Shown here: piece after piece, positions 1 to 64,000 of the stretch
Position numbering within the stretch: the first letter of the stretch is position 1
How the letters are laid out: the number at the start of each line of letters is the position of its first letter
Assembly (NCBI GenBank): GCA_046349875.1
Contig: JAXMBN010000022.1
Location: forward strand, 34,274-98,273
From: Pirellulales bacterium
Lineage (GTDB): Bacteria > Planctomycetota > Planctomycetia > Pirellulales > Pirellulaceae
Direction of reading: 5' to 3'
DNA: 64,000 nucleotides
Made by a program: the position numbers and the translations under genes
Notes under the pieces: generated by a model
What the model was told of the DNA's origin: nothing
Databases searched by the model: none
What the model saw: the letters and a program-made list of their open reading frames with translations, nothing else

Positions 1-496
1 GCGTCTTCTCTTCGATCTAAGTCACCTTGCAATTCAGACTGATTCCACACGACTCATCACCATCATGTTAGCTGGGTCAAGCTTCGCTCCACCTATTGAA
101 GGCGTATCATTGGGACATCATGATCTTTCGCACCACGGAAAGGATCCCGCCAAACTGGCTCAGCTGAAGATCGTCGAGTTGGAAACCATGAAAACGGTAG
201 GAGAACTTCTTACTAAACTTAAGCAATCCATTGAAGGTAGCGAGAACTTGCTCGATCGAACCACAGTATTCCTTGGAAGCAATCTTGGTGATGGAAGTAG
301 CCACTCCACCAAAAACCTACCTGTTCTTCTGGCAGGCGGTAACTTTCGACATGGTCAACACTTGGCGTTCGATGCTGATAATCCACCACCATTATGCAAC
401 CTTTACGTCAATATGCTCCAGAGCCTCGGTATTGAAAAAGAGTCATTCAGTAGCAGTACAGGAACCATTGCTGGATTGGAAATCAAGCCAAACTAA
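1..496 (+). CDS. DUF1552 (HXXSHH-family) protein, C-terminal fragment. The gene starts upstream of the window.
   Basis: ORF 65..496 is in the same frame as sequence running to the window edge. Motif LGHHDLSHHGKD matches HxxSHH. This family is typical of Planctomycetes. Confidence 0.6.
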   Translation, partial: RLLFDLSHLAIQTDSTRLITIMLAGSSFAPPIEGVSLGHHDLSHHGKDPAKLAQLKIVELETMKTVGELLTKLKQSIEGSENLLDRTTVFLGSNLGDGSSHSTKNLPVLLAGGNFRHGQHLAFDADNPPPLCNLYVNMLQSLGIEKESFSSSTGTIAGLEIKPN

Positions 497-514
497 GTGA
501 AATGATTTCTTGAT

Positions 515-1378
515 TTACTCGGGGACTTCCGGCCCAAACGAGTTTGGGGCAAGCAGAGATTTGTAATAGGTACTCGACCAATATTGTGGAAGCGGAGTTT
601 CCCATCGCCCACGCCCCAAGGCCGTTTGCTGACAGGCGTAGACGAACGCCAGTGATTGAATAACTATGGCCGCTATCACTATTACCACTGAAACGCGATG
701 CCCTAGCCTCTGGCTTGCCAAGGCGAGTAACTCGAAGATTTGAATGGCATGCAGTGCTATTCCATGAGGAAATTTCAGCACTCCACGTTGACCGAAGATC
801 TCTGGAGCCCTTCCTTGGTTCTGAAGCCAATGACCGATCAACGTAATTGCATATCCAATCGAGCACGAGATCAGAAGAAAAACTAGTCCTCCGGTTATCG
901 CGATCCTTCTTGAAGAAGTTTCCTCGCAAGTATCTTTCCAAGCATCTAAAAAGAAACATCGAATCATCAATTTCGCGATTACGATCACTGCAATCGAGAT
1001 CAGCGCCAGCATCGCAGTCTCGATCGATACCCCGAAACTACATTGAAGGTTGAAGTGACTGCGTTCCCCTCGCCATGTCTGTAGCGTGATAAGAAACACT
1101 TCACCCAAGAGCGAACTAGCCAAGATTAGGCGTTCTAGCTTGTCCGATCGCAATGGCTTCAACGCCTGGAAGACTCGTTCACAAGACCAAAGTGTGAGAC
1201 CTGTAGAAATGCCGAATAGGATGGCCTTTCGAAATGACAGCGGATCTTCCCACTCCCTGGATCCTATTAAGAAAAGAGGTATGTGTAACACGCCAGAAAG
1301 GATCAAAGCCCCAATTGTCGAATCAACCCAACGTTTGGCAATCTCTTGATCGACGATTTTAGACAGCATACGCATCAA
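515..1378 (-). CDS. Hypothetical integral membrane protein (287 aa, multiple hydrophobic helices).
   Basis: Long minus-strand ORF with several hydrophobic segments. Its start overlaps the folE2 stop by 20 nt. No recognisable catalytic motifs. Confidence 0.5.
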   Translation of the reverse strand: MMRMLSKIVDQEIAKRWVDSTIGALILSGVLHIPLFLIGSREWEDPLSFRKAILFGISTGLTLWSCERVFQALKPLRSDKLERLILASSLLGEVFLITLQTWRGERSHFNLQCSFGVSIETAMLALISIAVIVIAKLMIRCFFLDAWKDTCEETSSRRIAITGGLVFLLISCSIGYAITLIGHWLQNQGRAPEIFGQRGVLKFPHGIALHAIQIFELLALASQRLGHRVSVVIVIAAIVIQSLAFVYACQQTALGRGRWETPLPQYWSSTYYKSLLAPNSFGPEVPE

Positions 1379-2342
1379 GGCCGTTACGAGAATGAAATCC
1401 GTTTACAGAGTAGACTTCGCATTTAAACGCGTCGAATGCCTTTTCCGATATTTTCACCGGCCATTTGACAAGAGAGGCGGACCTTCGCCTAGCGGAGCGT
1501 TCTTGACATCTATGCGAACCGCGCGGTCTGATTTGATTATCACTTAGCCTTACTGATGTAAGCATAGGCGTTATGATTGTGAATGGACTCAAATTCTCTG
1601 AAAAGCACTCGTACCATACGATTCGTTCATCAGCATTCAGAACGATGGCCATATCTCGAACGATATCCTCTACAAATTTCGGATTTTCGTATGCCCGTTC
1701 GGTAACCCACTTCTCATCGGGTCGTTTCAATACTGAAAAAACTTGAGTAGACGCACATTTTTCAACCATCGAAAAGAGCTCTTCGATCCAGAGGTGCTGT
1801 CCATCCGACAGTCGAACTCTCACTGTCAGTTCGCATCTCTGATTATGGGCGCCGTACGCAGATATTTCTTTGGAGCAGGGACATAAACTCGTAGCAGGGA
1901 CTTTGATTCCGAGAATGAAATCGTCGGTACCATTGCTTGACATCTCGAAAGAAACGTCGATATCAAGCTTGCCCGAACGGCCCGTAACAGGTGCCTTCTT
2001 ATCAATAAAATAGGGGAAGGAAAGCTCCAAATGCACTTGCTCGGCATTTAGTCGCTCCTTCATCGTTCGGCAAATATCGCTCAGCATGTCAGAAGACAGG
2101 GACTCGTGATACTCATTCAGCACCTCGAGGAATCGAGACATATGTGTCCCTTTCACCTCCGGAGGGAGCCCTACAAACATATTAATCGTAGCAACCGTCG
2201 TTTGAGTTCCTGTTCCCGACCCCGATCCTGGTGTGCGAAGGGTGATTGGATACCGAACGGCCTTCACCCCAACTTTGTTGATTGCAACATTACGACGATC
2301 TCCGGTGGATTGAATGTCCGGAAGTGAAGAGGGCGATTCCAT
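1359..2342 (-). CDS. folE2: GTP cyclohydrolase FolE2/MptA (type IB), with a probable 1-nt indel near the 3' end.
   Basis: Conserved FolE2 blocks KGTHMSRF and CPCSKEISAYGAHNQR. The annotated ORF has an abnormal 60-aa tail. Adding one T to the A-run at plus 1591-1593 restores the canonical C-terminus ENFESIHNHNAYA, with a stop at about 1540-1542. Confidence 0.8.
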   Translation of the reverse strand: MESPSSLPDIQSTGDRRNVAINKVGVKAVRYPITLRTPGSGSGTGTQTTVATINMFVGLPPEVKGTHMSRFLEVLNEYHESLSSDMLSDICRTMKERLNAEQVHLELSFPYFIDKKAPVTGRSGKLDIDVSFEMSSNGTDDFILGIKVPATSLCPCSKEISAYGAHNQRCELTVRVRLSDGQHLWIEELFSMVEKCASTQVFSVLKRPDEKWVTERAYENPKFVEDIVRDMAIVLNADERIVWYECFSENLSPFTIITPMLTSVRLSDNQIRPRGSHRCQERSARRRSASLVKWPVKISEKAFDAFKCEVYSVNGFHSRNGLDAYAV

Positions 2343-2456
2343 AATCCTGAACCTATTCTCTCAAAGGTGAAAAACGGTGAGCGTTGGAGCACTGTAGTCA
2401 GGTCGCCGTCTTTGGAAAGTCCCTCTTCTCCGGATACTTGATATCCCCCACCACTC

Positions 2457-2520
2457 GCCACAAGGTGCCATCCACCTTTTGTTGACGCCCCACACAAGGT
2501 GCCAGCCACCTACTGTTGAC
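2457..2520 (+). repeat. Left terminal repeat pair (two ~27-bp units, A-type then B-type).
   Basis: Unit 1 is gccacaaggtgccatccaccttttgttgac (2457-2486). Unit 2 is cccacacaaggtgccagccacctactgttgac (2488-2520). Confidence 0.7.
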
Positions 2521-2543
2521 TTCGGAAGTTGTCGCGCTAGGAT
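2516..2543 (+). promoter_or_regulatory. Candidate sigma70-like promoter inside the left repeat (TTGACT-16 nt-TAGGAT) driving the transposase.
   Basis: The repeat unit ends in TGTTGACT. TAGGAT lies 16 nt downstream, about 20 nt before the ATG at 2563. Hexamer match only. Confidence 0.25.
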
Positions 2544-2562
2544 TCATCGGAGGAGTTGAATC

Positions 2563-3795
2563 ATGGCGCGACCAAAGCGGGAATCGGTGTTTGGGCAAGA
2601 GGAAGTCGCCATCGCTCATTGCGTCCAGCGATGTGTGCGAAGGGCCTTTCTTGCAGGCAAAGATGAGGCGTCGGGAAAAGATTTCGAACACCGGCGAGGC
2701 TGGATTCGACATAGGATGGAACTGCTAGCATCCGCCTTCGGTGTCGATGTGCTGAACTATGCGGTCATGTCGAACCACGTGCATTCGATCCTTCGAACCC
2801 GGCCAGACATCGTAAAACTGTGGTCGGATGAAGATGTCGCCACGCGTTGGTTGAGGCTTTTCCCCGGGAAAAGACTGGATGATTGCCTAGGTGAACCAAC
2901 GCAACAGCAGATCGCGAAAGAAATGGCCGATGCCAAGCGAATGCTGGAACTTCGCAAGCGATTATCGAGTATTTCTTGGTTCATGCGAGCTGTATCTGAG
3001 CCTATTGCTCGCAAAGCCAATAATGAAGACAAGTGCACAGGTCGCTTCTGGGAAGGACGCTTTAAAGCTCAGAAGATTGTCGATGAAGCGGGGCTCTTGG
3101 CCTGCGCGATGTATGTCGATCTGAATCCCGTGCGAGCCGCCATGGCAAAAACTTCAGAGGCATCTAGATTTACCTCGGCCTATGATCGCATCAAGGCACA
3201 AAAAGGTTCTAAAAGAATCGCGGCAGCGATTGCATTGGAACCTTCGAGGATCGATGAAAAGACGATTCTGCAGCAGATCAAGTTGGCCAAGCGGCTTCGC
3301 GACAAAGAAGAAGTTGCTCGATTACAAAAGTGTCTAAGCGACTTTCGTGCAGAAAACGAAAAAAATTCAAAAGAAAAACAACGAGCCAAAAGCAAAGCCA
3401 ACGCTTCATGCCTAAGGCCTGTGGATGCATGGCTTGCGCCGCTACAACTCAACGAACATGATGTCATCGGTCCCAAGCCACATCATGGAGGAACACGAGC
3501 CAGCGATAAGGGCTTCTTGTCAATGACGCTTGCCGAGTACTCGACGCTGCTCGATTGGACGGGACGTCAAAACCGCCCAGACAAACGTGGCAAGATACCC
3601 GATGACCTTCAACCGATCCTCGAGCGAATCGGAATTGAAGGTTCGATGTGGTGTGACTTGGTGTGGGATTTCTCCAAGTACTTTGGGAAGTGTTATGCTG
3701 CGGGCAAGCCAGTAAACCTTCAAAAGGAAGCCGAGAACCGCAACATCGCCTGGAGTCGTGGCCAACGTTCCTGCCGCGCCTGCTTTACCGAGTAG
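2563..3795 (+). CDS. Y1 HUH tyrosine transposase (IS200/IS605 TnpA-like or REP-associated RAYT-like) with a C-terminal extension of about 200 aa.
   Basis: HUH motif in VMSNHVHSIL. Catalytic-Tyr region FWEGRFKAQKIVDE...AMYVDLNPVRAAMAK matches the Y(I/V)xxNPVRAGL block. 410 aa. Confidence 0.75.
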   Translation: MARPKRESVFGQEEVAIAHCVQRCVRRAFLAGKDEASGKDFEHRRGWIRHRMELLASAFGVDVLNYAVMSNHVHSILRTRPDIVKLWSDEDVATRWLRLFPGKRLDDCLGEPTQQQIAKEMADAKRMLELRKRLSSISWFMRAVSEPIARKANNEDKCTGRFWEGRFKAQKIVDEAGLLACAMYVDLNPVRAAMAKTSEASRFTSAYDRIKAQKGSKRIAAAIALEPSRIDEKTILQQIKLAKRLRDKEEVARLQKCLSDFRAENEKNSKEKQRAKSKANASCLRPVDAWLAPLQLNEHDVIGPKPHHGGTRASDKGFLSMTLAEYSTLLDWTGRQNRPDKRGKIPDDLQPILERIGIEGSMWCDLVWDFSKYFGKCYAAGKPVNLQKEAENRNIAWSRGQRSCRACFTE

Positions 3796-3980
3796 TTTTT
3801 TCTACCACTACTCCATCTTCAAGCGATCTCAAACGACACTCTGTCTAGCGGTCCGCGCATTCTCTCCCATCGAAAGGCATTTTCGCCTTCTTCTGGCATC
3901 CATCTCTGCCAAAAGCCGAACCGAATGAGCTCTCTAAGCTCATTTTCAGCCCCCAAAACCTGCAAACGAACCCAAATTCC

Positions 3981-4045
3981 GTCATCAACAATAGGTGGCT
4001 GACACCTTGTGCGCGGGTCAATAAAAGGTGGATGGCACGTTGTGT
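3981..4045 (-). repeat. Right terminal repeat pair (inverted copies of the left units, B' then A').
   Basis: gtcatcaacaataggtggctgacaccttgtg (3981-4011) and gtcaataaaaggtggatggcacgttgtg (4018-4045). Each differs by 2-3 mismatches from the reverse complement of the left unit. Confidence 0.7.
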
Positions 4046-4500
4046 TGAAAGCGTGGCGATAAGATATTGGGCATGCTCTGTTTAGAGATGGTGGATTCCA
4101 CCGCTCATTCCCGAATGGATGCGATGGTTCTTTCCAGATCGTGGTGATTTCCTGGCTGCCGTTGGCAATCTCTCATCGTGCAAGCTTTGCTGGCAATTTC
4201 GCCGCGGATTCAAAAGTGGCGCACGATCTATGCCATTGTTTTCGATTTGCTTTCCCGAAGAGATCCAAGAGCTTCGACTCAGTGACAATAGCTCTTTTTG
4301 GGATCAGGGTTACCCGGCATTGATGCTGACGGATACCAGCTTTCTCAGAACCCTTACTATCATCAACCCACCGACACCCCTGACACGTTGGACTACCAAC
4401 GTATGACCGACGTCACACTCGGCGTTGCCTCCACCCTCCAACACCTCGACTCCTAACTCAAAAGAAACGCTCTTTGTTGGCAATTAATGATCAACTTGTG

Positions 4501-7500
4501 TTAACGCAACACTTCCGATTGTTTTAGAGCTTTGAGAATTGATGCAGCCAAATCGGGAATCGTAAATGGCTTTTGAACGAAGATTGGATTCTCACCCGCT
4601 GTCATACTCTGGAAAGCTTCCTCATTCAGATAGCCGCTCATAAGAATCACAGGCAATTTTGGAACCACAGCGCGGACCTTATTGGCTAGTTCTGAACCAG
4701 TCATTTGTGGCATGGAATAGTCGGTGATGAGAAGCTGAAAACTGTTTGGGGATTCTAGCAGTTGCTGAAGTCCCTCCGCAGCTGCAGTGACGGTTGTCAC
4801 AGAATATCCGAGATGCTTCAAAACATGTTCGGTGTGTTTCCCAACGGATGGTTCATCGTCGACGAGTAAAATTGATTCCTTTCGTTCTGGAGTCGATCTA
4901 AATTGATTGGCAACGGGCTGTAAACCCAAGTCCAACGGATCGACCGCCGCACCATCGTCTTTGTTTTGGACAATCGGCATCAATAACTGGAATGTCGTTC
5001 CTTGATTGGGCACGCTTGTTACCGCGAGCCCTCCGTGATTCTGTCGCACAATCCCATGTACAACGGCCAATCCAAGCCCGGTACCTTTTTCGGGCCCTTT
5101 GCTCGTATAGAAGGGCTCGAAAATCTTTGGCAGACACTCCGGTGCAATCCCGTTTCCATTATCCGTAACCCACAAAGATACGTAGCTCCCGGTCTTGGGT
5201 TTCACGATCCATGCCACACCATCCTCTTCCGACGCAATCACCACATTGCTCGTTCGGACTCCAATCCGCCCCTCGTCGGTAATTGCGTCGCGGGCATTGA
5301 GAACTAAATTCATGAGCAGTTGCTCAAGTTGTCCTTGATCAAGCCTTACATTTGCGAGATTTTCAGCGAGATCAAAATGGATGTGAATACGGTTCGGGAT
5401 CAGTTGTCGCAGCAACGGACCAAAGCTCTGAACAGACGAATTGATATTCAGAACTACCGGTCGAATAATCTGCTTTCGGCTAAAGGTTAGCAACTGTCGA
5501 GTTAACAACGCCGACTTTTCGGATGCGGACTCGATGGCGGACACATGTTCTGTTACTTGTTGCGAAATCGGCAACTTTCGTAACTCTGCCCCTAGTAAGT
5601 AGCAGTTCAAATTTACGATGGCCAAAGTGTTGTTGAGATCGTGAGCAATGCCGCCTGCCAAGTGCCCCGCGACCTCCATCTTGACGGAATACCTTAGTTG
5701 CTCTTCCGCTTTGACCTGTTCGGTTACATTTTGGACAATGCCATCCATAGATGACAAAACACCATCTACGTGGTGGGACCGAATCAAGCACCGGATCCAT
5801 CGAACTTCCTGATTCGGCAGAACGATCCGATATTGAAAGTCTTCACGATCGCTCGATCTTGTCGCTTGCTCTAAATACTCTTGAAATGCTGTGCGATCCT
5901 CTTCCGCAACCAAGGCGCAATACTCCTCGACCGTGGGTGGGCGTTGACTTGGATCGAGTCCATGAATCACAAAACACTGCTTGGACCAACTTGAACATCC
6001 AGTGTCGGCTTGCCAGATAAACGAACCCATTTGACCGAGCGACTGCGCGTCTTCCAAGGAGGCCAGCGTTTCCTTCTGTTCCCTTTCCACCAATTGCCTC
6101 GCTTTAGCTTCCTCCACCAATCTCCGATTGGTGGTATCCAATTCCAAGGTTCGATCGACAACGCGAGCCTCAAGGGATTCGTTAGCTCGATGCAATTCGT
6201 TGCGGGCAATCTCCAAACGAGACTTAGCTGTGTTGGCTTGCTTCCAACAGTAGATCGTTGTCGCTAGCCCCAAAGCCAAGCCAGCAGATAACATCGATAC
6301 GATATAAAGCGTAAAGCGGATGGGCCATGGTGGACCAGCTACCCAGTCAATGTCGGCAAGTGAGCGAATAAGCAGAACTTGCGTGTCCACATTGTCCATG
6401 GAAACCGGTGTCAACAACCCGCTTACACGGTATTCGGCTCCTCGCTGCAACTTTGGAAGTGTGCGTGTGGCAACATCATCCACGAGTCGGCATGTCAGCT
6501 TGGAATCCCCAGCGTAAAAGGAGAGTATGACCTCTGAATGAAAAGCGCTCACATCCCAGTAAGTCGCATTGAGCGTCACCATTTGATTGCGATATTCTGT
6601 TGTGTTCGCCACTGGTTTTCCCCGCGCAATGGTTCTTCCTGCGGCCGCTGAACTTGTAGATAACACCGTTCCATACTGCAACCACTGTCGGTCCCCTTCG
6701 CGTTTCAACACCCCTAAAACCTCGACGCGCTTCGTACCTTCAGGAAGTATTGTGTTGTTGAGTTTCCAATCGATGCCGAAGCCCTTTTCCACTAGCCAAG
6801 TCTCGTCTGCATCGCTGCAAAAGATGTCACCGGCGATCCTGACCACTGGATTCTTAATGCTTGACTTCAGCAATGATTCCTCGACGGTGCTTACAGGGGT
6901 AGCGTCTAAAATATCCAAATGCGTTGCCAGCATCTTGAACGACTCTGGGTTGGGTACGATGATCTTAACGGGCCGAGCATTTCCTTCCTGTGGAATCACA
7001 ATTCCACACACTTCTACCTCGGATGGTTCGTACACCTTGGGATCGATTCGAAAACTCGAATGAAATACAAGAGCTTCGACTCCCTCTGAAAGCAGCCCAT
7101 ACTCCATTTGCCCCGCAATGTTTGTTAGCCCAACGATGTGCCCGCGAACTCTCACAAAATCGGCGTCTACCCGATCATCAATAATATTTTGAATCGTTCG
7201 AAGTTTCGGATTTGGCAATACACCCTTGGATCTTGAAGCGATCTTCGAAACCATGACGAACGAGTTTCGATGCCCGGCAGCCGATACGCCGTGCAATTCC
7301 ACCTCTTCGCCCACTTCCATTGGCCAAAAGGATGCCTCAGCCTCGCTATTGAGTGCTTCGCAGAAAATTCCTCCGGAAGCGTCTTCAAGAAAGAAACCTT
7401 TCCATCCTTCCGGCACACAGGTAATCACGCCATGCAGAACGACAGGCAGTTGCTTTGCGGCTTCTTCGGCAGAGAGATATTTCGCTTCGAAGGTAGTGCG

Positions 7501-7623
7501 AATCGGCTCTTGTCCTTGAATCGGCCGCATTCCAACTGCCACCCCAAACACCACAAGAATGGCTAAACACCAACACTTCGTTGGAGAGCTTTGAGGATCA
7601 AAATGTGAATTTCGTATTCTCAT
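4501..7623 (-). CDS. Hybrid sensor histidine kinase / response regulator: signal anchor, ~480-aa periplasmic domain, TM, coiled coil, PAS, HisKA, HATPase and C-terminal REC.
   Basis: HisKA region AGHLAGGIAHDLNNTL. HATPase GTGLGLAVVHGIV. REC ILLVDDEPSV...ITDYSMPQMTG...KPF. The ORF is open to 7878, but MRIRNSHF...CWCLAILVVFGVAVG (start 7621-7623) looks like the signal-anchor start. Confidence 0.8.
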   Translation of the reverse strand: MRIRNSHFDPQSSPTKCWCLAILVVFGVAVGMRPIQGQEPIRTTFEAKYLSAEEAAKQLPVVLHGVITCVPEGWKGFFLEDASGGIFCEALNSEAEASFWPMEVGEEVELHGVSAAGHRNSFVMVSKIASRSKGVLPNPKLRTIQNIIDDRVDADFVRVRGHIVGLTNIAGQMEYGLLSEGVEALVFHSSFRIDPKVYEPSEVEVCGIVIPQEGNARPVKIIVPNPESFKMLATHLDILDATPVSTVEESLLKSSIKNPVVRIAGDIFCSDADETWLVEKGFGIDWKLNNTILPEGTKRVEVLGVLKREGDRQWLQYGTVLSTSSAAAGRTIARGKPVANTTEYRNQMVTLNATYWDVSAFHSEVILSFYAGDSKLTCRLVDDVATRTLPKLQRGAEYRVSGLLTPVSMDNVDTQVLLIRSLADIDWVAGPPWPIRFTLYIVSMLSAGLALGLATTIYCWKQANTAKSRLEIARNELHRANESLEARVVDRTLELDTTNRRLVEEAKARQLVEREQKETLASLEDAQSLGQMGSFIWQADTGCSSWSKQCFVIHGLDPSQRPPTVEEYCALVAEEDRTAFQEYLEQATRSSDREDFQYRIVLPNQEVRWIRCLIRSHHVDGVLSSMDGIVQNVTEQVKAEEQLRYSVKMEVAGHLAGGIAHDLNNTLAIVNLNCYLLGAELRKLPISQQVTEHVSAIESASEKSALLTRQLLTFSRKQIIRPVVLNINSSVQSFGPLLRQLIPNRIHIHFDLAENLANVRLDQGQLEQLLMNLVLNARDAITDEGRIGVRTSNVVIASEEDGVAWIVKPKTGSYVSLWVTDNGNGIAPECLPKIFEPFYTSKGPEKGTGLGLAVVHGIVRQNHGGLAVTSVPNQGTTFQLLMPIVQNKDDGAAVDPLDLGLQPVANQFRSTPERKESILLVDDEPSVGKHTEHVLKHLGYSVTTVTAAAEGLQQLLESPNSFQLLITDYSMPQMTGSELANKVRAVVPKLPVILMSGYLNEEAFQSMTAGENPIFVQKPFTIPDLAASILKALKQSEVLR

Positions 7624-7966
7624 TCGGATATTCCAGAACCTAATCCTGATAGCGCCACGAACTCCAATGCTCGGCGGGTACTTAGTTTGAGGATTCCCTA
7701 TTTGGATCTCAACATGCCCTCCCACTTTTTTGGGTAACTTCTCGACCTTTCCTTTTCCCTTCGCGTCGACTTTCTCCCCTACAACACATACCGAAATTTC
7801 GCAGTCTTGCCTGCGTAATCTGGATATTGGTGATCCGATGCCGCGGAGCGAACTACATAGCGAGTTCATGCTATGCATTCCTTAGAGATTCATCGAAACC
7901 CCAAGAACTAAAAAACGAGCGACAGTTTCAACTATGGCAAGATAGAACCGCTAGCGATTCGTTTGG

Positions 7967-9829
7967 TCAGTCTATGCTTGACTCTTCGACTCCCCATTGG
8001 CTTTTCGAAAGGGATCGATTCGTGGCACGAAAATATGCGTCACAAGCCAAAAATGCAGAAACTGCATCGCGCGAACTACCTTCTGCGGAATCGCTTTTGT
8101 AGATATCCGGCGATGAATCTTGGCGAACGGCGTGAACCAAATCTTCAAGTAGTTGAGAAGCGGTTGGCAACATAAGCCTACTGAATAGCAGGCGATCGCG
8201 TCGATGCGACTTACTTGCTAGGTCGGGAACCGAATCCCGACCACCTAATACCAAACCAATCAGACGGCGATCTAGAGGAGCCGTATACTTGGCGTTCGAG
8301 TTCACCAAGTGGCCGTTGCTTTCCATGTCTATTTCTTCCGACCATCGCTCGATGCCACGGATGTAATGCCGTTCCAAGCGATCGAGACCAAAACTGCAAA
8401 CCTCTTGCCAGGTGTCGGGCAATTCCAGTAAGGGCCTATTATGGTCGTCACCGGTCGGCAATGGTGCGATCCCATGGACTGCCATAAGGTCCGCACTCAA
8501 TGGTTCATCCCATTTTACTCGGACTAAACATCGTAATCGAAGCCGAGGACATCTCGCGAGCAATTGCAGGTTATGCCTGAACTCCAGTTCGGGCGCGTCG
8601 ATAGCGATCCCCAGCTTCCAATGTTGCGTTACATCATCTACCTGAACCACAACCTTCGCATCGAGAGCTCCAACTACCGTCGCATCGAATGCGATCAAAT
8701 CCCAACCCGCCGGACGATGATCTTCAGGAATGTCTAGCCATGCAAAGACTGCCCGGACTTGCTGCGCGACCGAATCGCTGAATCTACCAAAACGAAACGG
8801 TTGCGTTGACTCTTTTTTCGCCAGCGCCCAGCGTGTGGTTTTCCCCTTGCCCAATCTTCCATCACTCGATGCCGTTAACTCTTGCACTGTATAGGTACTG
8901 CGGCAGAGAGATTTTGCTTCGACGGTTACTCCACCTAATTCTATTCCCCCGCGATAGGCTTGATGAACCAAACTCATGTCACCGGTTCGCAATTCGTTCA
9001 CCGTATAAAGGTCACCTTGCGCCGTATCCTGCATGAGCACACTAACGCCTGCGAATCCGCTTCGCGTCCATATGGGCTCGGCCATGATCCCATTCAATTT
9101 TCGGACATCGATTTCTTCGAATGAACGGCGAGCCTGACCGATAATCCATCGAGGAACGTTTGCATGATTTGCAATCCAATGGCAAGCCAGCAACGCTGAA
9201 GCCACATCCTCTTTCAACAACGGAGAACTAGCTTGGTCGGATTGCTGCCGGAATCGCTGGACACCTTCGGCTATTCGCAAGACCGTATGACTCAAGGCGT
9301 ACAACTCCGAAACGCGGCATGTGTGTCCCGCTCGAAGCATCGTGGATTGGACCAAAGTTCCTGCATTTCGAGCACCGACTTGCAACAATGTTGCCAGCGA
9401 TTCGCGAACCTTGCTTGCCGCGCTTCGCATCGATTCGGTCACCTCAACCATCGGGTTCGGTCTCGACGAATTCGCCTCCGATGTGAAGGCCTCTTTCGTC
9501 GCAATCAAGTCCTCCGATTCAGAAAGAACTTGAACTTCATCCGTATTCAAGGAGAGGCAGCTACAGCAAGCAAGAATGTGAAAGCACTTAGGGGCCATCA
9601 AGCAGGTGCAAGAAACTTGATGGATCTTTTCGAGAGTGCCGTTTGCACTCTCCAAACGAACCGTCTCCTCATGGGCTTGAACAGTCCAGATAAGTTCGGT
9701 TTGTCTCCAAATCCAAGTTTCCGCTATCCCAGGACTGCCATCCAAGCGTTTACGGACACGCCCGGGAACTTGTTCAACAAGTTCGGCAAGAAGTAGCGGG
9801 GCAATCTTGGGGCGTTTGGTGTCAGACAA
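7967..9829 (-). CDS. SWIM zinc-finger domain protein (YehQ-like), 620 aa, intact.
   Basis: CxCx5CxH signature in QVSCTCLMAPKCFHILAC. Size and context match the SWIM component of the yehLMPQ / SWIM-AAA-DUF5682-VWA cluster. Confidence 0.65.
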   Translation of the reverse strand: MSDTKRPKIAPLLLAELVEQVPGRVRKRLDGSPGIAETWIWRQTELIWTVQAHEETVRLESANGTLEKIHQVSCTCLMAPKCFHILACCSCLSLNTDEVQVLSESEDLIATKEAFTSEANSSRPNPMVEVTESMRSAASKVRESLATLLQVGARNAGTLVQSTMLRAGHTCRVSELYALSHTVLRIAEGVQRFRQQSDQASSPLLKEDVASALLACHWIANHANVPRWIIGQARRSFEEIDVRKLNGIMAEPIWTRSGFAGVSVLMQDTAQGDLYTVNELRTGDMSLVHQAYRGGIELGGVTVEAKSLCRSTYTVQELTASSDGRLGKGKTTRWALAKKESTQPFRFGRFSDSVAQQVRAVFAWLDIPEDHRPAGWDLIAFDATVVGALDAKVVVQVDDVTQHWKLGIAIDAPELEFRHNLQLLARCPRLRLRCLVRVKWDEPLSADLMAVHGIAPLPTGDDHNRPLLELPDTWQEVCSFGLDRLERHYIRGIERWSEEIDMESNGHLVNSNAKYTAPLDRRLIGLVLGGRDSVPDLASKSHRRDRLLFSRLMLPTASQLLEDLVHAVRQDSSPDIYKSDSAEGSSRDAVSAFLACDAYFRATNRSLSKSQWGVEESSID

Positions 9830-10065
9830 GAATCACAATCCTTTGGCAAACACGGTCGTTCACTTCCACACATTCAGGGCGAACATCACCAGGATAGTTA
9901 TATCGAAAACCCAAGCCAACTCGATATCTACATTGCCGATTCTTATCGCGGCTCTTATCACTTTTGAATAACGTCCTATATTCCCCTTTCGTGCTATCCA
10001 TCCGTTATGATGATGGATCGTAAAAGCAATCGGTGAATCTTCTCTCCCTCGTCTTCGAATTCATC

Positions 10066-10986
10066 ATGGCAAAAGCGAAAGCTAAAACTAGTTCCTCCGC
10101 CGAATCAACCACGGCGTGGATCGATGGCCCTCAATCGTATCAGCTTGGTATTCAACAAGGAAAAGTTGTTTGCAAAAACCCCAAAGGCAAGGAGCTTGCT
10201 TCGTTGCCGGCTGCTATCAAGGACGATCCTGTCACGGATCAACTCCAGGCACTTGTGACATGGTTGGAAGATCATCGCATGGAATGTCTCCATACGGTCG
10301 AGCGGTGGATGTTGCGATCGCTGATCATACCACGTCAAACATTGGTGGAAGTTTGGCCGGATCCCGATTGGCGAGCTTCGCTGGAGAACATGGTGATTGC
10401 TCCATCGGGTGCAGATGGAAATGTGGAACGCGATCACTATGGATTGCTCAAAGATGCCGATGCAAACAAAGGCTTAGGAATTATCGATCTCGACGGCGAA
10501 TCGAAGTGGCTTCAATCACCATGCGTTGCCTTTCTTCATCCCATTTTGATTGGCGAATTGGAGGAACTACGAGATCTTGCGAATGACTTAGGAATCGTCC
10601 AACCAGTCGAGCAACTCTACCGTCCCGTCTTTCGTCCCATGCCGACCCAAATCGAACTCACTTCCATTCGCGACTATGAAGATGGCGAATTCGATCAGCT
10701 CAATTTTGCGCTGGGTCATTGCAAGAGACTTGGATATCCCGTGCGGGGCGGCTATGCCATTTGCAAAGTATGGGAGGGAGTTGCTCCCCTTGAAGCTCGC
10801 TACTATGTGGGAAGCGAATCACCTGAAAGCCCGACGATTACTGGCGATCTTATCTTTGTCGACCAAAAGCAACAGTCCGTTCCGATCCGGAACGTCGGCC
10901 CCGTAACCTTTAGTGAAGGTGTTCGTATGGCATCTTCCATCTACGCCAAACGCAAAGTCGAAAAGGCGGAAGGAGAACCATCATGA
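10066..10986 (+). CDS. Hypothetical protein (about 306 aa), first gene of a plus-strand block divergent from the SWIM gene.
   Basis: The ORF is open from a GTG at 10033. The ATG at 10066 (MAKAKAKTSSS) is the likely start. Protein-like composition, no recognised motif. Its stop overlaps the next start (ATGA at 10983). Confidence 0.5.
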   Translation: MAKAKAKTSSSAESTTAWIDGPQSYQLGIQQGKVVCKNPKGKELASLPAAIKDDPVTDQLQALVTWLEDHRMECLHTVERWMLRSLIIPRQTLVEVWPDPDWRASLENMVIAPSGADGNVERDHYGLLKDADANKGLGIIDLDGESKWLQSPCVAFLHPILIGELEELRDLANDLGIVQPVEQLYRPVFRPMPTQIELTSIRDYEDGEFDQLNFALGHCKRLGYPVRGGYAICKVWEGVAPLEARYYVGSESPESPTITGDLIFVDQKQQSVPIRNVGPVTFSEGVRMASSIYAKRKVEKAEGEPS

Positions 10987-11375
10987 GTCGAGAATGGGCC
11001 CAATCGCAACTCGAAGCCGGCGGAATGGTCAATGTTCAAACCTTGATCGATGACAAATCGACCGAGACGATCATTGCACGATCCTACAGCGCTCCAGTGC
11101 TCGGCGACCGCGTGATCATTCGATTGACTTCGGAGCGACTAATGCCAGCCGAAGATCTATCGATGGAGTTTTTAGGATTGGAGGGCAAAGGGATCAGTAG
11201 GCCAATTGCCAAACAACATCGAACGGCACTGGAGTTTGGCCATTGGGCACTCATCCACCAACCCAAGTACGCCAAGTATGCACTTGATCTTGTGAAACGC
11301 ATGAAGGGTGCAGCGACGAAAAGCGGTTTCCAAAGCTGGTCATGCTTGGGATCTCTATGTAGCCATGGCCGATGA
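10983..11375 (+). CDS. Hypothetical protein (130 aa). It may be the N-terminal part of the following gene, joined through a frameshift.
   Basis: The ATGA stop/start overlap with the upstream gene suggests translational coupling. The last ~15 aa (QSWSCLGSLCSHGR) look like out-of-frame junk, while the overlapping frame of ORF 11308 looks protein-like. Confidence 0.4.
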   Translation: MSREWAQSQLEAGGMVNVQTLIDDKSTETIIARSYSAPVLGDRVIIRLTSERLMPAEDLSMEFLGLEGKGISRPIAKQHRTALEFGHWALIHQPKYAKYALDLVKRMKGAATKSGFQSWSCLGSLCSHGR

Positions 11376-12897
11376 GCTCAATCAGTCGGTCAGACACTTT
11401 CTTCCGGCTTTTTGGGAGCAAGCGGCACGAGCCTATAAAGAGATTGGCAACACGACCTATGCGGGTCGTGCTCTATCCAAAGCTCTGGAAGCGGAACGGG
11501 TACATTCTTTGGAAGTGGATCGCGAACACAGACGCGATGCTATTCTCGAATTCACTCTGAGTGGTTGCTTATCTGGTAAAGCTCTGACGGAATACGCCAA
11601 AGATCTCGAAAAACAGTTTCCTCCCTTAGAGGCTTACGAAACTTATAAAGATCTGATCATTCGTCGAACGATGGGAGGAATGGCGCCGACCGTGACGACA
11701 GCAACTGACCTCACTCGCATGATCAAGGCAGCCAAGCTCGAAGTCAATGCAGAGATCGAAGCGGTCCTTGAATCGATCATTACTTCTCCTGCCATGGTAA
11801 GAGCTCCACTGCAATTTTGGCGTTCCGTGAAGAAGCAGGTTGCCAACCTCGTCCAGCGAAAACCTTCCTTTGCGGTATGGTTGCTCTGTCATACGAATGC
11901 GGCCTCGTCCTACCGTGCTGACAGCCCCGTATGGGAATGGATCGATTTGCTCGAAGAATGGAATGTCCTTCCATACCTTTCGATGCCCGCCTCGCAATTT
12001 CCATCGGGTGTCGAGATACCTGGCGGAAGATCGGGATGGTTCTCGAGGGTGGCTTCGGTCGAAACATCTCCCAACAAACGGATTTTTGACCTCTTAGAGC
12101 AGATGGCGGATGTGATTCGAGATGAAAAGCAGCCGATTCAACTTCATACTGGCCACTACGCTCGGATGGATGTCGACCTTGTCGACCGACTCTTGGCTCT
12201 GAACATTGCCATTGCCGAACCGCCTAAGAACTATGAGCTCAATTTTGATGGATGGTTTCGTGAAGAAGTCGATCATCCTCATCGCAATTCGCAGCTCATC
12301 AACGTATGTTCGACGGAACCCTATCGCACGAAGTTATTGGAACAGTTTCCGACGCTGGTCAAATTTCAAGGCGATCGAACCAAGCAGCCATGGGGAAGGA
12401 CACTCGCACCGCGTCGAGCCTTTGAAGAAGCCGCCGTTGGTCATGATCGCGTGAAACAGTTTTGGTGGGAATTTCTCGACAAACAACTAACAAGCCTTGA
12501 AAAAGGTGGTCTTGCCGATTTTGAAATAGCTCAAGAACATCTCGATGGTTGTTGTCGTGCGAAGACCGCCGAGCAATTTCCTGCGTTGGTTGACCGATTG
12601 AAAAAAATGGACATCGCAGCGTGTCTTCATCGAACGTTGGTAGCAGGGATTCTGGATGAGTATGGTTGGGACGAACTCGATCGCGTAACGGACGATCATC
12701 CAATGCCGCAAGTTCAACGGTATGGGGACCGCAAGATCTTTTTGGCGTTCCCACATCTCTGCTGGCACGAAAAAGACACGCTTTATTGGGTTTCGCCGAC
12801 AGCCTCTTCGCGTTCCGAGCTTCTCATGAAGTCGGGCCAGACTCTTCAATTTGTCGTCCGCGTTGGCTCTCAATTTGCCATTTCTTTACCACGATAG
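11308..12897 (+). CDS. Hypothetical protein (529 aa).
   Basis: Long clean ORF. An alternative ATG lies at 11365 (MADELNQ). Overlaps the 10983 ORF by 68 nt in another frame. No recognised domain. Confidence 0.5.
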   Translation: MQRRKAVSKAGHAWDLYVAMADELNQSVRHFLPAFWEQAARAYKEIGNTTYAGRALSKALEAERVHSLEVDREHRRDAILEFTLSGCLSGKALTEYAKDLEKQFPPLEAYETYKDLIIRRTMGGMAPTVTTATDLTRMIKAAKLEVNAEIEAVLESIITSPAMVRAPLQFWRSVKKQVANLVQRKPSFAVWLLCHTNAASSYRADSPVWEWIDLLEEWNVLPYLSMPASQFPSGVEIPGGRSGWFSRVASVETSPNKRIFDLLEQMADVIRDEKQPIQLHTGHYARMDVDLVDRLLALNIAIAEPPKNYELNFDGWFREEVDHPHRNSQLINVCSTEPYRTKLLEQFPTLVKFQGDRTKQPWGRTLAPRRAFEEAAVGHDRVKQFWWEFLDKQLTSLEKGGLADFEIAQEHLDGCCRAKTAEQFPALVDRLKKMDIAACLHRTLVAGILDEYGWDELDRVTDDHPMPQVQRYGDRKIFLAFPHLCWHEKDTLYWVSPTASSRSELLMKSGQTLQFVVRVGSQFAISLPR

Positions 12898-14923
12898 CAC
12901 CGATGGTTGGAAGTCCTATCTCAAATGGTCATCGGATCCCAACACTTCCACGTACAACCGGGTTGGTATCTTTTCCGATCGCTGGCACTCAACGGTCGAA
13001 GTGGGAAGTGATGGAATCTTTTCAGGCGAACGTACTTTTCGCGAAGGCGATACGGTTGTTCCTCAAACTCAGCCTCACTGGTACCACGATGGTCAACGAT
13101 TTTGGCTGCTTCATGGAGGGCAGCATCGGAATTATCGAGATGCAGGAGAGCGAACGTACGTTACCGAGGTCGATCCGAATTCGGGAAAGACCATTCGAGA
13201 AAGCGTGCCTCCTTTCTTTGAAGAATCGCTGCCACCTGGTTCGCGAATGGAATTTCCCTTTTCCTATTTGAGAACGAAACCCAATCAACCAGGAAATTCA
13301 CCACTGGGAGAGAAGGATGGACTGATCGGGCTTCGCTGTTTTCATCGGCGGGATGGGGCCGTTGAATCCCAAGGGATCGATGGAAGAACGTGGTTATTTT
13401 CCCAGGAAGAACAACCATCTCAATATCCATTAGCCGCGCTCGCCATCATCAATAAGCCAGGCTCGAACGCTTATTGGATCGCGGCCTCAAACAACGTACT
13501 TATTGATTCGGAATCCCGGATCGGTATTGGCTTTTTTGCCGAGCGTTCCAAGTACTTTGCAGGATGGCCAAGCGAATTGCCGATGCCCTATTTCTTCCAT
13601 TTGATGCGAGTACGATGCGAGAAGACCTCTCAAGCACTGCGAACTCTTTCACGCAATGATTCGGACAAACTCTGCAAAGCAGGCGAGACCGAACGGGAAG
13701 CACGGCGTAAAAAACCAGATCCCAACATTCCTGATCCGCAACGCGAAGAAACAACTCGAGTCGCAACCTCATTGTTTCCCCAAGCTCCTCCGCGACTCAT
13801 CCGCGGCCTGACAAGTATCGTGAAGATTGCCGCAGATGAGAAAGCTGCAATCCAGAATCTGCTCAAGCGACTCGAGCCACGCGAAACCAGTTCTTCGATT
13901 CCGATCTATAAAGACGAGCTTGCCAAACCCGGCTTCAACGAGCTGGTTATGGATCCGCCCGAACGACTCTCAACCTATTATTACAACGAAGAAACCCTGA
14001 GCGAACACATCCAACTGGTTGCGCAGTATTTTTCAGGGAAGGATCCAGAAGCATTCGTCAAGTGTCAACGCTATTGGTTTGTGCTGCTCGAGAATTTGCC
14101 AGGCGTCGCTTGGAAGACGTTTTGGAAACAGATCGTTCGCGACGATCGTCCGAGTGATCTCAAAGCTCTCAAGGACCAGCCTTGGGCCCATGCATTGGGA
14201 CTCCTTGCTCATTCTGGGTTGCTCGATCTACCTGGAAATCTGTGCCTGTTCCGCTGCAGCGACGAAGCATCGGCCAAGTTACCGCAAGATTTTCGTCAAA
14301 AACTGGACGAGTATCACAACGTCTTTTTTGCCGAAGGAAAGAGTCGCTACATCGCTTATCGATTCTATTCTCATATTGGTGAGAGAATTTACCTTTTGGG
14401 ACACAATCCCAAAGGGGAGTGCAAAGTTCCCAAGCCCTTCGTCGTCGATTCGACGATCCCTATCGATCTCGTATGGAAGCGAAGCCATCTTCTCGCGTTC
14501 ATCCACGCGTTATTAAACTGGACTCTCTTCCATTGCCTTCGCGCGAACAGCTGGACGCTGCCGCTCATCGATTGGGGCTACACCCCATCAGCGTCGGGAT
14601 GTTATGGATGGGGAAAATGTCGAACCAATCCCTACGGGCAGAGAAACTCTCCAAAGAAGTGCGCGGAGAACATTATGAGATGGAAGGTCAAAGACATACA
14701 GATTGCCGTTGCTGAATTGAAGGCACTCACGGTACCAAGTAGTCTTTCCACTCACTGCATTAAGGATCCAGGCTACCTTCTTCGCAAAGTAGGCCTAGTT
14801 TTGAATCCATGGTTCAATGTCTTGAAGAAGGCACGCCGAGCACTCGCCTTTTCCTCCCGAACTCAGCCAGAATTGCAGCGAGCCTTTCCCAGGTTATGGA
14901 CTGCCAGCCAAGGAATTCCATGA
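12851..14923 (+). CDS. Hypothetical protein (690 aa).
   Basis: Long ORF overlapping the previous ORF by 47 nt in a different frame (possible frameshift or true overlap). Trp/Tyr-rich soluble protein, no recognised domain. Confidence 0.5.
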   Translation: MSSALALNLPFLYHDSTDGWKSYLKWSSDPNTSTYNRVGIFSDRWHSTVEVGSDGIFSGERTFREGDTVVPQTQPHWYHDGQRFWLLHGGQHRNYRDAGERTYVTEVDPNSGKTIRESVPPFFEESLPPGSRMEFPFSYLRTKPNQPGNSPLGEKDGLIGLRCFHRRDGAVESQGIDGRTWLFSQEEQPSQYPLAALAIINKPGSNAYWIAASNNVLIDSESRIGIGFFAERSKYFAGWPSELPMPYFFHLMRVRCEKTSQALRTLSRNDSDKLCKAGETEREARRKKPDPNIPDPQREETTRVATSLFPQAPPRLIRGLTSIVKIAADEKAAIQNLLKRLEPRETSSSIPIYKDELAKPGFNELVMDPPERLSTYYYNEETLSEHIQLVAQYFSGKDPEAFVKCQRYWFVLLENLPGVAWKTFWKQIVRDDRPSDLKALKDQPWAHALGLLAHSGLLDLPGNLCLFRCSDEASAKLPQDFRQKLDEYHNVFFAEGKSRYIAYRFYSHIGERIYLLGHNPKGECKVPKPFVVDSTIPIDLVWKRSHLLAFIHALLNWTLFHCLRANSWTLPLIDWGYTPSASGCYGWGKCRTNPYGQRNSPKKCAENIMRWKVKDIQIAVAELKALTVPSSLSTHCIKDPGYLLRKVGLVLNPWFNVLKKARRALAFSSRTQPELQRAFPRLWTASQGIP

Positions 14924-16024
14924 ACGATCGTAGCGCCCCATGAAGCCGGCTTCACGAAAGCGAGAAAAATTGAATTTAAGATTCCAACTAAAGCCAATTC
15001 TGCTAATACTCTTCGGAAGTTGGAAATCACACCTAAGCACGATTTGCTTCATGCGTTCGATAAAGTGGCCGACCTTCTTGTGCATTGATCAATTACCACT
15101 TGCCGGTAGGACATTCCGTTCGCAAAAAGCTCCCCGATGCATTGGGGCGATTCGAGCTTTTGTCGACAACTCCCGAAACACTCCTCCCAGTGGGACACAG
15201 CTATCTATCGTACGATGCTCAAAAGCCAATGTCGATGCGATCATCATGGCGACGGCTTCAACGATGGGTAAATATGAAGATAGTAGCGGTATCTATCGCT
15301 GCGATTCGGAACAGTTTCTTGTTGCAACCGTTCCTCCTCAGGTCCAATGCTTCTTCCGGACCTCGAAGTTGCGGTCGGTCAAAGACCTCCAACGTTGCAA
15401 GGTTCACTTCAGCCTTTAATGGATACTCCATCCTATTTGAGCTTGAGCTGATGAATGTCGACTTTGCCGTTCAAATGCGATCGGAAGCGATGACGCGTCT
15501 CGTTGAATGCAGTGAAACCTCAGGTGCAGAAGCCATTGGGAACAAAACCCCTTGCTTTCCGTTCCAAACTTGGTTGAAGAATGCGCACAGGCCTTTACAG
15601 TTGGATACGATGTCAAAAGCTGGCAACATCTTCAGATTCTCGCCTTACCCGATCCCACGATTGCCAATGGGCAGTGGAATGAATGGAACACGAACCAAAT
15701 CAATCGTATGAGTGCACCCTTATTGAACGTGCGGCTGGTTGAAGCGAAGCGAAACGGGCGGGAAGATCTATTCTTACCAGGTGGTTGGGAACCATTGAAA
15801 GCTCCAACCTGCCCATTCGAAATGTCCTGGAAGCTACCGCTGTTCGGATGAAAATGCGATCGACTTCGTGGAGGAATGGCCGAATCCCTGATTGTATTGG
15901 GTTCCGGCCACGTCGAAGTTCGAGAACGCATGGAACCGATCGTCTGGAAAACCAGCTTATGCGGAAGCCCCATCAAAGCGAGCAAGTCTAAAAAAGTAAC
16001 TATGGCCAAAAAATCATCAAAACG

Positions 16025-16892
16025 ATGACCTCCTCTTTGGCGTCGGACCATCCAGCCAGCCAACCCATGCAGTTACCACCGGCAGATGTTCGGTATCAAA
16101 AGGAGCTTGTTGCCCTTCGCGAAATCGATACCAACGACAAGCCTGATGGATGGCTTCTCTCGCCTCAAGCAGTTGTTGATTTCATTTGTGGCACCTGCGG
16201 GATAAAAGATTGGTGCCAATCGGTCCGAGAAGCGATGGTAATTACCGAGAAATTCGTTGGTTCGCGAGACTTGATTCAACGGTGTGTGGTGACGCTAGCC
16301 GGAGAACGCGGACTGCTGCTAGTCGGCGAACCTGGAACAGCAAAGTCGATGCTTGAGCTGCTGGCTGTTGCCATCAGTGGAACGAGTGGGCTGGCCATTC
16401 AAGGAACCGCTGGAACGACGGAGGATCAAGTTGATTACGGTTGATTATGCAGTACTTCTTGATCGGACGGCCCTACACCGGAGGCATTGTGGTCCCTTCG
16501 CCGTTTATCAAGCCATGCGATCAGGATGCATTGTTCGCTTTGAAGAAGTCACGCGTTGCTTGCCAGAAGTGCAAGATGGCGATTTCGATCTTGACGAAAG
16601 ACGTATGATGGTACCGGAACTCGAAGGGAAGCATCGAGCCTTTTCGCCATTCCTGGATTCAATGTCCCGCCACGGCAAACTTACGGGACCGAGGATTTTC
16701 CGAGATGTCAGCTGCTTTGAAAAAGGCGTTTCAGTGCGAAACCATTGCACCGATCCAAGATATGAAACGCGAGGGTCAAACTCGTATGCAACGTGCGACA
16801 ACCTTACTGACGAGGTGAGCACGATCCCCATCGATCGATACGGCATTGGTGAATATCTTAGTGGAGATCTTTCGCGACTTAAGGAATGGTAG
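16025..16892 (+). pseudogene. MoxR-like AAA+ ATPase (AAA_5 / YehL-like), interrupted by a +1 frameshift at about 16440.
   Basis: Walker A LLLVGEPGTAKS sits in ORF 16025..16444 (frame 2). The Walker B / sensor region IVRFEEVTRCLPEVQ...VPELEG continues in ORF 16353..16892 (frame 0). The junction coincides with a 10-bp tandem near-duplicate gttgattacg/gttgattatg (16430-16449). Confidence 0.7.
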
Positions 16893-16932
16893 GACGAATG
16901 AAGGATGGCAAGTGCAACAGCCTAGCACGGTG

Positions 16933-19900
16933 ATGAGTACTGCCGAAGCCGTGGCCGTAACGGCCGCCATTCTTCGCGAAGGAGCGTTTTCCCATCTGGA
17001 TTTGATCCGCTGTCGCGGCTGCCGGTCACTTGCTGAATTGGTCATGAAGGACGATGCCAAAGATCGCGAACGTTATTGCATTACTGGGATGATTTGTTCA
17101 CGACGCCGAAGCGAATCAGGTCATCCTGTGGAAACGGCTCAGTGAACTCGGAGCCAGGTCGAGGATGAGCGATAGTCGTGGATTTTCAAAACAGATCGAT
17201 CTGCTCGCTCAATGTCGACTGCCTTACTTGATCGGCGTGCGCGTCACCATTCTGCGGCGATCGCAAGAGCATTGCCAACGTTGCTTTCCTCGATGCAACC
17301 CGAGAGCCTCTTGCTGGAGATGCCGAGGATTTCCTTGACTGGATTCCACATCTGGCCGACGAGGATACGGTGGCGCTGTCGCGATGTTGCGGATCCGCAT
17401 AACCCAATCTGGCCTTCTATCCATTGGCCGATTTTTTCTCCCGAATTAACAGCCATTCGCTGGGCCCATCGCCATCAAATTCCAGTCCGCTTCCTTTCGA
17501 TCTTTCATGAGCGCTTGGGATTCTCGACTCAAAAGTCGATGCTCTTCAAAACGCGTTATCGACGTGGCAACAACAGCAAAAAGGCGATCGAACCATTGAG
17601 TGATGCTTCGTCTCCTAATGCATTGATGGCACTGCTTGCACGCACGCACTCGGAAGATACGGGACAGTTGTGGGAGCGATTGATCGAAACACCCGGAATC
17701 ATGGAAGATCCGAATCGATTCGGCGAGCTGCCTTACTCTTTGGGTGGGCGATTCGCCAAAGCACTGCGACCGTTTCGATTCAGAGATCGTTGCGGGAAGC
17801 ATGCGTCAGGCAATTCGCGAAGCCATGCATCCGTGCGTTGCCATCATCGGGTCATTCCATGCGAGCAGTCTGTTGCCAAGCGTTGTTGAATCATCGTGCG
17901 ACCATGACCGCTTCCTTCTCGACCTCATTGCCGAAGATATCGAAGGTTGAGTGTCTCCCTCAGATTGGACTCAGTTTTGAGCAATTGGATGAGCGTAATG
18001 GATACCCTGCAGGAATTCGCGATCCCGATAACGATCGAATGATCAGCCAAACCGCGGCGGAAATCGATTTGGCTGCGACGCAAATCATCGTCGATGTTGC
18101 AGAACGGTATGTAGGGACATGTCGCAGGCACGCCTGATGCCTGCAGGTCTATTGCATGATGCGCGATCTCGCTAACTGCCGGACTCCCGATTGCGGGACG
18201 TGGCGAGTTGATTGAATCGATCCGAGGGCTTGGTACAAGGTACGCTTTATGGCCACTTGCACGAGAAGTCGCGAAGTCTGTTGAAGCCATCTTGATCGGT
18301 AACCGTAAAGAAGGGTTACGGCGAAGGCACCGCGCTGTGGACTCTCTTATCGATAGAGGACCTATTCAAGTTTCTCAAACTTCCCATAGATGAAGTCAAA
18401 AATCAAACTCGATGTCCTGCGCGATGGACGAGATCACTTGCTGAGCAGTTGTCTTGCGTCAACTATGTGACCAACATCCCTTATGTCGACACATCGACCG
18501 ATCGGCAAGGCAACCGCGAAAACCTTATCGAAAATTGGGCTGGATTTCGTCCAGGGCACAAGTGCTTCCATTGAAGCTGTATCGCGATTTGGGGTCGCGT
18601 TGCCCAAGTCGTCGAAGGAATCCTTCAATTGCAGTCGCCTTCTCAGGATTCGGATGAATGGACCCCGACGTTCTTGTTGGATCGTTGCGATCGCATCGGA
18701 GTGTGGCCTTCATGGGCTAACTCAAAAATGGATCGAGCTATTCACTGGTCCCTTTCTACGGGCCGCGGGACTACACGAGCTTGTTGAAGCGGCTACGCGT
18801 ATTGGACGCATTGCTGCAGGCCATGTCCCAGGACTTCCACCAAGCTGGACAAGAAGAGTACCCTCGATTCTTACCTATTTTCCGTGTACGAATTGGGTCG
18901 ATCGCCTTGTGATTCTGCTTCGCACTCAGCAGTCGCCTTTCTGGATTGGCGGGATCACGGGAACCATCGGATGTCGTTGGCCTTTGTGAATTGGGGCATT
19001 GGTTACGAGGCAGTGTGCGCCAGCACATCGTTGTCAGCAAATGAAGAATCGATGCGAGTTTTGTTCAGGCCTCCTCAACTCATTCACTGGTGCCCAAATC
19101 AAACGCAACGCCGAGGTAGCGATCGAATGCGAGGCGCGCAGGCGCTTTCATTGTATATACATGCTTGAGGAACAAACACGCGAGGATCTTGCGAGCTTGC
19201 TGCATGGCTGGATCGATGATGCCTCAGACCAAAGTCGCGATCCCAACTACGCTATTCCTTGCAGGCATGGTGCAAGTTCTATTGCGATGATGCAATCCGT
19301 GCCCGAGTGGCTTCAAGGTCTCGGCACTTGCCTGCAATCAATGGATGATCAATCGTTCTTGAAGGCGACTTCCTGCTCACGAGGCGCGTTCACGAATGTT
19401 CTCCCGCTGATCGCCAGCCGCATTCTCGACGCTCGAACAGATCGACGATCCAGGATTGGAGATGTCTTTAGGTAACTATTCCGATGAGCATGATCAAGAC
19501 GCGACCGTGATGTTGACGTGCGACAAGCCGACTTGAGCAAGTTGCAGTGGCTGCCATTTCCCGGAATGCTTCTTCCTTGCGATAGTGCACTTCCTTCGAG
19601 CCCCACTGAAGCCTCCTCTTCAACCTTCTCGATAAACAGTCTAAGGCCATCTGAAATTTCAATTGCCGATCGCTGGCGTATGATCATGGGAACGCCACCG
19701 CAACAGGATTCGCGAGGCCACCATGCAGCACGGAGTCTCGATCACTTATATGGCGAAGGAAAGGGAGAGGGTGCGAGATCAGGCTTGTCGAACGAAGGGA
19801 CGAGAGGAGGGAAGGGGGGCGGAAGAGAACAACCAGTGCCAACCGCGGCCGAATGGGCCGATGACGAAGCACTGTTCGGCTCGGATGTGCCAAGAAGTCC

Positions 19901-20100
19901 TTGGTGCTTCGGCGACCTCTGGCAATCTCAACGCCGGTCAACGCGTTGGACCCGGACACGATGATGCCGAGTATCGATCCTCCTCCAACAAGTCTTGTCG
20001 TTGGCTGGAGGATCATCCGAACGAAGAACGCAACGCCTTCGCGCAATCGCCAAGAAGGATAACAGAGCAACTCGCACAAGCTCGCCGTGCGATTGAGGCC
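16933..20100 (+). pseudogene. About 3 kb of protein-like fragments in all three plus frames. Probable remains of a large DUF5682-like (YehM-like, TraB/GumN-like) gene.
   Basis: Fragments in alternating frames that read like real protein: MSTAEAVAVTAAILREGAFSHL; AIEPLSDASSPNALMALLARTHSEDTGQLWERLIETPGIMEDPNRFGELPYSLGG; FDSEIVAGSMRQAIREAMHPCVAIIGSFHASSL; LSFEQLDERNGYPAGIRDPDNDRMISQTAAEIDLAATQIIVDVAERYVG. No ORF exceeds 225 aa. Minus-strand ORFs here are low-complexity. Confidence 0.4.
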
Positions 20101-20108
20101 GCACGTGA

Positions 20109-20793
20109 ATGGCTTATCCACGGCGAGACCAACGAGGCGTCGAAATCGTCGCCTCAATCTGCACTGGACGATTCGAGGCAAATCTTGCCAATGCGATTCG
20201 GCGAGACGATGGTCGGCCAACCATCGTGGCAAAGAATCTTATCTTTAACTCTTCGTCAAAGCGCGAGATGGATTGGCATCTAACGTTTGTGGTCGACGTT
20301 TCGGGATCGATGACCTCGTCCGTTGTCTATAGTGCCCTTTGCGCGCTTGATCTTTGCGCAGCTTCTCTTTGTCCATTCGCTTTCTTGCTTTCAGCACACA
20401 AGTTGTTGACCTGAGTGAGCGTAACTGATCCGCTGACTCTGTTGTTGGAGGTTCGGATTGGGCCGGAACTCATATCGGGCTGGGTTACGACACGCTCGAG
20501 CAGGTATACGTCTTACCGCCCCGATCGTTGGTCGTGGTTGTTTCGGACTTTGAAGAAGGTGTCTCTCTGGTGAACTCATAGCGGCTAGAGCATTGGTTGA
20601 GGCTGGAGTCAAATGTCTGGGATTGGCTGCTCTGGACGATAAAGGGGTGGCTCGATTTCATCAGGGATTCGCCCACCTGGTCGCGTCGGCGGGCATGCCC
20701 GTGGCAGCCGTGAGCCCCGAGCGACTAGCGCAATGGGTTGAGGGACCAGATCCGTGGTGTTTAGCCCCGATGGGTCGGGCAACGAACAAGTAG
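20109..20793 (+). pseudogene. von Willebrand factor A (VWA) domain protein (YehP-like), split across three frames.
   Basis: MIDAS DxSGSM in LTFVVDVSGSMTSS (frame 0, stops at 20414). Second MIDAS block LVVVVSDFEEG in frame 2 (20522-20581). C-terminal block LEAGVKCLGLAALDDKGVARF...VAAVSPERLAQWVEG in frame 1 (20593-20793). A possible upstream extension lies in frame 1 from about 19950. Confidence 0.65.
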
Positions 20794-21059
20794 AGACCCA
20801 ACAAGTGAGGGGATAACTTTGCTTGCTACCATCGAACCGTTATTGTGTTCGAGCCTTATCCTTGTGATGAGTCTCGGTTGATTTCACCACGGTGTTGTAG
20901 GCTCTGAAAATAGAGCAACTTGTGCTGGAGGTAACTTTCGCAAAACGCTTTTGCTTCTTGATAGAAAGGGGATGTTCGTCCCATGGGTGAGATTGTCACT
21001 TTGGAGCCAATTCAGGTGGCGGTTCAACGCTTCGGCTCGCCCAACGCATGGCATGCTTC

Positions 21060-21842
21060 TCAAATTGCACCATCGCTCGTTCCACCTCGCGGAAGCGACA
21101 CGGTCGGAATACCCTCATACTCACCCTTCGGATTGGTCCAGATTTGAGTCCACGCTTTTCCTTGAGAGTAGAATCGTTTGAGCCAAAAAGCCGCTAAATC
21201 CGATTCATCCACGTTGGGTGCGGTTAGAACGGCCGCCCGAGCGTACATCATTTCTTTGGAAACGATCTCTGGTTCTTCCCTCCATCGTTGAATCATTTGC
21301 GCATCAACACGCAATCGGTCGCGAGTTGGAAATAAGAATCGATCCACAAAGATCTCATGCTGAAAAGACATGGATCGCAATTGCGGAAACTCGCAATAGA
21401 TAGTCATTTCGGAAAGCGTGCTCGCCTCGTGTTCATTATCGCGAATCTTATTCTTGAAGGTGATCGGATCGGTACACACATGAGCCGAATCCGGTCCATA
21501 GGGCATGGTCGCGGCGTGGCAGATTTCATGGAGATAATAGAGATCCTGCACAAGTGCATTATCATAGGTTCGCAGTTGAATACCGCCCCACCATGGTGAA
21601 AAATGGGGTGCCTCAACGAACTCCTTGTGAACCTTGCCTTGTGGGTCCATTACTTCCACAAAAACCTCGGACGGTTCGTAGAAGAATCGTGGCCTACGTG
21701 CAAATTTCTGAATCAATTTTGCAACAAGCCCTCCCTCATCATACGACTGCCGCAACATCTCCGTCTTGAGAAGTTGATGGCGTATGAACTCCTGACACTC
21801 TTTGGCGTGTGGTAACGCAATTACCTTCTGCATGAAACACAA
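21060..21842 (-). CDS. Hypothetical protein with an HExxH-like motif (possible metallopeptidase-like domain).
   Basis: 260-aa ORF with the motif YYLHEICHAATMPY. It sits immediately after the VWA remnant on the opposite strand. Confidence 0.45.
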   Translation of the reverse strand: MCFMQKVIALPHAKECQEFIRHQLLKTEMLRQSYDEGGLVAKLIQKFARRPRFFYEPSEVFVEVMDPQGKVHKEFVEAPHFSPWWGGIQLRTYDNALVQDLYYLHEICHAATMPYGPDSAHVCTDPITFKNKIRDNEHEASTLSEMTIYCEFPQLRSMSFQHEIFVDRFLFPTRDRLRVDAQMIQRWREEPEIVSKEMMYARAAVLTAPNVDESDLAAFWLKRFYSQGKAWTQIWTNPKGEYEGIPTVSLPRGGTSDGAI

Positions 21843-21851
21843 ACTCCTGGC

Positions 21852-22989
21852 TTATTGCAAAGGATGGTTTCCATCATTCCATTGCTCGTAGTATCGAGCC
21901 TGAACCCTGGGGGTTAATTTCGGATCGATAAGATGAGCCATACGAGCCGTAAGGCATACGCGAACCATCGCTTCACCTTCGGGTCCTCGAAGAAGATATC
22001 GTTCCAGCTCCGATAGACGATCCTTCGGTTTGCCGATCCCCAATAGAAACACATCGGCCGGTTGCAAGTTCCATTGAAATGCCTTGCCGAGAGCGTCGAT
22101 CGTAGCCTTCTGTTGCGGTGCGTATTTGCGAGGAAGTTCGTGCACTTCGTACCGCGTCATGAATGCATGGCCGATGAGAAGCGAAGAGATATTTTTAAAC
22201 CACTTGTTTCCAAATAACCCAAGATATTCTTGGCGAGCCCACATACCTCCGATGCGATGATAGTACATCCCCGCGGGCTTGCTAAGCGAAAAGAAAATGG
22301 CGGCGATATTTGGATAGTGCGTTGGTACTTGAAAATCGCGAGCGACACATCCTACATAGGAAAGGTCGAGCATCAACTCCGCTTGCGGTGCAGAGTTTGC
22401 CATCTCGCCCACGAAGGCATCGTAGTCCGTCCATACATTACCGTCGATGCCTGATGGTTGGCTCAGAAGTACCACTGGTCCCTAGGCTGAACCTGTTCCA
22501 GGACCGACCGCCATTCACTTCGACGATGCGACTTGAGCGGAATCCCCGCCGCGCGGCGTATGCGGCGTATCCTTCGTACTCTCCTTCAAAAACGTGAATG
22601 GTTGGCTCGAACCGCTCTAATCTTGCCTTCGCTCCATAGGAATGAATTGCTTCACGCAATCCTTCGCTGGCACCTGAAGTTGGATAATGGAAGGGAAACT
22701 GATTCGGTTCAAAGGGCACGATGGGCCTGGCCATTCCACCCAGCGATCAAAAAGATTCGTGCACATCGTCTTGCTTCTGGGTCCATGCTTCACGAAAAGC
22801 GTTGTGGTAAGCGTGACGCCCACTTGCATCCATCCCATCCAAAACAGAATCGATGGTAGCTTCAGTTTCGGGCATCACCAGCGCATAGACAATTTTTGAA
22901 ACCCCAGCTTTCGCCAGGCACTCATTGAGTCGTTCGTGCGATGTATTCATGTCGACATTGTGAACAATGTCCCGAACTTTTTCCAGCAT
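21852..22989 (-). pseudogene. Class I/II PLP-dependent aminotransferase, interrupted by an in-frame TGA and one frameshift.
   Basis: Three consecutive minus ORFs (22989-22747, 22734-22438, 22475-21852). They carry YPTSGASEGLREAI and the PLP-lysine block FFSLSKPAGMYYHRIGGMW (SxSKxxGxxxxRxG). The first two share a frame separated by TGA at 22745-22747. The third is shifted. Confidence 0.6.
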
Positions 22990-23304
22990 CCGTTGCGAAA
23001 GCCTACGAACGATTACCAGTTCAGATCATTCCATGGGTCGAATCGGCAAAAAAGTCTTCGAAGGAGAGTAGTTGCCTCTCTTGTCTTTCACTTGATTCGC
23101 CTTGATGACAAGCGATCCGAAGTCAGCATAGAATTCGCTATTGGCTGTATAGTGGACAACCACCAAACGATCGCCAATTTGAACTCGATGAAAATGGCAA
23201 ATTGCAACATTGATCTTGATGCCAACATCCATCCAGTGAGTTCAGCAGTGGATATACTAATCCTATTTTCAAAATCTAGTTTATACGTTGAAAAGGCGTT
23301 TTCT

Positions 23305-24993
23305 ATGTTTTGGCGTTGGCTATGTGCAGCAACTAAGACTTTTGCGTTACCAGCAATCATCTCCCTATGCTATGTTCCATTTGCAGAAGGAAGTCCCAAC
23401 AACATTTACGACGAGCCGGTTCAAATCGTCGAACTTCCGATTCAAATTGTCGACTCAAGCAATCATCCCATCCAAGGTGTTAAAGTCGTTCCTTGGGCAC
23501 TTGGTTGGGCGCAAGGACATGGTTTCTGGGGCTCCTACGATGGAAAACCTGACCAATCGGGCATAGACCCAATGCCCGTTTATTCAGATGCCCATGGAAT
23601 AGCGAAGATCAAATACCCATACTACCGTGATGCGGGCGAGAAGACACGAACGTCGATCGTATCCGTTGCATTTGAACATGATGTGTATTCTCATGAAGAT
23701 GTCGAGCATATCGACGTTCCGATGGCGACGGGCGCAACGCACAAAGTTGTGATGCTGGCATCAAGTTCGATCAACGTATTGCCAATCATCGATAACCAAA
23801 AGGTAGCTCTCGACGATCTCTTTGCACTTTCTAGCAGCCAAAAGCGTTCGCAAAATAATGGCATAACAGAGAAGACAAGTACAGGAAGATTAAGGATGGA
23901 TCGCTTTCATCCTGGCCTCAATAGACTGTATGTCATACGCATGATTGGTGATGAAATAACGCATTTTATTAAATGCCAAAAAGTGGACGTCAAGGAAGGT
24001 ATCGTTCACGAACTCACCGTACCTCTCCTTCCCCCTGCTCAGTTAAAAGGCAAATTGAGCAACAATGTGCCTCGGCCAGTGCGACATGGTCGTGTGATTG
24101 TGCGCACTTTCCCCGAGGAGATGCATTGGGAACAAATGCTTTGGTTGGATTGGACGTCCATCGCGGAGGATGGAACCTTTGTGTTCAATGCGTGGCCCGC
24201 TGGAGAACGCATTCAAATCATTGCCTTGTGCGATGGTTATATTGCCACTTCAGGGTCCTCTCAATCTAAAGAACCCCAAGACCCACAAGATCGCCGCCAT
24301 CGACCTCACATCTTTGAAGTTGGCCATGCTGAAATAGAGATTCCAATGATGCCCCTTGCATCCGTGACGATAACCGTAACCGATGCGAATAAGATGCCGA
24401 TCAGTGGACTCGATGTTTCCGCGTCACCGAACGTTCACTGGTGGGATAACATCGCACAAATCTATGCTGGCAAGTTGACCCAAGGAGAAAAGAGAATTCG
24501 CGATAGCAATTATCGCGGATCGAAGGAAGGCAATTTCCCGGATCCATTTCGGGGAAAAACGAACTCACATGGATCCGTCACTTTCCAACTTCCTCCCGGA
24601 ATTCAATGCTTTGACATCGTTAGTGACCAGTATGAATTCCCAGTCGACTTAGGTGAGAGATCACCGAGACACATCATCGAGATGGGACAACCACTTTCCA
24701 TCGCTCTTCAAGTGCAGAAGAAAGGGACAGAGCATCTTGGGGATTGGGATAAGCTGGCAGGTATCGTGTTCGGTTGCTCCACAGAAGAAGGGCAAAAATT
24801 CCTTAAGCTACCTGGAATGCATGATAAAATAGATTCCTTTGTCAAACGATTTCGGGATGCCAAGAATCAAAAAGATCCAGCTTTGCTTGCCGACGCTTAC
24901 TTAATTCTCGCCGACGCCCTTTTCAGTGCGGGTGATAAGGAAGAAGCCCTCAAATGGCGACAAAAATCGAAAGAGCTGCGACAAAAACAATAG
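23305..24993 (+). CDS. Secreted hypothetical protein (about 563 aa) with a signal peptide and repeated beta-sandwich-like segments.
   Basis: MFWRWLCAATKTFALPAIISLCYVPFAEG signal peptide. The ORF track begins at 22936, but that upstream part runs through an AT-rich intergenic stretch (22990-23304). Confidence 0.6.
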   Translation: MFWRWLCAATKTFALPAIISLCYVPFAEGSPNNIYDEPVQIVELPIQIVDSSNHPIQGVKVVPWALGWAQGHGFWGSYDGKPDQSGIDPMPVYSDAHGIAKIKYPYYRDAGEKTRTSIVSVAFEHDVYSHEDVEHIDVPMATGATHKVVMLASSSINVLPIIDNQKVALDDLFALSSSQKRSQNNGITEKTSTGRLRMDRFHPGLNRLYVIRMIGDEITHFIKCQKVDVKEGIVHELTVPLLPPAQLKGKLSNNVPRPVRHGRVIVRTFPEEMHWEQMLWLDWTSIAEDGTFVFNAWPAGERIQIIALCDGYIATSGSSQSKEPQDPQDRRHRPHIFEVGHAEIEIPMMPLASVTITVTDANKMPISGLDVSASPNVHWWDNIAQIYAGKLTQGEKRIRDSNYRGSKEGNFPDPFRGKTNSHGSVTFQLPPGIQCFDIVSDQYEFPVDLGERSPRHIIEMGQPLSIALQVQKKGTEHLGDWDKLAGIVFGCSTEEGQKFLKLPGMHDKIDSFVKRFRDAKNQKDPALLADAYLILADALFSAGDKEEALKWRQKSKELRQKQ

Positions 24994-25113
24994 GCTCTCG
25001 CGTACATAGATCACTCCACGGATGGTTGTGACTCAGGTATTGTTGTCACAGCATCGCTATGATTGCATCGAGTTATTGCCAGTTGAAATAAGAAGCTTAA
25101 TGAGGTTCCTTCG

Positions 25114-26583
25114 ATGTCCTTGCTTTGGCTACTGTACCTTTCTACGGCGTTGCTCGTGGAGCAAACAGATTCGATGAATGCCGAATGGAGGCAGTTTCGC
25201 GGTCCCAATGGACAAGGGATTTTGAAAGGTGATACTCGGCTGCCCGAGAAGTTAGAGGAATCGAATCTCGCATGGAAGATTAACTGTCCGGCTGGACATT
25301 CTTCTCCCATCGTCGTCGGCGATCGCATCATCGTTTCTGGCTACGAAGCCAAAACGCTTTTTGTCGATTGCTATCGACTTACCGATGGCGGATTGATTTG
25401 GCGGAAGGAACTGAATGTCGAGCAGCTCGAGAAATTTCATCCCCAACATGGACCTGCAAGTAGCACGCCCGTTTGCGATGGAAAACATATCATCGCAAGC
25501 TTCGGAAGTTTAGGAATCCTAGCGATGGATTTGGATGGTCGCGAGCTATGGCGAAGGGAGTTCGATCGATCGCCTAACATGTTCGGCACTGCATCCTCTC
25601 CCATTCTTTACGACTCGAAACTATTCTCTTTTTATGCCAACGAAAAGGAATCCTTGTTGCAGTGCCTTGAAACTTCGACCGGAAAGGTACTCTGGGAACG
25701 CAAGCGAGAAGGACCGGCCTCCAGTTGGTCGACACCAACGCTCTTTGATACGCCTAAGGGCCCAATCCTGCTTTTCTATGAACCGTACAAACTGCGAGCA
25801 TGCAGTATCGATGGTCAGGATTTGTGGAGTGTACCTGGATTGGCTGATGAACCGATCACGATTCCACAAATCCTCGGTGATTTGGTGATCACCACTTCTT
25901 ACAACCTTCGAACCAATCAAGAAGCGATTGGACTCCCCACCTTTCAAGCTCTACTTCAAGAGTGCGATAAGAATGGAGACCAGCTCATTGACCTCGAGGA
26001 ATCGAAAGCGAACAAGAGCATTCTTTCACGGCCCGACGCTGATGGACAAGGGGACCACCCTCTACGCATGTTTTTCAAGCTCTTGGATGAAGACAAAAGC
26101 GGTACCGTTAGTGAAATGGAATGGCCCCGCATTCATCGCTGGATGGATCCTTGGAAACACGCCAATGGTTTCGTTGCCATACTGCTCGATGCGCAGGGAG
26201 AATCACCTCAACTGGCATGGCAATGCGATCGAGGCGTACCCGAGTGTCCCACGCCCATCGTGATAGGATCCAAGCTAATTGCCGTCCGAAATGGAGGCAC
26301 CGTCACATGTGTGAATGGACATACGGGTGCAATGCTCCATCAAGAGCGACTGGCTGGTGGTGGTCCGTACTATGCTTCTCCCGTTGCAGGCGACGACAAA
26401 ATTTACTTCGCTTCTGCGCGCGGCCAAGTGACGATTGCAAGGCTACAAAACGACGCGATTGTCGTCATCTCGAAGACTCAACTGAACGAAACCATTCAAG
26501 CCACTCCCGCGCTCTGCAAGGCAGGCTTGATCCTACGCACAGATTCCTCCTTGCGACTTTATCGTTCTAAACCAAATCTTTGA
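25114..26583 (+). CDS. PQQ-like beta-propeller repeat protein (BamB-like fold) with two EF-hand-like calcium-binding loops.
   Basis: Signal peptide, then repeated propeller-blade-like segments such as PIVVGDRIIVSGY and LWRREFD. EF-hand-like loops DKNGDQLIDLEE and DEDKSGTVSEMEW. Confidence 0.65.
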   Translation: MSLLWLLYLSTALLVEQTDSMNAEWRQFRGPNGQGILKGDTRLPEKLEESNLAWKINCPAGHSSPIVVGDRIIVSGYEAKTLFVDCYRLTDGGLIWRKELNVEQLEKFHPQHGPASSTPVCDGKHIIASFGSLGILAMDLDGRELWRREFDRSPNMFGTASSPILYDSKLFSFYANEKESLLQCLETSTGKVLWERKREGPASSWSTPTLFDTPKGPILLFYEPYKLRACSIDGQDLWSVPGLADEPITIPQILGDLVITTSYNLRTNQEAIGLPTFQALLQECDKNGDQLIDLEESKANKSILSRPDADGQGDHPLRMFFKLLDEDKSGTVSEMEWPRIHRWMDPWKHANGFVAILLDAQGESPQLAWQCDRGVPECPTPIVIGSKLIAVRNGGTVTCVNGHTGAMLHQERLAGGGPYYASPVAGDDKIYFASARGQVTIARLQNDAIVVISKTQLNETIQATPALCKAGLILRTDSSLRLYRSKPNL

Positions 26584-27017
26584 AGTACGATGGCTATTGA
26601 TTTCGCAACCTTCACTTAAGTCGATCATTTCTCACTAATCGTTCCCTACATCGGATTCGTACTCGGCCTTCACGCAAAAGAAAATTCGCACTTTCAAATG
26701 TGTTAATATTGGCAAGCAAGACACAACTCTGCTCAATGGACGGCGTTTGGTTCAAGCGTTAAGCTACATGAAGAATTTGCCTCGACCGATGGGACTAAAT
26801 AACTTCGCAATCAATCTTCCAACTTGAGCGAACATCAAGTAGGCATTGCACTAAAGTAATAATAGAAACGCGTCCAACAGCCTTTGGGTTGCGCGAGTCG
26901 GCGATCTCCCACGATTGGTGGTCAATAACCGTGAAGAACAGAGTTTAATCGTTTGAGACGCGAAAGTGGTGCGAGAATCAGTTCTGCGATTGGCGGACCA
27001 TCATTTTGCTTTAGGAT

Positions 27018-29126
27018 GTGGCAATGGTGAAACCAAATTCAATTCCTGCGGAAATGAAACAGTGGGGCAAAGGTCATCGGAACAGATCGCCGTGGAACTC
27101 TCCCGCTGCCCGAGTTGCGGGACTCTATTACCTAGTAGGCATCTTATGGATTCTAAGTTCTGACTTCACCCTCATACAACTGGGAGGATTAACAGCATCT
27201 GGCGTTCCAGTTTCCATAGGCAAAGGTGCGGCTTTTGTCTTCTTGTCGACGGGACTAGTCTATTGGCTTAGTCTTCGCGAATATCAAAAGAACAATCGCG
27301 TCATGTCGCTACTGCACGCCGTCGTGGAGGGAACCTCCGATGCTGTTTTCGTCAAGGATCGCGAAGGAAAGTACTTGCTTTTGAATTCTGCTGCTGCTCG
27401 CTTTATGGGGTGTTCGATTCCAGAAGCGCTTGGACATGACGACAGCCACGTTTTTGAAGCAAGTCAATCGCAACAGTTGATGGCGAGAGATCAGAAGATC
27501 ATGGAGGGAGGGCAAGTCGTAACGATCGAGGAAACGTTAACGTCCGAGGGAATTACACGCGTCTACCAAGCCACTAAAGGGCCTTTCGTGGATGATGACG
27601 GTACGATTCTCGGGCTGATCGGAGTTAGCCGCGATATCACGGAACAACGTCTAGCTCATGAACTAGCTCATGAACGCGAGCTATTACTACAGAACGCGGT
27701 GGAGATCGCAGAGCTTGGAATCATCGAAGTCGACTATCGCACGCAAAGTGCCAAACTGTCTGCTCGTGCATTGGAACAATTCGGTTTTTCCCCAAGCGAC
27801 AGAGTGACGCGTGCCGAACTTCACGCGAGGATTCATGTCGATGATTTTGAACAGCTTCAAAAGCTAATTTCCGCTTCGCTCGATCCGACAGGCTCTGGCT
27901 GGTTTGCATGCGAACATCGCGTATGCCACCCCGATGGTGCCATTCGTTGGCTGAATGTGCGCAAGCAAGTCTCCTTTTCCAATGGAACGCCGGAACGCGC
28001 TTTGGTTGTAACGATTGATGTGACCGAGCGCAAACAAGCCGAAGATCGTTTTCATGAGCAAGAATTACTGATTCGCGAAGCGGCCGAACTTGCCATCGTA
28101 GGTGGGTGGGGATTTGATCCCTTCACTTTACGATCCGATTGGACACCCGCGGTGGCTCGAATGTATGGGCTGGACCCAGAGTCGCCGCCTCCAGTGACCG
28201 GTGCGCTAGAATTTTTCAGCGATCAACAACGCCCGGCGCTCGAAGCGGCGCTTCAAGATGCGATGCAAAAAGGAACGCCGCATGACATGGAGTTGGAATT
28301 AAAATCTGCCGACGGGCAACAACGTTGGGTGCGAACCATCTGTCGACCGATCGTTGAAAACGGAAAAGTCATCCGAGTCCGTGGATCGCTTCAAGACATC
28401 ACAGATCGCAAACGGGTTGAAGCCGAGTTGCGAAAGAGTGAAGAGCGTTACCGACTACTGTTTGAGTCCAATCCGCATCCCATGTGGGTTTTTGATCTGA
28501 ATACGCTAGAGTTTCAGGCGATCAATGATGCCGCTATCGATGCTTATGGTTATTCGCGCGAAGAGTTTTTGCAACGGAAGGTCCACGATATCGAGTCGGA
28601 CAAGCTCGCCATCAACTTCCTACTCACCAAAGCCCATGATCCCTCATCTCAATTGACCACGATATATGGAAAACACCGTCGCAAAGATGGAAGTCTCTTT
28701 GAAGTTGAGCTTTCCTGCCATGATTTTCCGCAAGGAAATGGATTATCCAGACTCGTCATGGCCTTGGATATTTCAGCAAGAAAGAAAGCCGAAACAGAAT
28801 TGTATGCAAGCGAGCGCCGCTTGCGATTGGCATTGGATGCCGCAGGAGCCTCTGCCTTTGTTTGGGATATCCCCAATGATTCGATTACCGGCTATTACAG
28901 TCGAAAATCATCGCAATCGGTAGACACACATAACATTGGATCTTTGTCTGATGTACGCCAGCACATCTTGCCCGAAGACCTTCCAGCATTTGATGCTCGG
29001 CTGAACGCGTGCCTCGAAGATGGAACCGACTACCGAAATCAATACCGCATTGTCACTCTCGACGGCAAGGTCAACATTTTGAAGACTACGGTTTTCTTGA
29101 ACGTTCACCCGAGGGTGTACCGCTAA
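27018..29126 (+). CDS. Multi-PAS/PAC sensor protein. N-terminal fragment of a frameshifted PAS / histidine kinase / receiver gene.
   Basis: Two TM segments, then at least four PAS/PAC units (SDAVFVKDREGKYLLLNSAA; DITEQR; DVTERKQAE; DITDRKRVE). The ORF ends abruptly inside a PAC motif at a TTTT run (29077-29080). Confidence 0.7.
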   Translation: MAMVKPNSIPAEMKQWGKGHRNRSPWNSPAARVAGLYYLVGILWILSSDFTLIQLGGLTASGVPVSIGKGAAFVFLSTGLVYWLSLREYQKNNRVMSLLHAVVEGTSDAVFVKDREGKYLLLNSAAARFMGCSIPEALGHDDSHVFEASQSQQLMARDQKIMEGGQVVTIEETLTSEGITRVYQATKGPFVDDDGTILGLIGVSRDITEQRLAHELAHERELLLQNAVEIAELGIIEVDYRTQSAKLSARALEQFGFSPSDRVTRAELHARIHVDDFEQLQKLISASLDPTGSGWFACEHRVCHPDGAIRWLNVRKQVSFSNGTPERALVVTIDVTERKQAEDRFHEQELLIREAAELAIVGGWGFDPFTLRSDWTPAVARMYGLDPESPPPVTGALEFFSDQQRPALEAALQDAMQKGTPHDMELELKSADGQQRWVRTICRPIVENGKVIRVRGSLQDITDRKRVEAELRKSEERYRLLFESNPHPMWVFDLNTLEFQAINDAAIDAYGYSREEFLQRKVHDIESDKLAINFLLTKAHDPSSQLTTIYGKHRRKDGSLFEVELSCHDFPQGNGLSRLVMALDISARKKAETELYASERRLRLALDAAGASAFVWDIPNDSITGYYSRKSSQSVDTHNIGSLSDVRQHILPEDLPAFDARLNACLEDGTDYRNQYRIVTLDGKVNILKTTVFLNVHPRVYR

Positions 29127-31327
29127 GCCTAACGGGAATGGTACTCGATGTGACCGAGCGAGTGGTTTTCAATGAAGCGCTTCGATCGAGCGAGGAACGT
29201 CTGCGTGAAGCTGCATACGTGGCAGGATTTGGTGTTTTTGAGCACGAACATCGTACGGATACCCTCTTTTGGTCAAAGCAACTACGCGAGATTTATGGCG
29301 TCCCGATGGATACAACACCAAGCTTAGATCTATATCTGAGCATGGTACATCCCGATGATCTATCGAATGTGGAAATAGCCGTTCGTCGCGCTCATGACCC
29401 GAATGGCGATGGACGGTTTGAAGTGGAACATCGGCTCATCCGTCATGGGGATGGTGAGATTCGGTGGATTGCCACTCAAGCGCAAACACAATTCGCGGGC
29501 GAGGGCAAGTACCGTCATCCTTTGAGAACGGTTGGGGCCACGCTTGACGTGACGGAAGCTCGTGCGGCCGCTGAGGCACTGCAAACCAGTGAAACAAGGT
29601 ATCGCCAACTGGTGGACATGCTGCCGACGGGAATTCTGGTTCACTCGGATAACGAAATCCTCTATGGCAATCCAGCTCTTCTAAAACTAGTGGGTGCCAT
29701 CGATTCCCTTCAAATCCTTCACCGCTCTCCATACGACTTCTTCCATCCTTCCTCCCACGCTCTCCTCGAAGACCTACAAGCCGAAAAAGACAAACAAAAT
29801 CCATCTCCAAGCGGGTGCGAAGCCATTGGATTGAGATGCGATGGACGCTCCTTTCCCGTTCATATCACTTCCTGTCCAATCGAAGGCTATGATCAACCGA
29901 CAACATTGTTTGCGCTATCAGACCTAACGGAACTGGAAAGGTCCGCTGCTTTGTTGCGATCCGTTCTGGATAGCGTCGATGACGCGATCTTTACGGTCAA
30001 TGGACATGGCAAACTTACGTCTGCCAATCGCTCTACGCTTCGTCTCTTCGGTTACCAGGAATCGGAATTGCTGGACCAACCGGTATCGATGTTGCTTCCA
30101 GATACAAAAATTGCCGACCTGAGCCTCACCCTTGCGGACCACGCTGGAGCGAACCATGCAAGTGGATTGGGAATCGCTTGCGATGTGAATGGGACTCGCA
30201 ATGATGGATCGACTTTTCCAGCTGAACTAACCATCACCGAGTTTCTGCGCAATGGAGACCGCGAACTCACTGGAGTGCTCCGCGACATCACCGCTAAACG
30301 GCAATTGGAAGAGCAGTTTCGTCAAGCACAAAAGATGGAAGCCATTGGACGATTGGCTGGTGGAGTGGCTCATGACTTCAATAACTTACTAACCGTCATC
30401 AATGGATACTCTTCGATTGTATTAACCTACTCGCCCATTGACGAGAAAGCTCGCGGCCCAATCGAAGCGATTCAAGATGCAGGAGATCGTGCCGCACGAT
30501 TGACTCAGCAACTCCTTGCATTTAGCCGCAAATCCCTCGTGGAACCTCGGCTTATCGATTTGAATGAACTCGTAGTTGAATCCTCTAAGTTGCTTCGACG
30601 CCTCATCAGTGAAGATATTGCTTTTTCTATTCTCGTTGCTCCCAATCCCGTCTATCTGGTCATTGACCCGGGCCATATCGAACAGGTTTTGATGAATTTA
30701 GTTGTGAACGCTCGAGATTCCATGCCTACTGGAGGACGGCTTTCCATCAAAACGGAATTGGTTGATCTCACGAATCCCTCCGAGCGTCTTCCTACTTCGC
30801 TTGTCCCTGGTTGGTATGCGTCCATGGTCGTAACCGATTCCGGAAGTGGCATGAGCCCATCAGTAATGGAAAAAATATTCGAACCCTTCTTTACAACCAA
30901 AGAACTTGGCAAAGGCACAGGACTTGGCCTCGCCGTCGTCCATGGACTGGTGGAACAATCAGGCGGGTCGATCGCCGTTGAATCGACTGTTGGAATGGGA
31001 ACGACTTTTAGGATCTTGCTTCTGCAGCCAGTCAACCAAAACCTTACTAATCATGGCAACTCCGTTGCTTTCACCACGTGGTGGAGAAACAATACTCGTA
31101 ACCGAGGACGAAGATGCGGTACGCACACTGGTTCGAGTAGCGTTAGAAACTCAGGGCTACACAGTCATCACCGCATCGAGTGGCAAAGAGGCACTTCATC
31201 TTCTTCGATCGTATCAGGGCACGATCGATCTGGTCATCACCGATGTGATCATGCCAGGAATGAGCGGTCGAGAATTGGTATTGGCAGCTCGAGAGTTCCA
31301 ACCGCACCTTCCGGGTCCTTTATATGA
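29009..31327 (+). CDS. PAS/PAC histidine kinase core. Middle fragment of the same frameshifted gene.
   Basis: Continues the PAC motif (GVPLSLTGMVLDVTER) in frame 2. HisKA LAGGVAHDFNNLLTVINGY. HATPase GSGMSPSVMEKIFEPFFTTK...GTGLGLAVVHGLV. The frame is lost after FRILL at an AAAA run (31038-31041). Confidence 0.7.
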   Translation: MPRRWNRLPKSIPHCHSRRQGQHFEDYGFLERSPEGVPLSLTGMVLDVTERVVFNEALRSSEERLREAAYVAGFGVFEHEHRTDTLFWSKQLREIYGVPMDTTPSLDLYLSMVHPDDLSNVEIAVRRAHDPNGDGRFEVEHRLIRHGDGEIRWIATQAQTQFAGEGKYRHPLRTVGATLDVTEARAAAEALQTSETRYRQLVDMLPTGILVHSDNEILYGNPALLKLVGAIDSLQILHRSPYDFFHPSSHALLEDLQAEKDKQNPSPSGCEAIGLRCDGRSFPVHITSCPIEGYDQPTTLFALSDLTELERSAALLRSVLDSVDDAIFTVNGHGKLTSANRSTLRLFGYQESELLDQPVSMLLPDTKIADLSLTLADHAGANHASGLGIACDVNGTRNDGSTFPAELTITEFLRNGDRELTGVLRDITAKRQLEEQFRQAQKMEAIGRLAGGVAHDFNNLLTVINGYSSIVLTYSPIDEKARGPIEAIQDAGDRAARLTQQLLAFSRKSLVEPRLIDLNELVVESSKLLRRLISEDIAFSILVAPNPVYLVIDPGHIEQVLMNLVVNARDSMPTGGRLSIKTELVDLTNPSERLPTSLVPGWYASMVVTDSGSGMSPSVMEKIFEPFFTTKELGKGTGLGLAVVHGLVEQSGGSIAVESTVGMGTTFRILLLQPVNQNLTNHGNSVAFTTWWRNNTRNRGRRCGTHTGSSSVRNSGLHSHHRIEWQRGTSSSSIVSGHDRSGHHRCDHARNERSRIGIGSSRVPTAPSGSFI

Positions 31328-31455
31328 GCGGTTATACCGATGATGCACTCGTTCGCTATGGATTGGAAGGCGAGCCGGATCATTTTATTGGCAAGCCGTT
31401 TACCCCCTTCGTTCTCTCAAGAAAAGTCCGCACGATTCTCGACGTCCATGAGTGA
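31053..31455 (+). CDS. Response-regulator receiver domain. C-terminal fragment of the same gene, with a further 1-nt shift at 31313-31315.
   Basis: TILVTEDEDAVRTLV...ITDVIMPGMSG in frame 0. The end ...LYMSGYTDDAL...GKPFTPFVL continues in frame 1 after a GGG run. Stop at 31453-31455. Confidence 0.6.
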
Positions 31456-31591
31456 ATGTGTCCCGAGATGCGGTCGATGATGCATCGAGCATTTTCATTT
31501 CGCATGCTTGCTTGACGCCATGGCAATAATTTCCTTTGATTCCATTGAGAACCAGTTGGTGAACGAGTCTACGCAGGCAAGGAGTTTCGAC

Positions 31592-32210
31592 ATGGATCGT
31601 ACAGAGCATTGGGAGAATGTCTATCGAACGAAGAAGGCAACGGAGGTGAGCTGGTATGAAGCCGATCCGATCATGTCGTTAGACTTGATCATGGAGGTAG
31701 TGGAAAGCCCTCACGGGCATATCTATCGACATCGAGGGTGGGCAATCATTCTTAGCGGATTGATCGGCTGGTGGAAGCTGGCTTTGTTGATCTCACCGTT
31801 CTCGATGTTTCTCAAACAGCGATTACAGCCACAAGTCGCCCATCGGTCGCAACGCATCTTCTATAACCTGGATCATCAGCGATATTACAACCGCAACTCT
31901 TCCCGGTTTCTACGATGTTTGGCACGATCGAGCCGTTTTTCATTTCCTGACGGACCCCAACGATCAACAACGTTACATCGATTTACTGAAGGCTTCCTTG
32001 CGCCTACACGGCCACTTCATCGTGGGTACTTTTGCTAAAGAAGGACCAACACAATGCAGTGGACTAGCTATCCAACAGTACGATCACGCCGACATGACGC
32101 ACCTCCTTGGCAACGCCTTCGAACCGGTTCGTAGCTTATCCTATCGGCACATAACGCCCTCTGGAAAGCCTCAAGAGTTTTACTTTGGGATCTTCAAGAG
32201 AATCCAATAA
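31592..32210 (+). pseudogene. Class I SAM-dependent methyltransferase (about 206 aa), split across frames 2, 0, 1 and 0.
   Basis: N-terminus MDRTEHWENVYRTKKATEVSWYEADPIMSLDLI. Motif I ISIDIEGGQSFLAD. Then LIDRLVEAGFVDLTVLDVSQTAI. Then ITWIISDITTATLPGFYDVWHDRAVFHFLTDP. C-terminus GHFIVGTFAKEGPTQCSGL...HITPSGKPQEFYF. The motifs are intact despite three shifts. Confidence 0.7.
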
Positions 32211-32370
32211 CCGGCGATAGCGTTGACCGCTTAACCTTCGATCGGATGCAAATGCAATGTCGTCCGACAACTCCTCTTCAACGAGTCCTGCGTGTCAAAA
32301 GCTGGCTCTCTTTTCTCAAACTCATTACCATCCAAGAGGGTCTGTCTTCTCTCTCGCAGGAGTTTCGTTC

Positions 32371-33210
32371 ATGAAGTACTCAACCATCCCCATCCTACTT
32401 CTATTTCTGATTGTCTCCCGCCCCATGGTTGCAAATGAAGATGGCAAAACGTCAACCATCGGCATAAACGGCGAAGCAGAAATTCGGATTGCCGCGGACG
32501 AACTCGTGATTCATGCCTCGATCGAATCCTCTGGCAAAACGGCCGCAGATGCCTGCCAAACGAATCGCGAAAAGAGCGGGAAATTGACTGAATTTCTGAA
32601 GTCACAGAATATCCCAGAACAACTGATCGATATCGATCTCGTTTCAGTCCGAGAGGTATTGGCGGAAAGTCGAGGCAAAGGATCGCAATCCGATTCCGAC
32701 CCATTTCAAGATGGCAATGCCCAACAATCATTTTCAGCCGAACTCCGACGCCGAGCCGTTGGTTATGTTGCCGTTCGTCGTTTTGCCATCGTCGTGAAAG
32801 ATTTTGGAAAGTTCGAAGCGATTTACCAAGGTATGGTCGATCAAGGTGTCAATCGAATCGATCAAGTAACCTATCGATCATCAAAAGAGAAGGAAAGTCG
32901 GGAACAGCTTGTCTTGTTGGCTGTTCGAGCTGCCAAAGAGCGAAGCCAAGCAATGACGCGAGAACTCGGTGCCCGCGTAACATCGATTCATTCGATCGGC
33001 GACCCTAAAATTTCCATTGGGGATGGCGGGCGTGGTGGCTATGGAATGGGAGGTGGCTATGGAATGGGAGGTGGGATGGGAATGGGAGGTGGGATGGGAA
33101 TGGATCCCTTCGGAAGTGATCAGTCCACCAATCTTTCCTCGCAAATTGTCCTTCGATGCACTGTCTTCATCACATTTCATCTCGCAGAGTCCCAAGACAC
33201 GAAGCCATGA
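32371..33210 (+). CDS. SIMPL-domain (DUF541) periplasmic protein with a Gly/Met-rich low-complexity tail.
   Basis: Signal peptide MKYSTIPILLLFLIVSRPMVA. SIMPL-like core. Tail GGYGMGGGYGMGGGMGMGGGMGM encoded by a DNA tandem repeat. Confidence 0.6.
   Translation: MKYSTIPILLLFLIVSRPMVANEDGKTSTIGINGEAEIRIAADELVIHASIESSGKTAADACQTNREKSGKLTEFLKSQNIPEQLIDIDLVSVREVLAESRGKGSQSDSDPFQDGNAQQSFSAELRRRAVGYVAVRRFAIVVKDFGKFEAIYQGMVDQGVNRIDQVTYRSSKEKESREQLVLLAVRAAKERSQAMTRELGARVTSIHSIGDPKISIGDGGRGGYGMGGGYGMGGGMGMGGGMGMDPFGSDQSTNLSSQIVLRCTVFITFHLAESQDTKP
33035..33110 (+). repeat. Coding tandem repeat (ggtggctatggaatgggag / ggtgggatgggaatgggag units) encoding the G/M-rich tail.
   Basis: Direct repeats visible in the sequence at 33037-33110. 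Confidence 0.6.
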
Positions 33211-33391
33211 AAGGGTGAAGAAACACAGGCATTGCGGTCGTGCCCAATGTTTCTCCAACTTTTTGGGGTCGCGAATGTCGATGTACGCTTGGTGGAAACG
33301 ATTACGACATATCCTTCGACACGACTGACCTCACGACATTCCAATGATCGTGTGCATCCACCGACGACCGTATACCATGAGGACAAACCGT

Positions 33392-33994
33392 ATGCGAAAA
33401 ATCATCGTCCATGAACATCTCACCATGGACGGCGTCCTGCAAGGACCGGGCGGGCCTCAAGAAGACATCAGCAATGGATTTGCTCACGGCGGATGGATCG
33501 CCCCGTTTTCCGATCCAAAGCTCGATGAGATTCTTCAGAAACAAATGAATCTGCCATTTGATTTGTTGCTAGGCCGAAAAACATTTGAAATTTGGGAACC
33601 GTATTGGCCCCAGCATTCACAATATTGGCCCAGGGTTATGGAAGCAACAAAGTATGTTGCTTCGAATACTCGGACGACCAGTCCATGGAGCCTTTCGCAG
33701 TTTCTCGGAGGAGATATCGTCGCCAAGATTCGTGATCTCAAACAACAGCCAGGTCCTGATCTGCATGTCTGGGGTAGCAGCCACCTTTTGCAGACTCTGA
33801 TGAAACACGATTTGATCGATACCTATTGGCTGCTGATTTATCCTGTCACGCTAGGGAGTGGAAAGCGACTCTTTGATCATGGAACGTTCACCGCTGCTTA
33901 TGATGTTACGGAAAGCTACGTCTCCCCAAGCGGCGTGATCGCCTTGACGTACGAACGTGCCGGAGACCTTCAGACTGGAACCGCCGGCGGATGA
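33392..33994 (+). CDS. Dihydrofolate reductase family protein (RibD C-terminal domain-like).
   Basis: MRKIIVHEHLTMDGVLQGPGG...LHVWGSSHLLQTLMKHDLIDTYWLLIYPVTLGSGKRLF is typical of the RibD_C/DHFR-like family. ATG at 33392. Confidence 0.7.
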   Translation: MRKIIVHEHLTMDGVLQGPGGPQEDISNGFAHGGWIAPFSDPKLDEILQKQMNLPFDLLLGRKTFEIWEPYWPQHSQYWPRVMEATKYVASNTRTTSPWSLSQFLGGDIVAKIRDLKQQPGPDLHVWGSSHLLQTLMKHDLIDTYWLLIYPVTLGSGKRLFDHGTFTAAYDVTESYVSPSGVIALTYERAGDLQTGTAGG

Positions 33995-34304
33995 CTCGGA
34001 AATCGTGCGATTGTCCTGTCGTGCGATTGTCCCAATCGCGAACCTTTGTTTGATCATTGCAATCGTTGTCGGTAATCTGAATGTTGGATAGTCGTGAGAA
34101 CGTTCGTTCTGCCAATACTCCGACGATCGGGACGATCGTGCTACGGCCATCTCGACCGTCGGGAAAAAGGCTGCTAAAACCCTCGTTCTTGGGTTTTTCG
34201 ATCAAAATGAAAAGAATTCGTTGCACGGTTTAGCACTCGTTTTCGCACTCCAGTACGACGGCCTTTTTGCCTCTTGGGATGCGAACGACAAGGGATAATC
34301 AACC

Positions 34305-36239
34305 ATGCACAAGCGAATCGTTTTCCTTTTGGTACTAGCAACGATCCTTCCATGGGATAAATCTTACGCCGAATCTCCGCAACATACGATTCCAATGGAA
34401 GCCAGACCGGAAGTCGCCTTATCTTCGCGTTCGTTGGAAATCGGAAACTGGTCGATCCCACTCGGTGCTGGAGATGCGACACCGGTCGTTATGGATGGAC
34501 ACGTCTTCGTTTCAGATGCGACTTTTGATGACGATGGAGTAGAAGCACTTCGCATTCAATGCCTTGAGGCCCTGACTGGTCAAATGATTTGGTCGCGACA
34601 ACTGGTCGAGAAGAGTTTCGCTTCGCAGGACGTTAGCGATCGTTTTCCGGTGCGACCCATGACGCCTCTGACTTCCACGGAACATGGAATCGTTTCCATT
34701 AGTTATGGTGGCTGTGTATCTTGTTTCGATCCGAAGACTGGCTGCCAACGATGGAAATTGGACCTTGTTGACGAACTGCATGCCCCTCCATTGCAATTTG
34801 GCTGGTGTTCGCAACCATGGACGAATGGAGAAGTTATCGTTTTGGCGTGCGGCGGTCCCGAAGCACTGCTCGTTGCCATAGATGCAAAGCGAGGGAACAT
34901 TATTTGGAAAGCGGGGCAAGGCGAAGCAGCGTATGGTTCGATCGTATCCCTCGCAATTGAAGGGGAACTCCAATTAGCATACATGGGGCAAAATGAACTG
35001 ATCGGCGTCGACCCGATTAAAGGGAATGTACTTTGGAATTATCCACTTCCCAAACCTGGTTTGACCAACACAGTGACTCCGTTATCTTTAGCCCATTCAC
35101 GACTCCTTGTATCGGGACAAGGTTTGAATGAAACGCGCATGCTTCAAGTGAGCCGCGATGGCAGCGGGTGGAAAGTCGCTGAACTTTGGCAATCGTCTCG
35201 GATGATTCCTTTCTACTGCAATTGGATGATCGACGAAAAGTCTCAGTCGGTGATTGGCTTTGCGTCAGGCCGCACCGTGTGCCTTAATCTAGAAAACGGC
35301 GATTCGAATTGGAAACAGCGAGGATGGACCGATGCTAACTTCATCGCTGTCGGAGCGAAAGTTCTTGGCGTTCGCGGAGATGGATGGATTGGCCTTTGTG
35401 AGATCACGAAGGAAGGACTTCAATTGACTCACGGTACCCGCGCAGTAAGCGACCGCGTTTGGGCTCCTCCGGTTATTGTCGGTACTTCGGTGCTCATTCG
35501 CGGTCGACAGTCGCTTACCGCTCTCGATCTTCACCGATTGCCAACGTTGTCAGCCTTTCCTCAAGGTACGGATGTCGATGCGATGTCCGCGATGTATGGC
35601 CAACGCCATGAAAAAGTTGCGGCTTTGCTTGAGACCGCACAGAATTCACCCAAGACCTTTGACCCTCGAGCCTTGGAAGAATTGCTCGCCGATCGATCCA
35701 TACGCTTTGCTCCTCGCGATTACCTAGACCTCTTTATCGCTCTTCAAGACCAACCGGCAACAATGCGATTACCATTGGCACGTGATTGGGTCTTTCGAGA
35801 GCCACAATCCATCGTGGCATTTGACAACTTGACTACAATCCTAGAGCATGCAGGCTTCGCAGAGGAAGCTCGACAAAACCGGCAAGAACGAAGTGTCGAG
35901 ATCGAATTCGTGATCGACGTACCCAACATACCTCCCCCGCCAACCATGATCTATCTTACTGGCAACGCAGCAGCCACCGGCAATTGGAAAACCAAAGGAG
36001 TGCCTCTGCAACGCATGGATGATGGACGTTACAGCGGACGCATTGCGTTGCCGCGGGGCGACTTCGAATTCAAGTTGACACTAGGCAGCGTTGATTTAGA
36101 AGAGGTCCGAAGCGATGGTCGCGGCATCTCCAATCGTCGGCGTCGAATTCAGCAACCCATAACCATCCAGGCAAGCGTTCAAGGTTGGAAGACTCCGAAC
36201 AAACGCGAAAATTCTCCAACACTTGTTCCAGCACCTTGA
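34305..36239 (+). CDS. Secreted PQQ-like beta-propeller repeat protein with a C-terminal extension.
   Basis: Signal peptide MHKRIVFLLVLATILPWDKSYA. Repeated W-containing blade motifs (GQMIWSRQL; CQRWKLDL; GNIIWKAG; GNVLWNYPL). Confidence 0.6.
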   Translation: MHKRIVFLLVLATILPWDKSYAESPQHTIPMEARPEVALSSRSLEIGNWSIPLGAGDATPVVMDGHVFVSDATFDDDGVEALRIQCLEALTGQMIWSRQLVEKSFASQDVSDRFPVRPMTPLTSTEHGIVSISYGGCVSCFDPKTGCQRWKLDLVDELHAPPLQFGWCSQPWTNGEVIVLACGGPEALLVAIDAKRGNIIWKAGQGEAAYGSIVSLAIEGELQLAYMGQNELIGVDPIKGNVLWNYPLPKPGLTNTVTPLSLAHSRLLVSGQGLNETRMLQVSRDGSGWKVAELWQSSRMIPFYCNWMIDEKSQSVIGFASGRTVCLNLENGDSNWKQRGWTDANFIAVGAKVLGVRGDGWIGLCEITKEGLQLTHGTRAVSDRVWAPPVIVGTSVLIRGRQSLTALDLHRLPTLSAFPQGTDVDAMSAMYGQRHEKVAALLETAQNSPKTFDPRALEELLADRSIRFAPRDYLDLFIALQDQPATMRLPLARDWVFREPQSIVAFDNLTTILEHAGFAEEARQNRQERSVEIEFVIDVPNIPPPPTMIYLTGNAAATGNWKTKGVPLQRMDDGRYSGRIALPRGDFEFKLTLGSVDLEEVRSDGRGISNRRRRIQQPITIQASVQGWKTPNKRENSPTLVPAP

Positions 36240-36294
36240 GTTCTAAGTTCCAACGCGGCTTTGACCACCCAAAATAACTTTCGTTAGCTTCAGC

Positions 36295-36864
36295 ATGAAT
36301 GATTCAAGGCCGATAACCGTACTGCTCACTCAAGCAAAATCGGGCAACCCCGAAGCCTCCAGAAAACTGTGGGAGAGTGTATACGATGAGATCCGGGTCT
36401 TGTCCCAGCGGGCTCTCGACCGCGAATTTGGACAACCCACACTCCAGGCTACCGAACTGGCTCATGAAGCCTACTTGAAACTCGTTGGAAGCAGCGTACT
36501 TGCCGCCGAGAATCGTAGCCATCTTTTAGCTACCGTAGCCAAAGCTATCCGTCAATTGCTAGTCGATCGCGCCCGCGCTCGCAAAGCTGACAAACGAGGT
36601 GGAAAGCAAGTTCGTGTCTTACTCGATGACATACTCGATGAGAGCATCGCGAATCCAACCGATCTTCTCGATCTGAACGACGCTCTCGAGCAACTTGCAC
36701 TAATCGATTCTCGCCATGCCAAACTCGTTGAATTACGTTACTTCGGTGGAATGACTTTGGAAGAAGCAGCGGATGAATTGGATCTCTCTCGGCGAACCTT
36801 GGCGAGTGACTGGGCACTGGCCAAAGCTTGGCTACGTCGATATCTCGATAGGGGGCGATCATGA
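36295..36864 (+). CDS. ECF-type RNA polymerase sigma factor (planctomycete STK-associated type).
   Basis: Sigma-70 region 2 (LAHEAYLKL) and region 4 (LVELRYFGGMTLEEAADELDLSRRTLASDW). Overlaps the downstream kinase gene by 4 nt. Confidence 0.75.
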   Translation: MNDSRPITVLLTQAKSGNPEASRKLWESVYDEIRVLSQRALDREFGQPTLQATELAHEAYLKLVGSSVLAAENRSHLLATVAKAIRQLLVDRARARKADKRGGKQVRVLLDDILDESIANPTDLLDLNDALEQLALIDSRHAKLVELRYFGGMTLEEAADELDLSRRTLASDWALAKAWLRRYLDRGRS

Positions 36865-39800
36865 CCTTGAACTTTGAAGATGTTCGCCACTGGTTCTTGA
36901 ATGCAAGGCAGATCGACCCTTCCACTCGCGATGCATGGCTCCATGCGCAATGCACGGATCCCATGATACGAGCCGAAGTTTGCGAGCTTTTGGCATTTGA
37001 TCGCGACGATGTTTTTTTGGAAAAGGCGGTTGTATCGCCACCGACGTCCTGGAACGAATCCACGATGGATTACACAGCAAGCGAGAACGTCGAATCGCAA
37101 ACCTTTGCCGACCGTTACAAACTTCTTCAGTCGATTGGCGAAGGAGGCTTTGGGGTCGTCTACATGGCCGATCAATTGAAGCCAGTACGGCGCCGCGTGG
37201 CTATCAAGCTCTTGCGACTGCATGCAGATTCCAAGAGTGTTGTGGCCCGCTTTGAATCGGAACGTCAAGCTCTAGCCATGATGGACCACCCCAACATCGC
37301 CAAGGTATACGATGGAGGTGTTACCGAAGAAGGGGTGCCCTATTTTGTCATGGAGCTTGTCAACGGGATTCCCATCACCGCCTTTTGCGATGCAAACCAA
37401 CTATCCAATGCGGACCGGATGAAGTTATTGATCACGGTCTGCCACGCTGTGCAACACGCGCATCAGAAGGGGGTGATCCATCGCGACTTGAAACCATCGA
37501 ACTTATTGGTCTCCATGCTCGATGGATCTCCCATTCCCAAGGTGATCGACTTTGGTATTGCCAAAGCTCTCCATGGTCCGCTTACAGACAAAACTCTATT
37601 TACCTCATTTCAACAAATGATTGGTACGCCTGAGTACATGAGCCCTGAGCAAGCGGAGACGTCCATCGTGGATGCCGATACGCGGAGCGACGTCTATTCT
37701 TTGGGTGTGATCGCCTACGAGTTGCTGACGGGAACCACGCCTTTCGATGGTCATTCCCTTCGCAAATTGGGGTTGGCGGAAATCCAACGAACGATTCGTG
37801 AAGTCGATCCACCCAAGCCTAGTGATCGATTTAGCACCTTAGGCGACCAAGCCGTGGAAGTGGCGAAAAATCGAGGCGTACCACAAATCCATCAGCATCG
37901 CGCGATTCAAGGCGACTTGGATTGGATTGTGATGAAAGCCATGGAGAAAGATCGAAACCGACGATATGACTCGGCCCATGCTCTCGCCGATGATCTCGTT
38001 CGATGGTTACAAAATGAACCGATAGAAGCCCGGCCGCCCAGTGTTTTCTATCGCACGTCGAAGTTCCTTCGCCGTAATCATCGCTCAGCATTTGTCGGGT
38101 TGGCGATCGCTTTCGGTATTGTGCTGTCTTCCATTGGCTTGGGCTATGGATTGTCCGAACGAAATGCATCTCTTCTGCGACAGAGTGAGTCCGCATTTCG
38201 TGCAAGCCAACTTGAATTGACGGCTCAAGCTGAAGCAGAGCGCGTGGCAAGCCTCCAATATGGAAATGCCATGGTCGCGGCCAACGAGAGCTTTCTCAAT
38301 GGACGCCGATCAACCGCCCGAGCGTTGCTTGAAGAATGCCCAAAATCCAAACGAGGAATCGAATGGCATTGGCTAGATTACCTCGCTACCGACCACTCAT
38401 TGGTACTTAGCTCTGCATCGCGAAATCGTGGCCAGAGAGTTCTTTGTGGGTCCCCAACGAGCAACCATCTCTACAGCGGTGGACAGGATGGTGTTATTCA
38501 TCAATGGGATATTGCTTTGGGCAAAGAAATTCGTAGCTGGCTGGCAAGCGATCACCCGATCGCCCTCCTCGCCATCGATCACGAATCAAAACATCTTTTG
38601 TCTGCGTCTTCTCAAGGAGAGATCGCAATTTGGGATCCCGATACAACACACAAACAAGCAGTTACCACTCTCGAGACACTCCCAAAGGCAGCCTCATTCA
38701 TGAAGACCGACGATCTCTCGGATCCTTTAGCGTTCCAAGTGGCTATCGGAGACAATGAAGGAAAAATATGGCTTTGGAATCACCGTTCCAAGGATCCCCC
38801 TCGACGGCTTCATGCAGATGAGTCGCTGTTTCACGGAGACATTCAAACCCTCGAATTTCTAGACCGAGGAAACCAACTTCTTGCAGCAGGAAAGGGTGGA
38901 GTCCATCTCTTGAATACTGCGGATGGCACTGTTCTTGCTAGTTTCGGTCAGGATTGGATTCGCTATGGAGCGTTTTCGCTTGGGGACGCTACGCGTTTCG
39001 TTCAATTCGGACACACGGTCAGTACGTTGAATCTCAAAGAAATGAAAACAGAACGAGCTTTTGAAGTCCCTTCCGTAGGATTGCAAGGCGCCGTAATCAA
39101 TGCCCAGAAAACGTCACTTGTGATCGCCACGGAAGATCAATCGTTAAGAATGCTCGATCTCGCTTCCGGCAAGCAACAAACGATTGCCTACAATCAAGAT
39201 GCTCCATTCGTTCAGCTGACGATCGCAGGGAATGGCGAGTCCATAGCTGCTACCCTCGAAGATGGATCGCTTCACCTATGGACATACGATCGTTTAGTTT
39301 CACCCGAAAGCTGCAATGCCTTTGAAGGTGCAATCGCAAGCTTAGCTCGAAAGGATCGTCATTCGATCTACGCTCTGAGCGACCAAGGGGAATGGCTGCT
39401 CTGGAATCGCGACAAGAATACGAAGGAGTTATTTGGTCAAGCCCACGCCATCCAGGGCTTTAGTATTGCCATGAGTCCTCTTCGAGATTGCCTTGTTTCC
39501 AATGGCTTGGATCAACAGATGCAATTGTGGTCCACTGAAACGCATCAAAAAAAGCAAAGCCTTGATCTGGCTTTGGGCGCTCGATATCTGGCGTTCCATC
39601 CCAACAAGCCTTGGGTCGTTGGCCCCATGCCCAAGCATCTCGCTGATGTCGCAAGCTCAGGGCTGGACTTGCAACTTGCCTCCCAAGCCAACCTCGCTGT
39701 ATGGAACATCCACAATGGCAAGGTTGAACAATGCTTGCGCGGCTTAACGAATTGGGCGATGAAGTTGAGATTTTCTTCCACTGGAGATCAGCTAGCAGCT

Positions 39801-40226
39801 GCCACTGTCAGCGATGGTGCTGTCCTATGGAATATGAATACCCAAAGCTCCAAAAAGTTTTTGAAAGCTGAACAACCCCAAGTTGATGAGGTTGCATTCT
39901 CTCGCGACGACAAATACTTGTTCGCCGCCTATCGGAATGGACAGGTCGGCATTTGGAACATCGCCACCCAAACTTCAGAGCGAACCATGTTTTGTCATGG
40001 AGACCAGATCTCAGGACTATTGGTGTCGCCCGATGGAAATCGCATTCTCACATCGTCGATCTCTGATGCTACGTTGCGAGTGTGGGATTGGCAAAATGGT
40101 CAGAAGGTCGCAGAATTCGACAGCGGGCTTCCTGGGATCACCGATCTCCAATGGTTCGACGATCCGTTTGGCCTTCTTATGGGAGGCAAGAATGGAACGA
40201 TTCACCTCTTGCGACTCGGCCCTTGA
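36861..40226 (+). CDS. Serine/threonine protein kinase with C-terminal WD40 / beta-propeller repeats (1121 aa).
   Basis: Kinase motifs GEGGFGVVYMA, AIK, HRDLKPSNLL, DFGIAK, SPEQ. TM segment. Multiple WD-like repeats (LWD, IWD). Confidence 0.85.
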   Translation: MTLNFEDVRHWFLNARQIDPSTRDAWLHAQCTDPMIRAEVCELLAFDRDDVFLEKAVVSPPTSWNESTMDYTASENVESQTFADRYKLLQSIGEGGFGVVYMADQLKPVRRRVAIKLLRLHADSKSVVARFESERQALAMMDHPNIAKVYDGGVTEEGVPYFVMELVNGIPITAFCDANQLSNADRMKLLITVCHAVQHAHQKGVIHRDLKPSNLLVSMLDGSPIPKVIDFGIAKALHGPLTDKTLFTSFQQMIGTPEYMSPEQAETSIVDADTRSDVYSLGVIAYELLTGTTPFDGHSLRKLGLAEIQRTIREVDPPKPSDRFSTLGDQAVEVAKNRGVPQIHQHRAIQGDLDWIVMKAMEKDRNRRYDSAHALADDLVRWLQNEPIEARPPSVFYRTSKFLRRNHRSAFVGLAIAFGIVLSSIGLGYGLSERNASLLRQSESAFRASQLELTAQAEAERVASLQYGNAMVAANESFLNGRRSTARALLEECPKSKRGIEWHWLDYLATDHSLVLSSASRNRGQRVLCGSPTSNHLYSGGQDGVIHQWDIALGKEIRSWLASDHPIALLAIDHESKHLLSASSQGEIAIWDPDTTHKQAVTTLETLPKAASFMKTDDLSDPLAFQVAIGDNEGKIWLWNHRSKDPPRRLHADESLFHGDIQTLEFLDRGNQLLAAGKGGVHLLNTADGTVLASFGQDWIRYGAFSLGDATRFVQFGHTVSTLNLKEMKTERAFEVPSVGLQGAVINAQKTSLVIATEDQSLRMLDLASGKQQTIAYNQDAPFVQLTIAGNGESIAATLEDGSLHLWTYDRLVSPESCNAFEGAIASLARKDRHSIYALSDQGEWLLWNRDKNTKELFGQAHAIQGFSIAMSPLRDCLVSNGLDQQMQLWSTETHQKKQSLDLALGARYLAFHPNKPWVVGPMPKHLADVASSGLDLQLASQANLAVWNIHNGKVEQCLRGLTNWAMKLRFSSTGDQLAAATVSDGAVLWNMNTQSSKKFLKAEQPQVDEVAFSRDDKYLFAAYRNGQVGIWNIATQTSERTMFCHGDQISGLLVSPDGNRILTSSISDATLRVWDWQNGQKVAEFDSGLPGITDLQWFDDPFGLLMGGKNGTIHLLRLGP

Positions 40227-40289
40227 AGCCCATGCGATCTATTCAATCCAATAGGAACTGATAACAAACGCCATGCAATCCCGCAAACT

Positions 40290-40631
40290 CTAAGTAGGCT
40301 TGTCTTCCACCAATAGACGAAGGCGATCCAATCGAGCATCCCACTGGGCCGAGATGCGGTCGAGAAACTCGGTAACTTCAGCCAACTTTGCATGCTCAAT
40401 TTGCCAAAGCCGATCGCGACCGACGCGAAGGCTCCGAACAATGCCGGCTCCCTCAAGAATCTGCAGGTGCTTCGTAATAGCCTGTCGCGTTATCTTCTTT
40501 TCGACTTGCAAACATTTGGTCGACAAAGGCCCTTCATAACTGAGTCTCGTGACGAGACCCAATCGCAAGGGATCCCCCAGCGCAGCAAAAGCAGGTGCTG
40601 CCTTTTTGAGTGCCGTCAATCGCGTTTTCAT
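40290..40631 (-). CDS. ArsR/SmtB family transcriptional regulator.
   Basis: ALGDPLRLGLVTRLSYEGPLSTKCLQ...ITRQAITKHLQILEGAGIV, a winged-helix HTH. Confidence 0.8.
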   Translation of the reverse strand: MKTRLTALKKAAPAFAALGDPLRLGLVTRLSYEGPLSTKCLQVEKKITRQAITKHLQILEGAGIVRSLRVGRDRLWQIEHAKLAEVTEFLDRISAQWDARLDRLRLLVEDKPT

Positions 40632-41141
40632 TCCTGCTCCTTCATCGATGTTGAAGGAGCAAAGTGAAGAACATACTTTTCAATGAGACGAATTTGATGC
40701 GACCAGCCTCCATCATTGGCAGTGAATGCTTGATGACGGCGACTCGCGGGGATTTGATCGAATCCTGATTCGGTGATGGTCAACTGCACTCCGTTAACGA
40801 CTTCCATGAGTTCGAATTCAACCAATGTCATCGGTTCGGAACTGTAGTCGTGATTCGGATCGATCGCAAACGGATGCCAGCGAAAGGAGAATCTTCGCAT
40901 CGGCTCGATCGCATCCACGACGATATGAAATGGCTTTCCGGCATGAGGTTCCTGAAGTTTCGCCACATCAGGATCCACTTGCGTCGGTGTTACGCGACCT
41001 TGCATCGGAGTGTTGGGGACGAACGGACCATCGAACTGCACGCCGAACCATGCCAAAACACGTGGAATCGCTGATGGCATTCCAAACGCGTTCCAGGTTC
41101 GCTTTCAACACGATTCGCTTTTCGATTTTGTCCGTATTCAT
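40628..41141 (-). pseudogene. SRPBCC (AHSA1-like) family protein, frameshifted at about 41055-41060.
   Basis: N-terminus MNTDKIEKRIVLKANLERVWNAISDST in ORF 40968..41243. The rest AWFGVQFDGPF... in ORF 40628..41080. The shift sits at a TTTT/AAAA run. Overlaps the ArsR gene start by 4 nt (typical ArsR-SRPBCC operon). Confidence 0.65.
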
Positions 41142-41269
41142 TTTTGGCTTCAGTCCCGATTCGATTCCGATGGTTCGATGCATCCCATCCAGGAGCAACT
41201 TATTGGTTGCTCCTAGGATACCAGACCTCAGCACGCCACGCAACCATTTTGTTGCTTCTCAAGAATCTC

Positions 41270-41902
41270 TTACAAGTCGGACTCTCTATTTGTTGGTTGG
41301 ATTGGACTGAGTGCTTGATCGATGCCTACCAATGCGTACCACAGCGATTGGATGGCGTAGACAAGAGTAGCGGCATGAACCTGTAGTTCTCCCCGATGCG
41401 CGATCAGTACACCCAAGCAAACGAAGCTGCCGGTGAGCCCCGTTATCGCGACGATTCGAAACGACATTCGCGATGGTAAACGAACCCAACTACTGCTCCA
41501 AAGGAACATGCCCACGGAAACGCCAACCGCGCCGATCACTGCGGCCGACTGGTTGAACGTCCAACAGAGAGTGGTCAATTCCTGAAGGGATTCGCCCTCC
41601 AATTTTTCCATCAAAGAAGGAGTCACAAATCCGTTGATCATGCCTGCGAATCCATTGGCCAAACTCGCAGTCACCAGACTGGTGATCCCCATGAGGTTTC
41701 GAAAATCGCTCAGTCCTTGCACTAAGGCTATTCGAACCAAACACGTTGTCATCACCCAAATCAATCCGATCAGGATCCCATGAACGATTCCGATCATCGG
41801 CCCATCATTGAAGCGTTGAGGATGATGCTGCATAATCACAATAGAAAAGACGCTTGCGGTGAATAGGGTGATTCCTGCGGTACGGTGGCGATACATTGTC
41901 AT
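41270..41902 (-). CDS. Hypothetical membrane protein (about 6 TM).
   Basis: Hydrophobic ORF. Internal Met MTMYRH (start about 41902) is the likely start. Divergent from the TetR gene. Confidence 0.5.
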   Translation of the reverse strand: MTMYRHRTAGITLFTASVFSIVIMQHHPQRFNDGPMIGIVHGILIGLIWVMTTCLVRIALVQGLSDFRNLMGITSLVTASLANGFAGMINGFVTPSLMEKLEGESLQELTTLCWTFNQSAAVIGAVGVSVGMFLWSSSWVRLPSRMSFRIVAITGLTGSFVCLGVLIAHRGELQVHAATLVYAIQSLWYALVGIDQALSPIQPTNRESDL

Positions 41903-42041
41903 GGTCGAAGCCTTTGCTATTCTGAAAAGGCTCGACATCCTAAAGCGAAGTTGCGGTCGCTGTATCACTTGCTTGAACGTATTCGCCGAGATCGGACACA
42001 ATTCATTTTTTGTCGGAAATTTGCTCGAAGGCCTTGCATCG

Positions 42042-42581
42042 ATGCGATCGCTTGGAAAGTCCTATCAAACCATTCTCGCGGCGATCGATGACCTATTGGT
42101 ATTCGGGCGAGAACCTTCGCTTCGCGTTTCGGACATCGTTCATCGCGCCGATATTGGACGATCGACTTTCTATGAGTACTTTGCCAACGTCGATGAAGCC
42201 TTCGCTACTTCCGTTGGCAGACCGCTCGGCATCCTCGCCGAATCAAGCCTAGGTCTGCGGACAATGGAGGAGTTGGTTGGGTTGGTTGACCATTTCTCCC
42301 TGCATCGGGCTCGTGCTCAAGAACTTTGGAAAACGGAAGACTTCCGACGAGCGGCCATACCATTGCTTGCAAGACTGTACTTCGAGCTACTTACCGAACA
42401 AGTTCCTTCCGAAGCGATGCGGCAACCTCTGTCCCAGCATCTTGCCATCGCCAATCTTGGGATACTCTTCCAATGGCTTTCGTCTGAGTTTACCGACAGA
42501 GACAGTCTGGCAACGCTATTGCGCGATCATACGGTATCCGCGATCGACCTCTTTTTGAATTCGAGCCCGACTGGGTCCTAG
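42042..42581 (+). CDS. TetR/AcrR family transcriptional regulator.
   Basis: HTH SYQTILAAIDDLLVFGREPSLRVSDIVHRADIGRSTFYEYF. ATG at 42042. The ORF track start at 41859 includes non-coding lead. Confidence 0.75.
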   Translation: MRSLGKSYQTILAAIDDLLVFGREPSLRVSDIVHRADIGRSTFYEYFANVDEAFATSVGRPLGILAESSLGLRTMEELVGLVDHFSLHRARAQELWKTEDFRRAAIPLLARLYFELLTEQVPSEAMRQPLSQHLAIANLGILFQWLSSEFTDRDSLATLLRDHTVSAIDLFLNSSPTGS

Positions 42582-42748
42582 ACATCAACAGGACGCGGCG
42601 TTGTTCCAGCGAATATCCGACGATATTCTCTGCCGCGGAACGCATCGCGCAAGCAATTTTCTCGTTTTTCTCGACGATCCGCACGTACGAAAAAATTTCT
42701 GACAGAATAGTTCTTCAGCTGTGTTAATCCCAATAGGAGGCCCTTTCC

Positions 42749-43348
42749 TTGAACGAATATCCCGATACCCATGACAGCTTGCTAGCGCAAGTCCGCGATC
42801 CCGCCAATCGGGACGCCTGGGATCGGTTCATCGAGCTCTATCATCCCGTGATTCTTCGGACCGCGCTCGCCAAAGGCTTTCAAGAAGCGGATGCGCACGA
42901 TCTCGCGCAACAGGTACTGATGGCGGTCGCCAAGGCGATTGGAAATTGGGAAAAACAATCTCCCTCGTCCCGGTTCCGACATTGGCTGAGCCGAGTCACG
43001 CGAAATGCCATCTTGAATGCGATGATGCGTCGCCCACACGACCGAGCCACCGGAGGAACTTCGGTGGAAAATCTGCTCGATGAAGTGGTCGATCGCGATG
43101 GAGAAACTACATCGCTACTCGAAAGCGAGTATCGACGGGAGCTGTATCTTCGAGGTGCGGAAATCGTCAAAAACGAATTTCGGATCGAGACGTGGCAAGC
43201 CTTTGAACGTTCGGTTTCGGGCGAGGAATCCATTGAGGCCATTGCATCATCCCTTGGGAAGAGCGTTGGAGCCATCTACACAGCTCGCAGTCGCGTCATG
43301 TATCGCTTACGTGAAGTGATTGCAAACTTGGAAGGAGATTGGAAGTGA
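42749..43348 (+). CDS. ECF-type RNA polymerase sigma factor.
   Basis: Sigma region 2 (DRFIELYHPVILRTALAKG) and region 4 (EAIASSLGKSVGAIYTARSR). Overlaps the next kinase gene by 10 nt. Confidence 0.75.
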   Translation: MNEYPDTHDSLLAQVRDPANRDAWDRFIELYHPVILRTALAKGFQEADAHDLAQQVLMAVAKAIGNWEKQSPSSRFRHWLSRVTRNAILNAMMRRPHDRATGGTSVENLLDEVVDRDGETTSLLESEYRRELYLRGAEIVKNEFRIETWQAFERSVSGEESIEAIASSLGKSVGAIYTARSRVMYRLREVIANLEGDWK

Positions 43349-46300
43349 TACCTACAAAAGACTGTTGCTCGTCCGACAAGATATTATTGCTCCTTCGCAA
43401 TCAATTGAGCGCTCAAGAGGAGATCGACCTGCAGCAGCATTTGTGCGAATGTGATGCTTGCCGAAAATGTCTCGAGGAATCGGCAGCGGATGCCAACCAG
43501 TGGAACGAAGCGAAGCACTTCTTGGGACGCCATTCGACAATCGAGTTCGCGGACGAGTCCAACGATTCATCGCAGGAGCCAGTCGATCATGACTGGCAAA
43601 TACGTCAAGTCTTAGAGACCTTGGGACCAACGGACGATCCCGATTCGTTGGGGCGTCTCGGGGGATATGAAATTACGGGAGTCGTCGGCGCTGGAGGCAT
43701 GGGAGTTGTCTTGAAGGCTCACGAGCGAGCCCTCGATCGAGTGGTGGCCATCAAGGTTATGGCTCCTCATTTAGCCAATCATGGTTCGGCTCGCAAACGC
43801 TTTGCTCGCGAGGCCAAGGCGGCCGCTGCGGTGATCCATCCCAATGTCATTGCGATCCATGGCGTCGTGAATGAAGGGCCGCTTCCTTATCTGGTGATGC
43901 CCTATGTCAGTGGCATGTCTTTGCAGCGTCGAATCGATCAAGAAGGACCGTTGCCCGTCGTCGATCTCTTGCGAGCCTCCAGCCAGATTGCTGCGGGATT
44001 AGCTGCCGCGCATGCGCAGGGCTTGGTTCACCGCGATATCAAGCCTGCGAACATTCTTCTCGATCAAGGTGTGGAACGCCTTTCGATCACCGATTTTGGA
44101 CTGGCTAGAACCGTCGATGATGCCTCCATGACCCGAACCGGTGTGATCGCAGGAACACCGCAATACATGTCCCCGGAACAAGCTCGCGGGGCACTGATCG
44201 ATCATCGTAGTGATCTCTTCAGTCTCGGCAGCGTGCTCTACACACTTTGCACGGGGCGAGCCCCCTTTCGCGCCGAGTCGAGTTACGGTGTCTTGCGTCG
44301 AATCATCGATGATACTCCCCGGCCCATTCAGGAAATCAATCCGGACATCCCTGATTGGCTTTGCCGCATCATTGAGAAACTAATGCACAAACGCCCCGAC
44401 GAGCGATACCAATCAGCGGCCGAAGTGTCCAACATTCTCGCCGATTGCCTGGCCCATTTGCAGCAACCCACCACCATTCCTTTACCGTCCGCCGTTCTCA
44501 AGCTGGCACCACGCATCCATCGCCTCCCTCCCGTTCGTGCCATGGCCCTGGCCGCAGCAATGTGCTTCTTTCTTTTTCTAGCGGGAATCCTCATCTACAT
44601 TGAAACCAATCAAGGCACATTGCGTATTGAATCGCAGGCCGACAACGTACCGATACGTATTGTTCAAGGCAATCAAACCGTCAAACAGTTGACGCTCAAC
44701 AAATCCGGCACTCAGGTTCGCTTACAAGCGGGCGAATATACGATTGAGTTCGAAGGGCAAAGCGATGGACTGCTAGTAGATCGTAATCACGTTACTCTGA
44801 AACGTGGCATGGAAAGCTTTGCAAACGTCGAGCTCATTCCGAAACCACGTCCTTCCTCCGCTGAAAATGTTTACCAAGACCTCGACACAACGAAACCTGG
44901 CGAAATCGATCCAACCTATTCGAATCCTTTATCTTCGACTTCCGATTCTAAATCAGATCTCCAACAAGCCCGACGGGCGCTTGAAAAATGCATAGAGAAT
45001 TTGAAATGGAGCGAGCGGTTTACGATACGATCGGTAAGGCGAGAATCAGGCACACTCCTTCAATTTCCGATTGCTCTCGAGCTCATCAAACGCGATGGCG
45101 ATCGAATGATCCTCGAAACGTATGCGAAAGATCACCATAGTTTTGCTTTAGACACGGGCGATTCCTTTATTAGAGGAAAGTCTGACATTGGAAATGAAAT
45201 TCTCGAAGGATCGATCACCAAACGGAAACGGCTAGAGTCTCGCTGGAGTCTGTTTGAAAATTCGAGCCTTGCTCTGTATGGATATGCAGTTGGTAATCAA
45301 GGAAGAACGGTAATGCAGATCCTAATTGATGCACCTCTATGGAACGTTGCCCGTGAAAAAATAAAAGATATTGATTGTTTCCGGATTTCAACAAAAGACG
45401 AATGGGGGGAAACGACTGTTTGGATCGAAACAAGTGGTTCGCACCTACTTCGTCAATGGACGTCGCAAAAGGGAATTGGAGACAAATTTGGTAGTAGTCG
45501 ATTTGGCGAACATCCATTCACTCGGAATCAAGAGCGATTGAACTCTACCGTAACGGATCTCATCTATACAACCATTAACTCTCAGCCAGTGGCCAATCAG
45601 GGTAGATTGGTTCAAAACAGGGTTCTCGGATTCAATCCACCAGAAACACCCATTCAGACGACTATCGAATATTATCGAATCGAAATCAATCTTACGCCAG
45701 ACTTCACCGCGTCCGATCCGTTCGCGCCTCCATTCTCTCAAGGTGCTCAAATCAATGATCGCGATCGTTCCGCCACCGGATTCACACATGCTTGGCAGGA
45801 TGGAAGACTCTTGCCTATTCCCAATTCCCAGCAATCACGAACCTCCAATGATCAAACGACTGCAAAAGACGCTGCGCAACTGAATGGCGTAGGACTGCAA
45901 ATCGAAACAGTTGCTCGAAATTATGTGAAAGCCGCTGAAGACAGCAACGATGCATTGATGCTTTCCATTCATCAAGATGCCGAGGTCAACAAAACGTTTT
46001 CTAATAAGATGAAAACCATTCGAAGTCACGGCCTGAACCAAATATTTTTTGATGAACAATCAGCCCTGGTTATTTATGGTCCGATCGAACCCTTAGCCCC
46101 TCAGTCAGCCTCCACACCAAGCCAGGAAGCGTTTCCTGAGTCCAATTTCATTCTTTTCCATATGGCTCAGAAAGAGAAACAATGGTTGGTCGTTGGCCTC
46201 AACTACGCAACCAGTCGGGAAACCTCCCAACAGCGTCAGCAATTCAGCAAGTTGCACCCCCAAGCGACCGCATGGCGCAAGCCACTCAAACGTCCGCCGT

Positions 46301-47001
46301 CTAACCCACTCTCGACGCAAGAGTACTCCGTTCCAACGGTTACGGTAAAGGATACGGATCCTTTCACGGGCGTTTGGAGTGTCGAAAAAATCGTCTCCGG
46401 AGGCCGAGCAGTTCCGAAAGAAGTTGCTCCCATCGAGTTTCAATTCATGAACCATCGGAAGCAGATGCGGATGATTCACCTCCATCGTGCGGCTCCCGAT
46501 GACTTTACATACGAAGTCGACATGAACAAGACACCCTATTGGCTGACCTTGCGATCAACCAATCCTCAGAAAAGCCAAGACGTTTTGGCTGTGTTTGATG
46601 TGTCCGATGGAGACGTTCGCATCTATTCGCTCCGAGATGAGAATGGCAATCCTTCGTCAAAGCGTCCAGAATCGATCGGTGCGGGCGACCCCAATGCGGA
46701 TCTCATCGTCCTACGCCACAAAACCTGGGACATCGGCATTCGAAAGGTCTATCCCCTTGGGAATGCAAATTCCACAGTCACCCCAAATCGTCCCAACGAG
46801 CTAGAGACTTCGAAAAATCCACTCGATGCATCGGCCATCATCAAAGAAATCGATGAGCATTGCGGCCCTAGCTATGCAATTCATTTTGATCCCATCAGCA
46901 ATAGCTTAATCGTCGATCATGACGCGAGCGGTCACGAAAAGATTGTCAACTTCCTTGCGAAGCGATTTCCCAAACTTAATCCTTCAGATGATTCAAGGTA
47001 G
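43339..47001 (+). CDS. Serine/threonine protein kinase with an N-terminal zf-HC2 anti-sigma-like zinc finger and a long C-terminal extracytoplasmic region (1220 aa).
   Basis: N-terminus LCECDACRKC (CxxC...CxxC). Kinase GAGGMGVVLKA, AIK, HRDIKPANILLD, DFGLAR, SPEQ. One TM (MALAAAMCFFLFLAGILIYI). Confidence 0.85.
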   Translation: MEVIPTKDCCSSDKILLLLRNQLSAQEEIDLQQHLCECDACRKCLEESAADANQWNEAKHFLGRHSTIEFADESNDSSQEPVDHDWQIRQVLETLGPTDDPDSLGRLGGYEITGVVGAGGMGVVLKAHERALDRVVAIKVMAPHLANHGSARKRFAREAKAAAAVIHPNVIAIHGVVNEGPLPYLVMPYVSGMSLQRRIDQEGPLPVVDLLRASSQIAAGLAAAHAQGLVHRDIKPANILLDQGVERLSITDFGLARTVDDASMTRTGVIAGTPQYMSPEQARGALIDHRSDLFSLGSVLYTLCTGRAPFRAESSYGVLRRIIDDTPRPIQEINPDIPDWLCRIIEKLMHKRPDERYQSAAEVSNILADCLAHLQQPTTIPLPSAVLKLAPRIHRLPPVRAMALAAAMCFFLFLAGILIYIETNQGTLRIESQADNVPIRIVQGNQTVKQLTLNKSGTQVRLQAGEYTIEFEGQSDGLLVDRNHVTLKRGMESFANVELIPKPRPSSAENVYQDLDTTKPGEIDPTYSNPLSSTSDSKSDLQQARRALEKCIENLKWSERFTIRSVRRESGTLLQFPIALELIKRDGDRMILETYAKDHHSFALDTGDSFIRGKSDIGNEILEGSITKRKRLESRWSLFENSSLALYGYAVGNQGRTVMQILIDAPLWNVAREKIKDIDCFRISTKDEWGETTVWIETSGSHLLRQWTSQKGIGDKFGSSRFGEHPFTRNQERLNSTVTDLIYTTINSQPVANQGRLVQNRVLGFNPPETPIQTTIEYYRIEINLTPDFTASDPFAPPFSQGAQINDRDRSATGFTHAWQDGRLLPIPNSQQSRTSNDQTTAKDAAQLNGVGLQIETVARNYVKAAEDSNDALMLSIHQDAEVNKTFSNKMKTIRSHGLNQIFFDEQSALVIYGPIEPLAPQSASTPSQEAFPESNFILFHMAQKEKQWLVVGLNYATSRETSQQRQQFSKLHPQATAWRKPLKRPPSNPLSTQEYSVPTVTVKDTDPFTGVWSVEKIVSGGRAVPKEVAPIEFQFMNHRKQMRMIHLHRAAPDDFTYEVDMNKTPYWLTLRSTNPQKSQDVLAVFDVSDGDVRIYSLRDENGNPSSKRPESIGAGDPNADLIVLRHKTWDIGIRKVYPLGNANSTVTPNRPNELETSKNPLDASAIIKEIDEHCGPSYAIHFDPISNSLIVDHDASGHEKIVNFLAKRFPKLNPSDDSR

Positions 47002-47051
47002 AGGATAAGTATTGAAGATTTCTTTTGGACAAGCTTTTGCTTGGTGCATTC

Positions 47052-48536
47052 TCAATCTTTGGTGGCGGAATCCCGAATCCGCACGCGAGCATCAAGCCAA
47101 GCGGATAGGACCTTGAGAGCTTCTGGAGAAAAAGTCTCTTCGATCTCACCATACTCACTCACCAAGCCCGTTTTGGCGGTTTGAAATAAATGATTGAGCA
47201 TGGGCAGCGACTTGATAGTCACATCCTTGGACGAGCTTTTCGAAAGAGCTTTTTCGATCTGAGGGTGATTCTGTTCCGGAGGAACTTGTAAGTCCTTTTC
47301 ACCTGTAAGCACAAGTACTGGGCAGCTTAACTGCGCTAATGATTCGCGTGGATCCAGGGTGATGAAATATCGAAACCAGGGGATCGCCACCGCCGCGGAA
47401 TGTTGATTTGCGAACTCCTCTGCGGTTTGGGCAGGACGCGAGTCCTTCTTTTCGAGTTCTTCATATTCCTTGAGCAACAGTTCTTTCGCAGCTTTTCGCG
47501 CTGCAACCGCATCGGGCTGGTTCCGAATCACCTTATAGATTTCTCGCTGAATCCGCTTGTTGTTCTCTATCTCCTGCTCTCCGGCTCCGCTTGCCCGCGC
47601 GATCTTCTCGGCCTGATACAAGATCAACTCATCGCCAGGAACGCCCGGGCCTGCCAGGAGTACAACCCAAGCTACATCCTGATCGGCAGCTGCGACACTT
47701 GCTGCGATGATGGCCCCTTCACTATGTCCAACGAGCCCGATTCTCTTGGCATCGATATCGTTCCGCGAACGGAGGTAGTGAAGACTACACTCGACATCAG
47801 TAACAAAATCCTGTGTCGTATCATCCGTTGGATTGCCATCAACACCTGTCCCACCCACGCCGCGATCATCGACCCGAAGTACGGCAATTCCAGCCTTGGT
47901 GAGGTGATCGGCGAGAACAGCAAATGGCCTGTGTTCAAAGATCGTTTCATCGCGGTCTTGGGCCCCGGATCCTGTGATCAAGATTGCGGCCGGGTAGCGT
48001 CCCTCTTCCTTGGGCAAGGTAAGGGTACCCGCCATCTGAAAATCGGCAGAGTGATGACGAAAGGTCACTTCTTCTACGCGATAAGGAAATGGTGCCCGAG
48101 GTGTCTGCGGACGATTTCGCTCAACCGATCCCGCAGAACGATCGAGATCGAGCTTGAATTTCTGTCCGCTCTGCATCCATTGTCCGTCGATTCGCTTCTT
48201 GGTCGATTCCATTGTCCCTTCATAGGTTGCATTCATTTTCTTAGAGCCAATGGTGATTTTGTTTCCGGCAATCACTATTTGGTCCAACGGAATGCCTTTG
48301 GCTCCTTGGTCTGGACTATCGAGCTTAACGGCCAGATTTCCGTCGGTACTCTGAATGTGAAACACGAGTCGCAGACGCACGGCCCCTACGTTCAGTGACC
48401 CGACCCATGACCCCAAGAAATCGCCTTGAACCGCCTTCGAATCGTCATTGGTTGGTTGTTGCTGACCATGGACCAATGGACTCCCCATGACCAGCACGAG
48501 AATCAAACAAGAAATAAGAGAACTCTTAGACATCAT
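47052..48536 (-). CDS. Secreted alpha/beta-hydrolase (S9/dienelactone-hydrolase-like) family protein.
   Basis: Signal peptide. GxSxG nucleophile elbow in IGLVGHSEGAII. Size and fold-consistent blocks. Confidence 0.65.
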   Translation of the reverse strand: MMSKSSLISCLILVLVMGSPLVHGQQQPTNDDSKAVQGDFLGSWVGSLNVGAVRLRLVFHIQSTDGNLAVKLDSPDQGAKGIPLDQIVIAGNKITIGSKKMNATYEGTMESTKKRIDGQWMQSGQKFKLDLDRSAGSVERNRPQTPRAPFPYRVEEVTFRHHSADFQMAGTLTLPKEEGRYPAAILITGSGAQDRDETIFEHRPFAVLADHLTKAGIAVLRVDDRGVGGTGVDGNPTDDTTQDFVTDVECSLHYLRSRNDIDAKRIGLVGHSEGAIIAASVAAADQDVAWVVLLAGPGVPGDELILYQAEKIARASGAGEQEIENNKRIQREIYKVIRNQPDAVAARKAAKELLLKEYEELEKKDSRPAQTAEEFANQHSAAVAIPWFRYFITLDPRESLAQLSCPVLVLTGEKDLQVPPEQNHPQIEKALSKSSSKDVTIKSLPMLNHLFQTAKTGLVSEYGEIEETFSPEALKVLSAWLDARVRIRDSATKD

Positions 48537-48900
48537 GGCAACTCCGGTGGCAGGCGATCGACGGTTCTCTAACTTAATACCAAGAACTGCATCTCAAGAT
48601 ATGCCTATCATGATCGTGCTACTACACCTTGAACACGATGGAAGAGCACTTTTCAATGGAATATGGAATGAGACGTTTCTTGATGCTGAACGATCTTGCT
48701 CATTCGGAAATAGATTCTTCATTGCCGGTTATTGTGGAAAACCGTGGTATACTGTTCCCATCGCCAATTCTTCAGCGATGCAGCCGCTTTATCCTCATGC
48801 AACCCATCGGAAATCCTAAAACGCCGCGATAGGAAGAAGTGAACCGAAGCGACTCTTATTCCCCGGCAGATTCATCGTCACTGCAATCTCATCCTAAGCC

Positions 48901-50340
48901 ATGCCAACTAGTCGCCTTCTCGAGAAGATACACAAACGCATCCAGCAGTATGACGAAGCGAGTCATCGCGTGGAAGCGATTCGCTTCTTTCATGAGTCTG
49001 CTATCGTCCCCTTGAAGGAAGCCAAAGAGTATGTTGAAGCATTGCAAACGGGACAAGCAATCGAAATTCATGCTGGCAACCGAGAATACTTGGAGTCGAT
49101 GGAAAAGCAGGATGTGATCGGCGCCGCAGCAAGCCTATGCTTTCACTTCGGCAAGTCACCTACGGAAGCCATTGCGGCAACTCTTCGTAGTGCTCAGCAT
49201 TTGGAAATTGAGGCCCACGACCTAGAGGCTTTTCAGGGATCGACACCTTCCTCTTCTGCTCGTGTCGAATCCATCGTCTTGGAACGAGCGATCGCGATTG
49301 CGCGAGAAAAGGCAATACTCAATTTGATGCAGCGCTCGGGTACAACGCGAGACGTTGCGGAACAAATCTTTGACAAGTTCTCTTCACCTGACGCCTCCTC
49401 GCCTCCTTCAATGGAAACGGGAGCCCAGCAAGATCAACAAGCGCTCCATGGATTTCAACCAATCAACGAATTCCAGTCAAGTAATCCACAAACATTGGCG
49501 TCGTCGCCATCCCATGCCATTCTTTCTCAGGCTTCAACGATATCGAAGTACCTCGCGATCAGTGCTCGTTTCGTTGCACTTTTCTATGGTATGGTCGCCA
49601 TCGCTGGTTTGATCTTCCTCAATTACAGCTTTCAAGCCTCACCTCGGCAGTTCGAGCGATTATCGCTTGTAGAAAGGACATCCGATGAGGAACAACGAAC
49701 CATCCTTCAATCTTGGGCGAGCGAGAATATTCCGTCGACCCTGACTTGGTTCTTTCGAATCGATCGCTATATCGACCAACGCTTGGAGCCGGGATTGCCA
49801 AGTGACTATTACTTCTTGGATACCGACTGGGACAAGAAGCTAAATCGTTTTAATCAAAGTGCAATGGAGGCCTTCCTTGCATACCATCGATGTCAGCAAA
49901 TGGTGTTGGTTTTCTACGTGACGGCGCTGCTTCTTGCGGCATGGTATGGCTATCAACCGAATCCAGTCGCAGCATTATCGATGGGGTTTCTCGGTGCCCT
50001 GGGGCTTGCTCCGATGCTTTCGAGTAGTTTTCAATGGGATCTTCAGAATGGAATGTGGCTTTTGCCACTCTTGATTCCCGGTTCGATGGCAATCGGGATA
50101 TCATTCGGTGACACACTGCTCATTCCTACACAATCAACACGACGTCTTCATGCGCGCGGATTATGGATAGGGATCATTGGCTTAGTCATCACCAGTTCAG
50201 TATTGGCATGGGCCATTCTCAGTCACGGTCATCTTCGCACCAATGCAGGGGTTGGAGTGTTCGCCAGCGTGTTGTTGATTCTGCATCATGCTTGGCATTA
50301 CGTACGGAGTTATAAAGGCTCATCAACTTCCTTGAAATGA
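48901..50340 (+). CDS. Hypothetical protein with an N-terminal soluble domain and C-terminal TM helices.
   Basis: 479-aa ORF with hydrophobic segments in the C-terminal half. No motif. Confidence 0.45.
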   Translation: MPTSRLLEKIHKRIQQYDEASHRVEAIRFFHESAIVPLKEAKEYVEALQTGQAIEIHAGNREYLESMEKQDVIGAAASLCFHFGKSPTEAIAATLRSAQHLEIEAHDLEAFQGSTPSSSARVESIVLERAIAIAREKAILNLMQRSGTTRDVAEQIFDKFSSPDASSPPSMETGAQQDQQALHGFQPINEFQSSNPQTLASSPSHAILSQASTISKYLAISARFVALFYGMVAIAGLIFLNYSFQASPRQFERLSLVERTSDEEQRTILQSWASENIPSTLTWFFRIDRYIDQRLEPGLPSDYYFLDTDWDKKLNRFNQSAMEAFLAYHRCQQMVLVFYVTALLLAAWYGYQPNPVAALSMGFLGALGLAPMLSSSFQWDLQNGMWLLPLLIPGSMAIGISFGDTLLIPTQSTRRLHARGLWIGIIGLVITSSVLAWAILSHGHLRTNAGVGVFASVLLILHHAWHYVRSYKGSSTSLK

Positions 50341-50480
50341 CTGGTCCTTTTGAGTTTTTGCGTTTCCTTCTGAACTCAATGCGGCTAAACAGCCCCATTC
50401 TTAGCCAGTCTCCCTCATCGCTCCCTGTTTGCGAGGCGACGATTCGAACCGAATGCGATAAACGTGCGTAAGATTATGGA

Positions 50481-52562
50481 TTGGTATCCATCTTCGCATT
50501 CTCATTGTCCACGAAATCACTCTTGATGTTCGACTCCAAGCCACCCCATGATCGACCTCCATCGCAACGTTTTGGGAGAACAAGCACTCGTCGACTACTA
50601 GTTCTGGCCACAGTGGGCGCACTGTTGAGTTGCGTATTCACATTTCGAAATAGCTCTCCTGTCGCATGCCAAGAGATCCATTCAGGATTACCATCCGCCA
50701 GCGATCCCATCAGCCCCTACATACGTCGCGTGTTCCAGGACGTTCAAGGAAATTATTGGATCGGTACCAATGAAGATGGCGTAGCCAGATATAACGGCGG
50801 GTCCTTGCAGTACTTCACCAATCGAGATGGGCTTGCAGGAAATGCCGTACGAGCCATCCTTCAAGATTCGACAGGAGCTCTTTGGTTTGCGACCGATGGT
50901 GGAGTAAGTCGATGGCACTACGAATCCTTCACAAACTACACAACCAAGCAAGGCCTTCTCGATAATGACTGTTGGGCGATGGTCCAAGATCCTTCGGGGA
51001 CGCTATGGGTCGGAACCAGACTTGGATTATGTCGCCTTGAGAATCAGGCCTTTGTCTCAGTCGATCTTCCAGCATCCAACGCCGAATCGTCGCCCTCGCG
51101 ATCACCATCACCTCTTATTTGGTCCTTACTCGTCGATCAACAAGGAAAGCTATGGGTAGGAACCGATGGAGCAGGGGTCTACCAGTACGATGGAATGCGA
51201 TTCACCTCTATGACGTCTCGCCAGGGCCTAGCAGGCAATCACGTGGCGTGTCTTTTCCAGGATCGAAAAGGACGCATGTGGTTCGGGTTCGTTGAAGGAG
51301 GAGTCTCCAGCTATGACGGCACGACAATTCAATCGTATGGAAAGTCCGACGGATTACCAGAAGGCTGGTGCTGGACGATGCTCGACGACAACAATGGAGA
51401 CTTGCTGATTTCCGTTCTTGGAACGGGACTGGTGCGGTTGGATGGAAATCGTTTCCGGCCCTTTGAGATCGACCATGTCGTCCTTCCCAAACACGTTCAA
51501 AGCCTCTATCGCGATCGACAGGGCCGGCTTTGGATGGGTTGTTCTGGAGGACTCTTTCGTCAATCAAACAAAGAGGTGATCCATATCACCAAGGACGGCC
51601 CATGGCCCGACCGTAAAGCATCGGCTATAGAACCATCACCCGCCATGAAACCCTTTGAAAGGCTCGTTGGAAGATCTTGGAAAGTCACGTTTCTGTCGGG
51701 ACATTCCATGACACACAGTTGGCGTTGGGGACCAGGCGGTCATTCGGTGGAACGATGGACCGAGGGCGAAGCAGCTCAAGGTACTCCGTGGAAAGAACTC
51801 ATCGTCTACTATGAAGACCCGAACTTGCAGACGACTCAACTTCTCGGCATCAGCCCTTACGATTCAGGGATCAGCAAAGGTTCGATCACCTTCGATGGAT
51901 CGCAAGCAACCTCAACCATTCAACTTGCTCAATCGCGCGGCAATCGTTCGATGCAAACGGTATGGCAGTTTATCAACACAGACGAATACTCAGAAAAACT
52001 GCTCGAACGAGATGCAAAGGGAAACTGGATGGAATTGGTCGAGTTCCGTCACCAGCGATTCTCTGAATTACCCACTGTCGATCACTCCCCTTTGGTGAAA
52101 ACGGTTCCCGAGTTGCCCGCTTACTGGAAGCCTTATCAACAGTTACTGAGCACGTGGATGGGCACCGTGAAGCCTTCAGGTCATGTTCCATGGGAGGCAA
52201 CGATGCAATGGATCCCTCACGCAAATTTTCTTTATGGGCGAGTGTTTCACTCGGCCGAACAACAAGCGACTCAACCGTGGATCAACATCTATCTCTATCG
52301 TGATACACCAAGCTCCACACTTCGAGGCTTGGTGCTGGTTGAGGATGGGGAATACTACCAAGGTGTCGTCGAAACAACTCCCGCTGGGGATTTGCAGTTC
52401 GTTCAGACCAAGCAAGGCACTGCGATGGATTCCGCATTGCGGGTGCAACTCTCGCCACAGGGGAATGGCCAGATCGAGCAAAAGCTCTGGCTTCCCCATA
52501 CGAACTCGCCATCCTCGCCGCTCCAGATTCTTCTTCGCCCATCCTCTTCTAAAAGGCGTTGA
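50481..52562 (+). CDS. Secreted two-component-regulator-propeller (Y_Y_Y-like) repeat protein with a C-terminal domain.
   Basis: Repeated NYWIGT / ALWFAT / TLWVGT / KLWVGT / RMWFG / RLWMG blades. Tat/Sec-like leader RRLLVLATVGALLSCVF (probable start about 50526). Confidence 0.6.
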   Translation: MVSIFAFSLSTKSLLMFDSKPPHDRPPSQRFGRTSTRRLLVLATVGALLSCVFTFRNSSPVACQEIHSGLPSASDPISPYIRRVFQDVQGNYWIGTNEDGVARYNGGSLQYFTNRDGLAGNAVRAILQDSTGALWFATDGGVSRWHYESFTNYTTKQGLLDNDCWAMVQDPSGTLWVGTRLGLCRLENQAFVSVDLPASNAESSPSRSPSPLIWSLLVDQQGKLWVGTDGAGVYQYDGMRFTSMTSRQGLAGNHVACLFQDRKGRMWFGFVEGGVSSYDGTTIQSYGKSDGLPEGWCWTMLDDNNGDLLISVLGTGLVRLDGNRFRPFEIDHVVLPKHVQSLYRDRQGRLWMGCSGGLFRQSNKEVIHITKDGPWPDRKASAIEPSPAMKPFERLVGRSWKVTFLSGHSMTHSWRWGPGGHSVERWTEGEAAQGTPWKELIVYYEDPNLQTTQLLGISPYDSGISKGSITFDGSQATSTIQLAQSRGNRSMQTVWQFINTDEYSEKLLERDAKGNWMELVEFRHQRFSELPTVDHSPLVKTVPELPAYWKPYQQLLSTWMGTVKPSGHVPWEATMQWIPHANFLYGRVFHSAEQQATQPWINIYLYRDTPSSTLRGLVLVEDGEYYQGVVETTPAGDLQFVQTKQGTAMDSALRVQLSPQGNGQIEQKLWLPHTNSPSSPLQILLRPSSSKRR

Positions 52563-52565
52563 TTC

Positions 52566-55500
52566 CTACCGAATCCATCGATTACCGTGTGTCTCCGCAA
52601 GGAGGATCAATCGAATCGATTGTGTCGCTGCTGGGTCAGCTGTTGGCGGTAAAACTTCAAAGGTTGCTGTCGCTTCTATTTCGGGAGGCTCCAGTTGCGC
52701 AAGCGATCTCGGACCGTCGAGTTTTGCAGGCATGGCGATCCAAGTTTCGATCCGATACGTACCTGGCGGAAGATGCGTGTTCAAGGTAAACGTCCCGTCG
52801 CTCGCGATAGTACCTTTGGCTCGATAAATCCCCTTTTCGGATCGGACATGCACATAAGCCCAAAGCGGAAGAGACCAATCGAAGTCTTTTGCTTGTTCAC
52901 CGGGGGAGCGAACAAACTGAGTGCCCTTCGACACAAGAATCTCACCTTGCAACGGTGCACCTCGGGGCGTTGTCCAATCGATTTTAACTACGGATCCGGC
53001 ATTCACAGTGATTGGTTCAGGGCTGCCGATATCGTAAGGCCCCGCATCGGAGGTGCGCTGGATCAGATACCGTCCTGCAGGCAACTCAAACCGATACGTG
53101 GCTCGCGTCCGCACTTGCTTTCCCTTTCCTTGCGTCGAATCGACGATCGTTTGCGATCGTTGCAAAACTTGAGTACCAGGAAGTGTGGAAGCTCCCTCCT
53201 TGGTCGAGAACCTTACCCGTCTCCGCAATTCATCCAAATTTCCCCATAGATCTTCGCGATCGAGTCGAAAAACCAAGAGTTCGACATCGGCATCTCTTTC
53301 CTTCGCATCGTCTGCAACAAATTGCCACTCGTCGATTCCTAATTCAATGCTTGCCGGAGGAGCAAGTGTCAACTCTGTATTCACCGTAGTATCTTGAATG
53401 GCAAACAACTGAACATCACCGGTAGGACGAGCCACCACGCAGGTACCGGTACCAGAAGCTTCTAGCGAAAACCGCCCCTCAGCATCCGTCACGCCATGCG
53501 CGATTTGCGCATTCGATCGTTTCGCATTCTCCAATAGTTCTGCAACGAATGGCTTTTGCCCCTGCGGTACCAAGTACACTTGGGCATCGCGAATGGGGTT
53601 GCCGCGATAATCAGACACGCGACCTACCAGTCGCTGTCGGCCTTTTCGCTCATTGGCGGCTTCTTTCGAATCGGCAGAAGGTTCTGCTTGAATGCGAATC
53701 GAATGGGTCGGTGTTGGGATCGTTACATCAACAAACTTGAAGACCTCTTCACCTTTGCGATCATCACCTTTTCGCGTTTCACGGGCCTCGATGGTCAGTT
53801 CCACCTCGACCCGTCCGAGATCTTCAGGCCCCAAAACGGGAGAAGAAATCATTTGGCGAAAATCGCTCTCGGGCAAATGCACTTCAGCGGTCAGCGTATA
53901 CTTGCCTGGCGGTAGATGCTCGCTGATCCAAAAGCTTCCATCTTTTTTGGTTCGTACGGAATCATAGAATCTTTCGCCACTGCGGACGTCGACTTTGCCA
54001 TAAAAAGGAACAGTCCAATCGAGCTTACGGGGTGCTTCTCCTTCCTGCCGCACAAAGATGCAATTGCTTGGCAAATGAATTTGTCCTCGAACCCCCATGC
54101 CTTCTGTGCGCCGCCAATCGATTCGTGGCGCAGCACCACCATCGACTGTGATCCACGCTTCTTCAATGGGTTGGTAAGCCGAGCGCAAACGCTGAACGCG
54201 ATACTTGCCTGGTGGAAGAGCCACCTCGATCTGGGCTTCGAGGAGGAAGTTGCGAAACTCGCCGTTTCCACCTGCCAATACCGTATCCTTTCGCTCACTT
54301 CGTAAGACTCCTTTGGAAAGAAGGCCGTTGCTTGAAGGATGCATCACTAAGAGCTGTCGGTTGTACTCGCAAAACTTCCAATCAGGCTCATTCGATGGAT
54401 CGCGAGTGATATTGATCCAACACTGAAGTGGACTTTCACTATCAACCGAGATCGCTTCCTTTCCTTTCTTTGATAACTCTTCCGTATACCCATAGCGAAG
54501 GTCGATCAAAACTTTGCCTGGTTCGGGCAAGCGAAGATCGGCGACCGCACCTTGTTCAGGGACAGGGAATGTCCAAAGGTCGACCAAGGGGGCCGAAGCG
54601 GCCAACACGCCGCGACGATTGGCAGGCAATTCAAAATGGCCGCGTTCATCGGTAATCGTCTCTGCGACCGCACCATCACGGCTTCGTTCAAGGGGCCAAC
54701 GGTTGGAATCTGCGCCTGTTTTTCCTTCGACAATATTAGACCGATGTCCCTCGGGAATGAAAAAGACTTTCGCTTGAGCGAGCGGCATTCCGTGATGATC
54801 GCGCAGGACTCCACGGACTTTACCAAGAGGCTTCAATCGGACCACGCGTTCCAATTGTTTTGGGCGTGGCAATGGCAATGCATCGATCACTTCCGTAACT
54901 TCGTATCCAGCGGCAAAGACACGCAATCGATCGTGACTACCATCTTCGCGATAGTGTACTAGCTGCTCAAAGACGCCACCTGGCAAATCTCGTCCGTATT
55001 GCTTGGAAAAGCCCCAAGCGATTTGCGAAGGAATCGTTGGATCATTCATTCCCCATTCCCAAGAGGCCTTTTCAATGGGCATTCCTGTTTCATCATCCAC
55101 GAGCTTGCCGACGATGGTAACGTAGTGTGCAACCATCTGCGATTCATTGCTTGCCGGTGATGCCTCAAGTTCCTCGCCTTGATGGTTGTTTTGATCCGAC
55201 GACGTTACAGCGAGTGAAGGTGGGAGTTCGCTATCATCCGCAATCATCCGCATGCTCCCACACAAAGTGATTGCAGCACTGCCCACGATGATGGCGAACT
55301 GACGCCAAAGCGAGTTCTTTTCGTCAAGTTTGTGTTGAACCGCTTGGGTGAATAAACGCTCGATACGAACTTGCATCGTCCGCTTCGAGAGAAAAGAAGT
55401 GGCAATCAAATGACGGGTGTCACGCCCTTGCAATGCCTTGCGGCTTGCATCGAGCAGCAGTTCAGCCAGGCGCTGCGGAGGACATCCACCACGCACGACC

Positions 55501-56432
55501 GCCTCATCGCACAATAATTCCGACGCGAGTTCGCGCTGCGCCAGCAACCAACGAACCCCCGGATGAAACCACCACACGATGCGGAGAGCTTCCGATAGCA
55601 ATCGCCATAGATCATCCCAGCGTTGCACGTGCGACAATTCGTGGTGCCACGCTGCGCGGCGGGATTCGTTACTCCAATCCAGCCAATGTTTGGGAACGAG
55701 GATCATGACCGGGAATCCACAAAGAACCATCGGCACTTGTACGGCATCGTGCATACCTACCAGTACCGCTCTCCGTACCTTGCCCTCCTTTCTGCATTCT
55801 TCAAACACCATTCGTTCGCTTGCAGGTATCTCCATCGCACTCTGCCGCCATCGAACGAGCTCCTTCAGCGATAACACCATGCGAATGCTCAATAAGAAGA
55901 CTCCCATCACCCAGAGCGTCAAAAGGAATGTTGATAAATAACCCCAGGCCTGTTGATCGGAGACATTGATATTAGGCGAACCGCCTTTGAAATGAGCTGG
56001 TGTATCTACCTTAGGAGTGTTCGCGTCTATGATCGCACCGTTGATCGCTACCACTTCCGAACGTTCCGTATCGTGCGGATCCTCTTGGTCTTGCTCATGA
56101 TGTTGCGAGGTAACACTGGATGCGATGGTCGATTCGGGCGCAGCGCGGTGGGAAGACGATGGGGCAACGGATGCCGATGTTGGCTCACCAGGAAGGACCA
56201 GCCAACCAGGGCCCCACTTAGGAATGACTCCGATCAAGGTGCAAATGACAATGGCCGAAGCTACGATGGCGTGGTAAACCGAAGTAGACCGCGGTCTACG
56301 CATGCGAAACCAAAACGCAACAAGGATGGCTGCAATTGCCCACCCTAGCGATTGCGTTAACAACCAAATCAACCAAGCGTCGAGTGCACTTGAATGCGAG
56401 CCAGCGATCCCCACGATTCGTTCCATGGTCAT
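52566..56432 (-). CDS. BlaR1/MecR1-family M56 peptidase signal transducer with a very large extracellular C-terminal region (1288 aa).
   Basis: M56 motif HELSHVQRWDDLWRLL. Four N-terminal TM helices. Long C-terminal repeat-containing domain. Start overlaps the blaI stop (ATGA). Confidence 0.75.
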   Translation of the reverse strand: MTMERIVGIAGSHSSALDAWLIWLLTQSLGWAIAAILVAFWFRMRRPRSTSVYHAIVASAIVICTLIGVIPKWGPGWLVLPGEPTSASVAPSSSHRAAPESTIASSVTSQHHEQDQEDPHDTERSEVVAINGAIIDANTPKVDTPAHFKGGSPNINVSDQQAWGYLSTFLLTLWVMGVFLLSIRMVLSLKELVRWRQSAMEIPASERMVFEECRKEGKVRRAVLVGMHDAVQVPMVLCGFPVMILVPKHWLDWSNESRRAAWHHELSHVQRWDDLWRLLSEALRIVWWFHPGVRWLLAQRELASELLCDEAVVRGGCPPQRLAELLLDASRKALQGRDTRHLIATSFLSKRTMQVRIERLFTQAVQHKLDEKNSLWRQFAIIVGSAAITLCGSMRMIADDSELPPSLAVTSSDQNNHQGEELEASPASNESQMVAHYVTIVGKLVDDETGMPIEKASWEWGMNDPTIPSQIAWGFSKQYGRDLPGGVFEQLVHYREDGSHDRLRVFAAGYEVTEVIDALPLPRPKQLERVVRLKPLGKVRGVLRDHHGMPLAQAKVFFIPEGHRSNIVEGKTGADSNRWPLERSRDGAVAETITDERGHFELPANRRGVLAASAPLVDLWTFPVPEQGAVADLRLPEPGKVLIDLRYGYTEELSKKGKEAISVDSESPLQCWINITRDPSNEPDWKFCEYNRQLLVMHPSSNGLLSKGVLRSERKDTVLAGGNGEFRNFLLEAQIEVALPPGKYRVQRLRSAYQPIEEAWITVDGGAAPRIDWRRTEGMGVRGQIHLPSNCIFVRQEGEAPRKLDWTVPFYGKVDVRSGERFYDSVRTKKDGSFWISEHLPPGKYTLTAEVHLPESDFRQMISSPVLGPEDLGRVEVELTIEARETRKGDDRKGEEVFKFVDVTIPTPTHSIRIQAEPSADSKEAANERKGRQRLVGRVSDYRGNPIRDAQVYLVPQGQKPFVAELLENAKRSNAQIAHGVTDAEGRFSLEASGTGTCVVARPTGDVQLFAIQDTTVNTELTLAPPASIELGIDEWQFVADDAKERDADVELLVFRLDREDLWGNLDELRRRVRFSTKEGASTLPGTQVLQRSQTIVDSTQGKGKQVRTRATYRFELPAGRYLIQRTSDAGPYDIGSPEPITVNAGSVVKIDWTTPRGAPLQGEILVSKGTQFVRSPGEQAKDFDWSLPLWAYVHVRSEKGIYRAKGTIASDGTFTLNTHLPPGTYRIETWIAMPAKLDGPRSLAQLEPPEIEATATFEVLPPTADPAATQSIRLILLAETHGNRWIR

Positions 56433-56815
56433 GGTTTCCTTTTCGATTGGAGTTCTTTTAGCTTGGCTTCTAGTTCGCGTATCTCTGCCGCCGAAAGCTC
56501 TCCCGATTCCACCAAACCAAGCGCCAGCCTTCGGGCCGATCCGCCGAAGAATCGTTTGGCGATGTCGGTCAACAAACGTTTCGTGCCTTGCTGCCGCGTC
56601 ATGGTAGGAGCGTACCGATAGGCGTTCTCTTCCCGCGTCGTCGAGACCAAGCCTGCTTTTTCCATGGTCTGCATCAACCCAAGGACGGTGGTGTAGGGAG
56701 TCTTCTTGGGCATGAACTCAAGCATTTCACGAACGGTCAGCGGTCCATGCTCCCATAACAGCTCCAGAACTTGATATTGCCGATCCGTGACGACAATCGC
56801 TTTTCGTCCAGCCAT
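56429..56815 (-). CDS. BlaI/MecI/CopY family transcriptional repressor.
   Basis: MAGRKAIVVTDRQYQVLELLWEHGPLTVREMLEFM...TTVLGLMQTMEKAGLV. The internal ATG at 56815 is the likely start (the ORF is open to 56884). Confidence 0.8.
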   Translation of the reverse strand: MAGRKAIVVTDRQYQVLELLWEHGPLTVREMLEFMPKKTPYTTVLGLMQTMEKAGLVSTTREENAYRYAPTMTRQQGTKRLLTDIAKRFFGGSARRLALGLVESGELSAAEIRELEAKLKELQSKRKP

Positions 56816-57067
56816 CTCACTCTCCTCATTGTTCCGTACCCATATGCACGTACGCATTATTCCGTAGGCCCGGCATGAAGTCAAGCTTTTCGATGGGGAA
56901 TCACAAAATCACTGCACTACTGAAAAGAACTCTGGTGAAATGAAGGTGGATCCCGCCACCAAGGCCATTCAAAAGCAAAACGCTGAGTAATGAATGAGAC
57001 TTTCGCCAATCATCCACCACTCAGCGTTCTGCATCCCAAGAACTGCTTGAAGGGAGGGAACATCGAT

Positions 57068-58186
57068 TTAAAGGAGCTGGACTACCTTGTCTGCTAGCCC
57101 CTTTTCCGTCAGGCTTCGTTCGCCAAGCACGATATTCATCTTGCCTGCCGATGCAACCTTTTCCAAAACTTCTAACTCGCGCAATCGCATCAAGGTAGGG
57201 TTCTCGGACAACAGCTTTGCCGTATTGGCTTGGCTACGCATCGCAGCCGTTTCTTCGCGGCGAGCGATCAGGTTTGCTTCGGCAGCCTTCTTGGCTTCCG
57301 TCACTCGATTCATCAAGTCCTTCATCTCTCCCGGGAGGATCACATCTTTGATCCCCACCGATCGCAACTGCAGACCTAACGCAGCTGCTTGAGCTCGAAC
57401 GTTCGTTTCAAGTTCTTGAGCGACATCCTCTTTGCCGGTCAAAAAGCTATCCAATTCGCGAGCTCCCACGATCGAACGCAGCGCCAGTTGAACCTCGCGA
57501 TACAACGACTGTCGAACATCACTGGATGCAGAAACGGCGCGCCGCGGATCCGCGATGACATAGGTTACCAGTGCGTTCATTCGCAACGTGACCTTGTCAA
57601 AGGTCATCATTTCTTGACCACCGACATCGATCTGCATTTCCCGAAGGTCGAGTTCGACGACTCGCGCATCGGCAGCATCCTTCCAGAACGCATACAGTCC
57701 CGAAGCAAGCTGAGCTTCATAGCGACCATCCGTGTACAAGACACCCACACAGTCACGCTCAACTTTGCATACATCCAACCATCGCGATGAATCCGCCGCG
57801 CGGACGATGGCTTTGAGTTCGCTATGCTCCACACGTACCTTGCGAGCATCGACGATTTCAAGCCGCACTTCGCGTACGCCCTTCCAATAAGCGTGTAATC
57901 CAGGTCCGAGAATACGCGTGAACCGACCGTCTACCCAAACCAACGCCCGCTGGAAATCCTTCAAATCGACGACCTCTGCATTCTCTCGCAGATATCCCGA
58001 GCGGACGATCATGTCGAGTTGATCATCGACAATCCATGGATCGCGCTTCGATACGATCTTGATCTTCGAGCGATTCCATGGGTCCAATAGCCAATGCTTA
58101 CCGGCATGCAACAATCCTCGAAACTCGCCGTCGTGGAAATGAAGGCCTACCTCATAGCTTCGAATGGCAACTCGCTTCACAATCAT
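57068..58186 (-). CDS. SPFH / band-7 (stomatin/prohibitin-like) domain protein.
   Basis: 372 aa with an SPFH-like core and a C-terminal coiled-coil AEANLIARREETAAMRSQANTAKLL. Confidence 0.65.
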   Translation of the reverse strand: MIVKRVAIRSYEVGLHFHDGEFRGLLHAGKHWLLDPWNRSKIKIVSKRDPWIVDDQLDMIVRSGYLRENAEVVDLKDFQRALVWVDGRFTRILGPGLHAYWKGVREVRLEIVDARKVRVEHSELKAIVRAADSSRWLDVCKVERDCVGVLYTDGRYEAQLASGLYAFWKDAADARVVELDLREMQIDVGGQEMMTFDKVTLRMNALVTYVIADPRRAVSASSDVRQSLYREVQLALRSIVGARELDSFLTGKEDVAQELETNVRAQAAALGLQLRSVGIKDVILPGEMKDLMNRVTEAKKAAEANLIARREETAAMRSQANTAKLLSENPTLMRLRELEVLEKVASAGKMNIVLGERSLTEKGLADKVVQLL

Positions 58187-58587
58187 TTTTTTCGCCTCCT
58201 TTCACGATGCGAACGATTTATCTTGACTCATTGTTTTCTAAAAAACGCCTTAAGGCGATCGGTTGTTGCTCATCACCGTACGACCGAGCGGAGAATAATT
58301 CGAAAGGAAACATCACTTGTGCTGCTCGATTTCGATCGTCGCCGCAGAGATTTGCGATGACGTTGCTCGTCGAGTCACACTAGCTCGATTCCTCCTGCCA
58401 TTACCTTCAAAGCTCATCGCTTGGTTGCCGGTCTCTTGTCAATCGTCCGTTGTCCACTCAGCTCTTCTTTCGAAGCGCCGAGCGCCGAAGCGAATGACAA
58501 GAATCCCAAGCAGACAAGTTCGACAACCGATGCCCGCCAGCTTTGGTGGAGGACGCTTTCGCGCCCACGGTTGGTTTTCAGCCAACT

Positions 58588-58662
58588 TGGTGCGTCAGAC
58601 GGGACTCGAACCCGTGACAGTCAGGTTACTAGCCTGATGCTCTACCGCTGAGCTACTTCAAT
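58588..58662 (-). tRNA. tRNA-like sequence (D-arm, anticodon arm with loop CTAGTAA, T-arm, CCA). The 5' acceptor strand does not pair, so it is a probable pseudo- or partial tRNA.
   Basis: Minus-strand read: ATTGAAG TA GCTCAGCGGTAGAGC A TCAGGCTAGTAACCTGA CTGTC ACGGGTTCGAGTCCCGT CTGACGC A CCA. The D, anticodon and T stems are canonical. The acceptor ATTGAAG/CTGACGC forms only 3 of 7 pairs. Confidence 0.4.
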
Positions 58663-58862
58663 CGAAAGCGCTTTGGAGCCCATTCACGGAACGCGACACA
58701 CTAACAGCCTCTCGCCGAGTGCATCGAGCCGCTGGAACGCCATCGACCAAACGCATGCATCGAAACTGGAATGCAGTGATTCGAACACTGTCCAACAGTT
58801 CTTGAGAACTGAGTCCGCTCCCAGGCGAACATCCCTAACGACCTTAGACCCGATGCGACCAT

Positions 58863-58900
58863 AAAAAAACCCGGTGTACCTATCAGAGGAACACCGGGTC
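58863..58900 (-). terminator. Rho-independent terminator (8-bp GC-rich stem, then a U7 run on the minus strand).
   Basis: Plus strand: aaaaaaa-cccggtgt-(13 nt)-acaccggg. The minus transcript reads CCCGGUGU...ACACCGGG UUUUUUU, downstream of the VOC gene and upstream of the tRNA-like sequence. Confidence 0.55.
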
Positions 58901-59185
58901 TTCCAAAGCCACATTGGTCCACCAAGACTACCTCTGTCGATACGACTCCCTGTTCGAACAACCCTCGAAGGGAGAAAACGTCGCGTTCTGCTCAAGGAAG
59001 AATGCGAGTTCATTACCCAAGGATTGGGATGTTCGAAGAATGAAGCTACCTGCTATTGATTTCATGGAACGTCTTCGGTGGATCGTATGATTTCTCGAAT
59101 CGAAATGGACTCATTCCTACATAGTCGCAATCAAAGAGACCCGTCGAGGCACTCGGGTTCGCATCCACTCATCACAAAAGTAGAT

Positions 59186-59683
59186 TTACTTCTTGGTTGG
59201 TTTGGAAACGTGCTGATCGATCAGAATGGGGTTTCCGTCGGGATCCACTAACGTGACGAAAGCTGGGCCGGTCGACGACTCGTCAGCCGTTGCCCCCAAC
59301 GTGAAACCACGCTTCTTGAGCTCTTGCTGGATCTCGCGGACATCTTGAAAATCGGTAAGGGTATTTTTGTCGCGGTCCCATCCCGGGTTATACGTCAACG
59401 AATTCTTCTCGAACATACCTTGAAACAACCCGATCGTACTGGTGTCATTTTGCAGAACCACGTACTTCCGCTTGATGTCGCCTCCACTCACTTTGAACCC
59501 CAGCTTTTCATAAAAGTCTTTGGATGCCTGGATATCCTTGACAGTCAAGCTGATCGAAAAATTGCCGAGTTGAAGATCGGATTTTTCGGAAGCTGCAAAC
59601 TCGACTTCGGAAGGGGAGAGGACGGGATAGAGCGACCAACCTACGAGAGCAAAAACGAAACAGGAAATGGCGTATCGCATCAA
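59186..59683 (-). CDS. VOC (glyoxalase/bleomycin-resistance fold) family protein with a signal peptide.
   Basis: MMRYAISCFVFALVGWS leader. VOC-like blocks ISLTVKDIQASKDFYEKLGFKV...FVTLVDPDGNPILI. Confidence 0.7.
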   Translation of the reverse strand: MMRYAISCFVFALVGWSLYPVLSPSEVEFAASEKSDLQLGNFSISLTVKDIQASKDFYEKLGFKVSGGDIKRKYVVLQNDTSTIGLFQGMFEKNSLTYNPGWDRDKNTLTDFQDVREIQQELKKRGFTLGATADESSTGPAFVTLVDPDGNPILIDQHVSKPTKK

Positions 59684-59754
59684 CTAACTCCTTGGTGAAT
59701 AATAGGGTGAACGCCGACATGATAGCCCAATCCCCGATTCCTTCTTGACAAATC

Positions 59755-60675
59755 TTGCGATCTCCAAAGAAATCTCGCTCATCGACCATTCCCAGCTACT
59801 TAGAACGCATCAATCGAGTGCTTGATCGGATCTATTCGGACTTGGCTGCCCCCGTGCGGCTTGCCGATCTGGCAGAACTCGCAGATCTTTCACCGTTTCA
59901 CTTTCACCGCGTATTTCAAGCCATGGTAGGCGAAACTCCCAGTGATTTTGTGAAACGCCTTCGTCTCGAGAAAGCAGTCTCGATCATGAGCCATGGCAAG
60001 CACAAGTCATTGACTGCCGTGGCATTGGAATGCGGCTTCACCAGTTCTTCCGACTTCACAAGAAGCTTTAAACTTCGCTATGGAGTCGCCCCCAGCAAGT
60101 TTGATGTCGCTCAATGGCAAGCTCAACAGGAAAGGAAGATTGCGATCGCGGCAAGCCAATCGCCGTTTCATGTTGCCAAGCCACTACCGCGTTCGAATCC
60201 CGATCATTTCCGCGTACGCATTCGGGAACTACCACCGCGTTACGTCGCTTACATTCGCGTCTCCAATCCCTATCAAGGGGACGGAGTCGTGCAGGCGGCG
60301 CATCGCCTGATGGACTGGGCCGACAAGCATCATCTAGCCGATGGTCAATGGCTCGGCTATCAATACGAGAATCCTAAAGTAACCGCTCTCGAATCCTGCC
60401 ATTACTACGTCGCCGTTGAGGTTCCTTTCAAGATAGCGACCGACCGCGACGTTGGATGGTTTCGCTTCCCCGCCATGAAGGTCGCAGAGATCGAGATGAA
60501 GGGGGACATTCAAATGGAGATTCGGCTCTTTCAGTGGCTCTATGGCAGTTGGCTTCCACGAAGCAATTACCGGCCAGCCGATTTTCCAGGTTTTGAAGTT
60601 TGGAACGGCCGCCCATTCGCCCACGGCTATGAATACTTCGAGCTTCGTATTCATCTACCGATCCAAGAGTTGTAG
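59755..60675 (+). CDS. AraC-family transcriptional regulator with a C-terminal GyrI-like effector-binding domain.
   Basis: AraC HTH ([39 protein letters not shown]...[13 protein letters not shown]) followed by a ~150-aa GyrI-like region. Confidence 0.75.
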
Positions 60676-60770
60676 ATGATTCAAGGGCCTGGCCAAGCGA
60701 CATCCGAATGAGAATTCATGATATAACGAATCGACACGGTTTTTTCTCTCTCAAATTATTGGAGCCCATC

Positions 60771-61358
60771 ATGGCCTGGTCGATCTCAACGCTTCTAAGC
60801 GTGGTTCTGGCAACGTCGATTGGGCTACCAGCTTTCGCATACGCACCACCTTCATCGAAACCGAATTTCGTCATCATCTTGGCGGATGATCTTGGCTATG
60901 GAGATATGCAATGCAACAATCCAGAACGAGGTAAGATTCGTACGCCGCATATGGATGGCTTAGCGGCAAGTGGGATGCGTTTTACCGACGGGCACTCCAG
61001 TTCTGGATGTTGTTCTCCCTCACGATACACGTTGCTCACCGGACGATACCATTGGCGAACGTCTTTGCAGTCGGGTATTGTGCCCGTATGGGGAAAGCCG
61101 CTCATCGCTGAAAACCGCATGACCATTGCATCGCTTGCTGCCAGTCAAGGGTATTCGACGGCTTGTATTGGCAAATGGCACCTCGGAAGAGATTGGCCGA
61201 TTACTCCAGAACAAAAGCCGCACTTTACGGGCTTCGGCGGGCAAGGGGGTGGTGGAGGCAAGGTGGAAACCAGAAATTACCGATGCCTTTCCGAAAACTT
61301 GGCAGGCTGTCTTTTCCAAACGCATTCCCAGTGGACTAACCGAGCGCGGCTTTCTTAG
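60771..61358 (+). CDS. Arylsulfatase-family (formylglycine-dependent sulfatase) N-terminal fragment.
   Basis: Signal peptide [25 protein letters not shown]. Metal-binding start [15 protein letters not shown]. FGly motif [20 protein letters not shown]. Reads out of frame after a GGGGG run (61255-61259). In-frame TAG at 61356. Confidence 0.7.
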
Positions 61359-62330
61359 CAATACTTTGGTACCGACGTGCCGAATTGGCCACCTTATTGT
61401 TTCATCGAAAAGGATCGCACGCTCGGAATACCCAGTGAACTTCTTCCGGCATCGAAGTTGGTCAAGAATCAAGCGAGCTTGCAAGGGCCGAGCCTTCCTG
61501 ACTGGCAGTTGGAAAACATTCTTCCATCTTTGGCTTCTCGCGCTGAACTTTTTATCCATCAGCAATCGCAAGCTCAAACTCCGTTCCTTCTCTACCTTCC
61601 TCTCACATCACCGCACACGCCCTTGGCAGTGAATAGTACTTGGAAAGGCAAGAGTGGCCTTCAAAGCGATTACGCCGACTTGGTTATGGAAACCGATGAA
61701 GTGGTCGGTCGCGTCCTGCAAGCGATTCGAACTGCAGGAGTCGAAGACAATACCTTTGTACTCTTCACTTCAGACAATGGATGCGCGAACTACATCGGTG
61801 TCAAAGAAATGGAAACGCAAGGCCATTATCCGAGCGGACCGCTTCGCGACTACAAGACTTCGGTGTACGAAGGGGGCCATCGCGTTCCTTATGTGATTCG
61901 ATGGCCGGGAGTCGTCCGTCCAGGTACCGTATGCAATCAACTCGTTCTTCATGCGGACCTCATCGCTACGATGGCCGAGATATTTGAACGTCCGTTGCCG
62001 CCTGATGCCGGTGAAGACAGCTTCAGCCTGATGCCGTTGCTTCAAGGTGGCATGCAACCGATTCGCTCGCACAGCGTGAACACGGCTTGCAATGGACTCC
62101 CCAGCTACCGCGAGGGACACTGGAAATATGTCGCGAAGGAAGAGCCCGAACTTTACAACCTAGAGAAGGACCTGCGGGAATCGGAGAATCTAGCTGCTCA
62201 AGAACCGGCTCGCGTTCAAGCGATGCAAGAATCGTTCGAAAAGATTATCCGTGCTGGTCGAAGTACTCCAGGGCCTCAGCAAAAAAACGACATCAAAGTT
62301 GTTCGTTATCCGAAAGCGAAATCCTCGTAA
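61359..62330 (+). CDS. Arylsulfatase-family C-terminal fragment, the same gene as 60771-61358.
   Basis: TDVPNWPPYCFIEKDR...PFLLYLPLTSPHTP...LFTSDNG...YEGGHRVPYVIRWPG, conserved sulfatase blocks. An intervening ~90-nt stretch reads in frame 1. Confidence 0.7.
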   Translation, partial: QYFGTDVPNWPPYCFIEKDRTLGIPSELLPASKLVKNQASLQGPSLPDWQLENILPSLASRAELFIHQQSQAQTPFLLYLPLTSPHTPLAVNSTWKGKSGLQSDYADLVMETDEVVGRVLQAIRTAGVEDNTFVLFTSDNGCANYIGVKEMETQGHYPSGPLRDYKTSVYEGGHRVPYVIRWPGVVRPGTVCNQLVLHADLIATMAEIFERPLPPDAGEDSFSLMPLLQGGMQPIRSHSVNTACNGLPSYREGHWKYVAKEEPELYNLEKDLRESENLAAQEPARVQAMQESFEKIIRAGRSTPGPQQKNDIKVVRYPKAKSS

Positions 62331-62405
62331 AACAATCGCACCGATCGTTGATTTATAGAAGCGGATATTGTCCGCGATTGGGATAATCGCACGACCTATC
62401 CACTA

Positions 62406-63194
62406 CTAATCAAAGAGCCACTCGACAATTTTGTTGACGCCAACAAAATAGGCGACGGCCACAGGTGGAAACGTCATCCAGACAAAAATATTCCAAAGCG
62501 AAAACTGAAACGGTACGACTGCAGCCGATGGATCCCACAAGTCATGCTCCATCCTTCGACTAGCTCGCTCAATCGAAAACGCCAAGCCCACTAGAGCAAT
62601 CATCGAGACGTAGTAGCCGATTTGTGCACTCCCAAAAAGGCACGACATTTGGACCACGAACATCGCTCCTAAAACCCACGTGTACCGAAGCCTAGCCCAA
62701 GCCTGGAAAGGTCGTTGCTGCATCCATGCCTTGCCAATCCAAGCTAGCGCCACAGCCAAAGTCACCAAATCATAGAGAACGAATTCGAGCATTTCCCGGT
62801 AGCTCTCGATCGTGTTAAAAAGTTGGAATCCGAATGCGATTCCTACCCACACCAGTGTGCAAATGAATTCGACGTGAAACGCATTCCACCACCATGTTCT
62901 TGTTGCAAAGAGAGCTGCCAAGGTTAAAAGAAAAGCAGCCGAAAGACCATTACCGTAAATCAATAAGAGACTCAGGCTCCCGAATATGTCCATCGCCGTT
63001 GCGCCGGGTTCAAAGCACCGAACATTTTCGACGGGATAAACGAGACTTCCATTGCATCCTTTAGCCACCGGCAACCACAGGCAAGCCATCAACAACAAAC
63101 CCAATCCATAGAATGGCCATACCGTTCGACTAGCCATCCCCTTAGCTTTGATCAATCCTTCAGTCTTGGTGTTTGACTCTACCGTTTCATTCAT
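62406..63194 (-). CDS. Hypothetical polytopic membrane protein.
   Basis: 262-aa ORF with at least 7 hydrophobic helices. No motif. Confidence 0.5.
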   Translation of the reverse strand: MNETVESNTKTEGLIKAKGMASRTVWPFYGLGLLLMACLWLPVAKGCNGSLVYPVENVRCFEPGATAMDIFGSLSLLLIYGNGLSAAFLLTLAALFATRTWWWNAFHVEFICTLVWVGIAFGFQLFNTIESYREMLEFVLYDLVTLAVALAWIGKAWMQQRPFQAWARLRYTWVLGAMFVVQMSCLFGSAQIGYYVSMIALVGLAFSIERASRRMEHDLWDPSAAVVPFQFSLWNIFVWMTFPPVAVAYFVGVNKIVEWLFD

Positions 63195-63249
63195 GCTACA
63201 AGTCGACCAGCCCTGTTTCTGAAGTGTTCTTCATCCGGATCGAAGTATT

Positions 63250-64000
63250 TTATTCCACCGACTGGAAAACTTCTGGAGACATGCCAAATTTGGCGGGCAA
63301 GGGGATATTTTGAAAAGAGGGATCCTCACCGCGAATCGCTTCCCAACGCATTAGTTGATGCGTTCCTTTCATGGTGGATATCGTGGGGACTTTCATCGAT
63401 TCACTGGCGTTCTTGCTCCAATCCATCTTCAATACCAACAAATTAGCGTCGTCGTTTCCGAATGTCACTTCTTTCGTGATTTGGTAACACTTTCTATTCG
63501 CCTCCTGATCGGGACATCGCGGTAGTGCGGTTCCATTGAGCCACGCACCTTGGATTGGTCCTTCGACTGCTAGCACGGCCGTCGTTTCCAACAATCCATG
63601 GGCAAAACGGACTGCACACCGGAGGTGAACGATTCCATCTTGATCCTTTCCTACAGGGTTCCACTTCAACTTTCCCTCATTGGCGGCAACGGCTACATGC
63701 TGCCACTCCTTCCTTTCAGGGTTCGGATTGGGAAGGTTCGCAATGGCTCGTTGATCACCCTGAAATCGAAAGGGCTTGCCTCCTAGGATCTGATCGCTGG
63801 TAATGGTTGGGCAAATCATTTTCTCGACATACGCGAACATGAGATCATTGCCCGAAAAATGATCCACAAATGGCCAGCGTTTGGGATTGTACATGCAGTC
63901 AGTCATATCCCGAACCAATACCACCTCCATTTTTTGTTTGACCATTTGACGCAAACCAAAAGGGCGTCCCAGTACGCACATGTTTGTGTGCACACCAAGC
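63250..64000 (-). CDS. Hypothetical protein, 3' portion. The ORF is open to the window edge.
   Basis: Minus ORF ending at 63250. The listed Met at 63993 is only the first in-window Met. Protein-like composition. Confidence 0.45.
   Translation of the reverse strand, partial: LGVHTNMCVLGRPFGLRQMVKQKMEVVLVRDMTDCMYNPKRWPFVDHFSGNDLMFAYVEKMICPTITSDQILGGKPFRFQGDQRAIANLPNPNPERKEWQHVAVAANEGKLKWNPVGKDQDGIVHLRCAVRFAHGLLETTAVLAVEGPIQGAWLNGTALPRCPDQEANRKCYQITKEVTFGNDDANLLVLKMDWSKNASESMKVPTISTMKGTHQLMRWEAIRGEDPSFQNIPLPAKFGMSPEVFQSVE

Follow-up and report, generated by a model that had tools for sequence, protein, structure and literature searches.

Patchy indels that break genes in a Pirellulales metagenome contig are almost certainly an assembly artefact

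Why should small indels break some genes of a contig several times over and spare the rest? We addressed this question in a window of 64,000 nucleotides, the whole stretch of DNA analysed here, which belongs to a 98,273-bp contig of a Pirellulales bacterium MAG deposited at NCBI (locus tags U0905_); the deposited U0905_ proteins are exact matches to the window's proteins. A sequence-only reading of this DNA had reported frameshifts in folE2, a PAS/histidine kinase/receiver gene (PAS/HK/REC), a methyltransferase gene, an SRPBCC gene and a sulfatase gene, had ascribed them to homopolymer errors of a sequencing platform, and had offered coverage troughs, GC-dependent error or real decay as reasons for their uneven spread. 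Comparison with references verified that all five genes are broken by small indels, and the broken genes are almost certainly an artefact of assembly, not biology.

As a conspecific reference we used assembly GCA_036704275.1, which is ~97% identical to the window (sequences L001, L007 and L019). Further references were 8 independent Logan contigs from 4 other SRA runs (SRR30183946/7, SRR34385853 and SRR16508135), which are 98.8-99.8% identical to the window outside the dense stretch described below. Six of these contigs (L016, L020, L021, L023, L024 and L025) entered the indel comparison, and the PAS/HK sites were compared with L018 only. At the level of sequence, the Logan contigs show that near-identical strains are intact, which falls short of proof for the population sampled in the window. 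A MEGAHIT contig from another species, L002, was ~75% identical and too divergent for base-level calls.

These references reveal 191 private indel events in the window, 166 of them within 14512-21101; the remaining 25 fall into about 11 patches of 1-290 bp each. Random placement cannot account for this clustering: counted per kb, the index of dispersion reaches 19.6 over the whole window (p about 1e-217) and 3.8 outside the dense stretch (p about 5e-20), where 13 of the 24 successive gaps between events are at most 120 bp long, a figure matched in 0 of 20,000 random placements. Within the short patches, indels and substitutions are mixed over 30-290 bp. At every site covered by two references, these give the same reading and the window a different one (L001, L007, L019; L016, L020, L021, L023-L025), and all tested indels are absent from the conspecific assembly and the six Logan contigs, none being common to relatives. 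The Logan contigs overlap ~27 kb of the window, in which we found no other coding indel and no run-length error, and across 4403-11315 they show zero indels relative to the window.

A further ~39 kb of coding sequence is free of disruption and contains four genes longer than 3.3 kb, as had been noted from the sequence. None of the four carries a window-side indel: they are a gene for a Ser/Thr kinase with WD40 repeats (36861-40226, plus strand, 1121 aa) and the genes at 4501-7878 (minus strand), 43339-47001 (plus strand) and 52566-56432 (minus strand). We thus agree that uniform random error is unable to explain the clean genes. For GC content, proposed as a possible cause, we obtained values of 0.522 (dense stretch), 0.504 (the rest) and 0.499 (the island that holds the PAS/HK gene), which speak against GC-dependent error. 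By eye, no shared sequence motif (e.g. a methylation site) was obvious at the patches. The distance between a Logan contig end and a patch is 100-360 bp in four cases (ends at 13228, 31206, 31579 and 41413), which looks suggestive, but such ends are few and come from other samples.

The dense stretch spans 6,590 bp (14512-21101, 6.6 kb) and was compared with L019 and Logan contig L023. Relative to L019 it holds 166 indel events (111 deletions and 55 insertions, so that deletions are about twice as frequent as insertions), all of 1-5 bp apart from a single 12-bp event, together with 301 mismatches. This corresponds to ~2.5% indel events and 4.6% mismatches, or ~2.7% excess substitutions. The two references differ from each other by only 3 indels in 4.1 kb, whereas L023 differs from the window by 44 indels (19083-23200). 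Mismatches are distributed over codon positions as 91/78/131 in the dense stretch versus 33/22/123 in the flanking clean genes (chi-square p = 4e-7), and subtracting the expected real divergence leaves an excess of about 68/63/46. Both borders are intragenic, 14512 lying in a giant gene and 21101 in a gene for a 331-aa protein. The errors thus belong to this contig alone, occur in patches, combine several types, and respect neither codon position nor gene borders.

The jump in mismatch density at defined borders is what one might expect if the DNA at 14.5-21.1 kb were foreign, had recombined in from a divergent lineage, or resulted from a chimeric join. Functional DNA of such an origin would, however, retain open frames and differ mainly at third positions, whereas here frames are shattered and changes nearly uniform; gene order and content are moreover collinear with those of L019 and L023, other assemblies in which the stretch is present. 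No repeats flank the borders (the longest shared sequence is one 10-mer), which gives no support for a deletion variant or a mis-join. We regard such an origin as very remote.

The genes of the dense stretch are intact in both references. The giant gene (10983-15999, plus strand) encodes a protein of 1679-1695 aa with no Pfam match and occupies at least 5 frames in the window. Private indels occur at 11316, 12883, 12950 and 12970, then in the dense stretch from 14512 on; errors are almost absent from its 5' 3.5 kb, and likewise from the 5' part of the 331-aa gene. The giant gene is intact in L008, L009 and L019, and the window stands alone against L020, L021 and L019, which concur. One 529-aa piece is deposited as MFO0923586.1. 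A homologue search with this fragment yielded nothing but the fragment itself and distant relatives, and the conspecific copy of the full-length protein was obtained from the member list of a protein cluster. Downstream, a gene for a MoxR-type AAA_5 ATPase (16067-17168, plus strand, 370 aa in L019) and a DUF5682 + VWA_CoxE gene (17165-20764, plus strand, 1257 aa as called in L019) are both shattered within the dense stretch.

Two further broken genes, both encoding hypothetical proteins, had been overlooked by the sequence-only reading. In the 331-aa gene (20840-21833, minus strand), the 3' part is disrupted where the dense stretch runs out (errors at 20884-21101): four Logan/ENA copies and one copy from GCA_036704275.1 are full length, while the deposited protein (MFO0923594.1) has 257 aa. 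Its neighbour (21852-22989, minus strand, 358-379 aa) lies in three pieces owing to a patch with events at 22466 (+2), 22556 (-1), 22733 (-1) and 22754 (-2); it encodes 379 aa in Logan and is deposited as MFO0923595.1 (207 aa) and MFO0923596.1 (80 aa).

Elsewhere the lesions are short. In folE2 (1540-2342, minus strand), the shortening of A4 to A3 at 1591-1594 creates a false C-terminal extension; restoring one base brings back the conserved C-terminus ENFESIHNHNAYAYISKAK* and the true stop at 1540-1542. FolE2 is deposited at 327 aa with its false tail (MFO0923580.1), relatives having 267-274 aa, and a second one-base deletion lies at 1529, directly downstream of the true stop. The PAS/HK/REC gene (27024-31455, plus strand) sits in a strain-variable island (26565-31578) and contains a -1 event at 29073 with substitutions at 29073-29075, a +2/+1 pair at 29801/29805 (net +3), a -1/+1/-2 series at 31022/31038/31052 (patch 31022-31053) and an additional G at 31313-31315; in Logan contig L018 its frame is open for at least 1394 aa. 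Four of the 11 patches fall in this 5-kb island, which is lacking from GCA_036704275.1 (binomial p = 0.012). The methyltransferase gene (31592-32210, plus strand, 204 aa in relatives) is disrupted by +T at 31724, +CGGA at 31756 and -A at 31835, sites at which L001 and Logan contig L025 share one reading and the window has another. In the SRPBCC/AHSA1 gene (40628-41243, minus strand), a change from GCGC to GC at 41051-41052, where L001 and Logan contig L024 concur against the window, cuts off the N-terminus, and the truncated protein is deposited as MFO0923608.1. Finally, the sulfatase gene (60771-62330, plus strand, 518 aa in relatives) holds an 85-bp error patch (61272-61356) with +1 at 61272, +1/-1 at 61290/61294, +2 at 61355-61356 and 5 mismatches. 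These indels are absent from L016, L007 and L002, the last of which has an intact 518-aa copy; in the window's MAG the gene is deposited as two proteins of 195 aa and 317 aa (MFO0923621.1 and MFO0923622.1).

We then asked what indels alone account for, correcting them and keeping all mismatches. This repair gave full-length frames for folE2, the 379-aa, 331-aa and 1679-aa genes (1690 open codons being recovered for the last), PAS/HK, the methyltransferase, SRPBCC and the sulfatase, so that every gene outside the dense stretch was recovered, with zero nonsense mutations in the eight genes. In the MoxR gene a stop was left after indel correction, and substitution errors must therefore be present there too. 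The earlier preference for technical error over biology is borne out.

The kind of error proposed from the sequence fares less well. Platform-typical homopolymer indels (454, Ion Torrent or polished nanopore), arising at a roughly uniform rate per run, would explain the true run-length errors at 1594 (A4 to A3), 31038 (A3 to A4), 31313 (GG to GGG), 31835, 12950, 22733 and 22754 (A7 to A5). Runs of at least 3 bases are also enriched: they contain 22 of the 98 one-base events in the dense stretch (22%, 1.8-fold over the 12% expected by chance) and 10 of the 25 window-side events outside it (40%, about 3-fold, against the same 12%). The proposed homopolymer location thus survives as a weak enrichment, but 60-78% of events lie outside such runs, and many alter several bases at once or involve no repeat (+CGGA, +GA, -GC), with accompanying substitutions. 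Of the positions first given, several were imprecise: the TTTT at 29077-29080, the AAA at about 31704, the T-run at about 41055 and the GGGGG at 61255-61259 do not hold the events, the actual sites being displaced by 3-20 bp. Extreme over-dispersion and the ~27 kb of Logan overlap without a run-length error count further against uniform slippage, whose genuine signature is visible in the conspecific assembly instead (56% of one-base deletions in runs of at least 3). Errors of mixed type packed in patches do not fit the signature of 454, Ion Torrent or polished nanopore, and as a sole explanation we consider homopolymer slippage highly improbable.

Genuine pseudogenisation, with an operon and several accessory genes decaying in this strain, would account for the fact that the worst-hit genes form one operon (giant protein, MoxR, VWA) and that the PAS/HK gene, which the conspecific assembly lacks, is accessory. 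It would, however, need 166 indels in 6.6 kb of a genome 99+% identical to strains with intact copies. The ratio of indels to excess substitutions is ~0.9, far above the values known for natural decay. The lesions are also private, the borders intragenic, and the indels clustered within tens of bases, and indel correction suffices for the small-patch genes, which lack nonsense mutations. Real decay, one of the causes first suggested, is thus very unlikely. Even less can be said for phase variation or programmed ribosomal frameshifting at slippery tracts: a few events do lie in short runs, including one A7 tract at 22754, but the tracts are mostly 1-4 bases long, several sites occur within a gene, at internal positions, orthologues are in a single frame in at least 5 assemblies, and substitutions stand alongside the indels. 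We give this idea negligible weight.

Our preferred reading, to which we assign a probability of about 0.9, is that the contig is mostly accurate, with one 6.6-kb segment and ~11 patches left at the error level of raw long reads. The window would derive from a long-read or hybrid metagenome assembly in which most bases were corrected to very high accuracy, whereas 14512-21101 and the ~11 short patches (1-290 bp) would have stayed at, or close to, the error rate of raw long reads. In the uncorrected DNA, indels of both signs mixed with substitutions shift frames, so that gene callers split the genes, and the NCBI pipeline (PGAP) has deposited each fragment as a protein of its own; the affected genes would simply be those that lie under uncorrected DNA. 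A transposase gene at 2563-3795 has at least 8 near-identical copies within 35-209 kb contigs of this MAG, a pattern that one would expect from long-read assembly. We found no publication on GCA_036704275, JBAJGS, SRR30183946 or SRR34385853 in a literature search, and therefore infer the sequencing platform, which was probably nanopore-like, because deletions exceed insertions and total error is about 5-6%. There is a slim chance that the isolated lesions (the folE2 A-run, the SRPBCC GC deletion and the in-frame +3 at 29801-29805) are private mutations or minority alleles, or that the 6.6-kb block is a heavily mutated allele of a rare cell lineage; in sequence, the isolated events at 1594, 11316 and 41052 would look the same as rare genuine private mutations.

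Of the three causes first suggested, the coverage trough, understood as consensus or polishing having failed locally, appears to fit best, and correction probably failed from a local lack of accurate or sufficient reads. According to the proovframe preprint (10.1101/2021.08.23.457338), polishing calls for high depth everywhere, and complex samples make this difficult to achieve; a conservative polisher alters a base only if a depth threshold is met and a single unambiguous alternative exists (Polypolish, PMC8812927). Behind the failure there may possibly be a coverage drop in strain-variable DNA, in line with the 4 of 11 patches in the PAS/HK island, or the assignment of reads to a competing contig; for the dense stretch itself, which the other assemblies also contain, strain variability would be hypothetical. 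Simple multi-mapping of polishing reads is unlikely to be the cause, since the multicopy transposase is clean.

The window's broken genes reveal no new biology, and the practical consequence is real. At least 11 genes are mis-annotated in 64 kb, with deposited fragments identified for seven of them, and false proteins are already in public databases (MFO0923580.1, MFO0923586.1, MFO0923594.1-MFO0923596.1, MFO0923608.1, MFO0923621.1 and MFO0923622.1). The caution urged earlier for annotation and pseudogene counts is warranted, since fragments have been deposited as separate proteins. MAG pseudogene counts, completeness estimates, pangenome comparisons and metabolic inference would be biased, and unevenly so because the errors come in blocks and not at a uniform rate. 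Comparison with conspecific and Logan sequences, combined with codon-position and indel spectra, tells assembly noise from decay without reads.

Like the pseudogene clusters of, for example, Mycobacterium leprae or recent symbionts, the window has many neighbouring genes with several frameshifts. The lesions of real decay follow gene units, are common to close relatives, include nonsense mutations and larger deletions, and show far fewer indels per substitution; unlike decay of the Mycobacterium leprae type, the window has none of these traits. A closer parallel is contig JBAJGS010005745.1 of GCA_036704275.1, used here as a nanopore-type example, in which one-base indels likewise split genes whose fragments are called as separate proteins. 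Its errors are fairly even (~1 per kb) and almost always one-base deletions, of which 56% lie in runs of at least 3 bases, and they strike genes that are clean in the window; those of the window are patchy, weakly linked to runs, and combine insertions, 1-5 bp deletions and substitutions at raw-read density. The window most resembles the residual unpolished regions of long-read or hybrid assemblies, in which indel frameshifts fragment genes, errors are left over wherever polishing reads are missing, ambiguous or too scarce, and the remaining sequence is accurate (Polypolish, PMC8812927; proovframe, 10.1101/2021.08.23.457338). It differs from the isolated homopolymer slips of such systems in having a contiguous 6.6-kb near-raw block and multi-error patches, and resembles them in that protein- or reference-guided correction restores the genes, as it did here by reference.

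The window was compared with three loci of the conspecific assembly GCA_036704275.1, all on contig JBAJGS010005745.1 (393 kb), which match window positions 999-25909 (L019), 21836-26564 and 31579-50237 (L001) and 52603-64000 (L007) at 96-98% identity. We also used Logan contigs built independently, from SRA runs other than the window's, which cover positions 4403-13228 (L020, L021 and L022), 19083-23200 (L023), 23889-31206 (L018), 31579-33063 (L025), 38758-41413 (L024) and 59117-64000 (L016 and L017) and match the window at 98.8-99.8% identity except in a dense stretch of lesions at 14512-21101. Intact gene architecture was taken from distant short-read MAGs or contigs (L008 and L009, about 70% amino-acid identity; L002, about 75% DNA identity). 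Deposited proteins of the window's MAG, found by exact sequence match for 7 of the 10 intact frames queried, carry U0905_ locus tags and accessions MFO09235xx-MFO09236xx, and the Pfam content is planctomycete-like (ECF sigma factor PF07638, Ser/Thr kinase with WD40 repeats, PQQ-like propellers, sulfatases).

From these comparisons, the frame disruptions are almost certainly a known type of assembly artefact, unusually blocky here, which bears on annotation quality and not on biology. All genes that the sequence-only reading had named as frameshifted are indeed broken when checked against conspecific, Logan and related sequences, and several of the homopolymer runs to which it had assigned the lesions merely adjoin the true site. 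In folE2, L019 has AAAA at 1591-1594 where the window has AAA; the minus strand of the window reads gagaatttgagtcc, and putting one T back gives ENFESIHNHNAYAYISKAK*, while the deposited protein is 327 aa long against 267-274 aa in relatives. The PAS/HK/REC gene (27024-31455) runs uninterrupted for at least 1394 aa in Logan L018, relative to which the window shows -1 at 29073 with substitutions at 29073-29075, +2/+1 at 29801/29805 and -1/+1/-2 at 31022/31038/31052; a fourth lesion, +G at 31313-31315, was located by alignment to the receiver domain of a paralogue (4504-7878). Both L001 and a Logan contig place +T at 31724, +CGGA at 31756 and -A at 31835 in the methyltransferase (L025), and -GC at 41052 in the SRPBCC gene (L024). 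Against L007 and L016, the sulfatase has +1 at 61272, +1/-1 at 61290/61294 and +2 at 61355-61356; compared at the gene level, L002 also encodes it intact, at 518 aa. Two broken genes had escaped that reading, at 20840-21833 and 21852-22989 (both minus strand), and its claim that much of the window is clean holds: neither the four genes longer than 3.3 kb nor about 39 kb of further coding DNA has a window-side indel.

Outside the dense stretch, window-side indel events number 25 and fall into about 11 patches, located at 1529/1594, 11316, 12883-12970, 22466-22754, 29073-75, 29801-05, 31022-53, 31313, 31724-31835, 41052 and 61272-61356. Successive events are 120 bp or less apart in 13 of 24 gaps, a clustering reached by none of 20,000 random placements, and substitutions co-cluster with them (for example at 61287-61289, 61330 and 61337). 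Correcting the indels alone, with the window's own substitutions left in place, restored full-length frames in eight genes (folE2, the 5' part of the giant gene, the 379-aa, 331-aa and PAS/HK genes, the methyltransferase, the SRPBCC gene and the sulfatase), with no nonsense mutation in these eight repaired genes. A handful of isolated events could be genuine private mutations. Phase variation or programmed frameshifting was rejected: the tracts are mostly 1-4 bases long, single genes carry multiple sites and the orthologues are single-frame.

Alignment of the dense stretch (6.6 kb) to L019 shows 301 mismatches and 166 indel events, mostly of 1-5 bp, of which 111 are deletions and 55 insertions. 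Across it L019 encodes intact genes of 1679, 370, 1257 and 331 aa, arranged as in L008 and L009. The window is the outlier, because only 3 indels in 4.1 kb separate L023 from L019, whereas 44 separate it from the window. Mismatches to L019 at codon positions 1/2/3 number 91/78/131 in the dense stretch versus 33/22/123 in flanking clean genes (p = 4e-7), where they fall chiefly at third positions; with expected real divergence subtracted, the excess is nearly uniform, at about 68/63/46. We rejected a divergent recombinant segment, since the reading frames here are shattered and the changes blind to codon position. One border lies inside the giant gene (10983-15999), which is nearly clean over its first 3.5 kb, and the other inside the 331-aa gene; no flanking repeats were found at these borders. 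Real decay of the affected genes, also rejected, is contradicted by the indel-to-substitution ratio, by borders that fall within genes, by small-patch genes that contain no nonsense mutation and by the absence of the lesions from strains 99+% identical. GC-dependent error, which the sequence-only reading had proposed as one cause, was dismissed, the GC content of the dense stretch being unremarkable.

The error profile of the dense stretch (about 2.5% indel events and 2.7% excess substitutions, deletions to insertions 2:1) matches what one nanopore read gives with little or no correction; insertions dominate in PacBio CLR reads, and HiFi reads are far more accurate. Stops persist in its MoxR (16067-17168) and VWA (17165-20764) genes once indels are corrected, as random substitution noise would give. 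The suggested homopolymer signature stood in part. Against a chance baseline of 12% of window bases in runs of at least 3, such runs hold 22 of 98 one-base indels in the dense stretch (22%, p = 0.004) and 10 of 25 window-side events outside it (40%). Runs are thus over-represented, yet the majority of lesions do not alter the length of a run, and several (+CGGA, +GA, -GC) involve more than one base.

GCA_036704275.1 is a second assembly of the same species with different flaws: JBAJGS010005745.1 has lost a single base about once per kb, 20 of 36 times (56%) in runs of at least 3 (p = 7e-10), splitting window-intact genes (slipin, a 1220-aa kinase, an M56 peptidase and a 620-aa protein) and also the sulfatase, though at 61487 and not where the window does. 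A 410-aa RayT/IS200-like transposase (2563-3795), intact in the window and split there, has further copies in JGI metagenomes. The four-gene operon at 10066-20764, encoding a DUF4132 protein (306 aa), a 1679-1695-aa protein with no Pfam match, a MoxR AAA_5 ATPase and a DUF5682 + VWA_CoxE protein, is conserved in Pirellula-like MAGs (window, L008, L009 and L019). In-frame repeats vary between strains in the SIMPL (DUF541) gene at 33057 (a 36-bp Gly/Met-rich unit) and in the VWA gene at 19631, where L019 has one more copy of the 12-bp unit TTCAACCTCCTC than the window and L023. The 5' end of a histidine-kinase gene and adjoining intergenic DNA (7754-7960) diverge strongly from L019 (the 500-bp bin 7501-8000 holds 81 mismatches and 11 indels) and are identical to L020; this is a genuine hot spot of local divergence, not error. 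Positions 50237-52603 span 2.4 kb in the window versus about 7.8 kb between matching end points in the conspecific contig, beside a Glyco_hydro_130 gene at the L007 edge; this is more strain-specific gene content. An intergenic A-run (63248-63249) differs by 2 bases from L007 and L017 and not at all from L016; either its length is truly polymorphic or the other assemblies are wrong there.

The uneven distribution noticed from sequence alone is real and strongly non-random, but not biological. About 27 kb overlapping Logan contigs contains no additional coding indels, against about 1 indel per kb in the conspecific long-read-type assembly; the remainder of the window is highly accurate, which implies polishing with short reads or else a deep consensus of modern long reads. 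The same MAG has the transposase in at least 8 near-identical copies, each within a contig of 35-209 kb, and such multicopy repeats normally need long reads for resolution. The broken genes are those sitting under uncorrected DNA. Four of the 11 patches lie within 5 kb at 26565-31578 (p = 0.012), which looks like a strain-variable island: it holds the whole PAS/HK/REC gene and flanks, is missing from GCA_036704275.1, where the methyltransferase start follows the PQQ gene stop by 11 bp, and its right border (31579) is exactly where L025 starts, the intact gene being present in L018. Usable read depth may have been lost locally in strain-variable DNA, and the overlap of patches and island fits such a loss, as indirect evidence. 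Polishing requires universally high depth, which is difficult in complex samples (proovframe preprint, 10.1101/2021.08.23.457338), and a conservative polisher edits a base only if a depth threshold is met and there is a single unambiguous alternative (Polypolish, PMC8812927).

What the first reader, a model, noticed from the sequence alone, without database searches (positions are those of the whole stretch)
7967..20793. A SWIM / MoxR-type AAA / DUF5682-like / VWA module (the yehLMPQ-like cluster) with three of four components broken
The window holds an intact SWIM zinc-finger protein (CxCx5CxH), a MoxR/AAA_5 ATPase (Walker A GEPGTAKS), a ~3-kb stretch of protein-like fragments where a DUF5682-sized gene would sit (including a TraB/GumN-like VAIIGSFHASSL), and a VWA protein with DVSGSM and LVVVVSDFEEG MIDAS blocks. 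This matches the gene set of the conserved, functionally uncharacterised E. coli yehL-yehM-yehP-yehQ and actinobacterial SWIM-AAA-DUF5682-VWA(-DUF4132) cluster. Here the layout is unusual. SWIM is divergent and separated from the ATPase by 6 kb of unknown genes. The ATPase, the DUF5682-like region and VWA together carry at least 8 frame disruptions in about 5 kb, while flanking 3-4-kb genes are clean. That indicates either a decaying copy of the module or a locally error-rich assembly. Either way it is a chance to define what this module looks like in Planctomycetes.
Basis: partly seen in the sequence, partly recalled or inferred. Interest (0 to 1): 0.8.

Follow-up and report, generated by a model that had tools for sequence, protein, structure and literature searches.

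The report
Intact yeh-type operon, broken by assembly errors
The window holds a genuine SWIM / DUF4132 / giant protein / MoxR ATPase / DUF5682-VWA operon of the E. coli yehI-yehQ type, but its "broken" genes are almost certainly a 6.6-kb stretch of sequencing or assembly errors, because other assemblies of the same bacterium carry the genes intact.

Summary
The domain content is real. There is a SWIM-finger gene (7967-9829, minus strand), a DUF4132 gene (10066-10986), a YehL-type AAA_5 MoxR ATPase (about 16025-17168) and a DUF5682::VWA_CoxE fusion (17165 to about 20765).

The damage is far larger than "at least 8" disruptions. Against a near-identical contig (GCA_036704275.1) the window has 204 indel events across these three genes, 194 of them frame-breaking. 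They concentrate in one block, 14514 to about 21100. That block starts mid-gene and ends inside an unrelated neighbouring gene.

The indels are 1-5 nt, show no homopolymer bias, and come with about 190 extra mismatches spread evenly over codon positions. Logan contigs from other sequencing runs are 99.7% identical to the window in its clean parts. They agree with the GCA contig without a single gap and show intact genes.

Verdict: an uncorrected, long-read-like error block, not gene decay. What remains is an ordinary Pirellulales member of the uncharacterised YehL-subfamily MoxR/VWA cluster. It has lineage-specific features: the DUF5682-VWA fusion, the giant partner protein and a relocated SWIM gene. 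Interest is low.

The parts
7967..9829 (-). SWIM-finger protein. The ORF is 620 aa from TTG at 9829, and homologues align from about 9727. It is intact in this assembly and equals MFO0923583.1 / U0905_13975.
9830..10065 (.). Divergent intergenic region between the SWIM gene and the DUF4132 operon. It is presumed to hold the promoters, which was not tested.
   Evidence: Sequence read. The function is inferred only.
10066..10986 (+). DUF4132 protein (306 aa), intact. It is the first gene of the operon and overlaps the next gene by 4 nt.
10983..15999 (+). Giant conserved gene that encodes 1,679-1,750 aa in relatives. In this assembly 67 indel events break its frame: isolated ones at 11316, 12881 and 12947/12970, then a dense series from 14514.
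   Evidence: Intact orthologues are seen. The frameshift-aware alignment is and the indel list. Logan contig L019 reads 748 aa of it without a break. The family has 517 representatives. A DUF4132::giant fusion exists as P0341. There is no Pfam or PDB match.
16025..17168 (+). YehL-subfamily MoxR AAA+ ATPase (AAA_5), 370-384 aa in relatives. In this assembly 28 indel events break its frame.
   Evidence: AAA_5 hits on the fragments and at 7.8e-37 on the orthologue. It is 48% identical to E. coli YehL. An intact 384-aa copy lies in Logan contig L022, which differs from the window by 54 gap openings and from the GCA contig by none. The closest solved relative by sequence is the midasin AAA domain.
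17165..20793 (+). DUF5682::VWA_CoxE fusion gene, 1,220-1,281 aa in relatives. The true stop is near 20765 and the apparent stop in the window is 20793. In this assembly 109 indel events break its frame.
   Evidence: The orthologue scores DUF5682 1.8e-129 and VWA_CoxE 6.7e-46 in one ORF. Indels are counted. The intact C-terminal 552 aa are in Logan contig L023.
14514..21100 (.). Error-dense block of about 6.6 kb. Over 14500-20900 it holds 202 small indel events and 267 mismatches against a near-identical contig. It is interpreted as uncorrected long-read-like consensus. Sparser window-specific indels flank it at 11316-12970 and 22465-22748.
20840..21842 (-). Unrelated convergent 331-aa gene. 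The tail of the error block damages its 3' end (6 indels at 20882-21100), and it is annotated as a truncated 257-aa protein, U0905_14035.

Best explanation
Two things are superimposed.

(1) A genuine five-gene system of the YehL subfamily of MoxR AAA+ ATPases. A divergently placed SWIM-finger protein sits next to an operon: DUF4132 protein -> giant protein of about 1,680 aa -> AAA_5 ATPase -> DUF5682::VWA(MIDAS) fusion.

Inferred mechanism, by analogy with other MoxR/VWA pairs and with midasin. The ATPase forms a ring. Through the MIDAS site of the VWA domain tethered to DUF5682, the ring grips and remodels a partner, most plausibly the DUF4132/giant protein and the SWIM protein encoded alongside. 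The biological target is unknown.

(2) The frame disruptions are not biology. Positions 14514 to about 21100 are a block of uncorrected sequencing or assembly error in this MAG contig (Pirellulales bacterium, locus tags U0905_). About 3% of positions carry random small indels and about 3% carry excess mismatches. The profile resembles a stretch supported by one or a few noisy long reads that escaped polishing. In the organism the genes are most likely intact.
For: For the artefact:
- A contig of GCA_036704275.1 differs from the window by about 1-2% in clean regions, and there at third codon positions (7:6:41). It carries intact genes of 1,679, 370 and 1,257 aa.
- Against that contig the window has 20-47 indels per kb between 14.5 and 21.1 kb, and 0-3 per kb across most of the rest of the comparison (82-36856); a diverged patch at 7751-7960 and bin 4000-5000 (5) are the exceptions.
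- Of the 236 indel events in the comparison, 72% are 1 nt and none exceeds 5 nt. Missing bases outnumber extra bases about 2:1. Their homopolymer context equals the background.
- Once the baseline divergence is subtracted, the excess mismatches spread evenly over codon positions (79:67:120).
- The block begins at about aa 1186 of the giant gene and ends inside an unrelated convergent gene.
- Logan contigs from runs SRR30183946 and SRR30183947 are 99.66% identical to the window over 4403-13228. They differ there by only four indels (11316, 12881, 12948, 12970), all private to the window.
- Contigs from the same runs over the ATPase and the fusion's 3' half match the GCA contig at 99.0% with 0 gaps and at 98.3% with 3 gap openings. 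Against the window they show 54 and 59 gap openings.
- Conversely, where the GCA contig has a broken SWIM gene, the window and Logan contigs agree on an intact one. In every case compared here the Logan contigs carry the intact reading frame.

For the module:
- Pfam results.
- YehL 48%, YehP 34% and YehM 25% identity.
- The operon is conserved in eight related Planctomycetota loci (L001, L003-L008, L010), with 4-nt start/stop overlaps read off in L001, L006 and L010.
- N. pilleata has the order giant-AAA-DUF5682::VWA-SWIM.
- A DUF4132::giant fusion protein exists.
- YehL is a recognised MoxR subfamily (PMC3893208).
Against: - No raw reads could be mapped, so the error origin is inferred from comparison with other assemblies, not shown directly.
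- The sequencing platforms of the MAG and of the Logan runs are unknown to me. Whether the Logan runs come from the same sample as the MAG is also unknown.
- The references differ from the window by 0.2-1.5%, so they could in principle be other strains carrying intact alleles.
- The lack of homopolymer bias is unusual for a polished nanopore consensus. It fits a raw or near-raw read better.
- The mechanism of the module is inferred entirely by analogy. No member of the YehL cluster has been characterised.
Confidence: 0.9

Rival explanations
1. Genuine pseudogenisation. After loss of function, the giant gene, the ATPase and the DUF5682-VWA gene decayed in this strain.
For: The frames are broken in the deposited sequence, and NCBI annotated only fragments. 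The mismatch density in the block (about 4%) is not by itself beyond neutral divergence. Excess mismatches that are uniform over codon positions are also what relaxed selection would give.
Against: - The indel:mismatch ratio is about 0.76:1 (202:267), or about 1:1 against the excess mismatches only. In bacterial mutation spectra it is roughly 1:10 (my knowledge of mutation-accumulation studies).
- The indels show no homopolymer or slippage bias, and no deletion exceeds 5 nt.
- The frameshift-aware alignment found only 3 in-frame stops against about 85 frameshifts.
- The block ignores gene and operon boundaries and damages an unrelated neighbour, while the 5' 3.5 kb of the giant gene, DUF4132 and SWIM are spared.
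- Populations that differ by 0.3% elsewhere have intact genes.
Confidence: 0.05
2. The block is a recombined segment imported from a diverged lineage in which the operon had long been dead.
For: The block has sharp boundaries and raised mismatch density.
Against: - The excess substitutions amount to only about 3% and are not biased to third positions. An old dead allele should show much more substitution, in-frame stops and larger deletions.
- Away from the indels the block follows the same near-identical references as the flanks.
Confidence: 0.02
3. The intact system is an anti-phage or conflict system rather than a chaperone-like maturation machine.
For: A SWIM finger and OB-fold-like domains appear in the SWIM protein. 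E. coli has a WGR-domain protein, YehF, next to its cluster. Search results list yehL/yehM in a paper on H-NS/Hha silencing of horizontally acquired genes (the paper was not read).
Against: No PADLOC model matches any of the five proteins, apart from one spurious 0.008 hit. No effector-like domain (nuclease, protease, pore) was detected by Pfam. The operon is chromosomal and syntenic across the Planctomycetota loci compared rather than patchy.
Confidence: 0.15

Closest known systems
E. coli K-12 yehF-yehH(molR pseudogene)-yehI-yehK-yehL-yehM-yehP-yehQ locus
   Same: It has the same families in the same order: DUF4132 protein, AAA_5 YehL-type ATPase (48% identity), DUF5682 (YehM), VWA_CoxE (YehP) and a SWIM protein last. 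The N. pilleata arrangement shows this order. Function is unknown in both.
   Different: - DUF5682 and VWA are fused here.
- DUF4132 is a small separate protein followed by a giant protein of about 1,680 aa. That protein has no detectable similarity to YehI (hhalign probability 0.5%).
- The SWIM protein has one finger where YehQ has two, and shows no significant similarity beyond the motif.
- In the window's clade the SWIM gene has moved to a divergent upstream position.
- No WGR (YehF) or YehK equivalent was seen.
MoxR AAA+ / VWA chaperone pairs (RavA-ViaA, CbbQ-CbbO, NorQ-NorD, CoxD-CoxE) and eukaryotic midasin
   Same: An AAA+ ATPase of the MoxR family is encoded next to a VWA protein with a complete MIDAS motif. 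The closest solved sequence relatives of the ATPase are midasin AAA modules. The MoxR family is described as having chaperone-like maturation roles (PMC3893208).
   Different: This is a different MoxR subfamily (YehL) with three extra conserved partners (DUF5682, DUF4132/giant, SWIM). No substrate complex is encoded nearby. NCBIfam gives only weak sub-threshold hits to MadB and GvpN.
Unpolished long-read stretches in metagenome-assembled genomes (technical artefact)
   Same: A local block shows about 3% random 1-2-nt indels plus about 3% mismatches. It has sharp ends that ignore genes, and it is absent from independent assemblies.
   Different: Little homopolymer bias is seen, which suggests near-raw read sequence rather than typical residual consensus error. 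The platform is unknown.

Membership tests
YehL-subfamily MoxR AAA+ ATPase | AAA_5 domain with a Walker A P-loop | tested here: met
   AAA_5 scores 1.3e-6 and 5e-4 on the window fragments and 7.8e-37 on the intact orthologue. GEPGTAKS lies at 16325.
YehL-subfamily MoxR AAA+ ATPase | Full-length similarity to E. coli YehL | tested here: met
   The intact near-identical orthologue (L010) is 48% identical to YehL over 369 aa, E 2e-107. No subfamily tree was built.
yehI-yehQ type cluster | DUF5682 (YehM-like) protein encoded next to the ATPase | tested here: met
   PF18934 scores 9.7e-10 and 3.3e-8 on fragments and 1.8e-129 on the orthologue. BLASTP against YehM gives 4e-20.
yehI-yehQ type cluster | VWA_CoxE (YehP-like) protein with MIDAS | tested here: met
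   PF05762 scores 5.5e-6 on a fragment and 6.7e-46 on the orthologue. BLASTP against YehP gives 34% identity, 3e-49. The motifs DVSGSM ... T ... VVVVSDFEEG are present. It is fused to DUF5682.
yehI-yehQ type cluster | DUF4132 protein in the cluster | tested here: met
   PF13569 scores 2.2e-24 on window 10066-10986. YehI carries the same domain.
yehI-yehQ type cluster | YehQ-like SWIM protein | tested here: inconclusive
   The CxCx5CxH motif is invariant. The homologue occupies the YehQ position in N. pilleata. However, BLASTP gives E 0.46 and hhalign gives probability 1.2% against YehQ. A structural comparison with YehQ was not possible because afdb50 was unavailable.
Pfam SWIM (PF04434) | Match to the family HMM | tested here: not met
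   No hit at E <= 0.1 for the window protein or the L001 orthologue. Only the motif supports the label, plus UniRef's 'SWIM-type domain' name for homologues.
Natural pseudogene | Disruptions reproducible in independent assemblies of the same population | tested here: not met
   The Logan contigs (99.7% identical to the window in clean parts) and the GCA_036704275.1 contig both lack the indels, and agree with each other with few or no gaps (0 for L022, 3 for L023).
Natural pseudogene | Natural mutation spectrum: indels much rarer than substitutions, slippage-biased, some large deletions, in-frame stops | tested here: not met
   There are 202 indel events against 267 mismatches. Homopolymer context equals the background and the maximum indel is 5 nt. 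Only 3 in-frame stops were found.
Natural pseudogene | Read-level support for the disruptions | not testable with these tools
   No raw reads are available.
Known anti-phage defence systems (PADLOC-DB 2.0) | Any component matches a defence-system model | tested here: not met
   No hits for four proteins. One 0.008 hit to a type I specificity subunit is judged spurious.
   Pfam at E <= 10 returned only DUF5682 and noise for the planctomycete and E. coli N-terminal regions. This was not tested by structure, because intact sequences could not be submitted for prediction.

The most novel reading that the evidence does not exclude
The 6.6-kb block is a real allele. A localised burst of about 200 random 1-5-nt indels plus about 190 substitutions would have hit a contiguous tract in a lineage only 0.3% diverged from relatives with intact genes. 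That would imply an unknown, strongly indel-prone, tract-limited mutagenic process.
Probability: 0.03. Interest if true: 0.7.

Novelty: new member of a known kind. Interest (0 to 1): 0.15.

Why it matters
The main value is as a caution. The feature that made this locus look interesting, a conserved module caught in decay, is an assembly artefact. NCBI annotated the affected genes of this MAG (U0905_13990 and U0905_14035 checked here) as fragments. Any pseudogene count or 'gene loss' inference drawn from this contig would be wrong.

There is a secondary gain. The comparison defines the architecture of the uncharacterised YehL-type MoxR system in the related Planctomycetota examined:
- DUF4132 plus a partner protein of about 1,680 aa. 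The two are linked by a natural fusion, and the partner family has 517 representatives at 50% identity clustering.
- A YehL-like ATPase.
- A DUF5682::VWA fusion.
- A SWIM protein with OB-fold-like domains.

The two fusions argue that these proteins act as one complex. That is a useful constraint for anyone who studies the E. coli yeh genes.

Tried and rejected
- Exact look-ups of the window's DUF4132 protein and of P0224 found no contig on record. The window's own record could therefore not be inspected.
I went through cluster members instead.
- Loci L013-L018 are only 78% identical to the window, too distant for error analysis.
- A three-way MAFFT alignment with L001 and L006 (60-73% nt identity) showed window-specific non-3n indels from 14 kb onward. 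It was too noisy to characterise them.
- hhalign of the SWIM family against YehQ, and of the giant family against YehI, gave no significant similarity.
- The giant family has no PDB sequence hit, and neither does the fusion protein.
- PADLOC and NCBIfam were uninformative.
- Pfam at E <= 10 gave no TraB/GumN-type hit for DUF5682.
- The afdb50 fold library was unavailable.
- Literature searches returned no paper containing 'DUF5682' in the library searched, and the listed results included no functional study of yehLMPQ.
- Programmed frameshifting was rejected out of hand. About 85-190 shifts in 6.6 kb cannot be decoded.

Full report
**Observation**

- ORF 7967..9829 (minus strand) is intact and carries CTCLMAPKCFH, which fits CxCx5CxH.
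- Fragments on the plus strand hit AAA_5 (16025..16444 and 16353..16892), DUF5682 (17212..17889 and 17670..18137) and VWA_CoxE (20109..20414 and 20593..20793).
- The quoted motifs are at 16325 (GEPGTAKS), 17843 (IIGSFHASS), 20295 (DVSGSM) and 20534 (VVVVSDFEEG).

**What relatives show**

A scan of one genome per species with the DUF4132 protein returned nine planctomycete loci.

- In L001, L003 and L006 (about 80% aa identity), L004 and L005 (about 60%) and L008 (52%), the operon starts with DUF4132 (about 306 aa) followed by one giant ORF of 1,679-1,705 aa. An AAA_5 ATPase follows in L001 and L003-L006, and one ORF of 1,237-1,256 aa that carries both DUF5682 (1.8e-129) and VWA_CoxE (6.7e-46) follows in L001 and L004-L006, where the locus reaches that far. 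L007 (52%) carries the same genes, but the giant and fusion genes are each split into two ORFs there.
- The window's supposedly clean ORFs 10983..11375, 11308..12897 and 12851..14923 are pieces of that gene.
- My frameshift-aware protein-to-DNA alignment against the L001 proteins needed 16 frame shifts in the giant gene, 14 in the ATPase and 57 in the fusion. It found only three in-frame stops. Amino-acid identity within the segments (60-100%) was as high as in the intact genes.

**A near-identical reference**

The protein search found P0001, which is 99% identical to the window's DUF4132 protein. It lies on a 393-kb contig of GCA_036704275.1. There the giant (1,679 aa), ATPase (370 aa) and fusion (1,257 aa) genes are intact.

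- blastn of that contig against the window gives 95.6% identity over 82..20877, and onward to 26564.
- Differences are very uneven. In most clean regions the contig differs by 3-35 mismatches per kb (55 per kb at 3-4 kb and 93 in the diverged 7-8 kb bin) and 0-3 indels per kb (5 in bin 4000-5000). From 14514 to about 21100 it differs by 20-47 indels per kb and 21-59 mismatches per kb.
- Per gene, the indel events are 0 in DUF4132, 67 in the giant gene, 28 in the ATPase and 109 in the fusion. The neighbouring convergent 331-aa gene has 6 more.

**Nature of the differences**

- Of 236 indel events, 171 are 1 nt, 45 are 2 nt and none exceeds 5 nt. Bases missing from the window outnumber extra bases about 2:1.
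- The homopolymer length at deleted bases (51% singletons, 31% doublets) matches the per-base background (55% and 33%). There is no slippage signature.
- In the clean part, mismatches sit at codon positions 1:2:3 = 7:6:41, as expected for real divergence under selection. In the block they are 79:67:120. That equals the baseline plus about 190 mismatches spread evenly.
- The block starts at about residue 1186 of the giant gene and ends inside an unrelated gene on the other strand. DUF4132, SWIM and the first 3.5 kb of the giant gene are essentially untouched.

**Independent assemblies**

The window's SWIM protein is MFO0923583.1 (U0905_13975) of a MAG labelled Pirellulales bacterium. Cluster members led to Logan contigs, which are assemblies of single SRA runs.

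- L019 (SRR30183946) covers window 4403..13228 at 99.66% identity. It has only four indel differences, at 11316, 12881, 12948 and 12970. These are exactly the isolated frame breaks of the giant gene, and all are private to the window. L020 confirms 11316.
- L022 (SRR30183947) carries an intact 384-aa ATPase. It matches the GCA contig at 99.0% with no gaps, but the window at 92.5% with 54 gap openings.
- L023 (SRR30183946) carries the intact 3' half of the fusion and both neighbouring genes. Against the window it shows dense indels up to about 21100, then none until four sparse ones in the 22250-22750 bins (22465-22748 in the GCA comparison).
- Conversely, at 8843 the GCA contig has the broken SWIM gene, while the window and Logan contigs agree on an intact one.
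- In every case compared, the Logan contigs carry the open reading frame, and each long assembly has its own private indels.

**Conclusion on the 'broken' state**

The lineage differs from its relatives by 0.3% elsewhere. It cannot naturally have gained about 200 random small indels and about 190 unselected substitutions in one contiguous 6.6-kb tract that ignores gene boundaries. It would also have had to do so without large deletions and with almost no nonsense codons.

The profile fits uncorrected long-read-like sequence, meaning a stretch supported by one or few noisy reads, or an unpolished gap fill. The sparser errors on either side (11316-12970 and 22465-22748) fit a gradual recovery of coverage. 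I could not map reads, so this remains an inference, at about 0.9 confidence. Elsewhere in the window no other multi-kb run lacks long open frames.

**What the module is**

- The intact ATPase is 48% identical to E. coli YehL over its full length (2e-107). The fusion matches YehP (34%, 3e-49) and YehM (25%, 4e-20).
- The E. coli locus reads yehF (WGR), yehH (pseudogene), yehI (DUF4132), yehK, yehL (AAA_5), yehM (DUF5682), yehP (VWA_CoxE), yehQ (SWIM).
- YehL names one of the seven MoxR subfamilies (PMC3893208).
- In the isolate Neorhodopirellula pilleata the genes run giant -> AAA_5 -> DUF5682::VWA -> SWIM homologue on one strand, with the last two overlapping. That is the yehL-M-P-Q order. 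The divergent upstream position of the SWIM gene is a rearrangement of the window's clade (window, L001, L003, L006, L010, L019-L021). In L005 the upstream gene is an efflux outer-membrane protein.
- The giant protein has no Pfam, PDB or YehI similarity. It belongs to a family with 517 representatives at 50% clustering, mostly 1,550-1,750 aa. One member, P0341 (2,031 aa), carries DUF4132 fused to its N-terminus. This supports DUF4132 and the giant protein acting as one unit.
- The DUF4132 model (pLDDT 88) resembles only an uncharacterised Bacillus protein.
- No PADLOC defence model matches.

**How it most likely works (inferred, not shown)**

MoxR ATPases act with VWA partners whose MIDAS site grips a target that the AAA ring then remodels. 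This is established for other subfamilies and for midasin, which holds the closest solved relatives of this ATPase by sequence.

Three features suggest a single complex: gene order conserved from E. coli to these Planctomycetota, start/stop overlaps, and two natural fusions (DUF5682::VWA and DUF4132::giant). In that complex the YehL-type ring would work through the DUF5682-tethered VWA domain on the DUF4132/giant and SWIM proteins, or on a substrate they bring.

Two hints about the process exist and neither is tested:
- a nucleic-acid connection (SWIM, OB-like domains, WGR in E. coli);
- the old genetic link of molR to molybdate use (reference list of PMC7824862).

I put about 0.4 on the remodelling-complex mechanism as stated, and much less on any specific process.

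**Novelty and score**

The cluster is known but uncharacterised. This is another member with lineage-specific architecture, and its one striking property is an artefact. Interest is 0.15.

Noticed in passing
window 26564-31579: This stretch of about 5 kb is present in the window but absent from the otherwise collinear GCA_036704275.1 contig. It encodes a multi-PAS histidine kinase as two overlapping ORFs (27018..29126 and 29009..31327). These may be one gene split by another indel.
   Followed up: partly
window 33043 (gene 32257..33210, SIMPL/DUF541): A 36-nt insertion relative to the GCA contig (GGAATGGGAGGTGGCTATGGAATGGGAGGTGGGATG). It looks like copy-number variation of a Gly/Met-rich tandem repeat inside the coding sequence.
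   Followed up: no
L010 7903-9936 (GCA_036704275.1 contig JBAJGS010005745.1): The near-identical contig has its own broken SWIM gene, called as 243, 364 and 59 aa. One cause is a base missing at window position 8843, where the window and three Logan contigs agree on an intact ORF. That assembly therefore also carries private indel errors.
   Followed up: partly
window 21850-22990, minus strand: A neighbouring gene of 358-379 aa with no Pfam domain is split in the window by sparse window-specific indels at 22465, 22555, 22728 and 22748. Logan contig L023 has it intact.
   Followed up: partly
window 7750-7960: A short, highly diverged patch (93 mismatches and 20 indels in the 7-8 kb bin) separates the window from the GCA contig. 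It lies at the 5' end of the histidine-kinase gene and the intergenic region. Logan contigs agree with the window here, so it is divergence or error on the GCA side.
   Followed up: partly
window 58597-58657, minus strand: Rfam reports a tRNA match (52 bits, model positions 6-65 of 71) that ARAGORN does not call. It lies in a stretch of about 1.5 kb with little ORF coverage. It may be a truncated or error-affected tRNA.
   Followed up: no
P0341 (2,031 aa, from the representative library): A natural fusion of DUF4132 (aa 38-222) to the N-terminus of the giant protein. P0438 carries a partial DUF4132 as well.
   Followed up: partly

What the first reader, a model, noticed from the sequence alone, without database searches (positions are those of the whole stretch)
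10066..14923. Block of three to four uncharacterised genes (about 1600 aa in total) between the SWIM gene and the AAA ATPase
Four consecutive same-strand ORFs (306, 130, 529 and 690 aa) are divergently transcribed from the SWIM gene, with an ATGA stop/start overlap and two inter-frame overlaps. None carries a motif I recognise. By position they are candidates for the fifth component of the cluster (a DUF4132/YehI-like large protein, possibly split by shifts at about 11340 and about 12870). Otherwise they are novel lineage-specific partners of the SWIM/AAA/VWA module.
Basis: inference. Interest (0 to 1): 0.65.

Follow-up and report, generated by a model that had tools for sequence, protein, structure and literature searches.

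The report
Two genes, broken by indels
The four "unknown" reading frames are really two genes, a small DUF4132 gene and one giant 1,671-residue scaffold protein cut up by single-base insertions and deletions that are probably sequence errors. Together they open a five-gene ATPase operon that is conserved in more than 550 bacterial species and has never been studied.

Summary
The four ORFs exist exactly as described, but they are two genes.

- **ORF1 (10066-10986)** is a complete stand-alone DUF4132 protein (Pfam E=2e-24).
- **ORF2+ORF3+ORF4 plus the fragments up to about 15999** form one gene, "B", of 1,671 aa after repair. It is interrupted by 1-nt insertions at about 11312 and about 12878, and by about 12 more indels from 14511 onward.
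- **B belongs to a large family with no Pfam or NCBIfam model.** I found 657 clusters at 50% identity and at least 557 species, in Planctomycetota, Actinomycetota, Myxococcota, Bradymonadales, Proteobacteria and others.
- **The operon is almost always the same:** small DUF4132, B, YehL-type MoxR AAA+ (P-loop GEPGTAKS), DUF5682::VWA fusion, SWIM-motif protein. All genes are intact in short-read assemblies and in isolates.
- **Structure.** AlphaFold (pLDDT 88) gives a TPR-like α-solenoid followed by a β-propeller. No specific structural homologue was found.
- **The indels.** The window carries 62 frameshifts but only 5 stops. Sixty of the frameshifts lie in one 6.2-kb patch (14513-20740) that starts inside a gene. 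There is almost no excess amino-acid divergence (the VWA region is 83% identical to its closest relative despite 14 frameshifts). This favours an assembly artefact (about 70%) over real decay (about 25%).

Function is unknown. My best guess is that B is the scaffold or client-adaptor of a MoxR-VWA remodelling machine. This is a variant of the E. coli yehI/yehLMPQ cluster.

The parts
7967..9829 (-). SWIM-motif protein (620 aa), intact, divergent from the block. It is the positional counterpart of E. coli YehQ.
   Evidence: The ORF is. The motif CTCLMAPKCFH lies at aa 74-84, and CxCxnCxH is present in 33 of 33 homologues from related operons. There is no Pfam SWIM hit and no HMMER link to YehQ. 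No frameshifts were seen.
9830..10065 (.). Divergent intergenic region (236 nt) between the SWIM-like gene and the DUF4132 gene; presumed promoter region.
   Evidence: One weak sigma-70-like match at 9955-9982, no more than shuffled sequence gives. This assignment is inference only.
10066..10986 (+). Gene A: stand-alone DUF4132 protein (306 aa; an alternative GTG start lies at 10033). Intact.
   Evidence: Pfam PF13569, E=2.2e-24, profile positions 1-179 of 179. It is 78-80% identical to the intact L008 and L009 homologues with 0 frameshifts and 0 stops.
10983..10986 (+). ATGA overlap: the stop of the DUF4132 gene overlaps the start of gene B (translational coupling).
   Evidence: Sequence. In L008, L009, L022 and the Streptomyces atratus plasmid the DUF4132 gene likewise ends at or overlaps the B start. 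The NTGA count of 65 of 73 loci is weak evidence, because it is largely expected by chance for TGA stops.
10983..15999 (+). Gene B: one gene of about 1,671 aa (ORF2 + ORF3 + ORF4 + fragments 14940-15999). Predicted layout: small N-terminal α/β domain, TPR-like α-solenoid, β-propeller, helical region, then a conserved C-terminal domain of about 150 aa.
   Evidence: Frame-repaired translation is collinear end to end with the B genes of L001-L005, repaired the same way to 1,664-1,689 aa. It is also collinear with intact single ORFs of 1,679-1,690 aa in L008, L009, L010 and L017 and with 23 family representatives. AF2 pLDDT 88.1, pTM 0.79 for residues 1-1176. The terminal TAA is at about 15997-15999.
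11311..11316 (+). Frameshift 1 (ORF2 to ORF3): one extra nucleotide.
   Evidence: All five long-read relatives and all four intact references place a +1 shift here. The nucleotide alignment shows window gcagcgacg against gcggc-gcg.
12877..12886 (+). Frameshift 2 (ORF3 to ORF4): one extra nucleotide.
   Evidence: The nucleotide alignment shows window gccattt against gcc-ttt.
14511..14925 (+). Further indels inside 'ORF4': about 14511 (-1) and about 14619 (+1) together put 36 residues out of frame. More indels follow at about 14795-14846, and a pair at about 14894/14925 makes the apparent stop at 14921-14923 out of frame.
   Evidence: The out-of-frame stretch is the W/C-rich 'NWTLFHCLRANSWTLPLIDWGYTPSASGCYGWGKC' of the ORF4 translation. 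The correct reading, KLDSLPLPSREQLDAAAHRLGLHPISVGMLWMGKM, matches the homologues.
14513..20740 (+). Indel-dense patch: 60 of the 62 consensus frameshifts (about 1 per 104 nt) and all 5 in-frame stops.
   Evidence: Frameshift-aware alignment to four intact references, keeping events supported by at least 3 of them. There are 0 events in 7967-11310 and 0 in 12887-14512.
16025..17149 (+). YehL-type MoxR AAA+ ATPase (AAA_5), broken by about 12-13 frameshifts and 2 stops. The P-loop is GEPGTAKS.
   Evidence: Pfam AAA_5 on the fragments. Events. The P-loop is identical in E. coli YehL and of the same G.PGTAKS form in 66 of 66 relatives.
17165..20761 (+). DUF5682::VWA_CoxE fusion gene (about 1,250 aa when intact), broken by about 40 frameshifts.
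   Evidence: Pfam DUF5682 on the fragments. The intact L008 orthologue carries DUF5682 (E=6e-126) plus VWA_CoxE (E=8e-46) in one ORF. Events.

Best explanation
Anatomy (shown). The block is two genes. Gene A (10066-10986) encodes a complete 306-aa DUF4132 protein. Its stop overlaps (ATGA) the start of gene B (10983 to about 15999). Gene B is a single protein of about 1,671 aa, and the MAG sequence splits it into ORF2, ORF3, ORF4 and smaller pieces through 1-nt insertions and deletions. A and B are the first two genes of a conserved five-gene operon: DUF4132, B, YehL-subfamily MoxR AAA+ ATPase, DUF5682::VWA(CoxE-type) fusion, SWIM-motif protein. In this Pirellula-like clade the SWIM gene has flipped to a divergent upstream position.

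The breaks (inferred, about 70%). The indels are errors of the assembly rather than biology. They form a low-quality patch (14513-20740), with two stray errors at about 11312 and about 12878.

Mechanism (inferred, about 30-35%). B is a large non-enzymatic scaffold or sensor made of a TPR-like α-solenoid, a β-propeller and a conserved C-terminal module that may be a winged helix. It binds the small DUF4132 protein; the coupling and a rare fusion both suggest this. The pair is then presented to, or remodelled by, the MoxR hexamer through the MIDAS site of the VWA domain. This would follow other MoxR-VWA couples such as RavA-ViaA, CbbQ-CbbO, NorQ-NorD and CoxD-CoxE. The SWIM protein would be a further adaptor. 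What the machine acts on is unknown.
For: **One gene.**
- Homologous proteins span each ORF junction in a single frame. P0002 spans ORF2 to ORF3, and P0006 spans ORF3 to ORF4.
- The repaired B is collinear over residues 1-1670 with six loci, and with intact single ORFs in L008, L009, L010 and L017.
- The 150 best family representatives listed are mostly 1,550-1,750 aa.
- RefSeq annotates a 1,640-aa single CDS in the same context on a complete Streptomyces replicon.

**DUF4132.** Pfam match.

**Operon conservation.**

**AAA+ type.** The P-loop GEPGTAKS equals that of E. coli YehL, and 66 of 66 relatives carry G.PGTAKS. The YehL subfamily is defined in PMC3893208. The MIDAS motif DxSxS is present in 58 of 58 VWA domains.

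**Artefact.**
- 62 frameshifts against 5 in-frame stops.
- All events are 1-2-nt indels, and gene lengths are preserved.
- The dense patch begins inside gene B at 14513, while the SWIM gene, the DUF4132 gene and B residues 636-1176 have none.
- Long ORFs elsewhere in the window are intact, up to 1,288 aa.
- After repair the VWA region is 83% identical to L002 despite 14 frameshifts and 0 stops. The clean DUF4132 segment is 82% identical.
- With L008 as reference, window divergence divided by L002 divergence is 2.1-2.7 in dense segments and 1.6-2.1 in clean ones. That excess amounts to about 2 residues per frameshift.
- The operon is intact in every short-read or isolate genome inspected.
Against: - I could not see reads, coverage or the sequencing technology of this MAG, so 'artefact' rests on the pattern alone.
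- Both stray indels outside the patch also fall in gene B.
- There are 5 in-frame stops and a modest excess of amino-acid divergence in the dense segments. Some real decay is therefore not excluded.
- The indels are not concentrated in long homopolymers, which is not the classic nanopore signature.
- Mechanism: no experiment exists on any member.
- B has no detectable relation to YehI or to any solved structure.
- The C-terminal winged-helix idea rests on the order of secondary-structure elements in a low-confidence model, sub-threshold single Pfam hits and a RefSeq name, 'DNA-binding protein'.
Confidence: 0.7

Rival explanations
1. Genuine pseudogenisation. The operon is dead in this Pirellulales lineage, and the frameshifts are real mutations accumulating in genes that are no longer used.
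For: Frameshifts are confined to this operon, while long ORFs elsewhere in the window are intact. There are five in-frame stops, for example at 16816, which every reference supports. Amino-acid divergence is slightly raised in the affected genes. Patchily distributed accessory systems are often lost. A related JGI contig has a PDDEXK_2 gene inserted in the operon.
Against: Decay should hit the whole unit. Yet the SWIM gene (1.9 kb), the DUF4132 gene and 1.6 kb of B have no events, while the adjacent 6.2 kb has 60, and the change occurs in mid-gene. With ordinary bacterial mutation spectra, 62 indels would come with hundreds of substitutions, many nonsense codons, larger deletions and a clear drop in identity (this expectation is from my own knowledge). 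Instead, VWA is 83% identical to L002 with 0 stops, gene lengths are preserved and all events are 1-2 nt.
Confidence: 0.24
2. Four (or three) separate small genes, as the ORF calls suggest. NCBI annotates ORF3 and ORF4 as the hypothetical proteins U0905_13990 and U0905_13995.
For: The ORFs are open, have possible start codons and were called as CDSs in the deposited record.
Against: Homologues read straight through both junctions. Intact orthologues are single ORFs of about 1,680 aa. Thirty-six residues of 'ORF4' are demonstrably out of frame.
Confidence: 0.02
3. One YehI-like giant protein that includes the DUF4132 domain: all four ORFs fused, about 1,980 aa.
For: One 2,031-aa DUF4132-B fusion exists in a metagenome (P0065). 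In E. coli YehI, DUF4132 is part of a 1,210-aa protein.
Against: In this window ORF1 ends at an in-frame TGA with 0 frameshifts relative to intact orthologues. A separate DUF4132 gene of about 300 aa sits upstream of B in 69 of 74 loci and in RefSeq annotation. The apparent fusion P0010 is an out-of-frame read-through. B shows no similarity to YehI.
Confidence: 0.03
4. Programmed ribosomal frameshifting or transcriptional slippage joins the ORFs.
For: Both shifts in the first 3.9 kb have the same sign: the window carries one extra nucleotide at each.
Against: The sites are not conserved, because close relatives are in frame there. There is no slippery heptamer. About 60 further shifts of mixed sign lie downstream.
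Confidence: 0.01

Closest known systems
E. coli K-12 yehI-yehK-yehLMPQ cluster (YehI DUF4132; YehL MoxR AAA+, YehL subfamily; YehM DUF5682; YehP VWA; YehQ SWIM)
   Same: The same four Pfam families occur in the same order: DUF4132, AAA_5, DUF5682, VWA, then a SWIM-type protein. The AAA+ P-loop GEPGTAKS is identical. Both are uncharacterised.
   Different: Here DUF4132 is a 306-aa stand-alone protein, not the C-terminus of a 1,210-aa protein. A gene of about 1,670 aa (B) lies between it and the ATPase, and it has no counterpart or detectable similarity in E. coli. DUF5682 and VWA are fused into one protein of about 1,250 aa. The SWIM-like protein shares only the CxCxnCxH motif with YehQ.
MoxR-vWA ternary conflict systems of Kaur, Burroughs, Iyer & Aravind 2020 (eLife, PMC7159879), especially the β-propeller-containing class
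   Same: Both have a MoxR AAA+ plus vWA couple and a large third component with TPR and β-propeller regions. The MoxR P-loop is the unusual GxxxTAKS variant those authors report for the FtsH and β-propeller classes. Both are enriched in Actinomycetota, Myxococcota and Planctomycetota.
   Different: That paper does not mention SWIM, DUF4132 or YehL. Its defining vWA with a C-terminal β-propeller is absent here, where vWA is the C-terminus of a DUF5682 fusion. Pfam bpMoxR scores below its cut-off (20-22 bits against 27). B is highly conserved along its whole length rather than having a hypervariable N-terminus. No effector domain is present, and there are no PADLOC hits.
Characterised MoxR-VWA chaperone pairs (RavA-ViaA, CbbQ-CbbO, NorQ-NorD, CoxD-CoxE)
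   Same: An AAA_5 ATPase is encoded next to a VWA protein with an intact MIDAS motif, and the VWA domain is of the CoxE type. This is the basis for the proposed way of working.
   Different: Those pairs sit next to their client enzymes (NADH dehydrogenase/fumarate reductase, Rubisco, NO reductase, CO dehydrogenase; this is from my own knowledge and PMC3893208). Here no enzyme is linked. The constant partners are B, DUF4132, DUF5682 and the SWIM protein.

Membership tests
DUF4132 (Pfam PF13569) / YehI-MolR-like proteins | Significant full-length match to the DUF4132 domain model | tested here: met
   ORF1: 86.8 bits (cut-off 27), E=2.2e-24, profile positions 1-179 of 179.
DUF4132 (Pfam PF13569) / YehI-MolR-like proteins | YehI-like architecture: about 1,200-aa protein with a long N-terminal region and a C-terminal DUF4132 | tested here: not met
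   ORF1 is a 306-aa stand-alone protein. YehI has DUF4132 at residues 954-1138 of 1,210. B is not similar to the YehI N-terminal region.
YehL-type MoxR operon (yehLMPQ-like) | MoxR AAA+ of the YehL subfamily (AAA_5 domain, P-loop GEPGTAKS) | tested here: met
   AAA_5 on window fragments 16025-16892. GEPGTAKS in the window ORF, in YehL, and as G.PGTAKS in 66 of 66 relatives. After repair the gene is 76-77% identical to the closest relatives, L002, L008 and L009.
YehL-type MoxR operon (yehLMPQ-like) | Adjacent DUF5682 (YehM-like) and VWA (YehP-like) genes | tested here: met
   DUF5682 on window fragments. The repaired stretch 17165-20761 aligns with the intact L008 DUF5682::VWA_CoxE protein.
YehL-type MoxR operon (yehLMPQ-like) | SWIM zinc-finger protein (YehQ-like) in the cluster | tested here: inconclusive
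   The CxCx5CxH motif is present (33 of 33 relatives also have CxCxnCxH), and the size is similar (620 aa against 614 aa). However, there is no Pfam SWIM hit and no sequence link to YehQ.
YehL-type MoxR operon (yehLMPQ-like) | Genes intact and expressible | tested here: not met
   As deposited, B, AAA_5 and DUF5682::VWA carry 62 frameshifts and 5 stops. Whether this is real cannot be decided without reads.
'B' family (unnamed protein of about 1,650 aa; RefSeq label 'DNA-binding protein') | End-to-end collinear homology to family members | tested here: met
   Repaired B aligns over residues 1-1671 at 24-43% identity to 23 representatives. The closest species representatives, L008 and L009, reach 59% identity in their best aligned segment. 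The N-terminal profile finds 657 clusters.
'B' family (unnamed protein of about 1,650 aa; RefSeq label 'DNA-binding protein') | Position between a small DUF4132 gene and the AAA_5 gene | tested here: met
   The window layout matches 69 of 74 (upstream) and 61 of 71 (downstream) related loci.
'B' family (unnamed protein of about 1,650 aa; RefSeq label 'DNA-binding protein') | DNA binding, as the RefSeq name implies | not testable with these tools
   There is no Pfam, NCBIfam or PDB hit for the whole protein or its C-terminal domain. The only hints are a helix-helix-helix-hairpin order in a low-confidence model and the RefSeq label.
β-propeller MoxR-vWA ternary system (Kaur et al. 2020; Pfam bpMoxR PF20030) | MoxR matches bpMoxR above threshold, and vWA carries a C-terminal β-propeller | tested here: not met
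   bpMoxR scores 22.1 and 20.3 bits against a cut-off of 27, and only over the P-loop region. VWA_CoxE ends the fusion protein, with nothing after it.
Known or candidate anti-phage defence systems (PADLOC-DB v2) | Any component matches a PADLOC model | tested here: not met
   No hits for DUF4132, SWIM-like, AAA_5, VWA, DUF5682 or repaired B.

The most novel reading that the evidence does not exclude
DUF4132 + B + YehL-type MoxR + DUF5682::VWA + SWIM could be a distinct, undescribed class of MoxR-vWA 'threshold' system. It would be related to Aravind's ternary conflict systems, sharing the GxxxTAKS P-loop and a third component with TPR and β-propeller regions. B would be the sensor or scaffold, and its conserved C-terminal module might bind nucleic acid. 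The system would then be a widespread immunity or stress-surveillance machine of bacteria with large genomes and complex lifestyles, and E. coli yehI/yehLMPQ would be its reduced cousin. A separate, less likely novel reading is that the indel-riddled state of the 6.2-kb patch is biologically real.
Probability: 0.25. Interest if true: 0.7.

Novelty: new variant of a known kind. Interest (0 to 1): 0.45.

Why it matters
The E. coli yehLMPQ/yehI genes are among the long-standing "y-genes" with no function, and YehL is the only MoxR subfamily of E. coli without a known client.

This window points to a much more widespread form of that system, found in at least 557 species. These include cultivable Streptomyces, Micromonospora, Saccharothrix, Stieleria, Neorhodopirellula and the Planctomycetaceae isolate SH139. 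This form carries an extra, strongly conserved 1,670-aa α-solenoid/β-propeller protein that has no Pfam or NCBIfam model and no publication.

Defining this family and its fixed partners gives a concrete set of proteins to co-purify, model as a complex and delete.

For the genome scan itself there is a practical lesson. Runs of overlapping inter-frame ORFs in a MAG can be a local assembly-quality patch, so such ORFs should be repaired before being called novel genes.

Tried and rejected
1. **Pfam, NCBIfam and PADLOC** on each ORF, on repaired B and on intact B homologues. Only DUF4132 (ORF1) matched. The NCBIfam hit of ORF3 to 'STM4012 radical SAM' (19.8 bits against a cut-off of 380) is noise.
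2. **B HMM and hhalign against E. coli YehF, H, I, K, L, M, P and Q.** Nothing.
3. **PDB sequence-profile searches** with full B and with the C-terminal domain. Nothing significant.
5. **Using the first related loci (L001-L005) to ask whether relatives are also split.** They are, but so are their flanking genes, and their 'contig_N' names suggest long-read assemblies (the sequencing technology was not checked). They say nothing about biology. I replaced them with the short-read loci L008, L009, L010 and L017.
6. **Homopolymer explanation for the two junction shifts.** Rejected after nucleotide alignment.
7. **NTGA overlap statistic** for translational coupling. Largely expected by chance, so it is not used as evidence.
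8. **Flank synteny** between the window and its closest loci. None.
9. **Exact look-up of the window's own protein P0001.** Not on record, so the assembly accession and technology could not be retrieved.
10. **Word-indexed search with the ORF4 part.** It found only itself.
11. **Literature** on DUF4132, DUF5682, yehLMPQ and SWIM+MoxR. Nothing functional.

Full report
**1. Observation**

- ORF1: 10033/10066-10986.
- ORF2: 10983-11375.
- ORF3: 11308-12897.
- ORF4: 12851-14923.

They lie in frames 1, 3, 1 and 2. There is an ATGA overlap at 10983-10986, and the inter-frame overlaps are 68 and 47 nt. The block is divergent from a 620-aa - strand gene (7967-9829) with a CxCx5CxH motif. A codon-usage Viterbi path follows these frames. 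ORF1 does carry a known domain, and 14923 is not the true end.

**2. ORF1 is the DUF4132 component**

Pfam gives a full-length DUF4132 match (PF13569, 86.8 bits, E=2.2e-24). Intact orthologues align from the ATG at 10066 to the stop with no frameshift or stop, at 78-80% identity.

**3. ORF2, ORF3 and ORF4 are one gene**

- A word-indexed search with ORF3 found only 11 proteins. tblastn of these back onto the window showed single proteins crossing the ORF junctions. P0002 runs from frame 3 (10983-11324) into frame 1 (11317-12372). P0006 runs from frame 1 into frame 2 across 12790-12885.
- I wrote a protein-to-DNA aligner that allows frameshifts. It placed a +1 shift at about 11316 and another at about 12886 with every relative.
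- Nucleotide alignment with L002, L008 and L009 shows one extra base at 11311-11313 and one at 12877-12879. It also shows a missing base at about 14511 and an extra base at about 14619.
- The last two events put 36 residues of 'ORF4' out of frame. That is the odd W/C-rich stretch in its translation.
- Further paired shifts (about 14795-14846 and about 14894/14925) make the 'stop' at 14921-14923 out of frame.
- The reading frame continues through the small ORFs 14940-15851 to a TAA at about 15997-15999, 26 nt before the AAA+ start codon.
- The repaired protein ('B') is 1,671 aa. It is collinear end to end with the B genes of L001-L005, repaired the same way to 1,664-1,689 aa. It is also collinear with intact single ORFs of 1,679-1,690 aa in L008, L009, L010 and L017.

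**4. B is not lineage-specific**

- An exhaustive HMMER search with an ORF3-centred profile found 657 clusters (50% identity) at E≤1e-3, and 402 at E≤1e-30. Most are 1,550-1,750 aa and match from their N-terminus.
They include a Gammaproteobacteria MAG (PID63462.1) and Kibdelosporangium WP_042183379.1.
- They have no Pfam or NCBIfam model.
- A scan of GTDB species representatives found at least 557 genomes. The groups include Pirellulales, Planctomycetaceae, Gemmatales and Phycisphaera; many Actinomycetes (Dactylosporangium, Micromonospora, Actinosynnema, Saccharothrix, Streptomyces); Myxococcota; Bradymonadales; Proteobacteria; and a Selenomonadaceae MAG.

**5. Conserved context**

I searched the ORFs of 80 loci with phmmer, using window, L007 and E. 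coli Yeh queries.

| Neighbour of B | Loci with it / loci testable |
|---|---|
| Small DUF4132 gene immediately upstream | 69 / 74 |
| AAA_5 gene immediately downstream | 61 / 71 |
| DUF5682 next | 55 / 61 (54 as a single DUF5682::VWA ORF of about 1,200 aa) |
| SWIM-motif protein | 52 / 56 (usually at the 3' end) |

- In the window's closest clade (L002, L008, L009, L010, L017) the SWIM gene is divergent upstream, exactly as in the window.
- The intact L008 proteins give Pfam AAA_5 (E=7.5e-37), DUF5682 (E=6e-126) and VWA_CoxE (E=8e-46).
- RefSeq annotates the same five genes on a complete Streptomyces atratus replicon. There the names are DUF4132 protein, 'DNA-binding protein' (1,640 aa), AAA family ATPase, DUF5682 family protein (1,255 aa) and hypothetical protein.
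- One metagenomic protein (P0065, 2,031 aa) fuses DUF4132 to B. Another apparent fusion (P0010) is an out-of-frame read-through.

**6. Relation to known systems**

- The E. coli K-12 locus yehI (DUF4132, 1,210 aa), yehK, yehL, yehM (DUF5682), yehP (VWA), yehQ (SWIM) has the same families in the same order.
- The AAA+ P-loop GEPGTAKS is identical in the window and YehL, and 66 of 66 related loci carry G.PGTAKS. YehL defines one of the seven MoxR subfamilies (PMC3893208).
- B has no similarity to any E. coli Yeh protein.
- The SWIM-like protein shares only its Cys/His motif with YehQ.
- Kaur et al. 2020 (PMC7159879) describe MoxR-vWA ternary conflict systems. They note a GxxxTAKS P-loop in the FtsH and β-propeller classes, and a third component with TPR and β-propeller regions.
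- The present operon resembles this, but that paper does not cover it: it never mentions SWIM, YehL or DUF4132. The operon also fails that class's defining features. Its vWA has no C-terminal propeller, and bpMoxR scores below threshold.
- There are no PADLOC hits, and I found no functional literature.

**7. What B looks like**

AF2 on repaired residues 1-1176 with 43 diverse homologues gave pLDDT 88.1 and pTM 0.79.

| Residues | Predicted element |
|---|---|
| 1-80 | Small α/β domain |
| 85-575 | α-helical solenoid |
| 585-860 | All-β domain |
| 868-1080 | Helical region |
| 1085-1160 | β-sheet domain |

- Foldseek against the PDB returns chains of human PI3KC3 complexes (E about 1e-4 but TM about 0.12-0.14), Bub3/Hsv2/prolyl-oligopeptidase propellers, and importins.
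- The C-terminal third could only be modelled poorly (pLDDT 56).
- The most conserved stretch of the family lies there: LYLQLLALPDPT...WNGW...EAKRxRAGRxxFLPGGWExLKxPxLPxExWKLPLY. It has a helix-helix-helix-β-hairpin order. Together with RefSeq's 'DNA-binding protein' label, this hints at a winged helix. No search confirmed that.

**8. The frameshifts: real or artefact?**

Against four intact references, the window has 62 consensus frameshifts (36 of '+1' type, 26 of '+2' type) and 5 in-frame stops between 11313 and 20740.
- Two frameshifts are isolated, at about 11313 and about 12880.
- None lies in 12887-14512, none in the DUF4132 gene and none in the SWIM gene.
- Sixty lie in 14513-20740, about 1 per 104 nt. 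They shred the end of B, the AAA+ gene (12-13) and DUF5682::VWA (about 40).
- Long ORFs elsewhere in the window are intact, up to 1,288 aa.

Arguments for an assembly artefact:
- (a) The dense patch begins in mid-gene and spares other genes of the same operon. That is a property of a DNA stretch, not of a dead functional unit.
- (b) All events are 1-2-nt indels, and gene lengths are preserved.
- (c) Frameshifts outnumber stops 12 to 1.
- (d) After repair there is almost no excess amino-acid divergence. VWA is 83% identical to L002 with 14 frameshifts and no stop, against 82% for the clean DUF4132 segment.
- (e) With L008 as reference, window divergence divided by L002 divergence is 2.1-2.7 in dense segments and 1.6-2.1 in clean ones. 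The excess is about two residues per frameshift, which alignment edges can explain.
- (f) Orthologous operons are intact in all short-read MAGs and isolates inspected.

Arguments for real decay:
- The events are restricted to this operon.
- There are five stops.
- The indels are not homopolymer-bound.
- I cannot see reads.

I put artefact at about 70% and real pseudogenisation at about 25%.

**9. Mechanism (inference)**

MoxR AAA+ hexamers work with VWA partners whose MIDAS site grips a client peptide. The MIDAS motif DxSxS is intact in 58 of 58 relatives.

The invariant partners here are B, DUF4132, DUF5682 (fused to VWA) and a SWIM-motif protein. No enzyme gene is linked. The conserved abutment of the two genes, the ATGA overlap seen here and the rare fusion all suggest that DUF4132 and B form a complex.

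I therefore propose that B·DUF4132 is the scaffold, sensor or client of a YehL-type MoxR-VWA remodelling machine. Whether its role is immunity-like (as in the Aravind ternary systems) or assembly of some cellular complex is open.

**10. Verdict**

The anomaly that drew attention, several overlapping unknown ORFs, is most likely a sequence-quality artefact. Underneath it is an ordinary member of a conserved operon. However, that operon includes a large, widespread, unannotated protein family and is an undescribed variant of the enigmatic yehI/yehLMPQ system. Interest is moderate (0.45). Novelty: new variant of a known kind.

Noticed in passing
window 14513-20740: A sharply bounded 6.2-kb patch with about 1 indel per 104 nt (60 frameshifts, 5 stops). 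The flanking sequence and the rest of the 64-kb window read cleanly. From 18398 onward the events are almost all of the '+1' type, while upstream the signs are mixed.
   Followed up: partly
window 16025-16444 (ORF with GEPGTAKS): The MoxR P-loop is the unusual GxxxTAKS variant. It is identical in E. coli YehL, and all 66 related operons carry G.PGTAKS. Kaur et al. 2020 report this variant for the FtsH- and β-propeller-type MoxR-vWA conflict systems.
   Followed up: partly
window 7967-9829 (-); L001 19542-21423; L005 19540-21174: The SWIM-motif gene changes place. It is divergent upstream in the window and its closest clade (L002, L008, L009, L010, L017), and the last gene on the same strand almost everywhere else. 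It has no Pfam SWIM hit and no detectable similarity to YehQ beyond CxCxnCxH.
   Followed up: partly
P0065 (JGI metagenome, 2,031 aa); P0010 / L003 4772-6880: P0065 is an apparent natural DUF4132-B fusion. P0010 looks like a fusion but is an out-of-frame read-through of a frameshifted DUF4132 gene into B.
   Followed up: partly
JGI contig of sample 3300047160 (no DNA held): A PDDEXK_2 (transposase-like) gene on the opposite strand sits between the AAA_5 and DUF5682::VWA genes of an otherwise typical operon. B is called there as 475 + 1,196 aa.
   Followed up: no
L001-L005 (ENA ERZ250394xx-395xx and GCA_036704275.1): These related MAG contigs have frameshift-split genes in their flanks as well (for example Pkinase 108 + 150 aa and Zn_peptidase 74 + 112 aa). 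General assembly indel errors are the likely cause. Protein databases built from them contain many fragments of B.
   Followed up: partly
L088 (Streptomyces atratus NZ_CP108284.1) 8656-13578: RefSeq names the B orthologue 'DNA-binding protein' (WP_331739365.1), although no Pfam or NCBIfam model hits it. I could not find the basis of that name.
   Followed up: partly
window 4501-7878 (-): A 1,125-aa hybrid histidine kinase/response regulator (PAS, HisKA, HATPase_c, REC; CckA-like NCBIfam hits below cut-off) lies next to the SWIM-like gene. It is not conserved next to the operon in the closest relatives.
   Followed up: partly
window 1359-2342 (-): A type I GTP cyclohydrolase FolE2 gene (Pfam GCHY-1, E=2e-81). 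It is intact and unrelated to the finding.
   Followed up: no
window 21060-21842 and 21852-22475 (-), 22936-24993 (+), 2563-3795 (+): ORFs of 207-685 aa flanking the operon have no Pfam match at E≤1e-3. The two - strand ORFs are in the same frame, separated by 9 nt.
   Followed up: no
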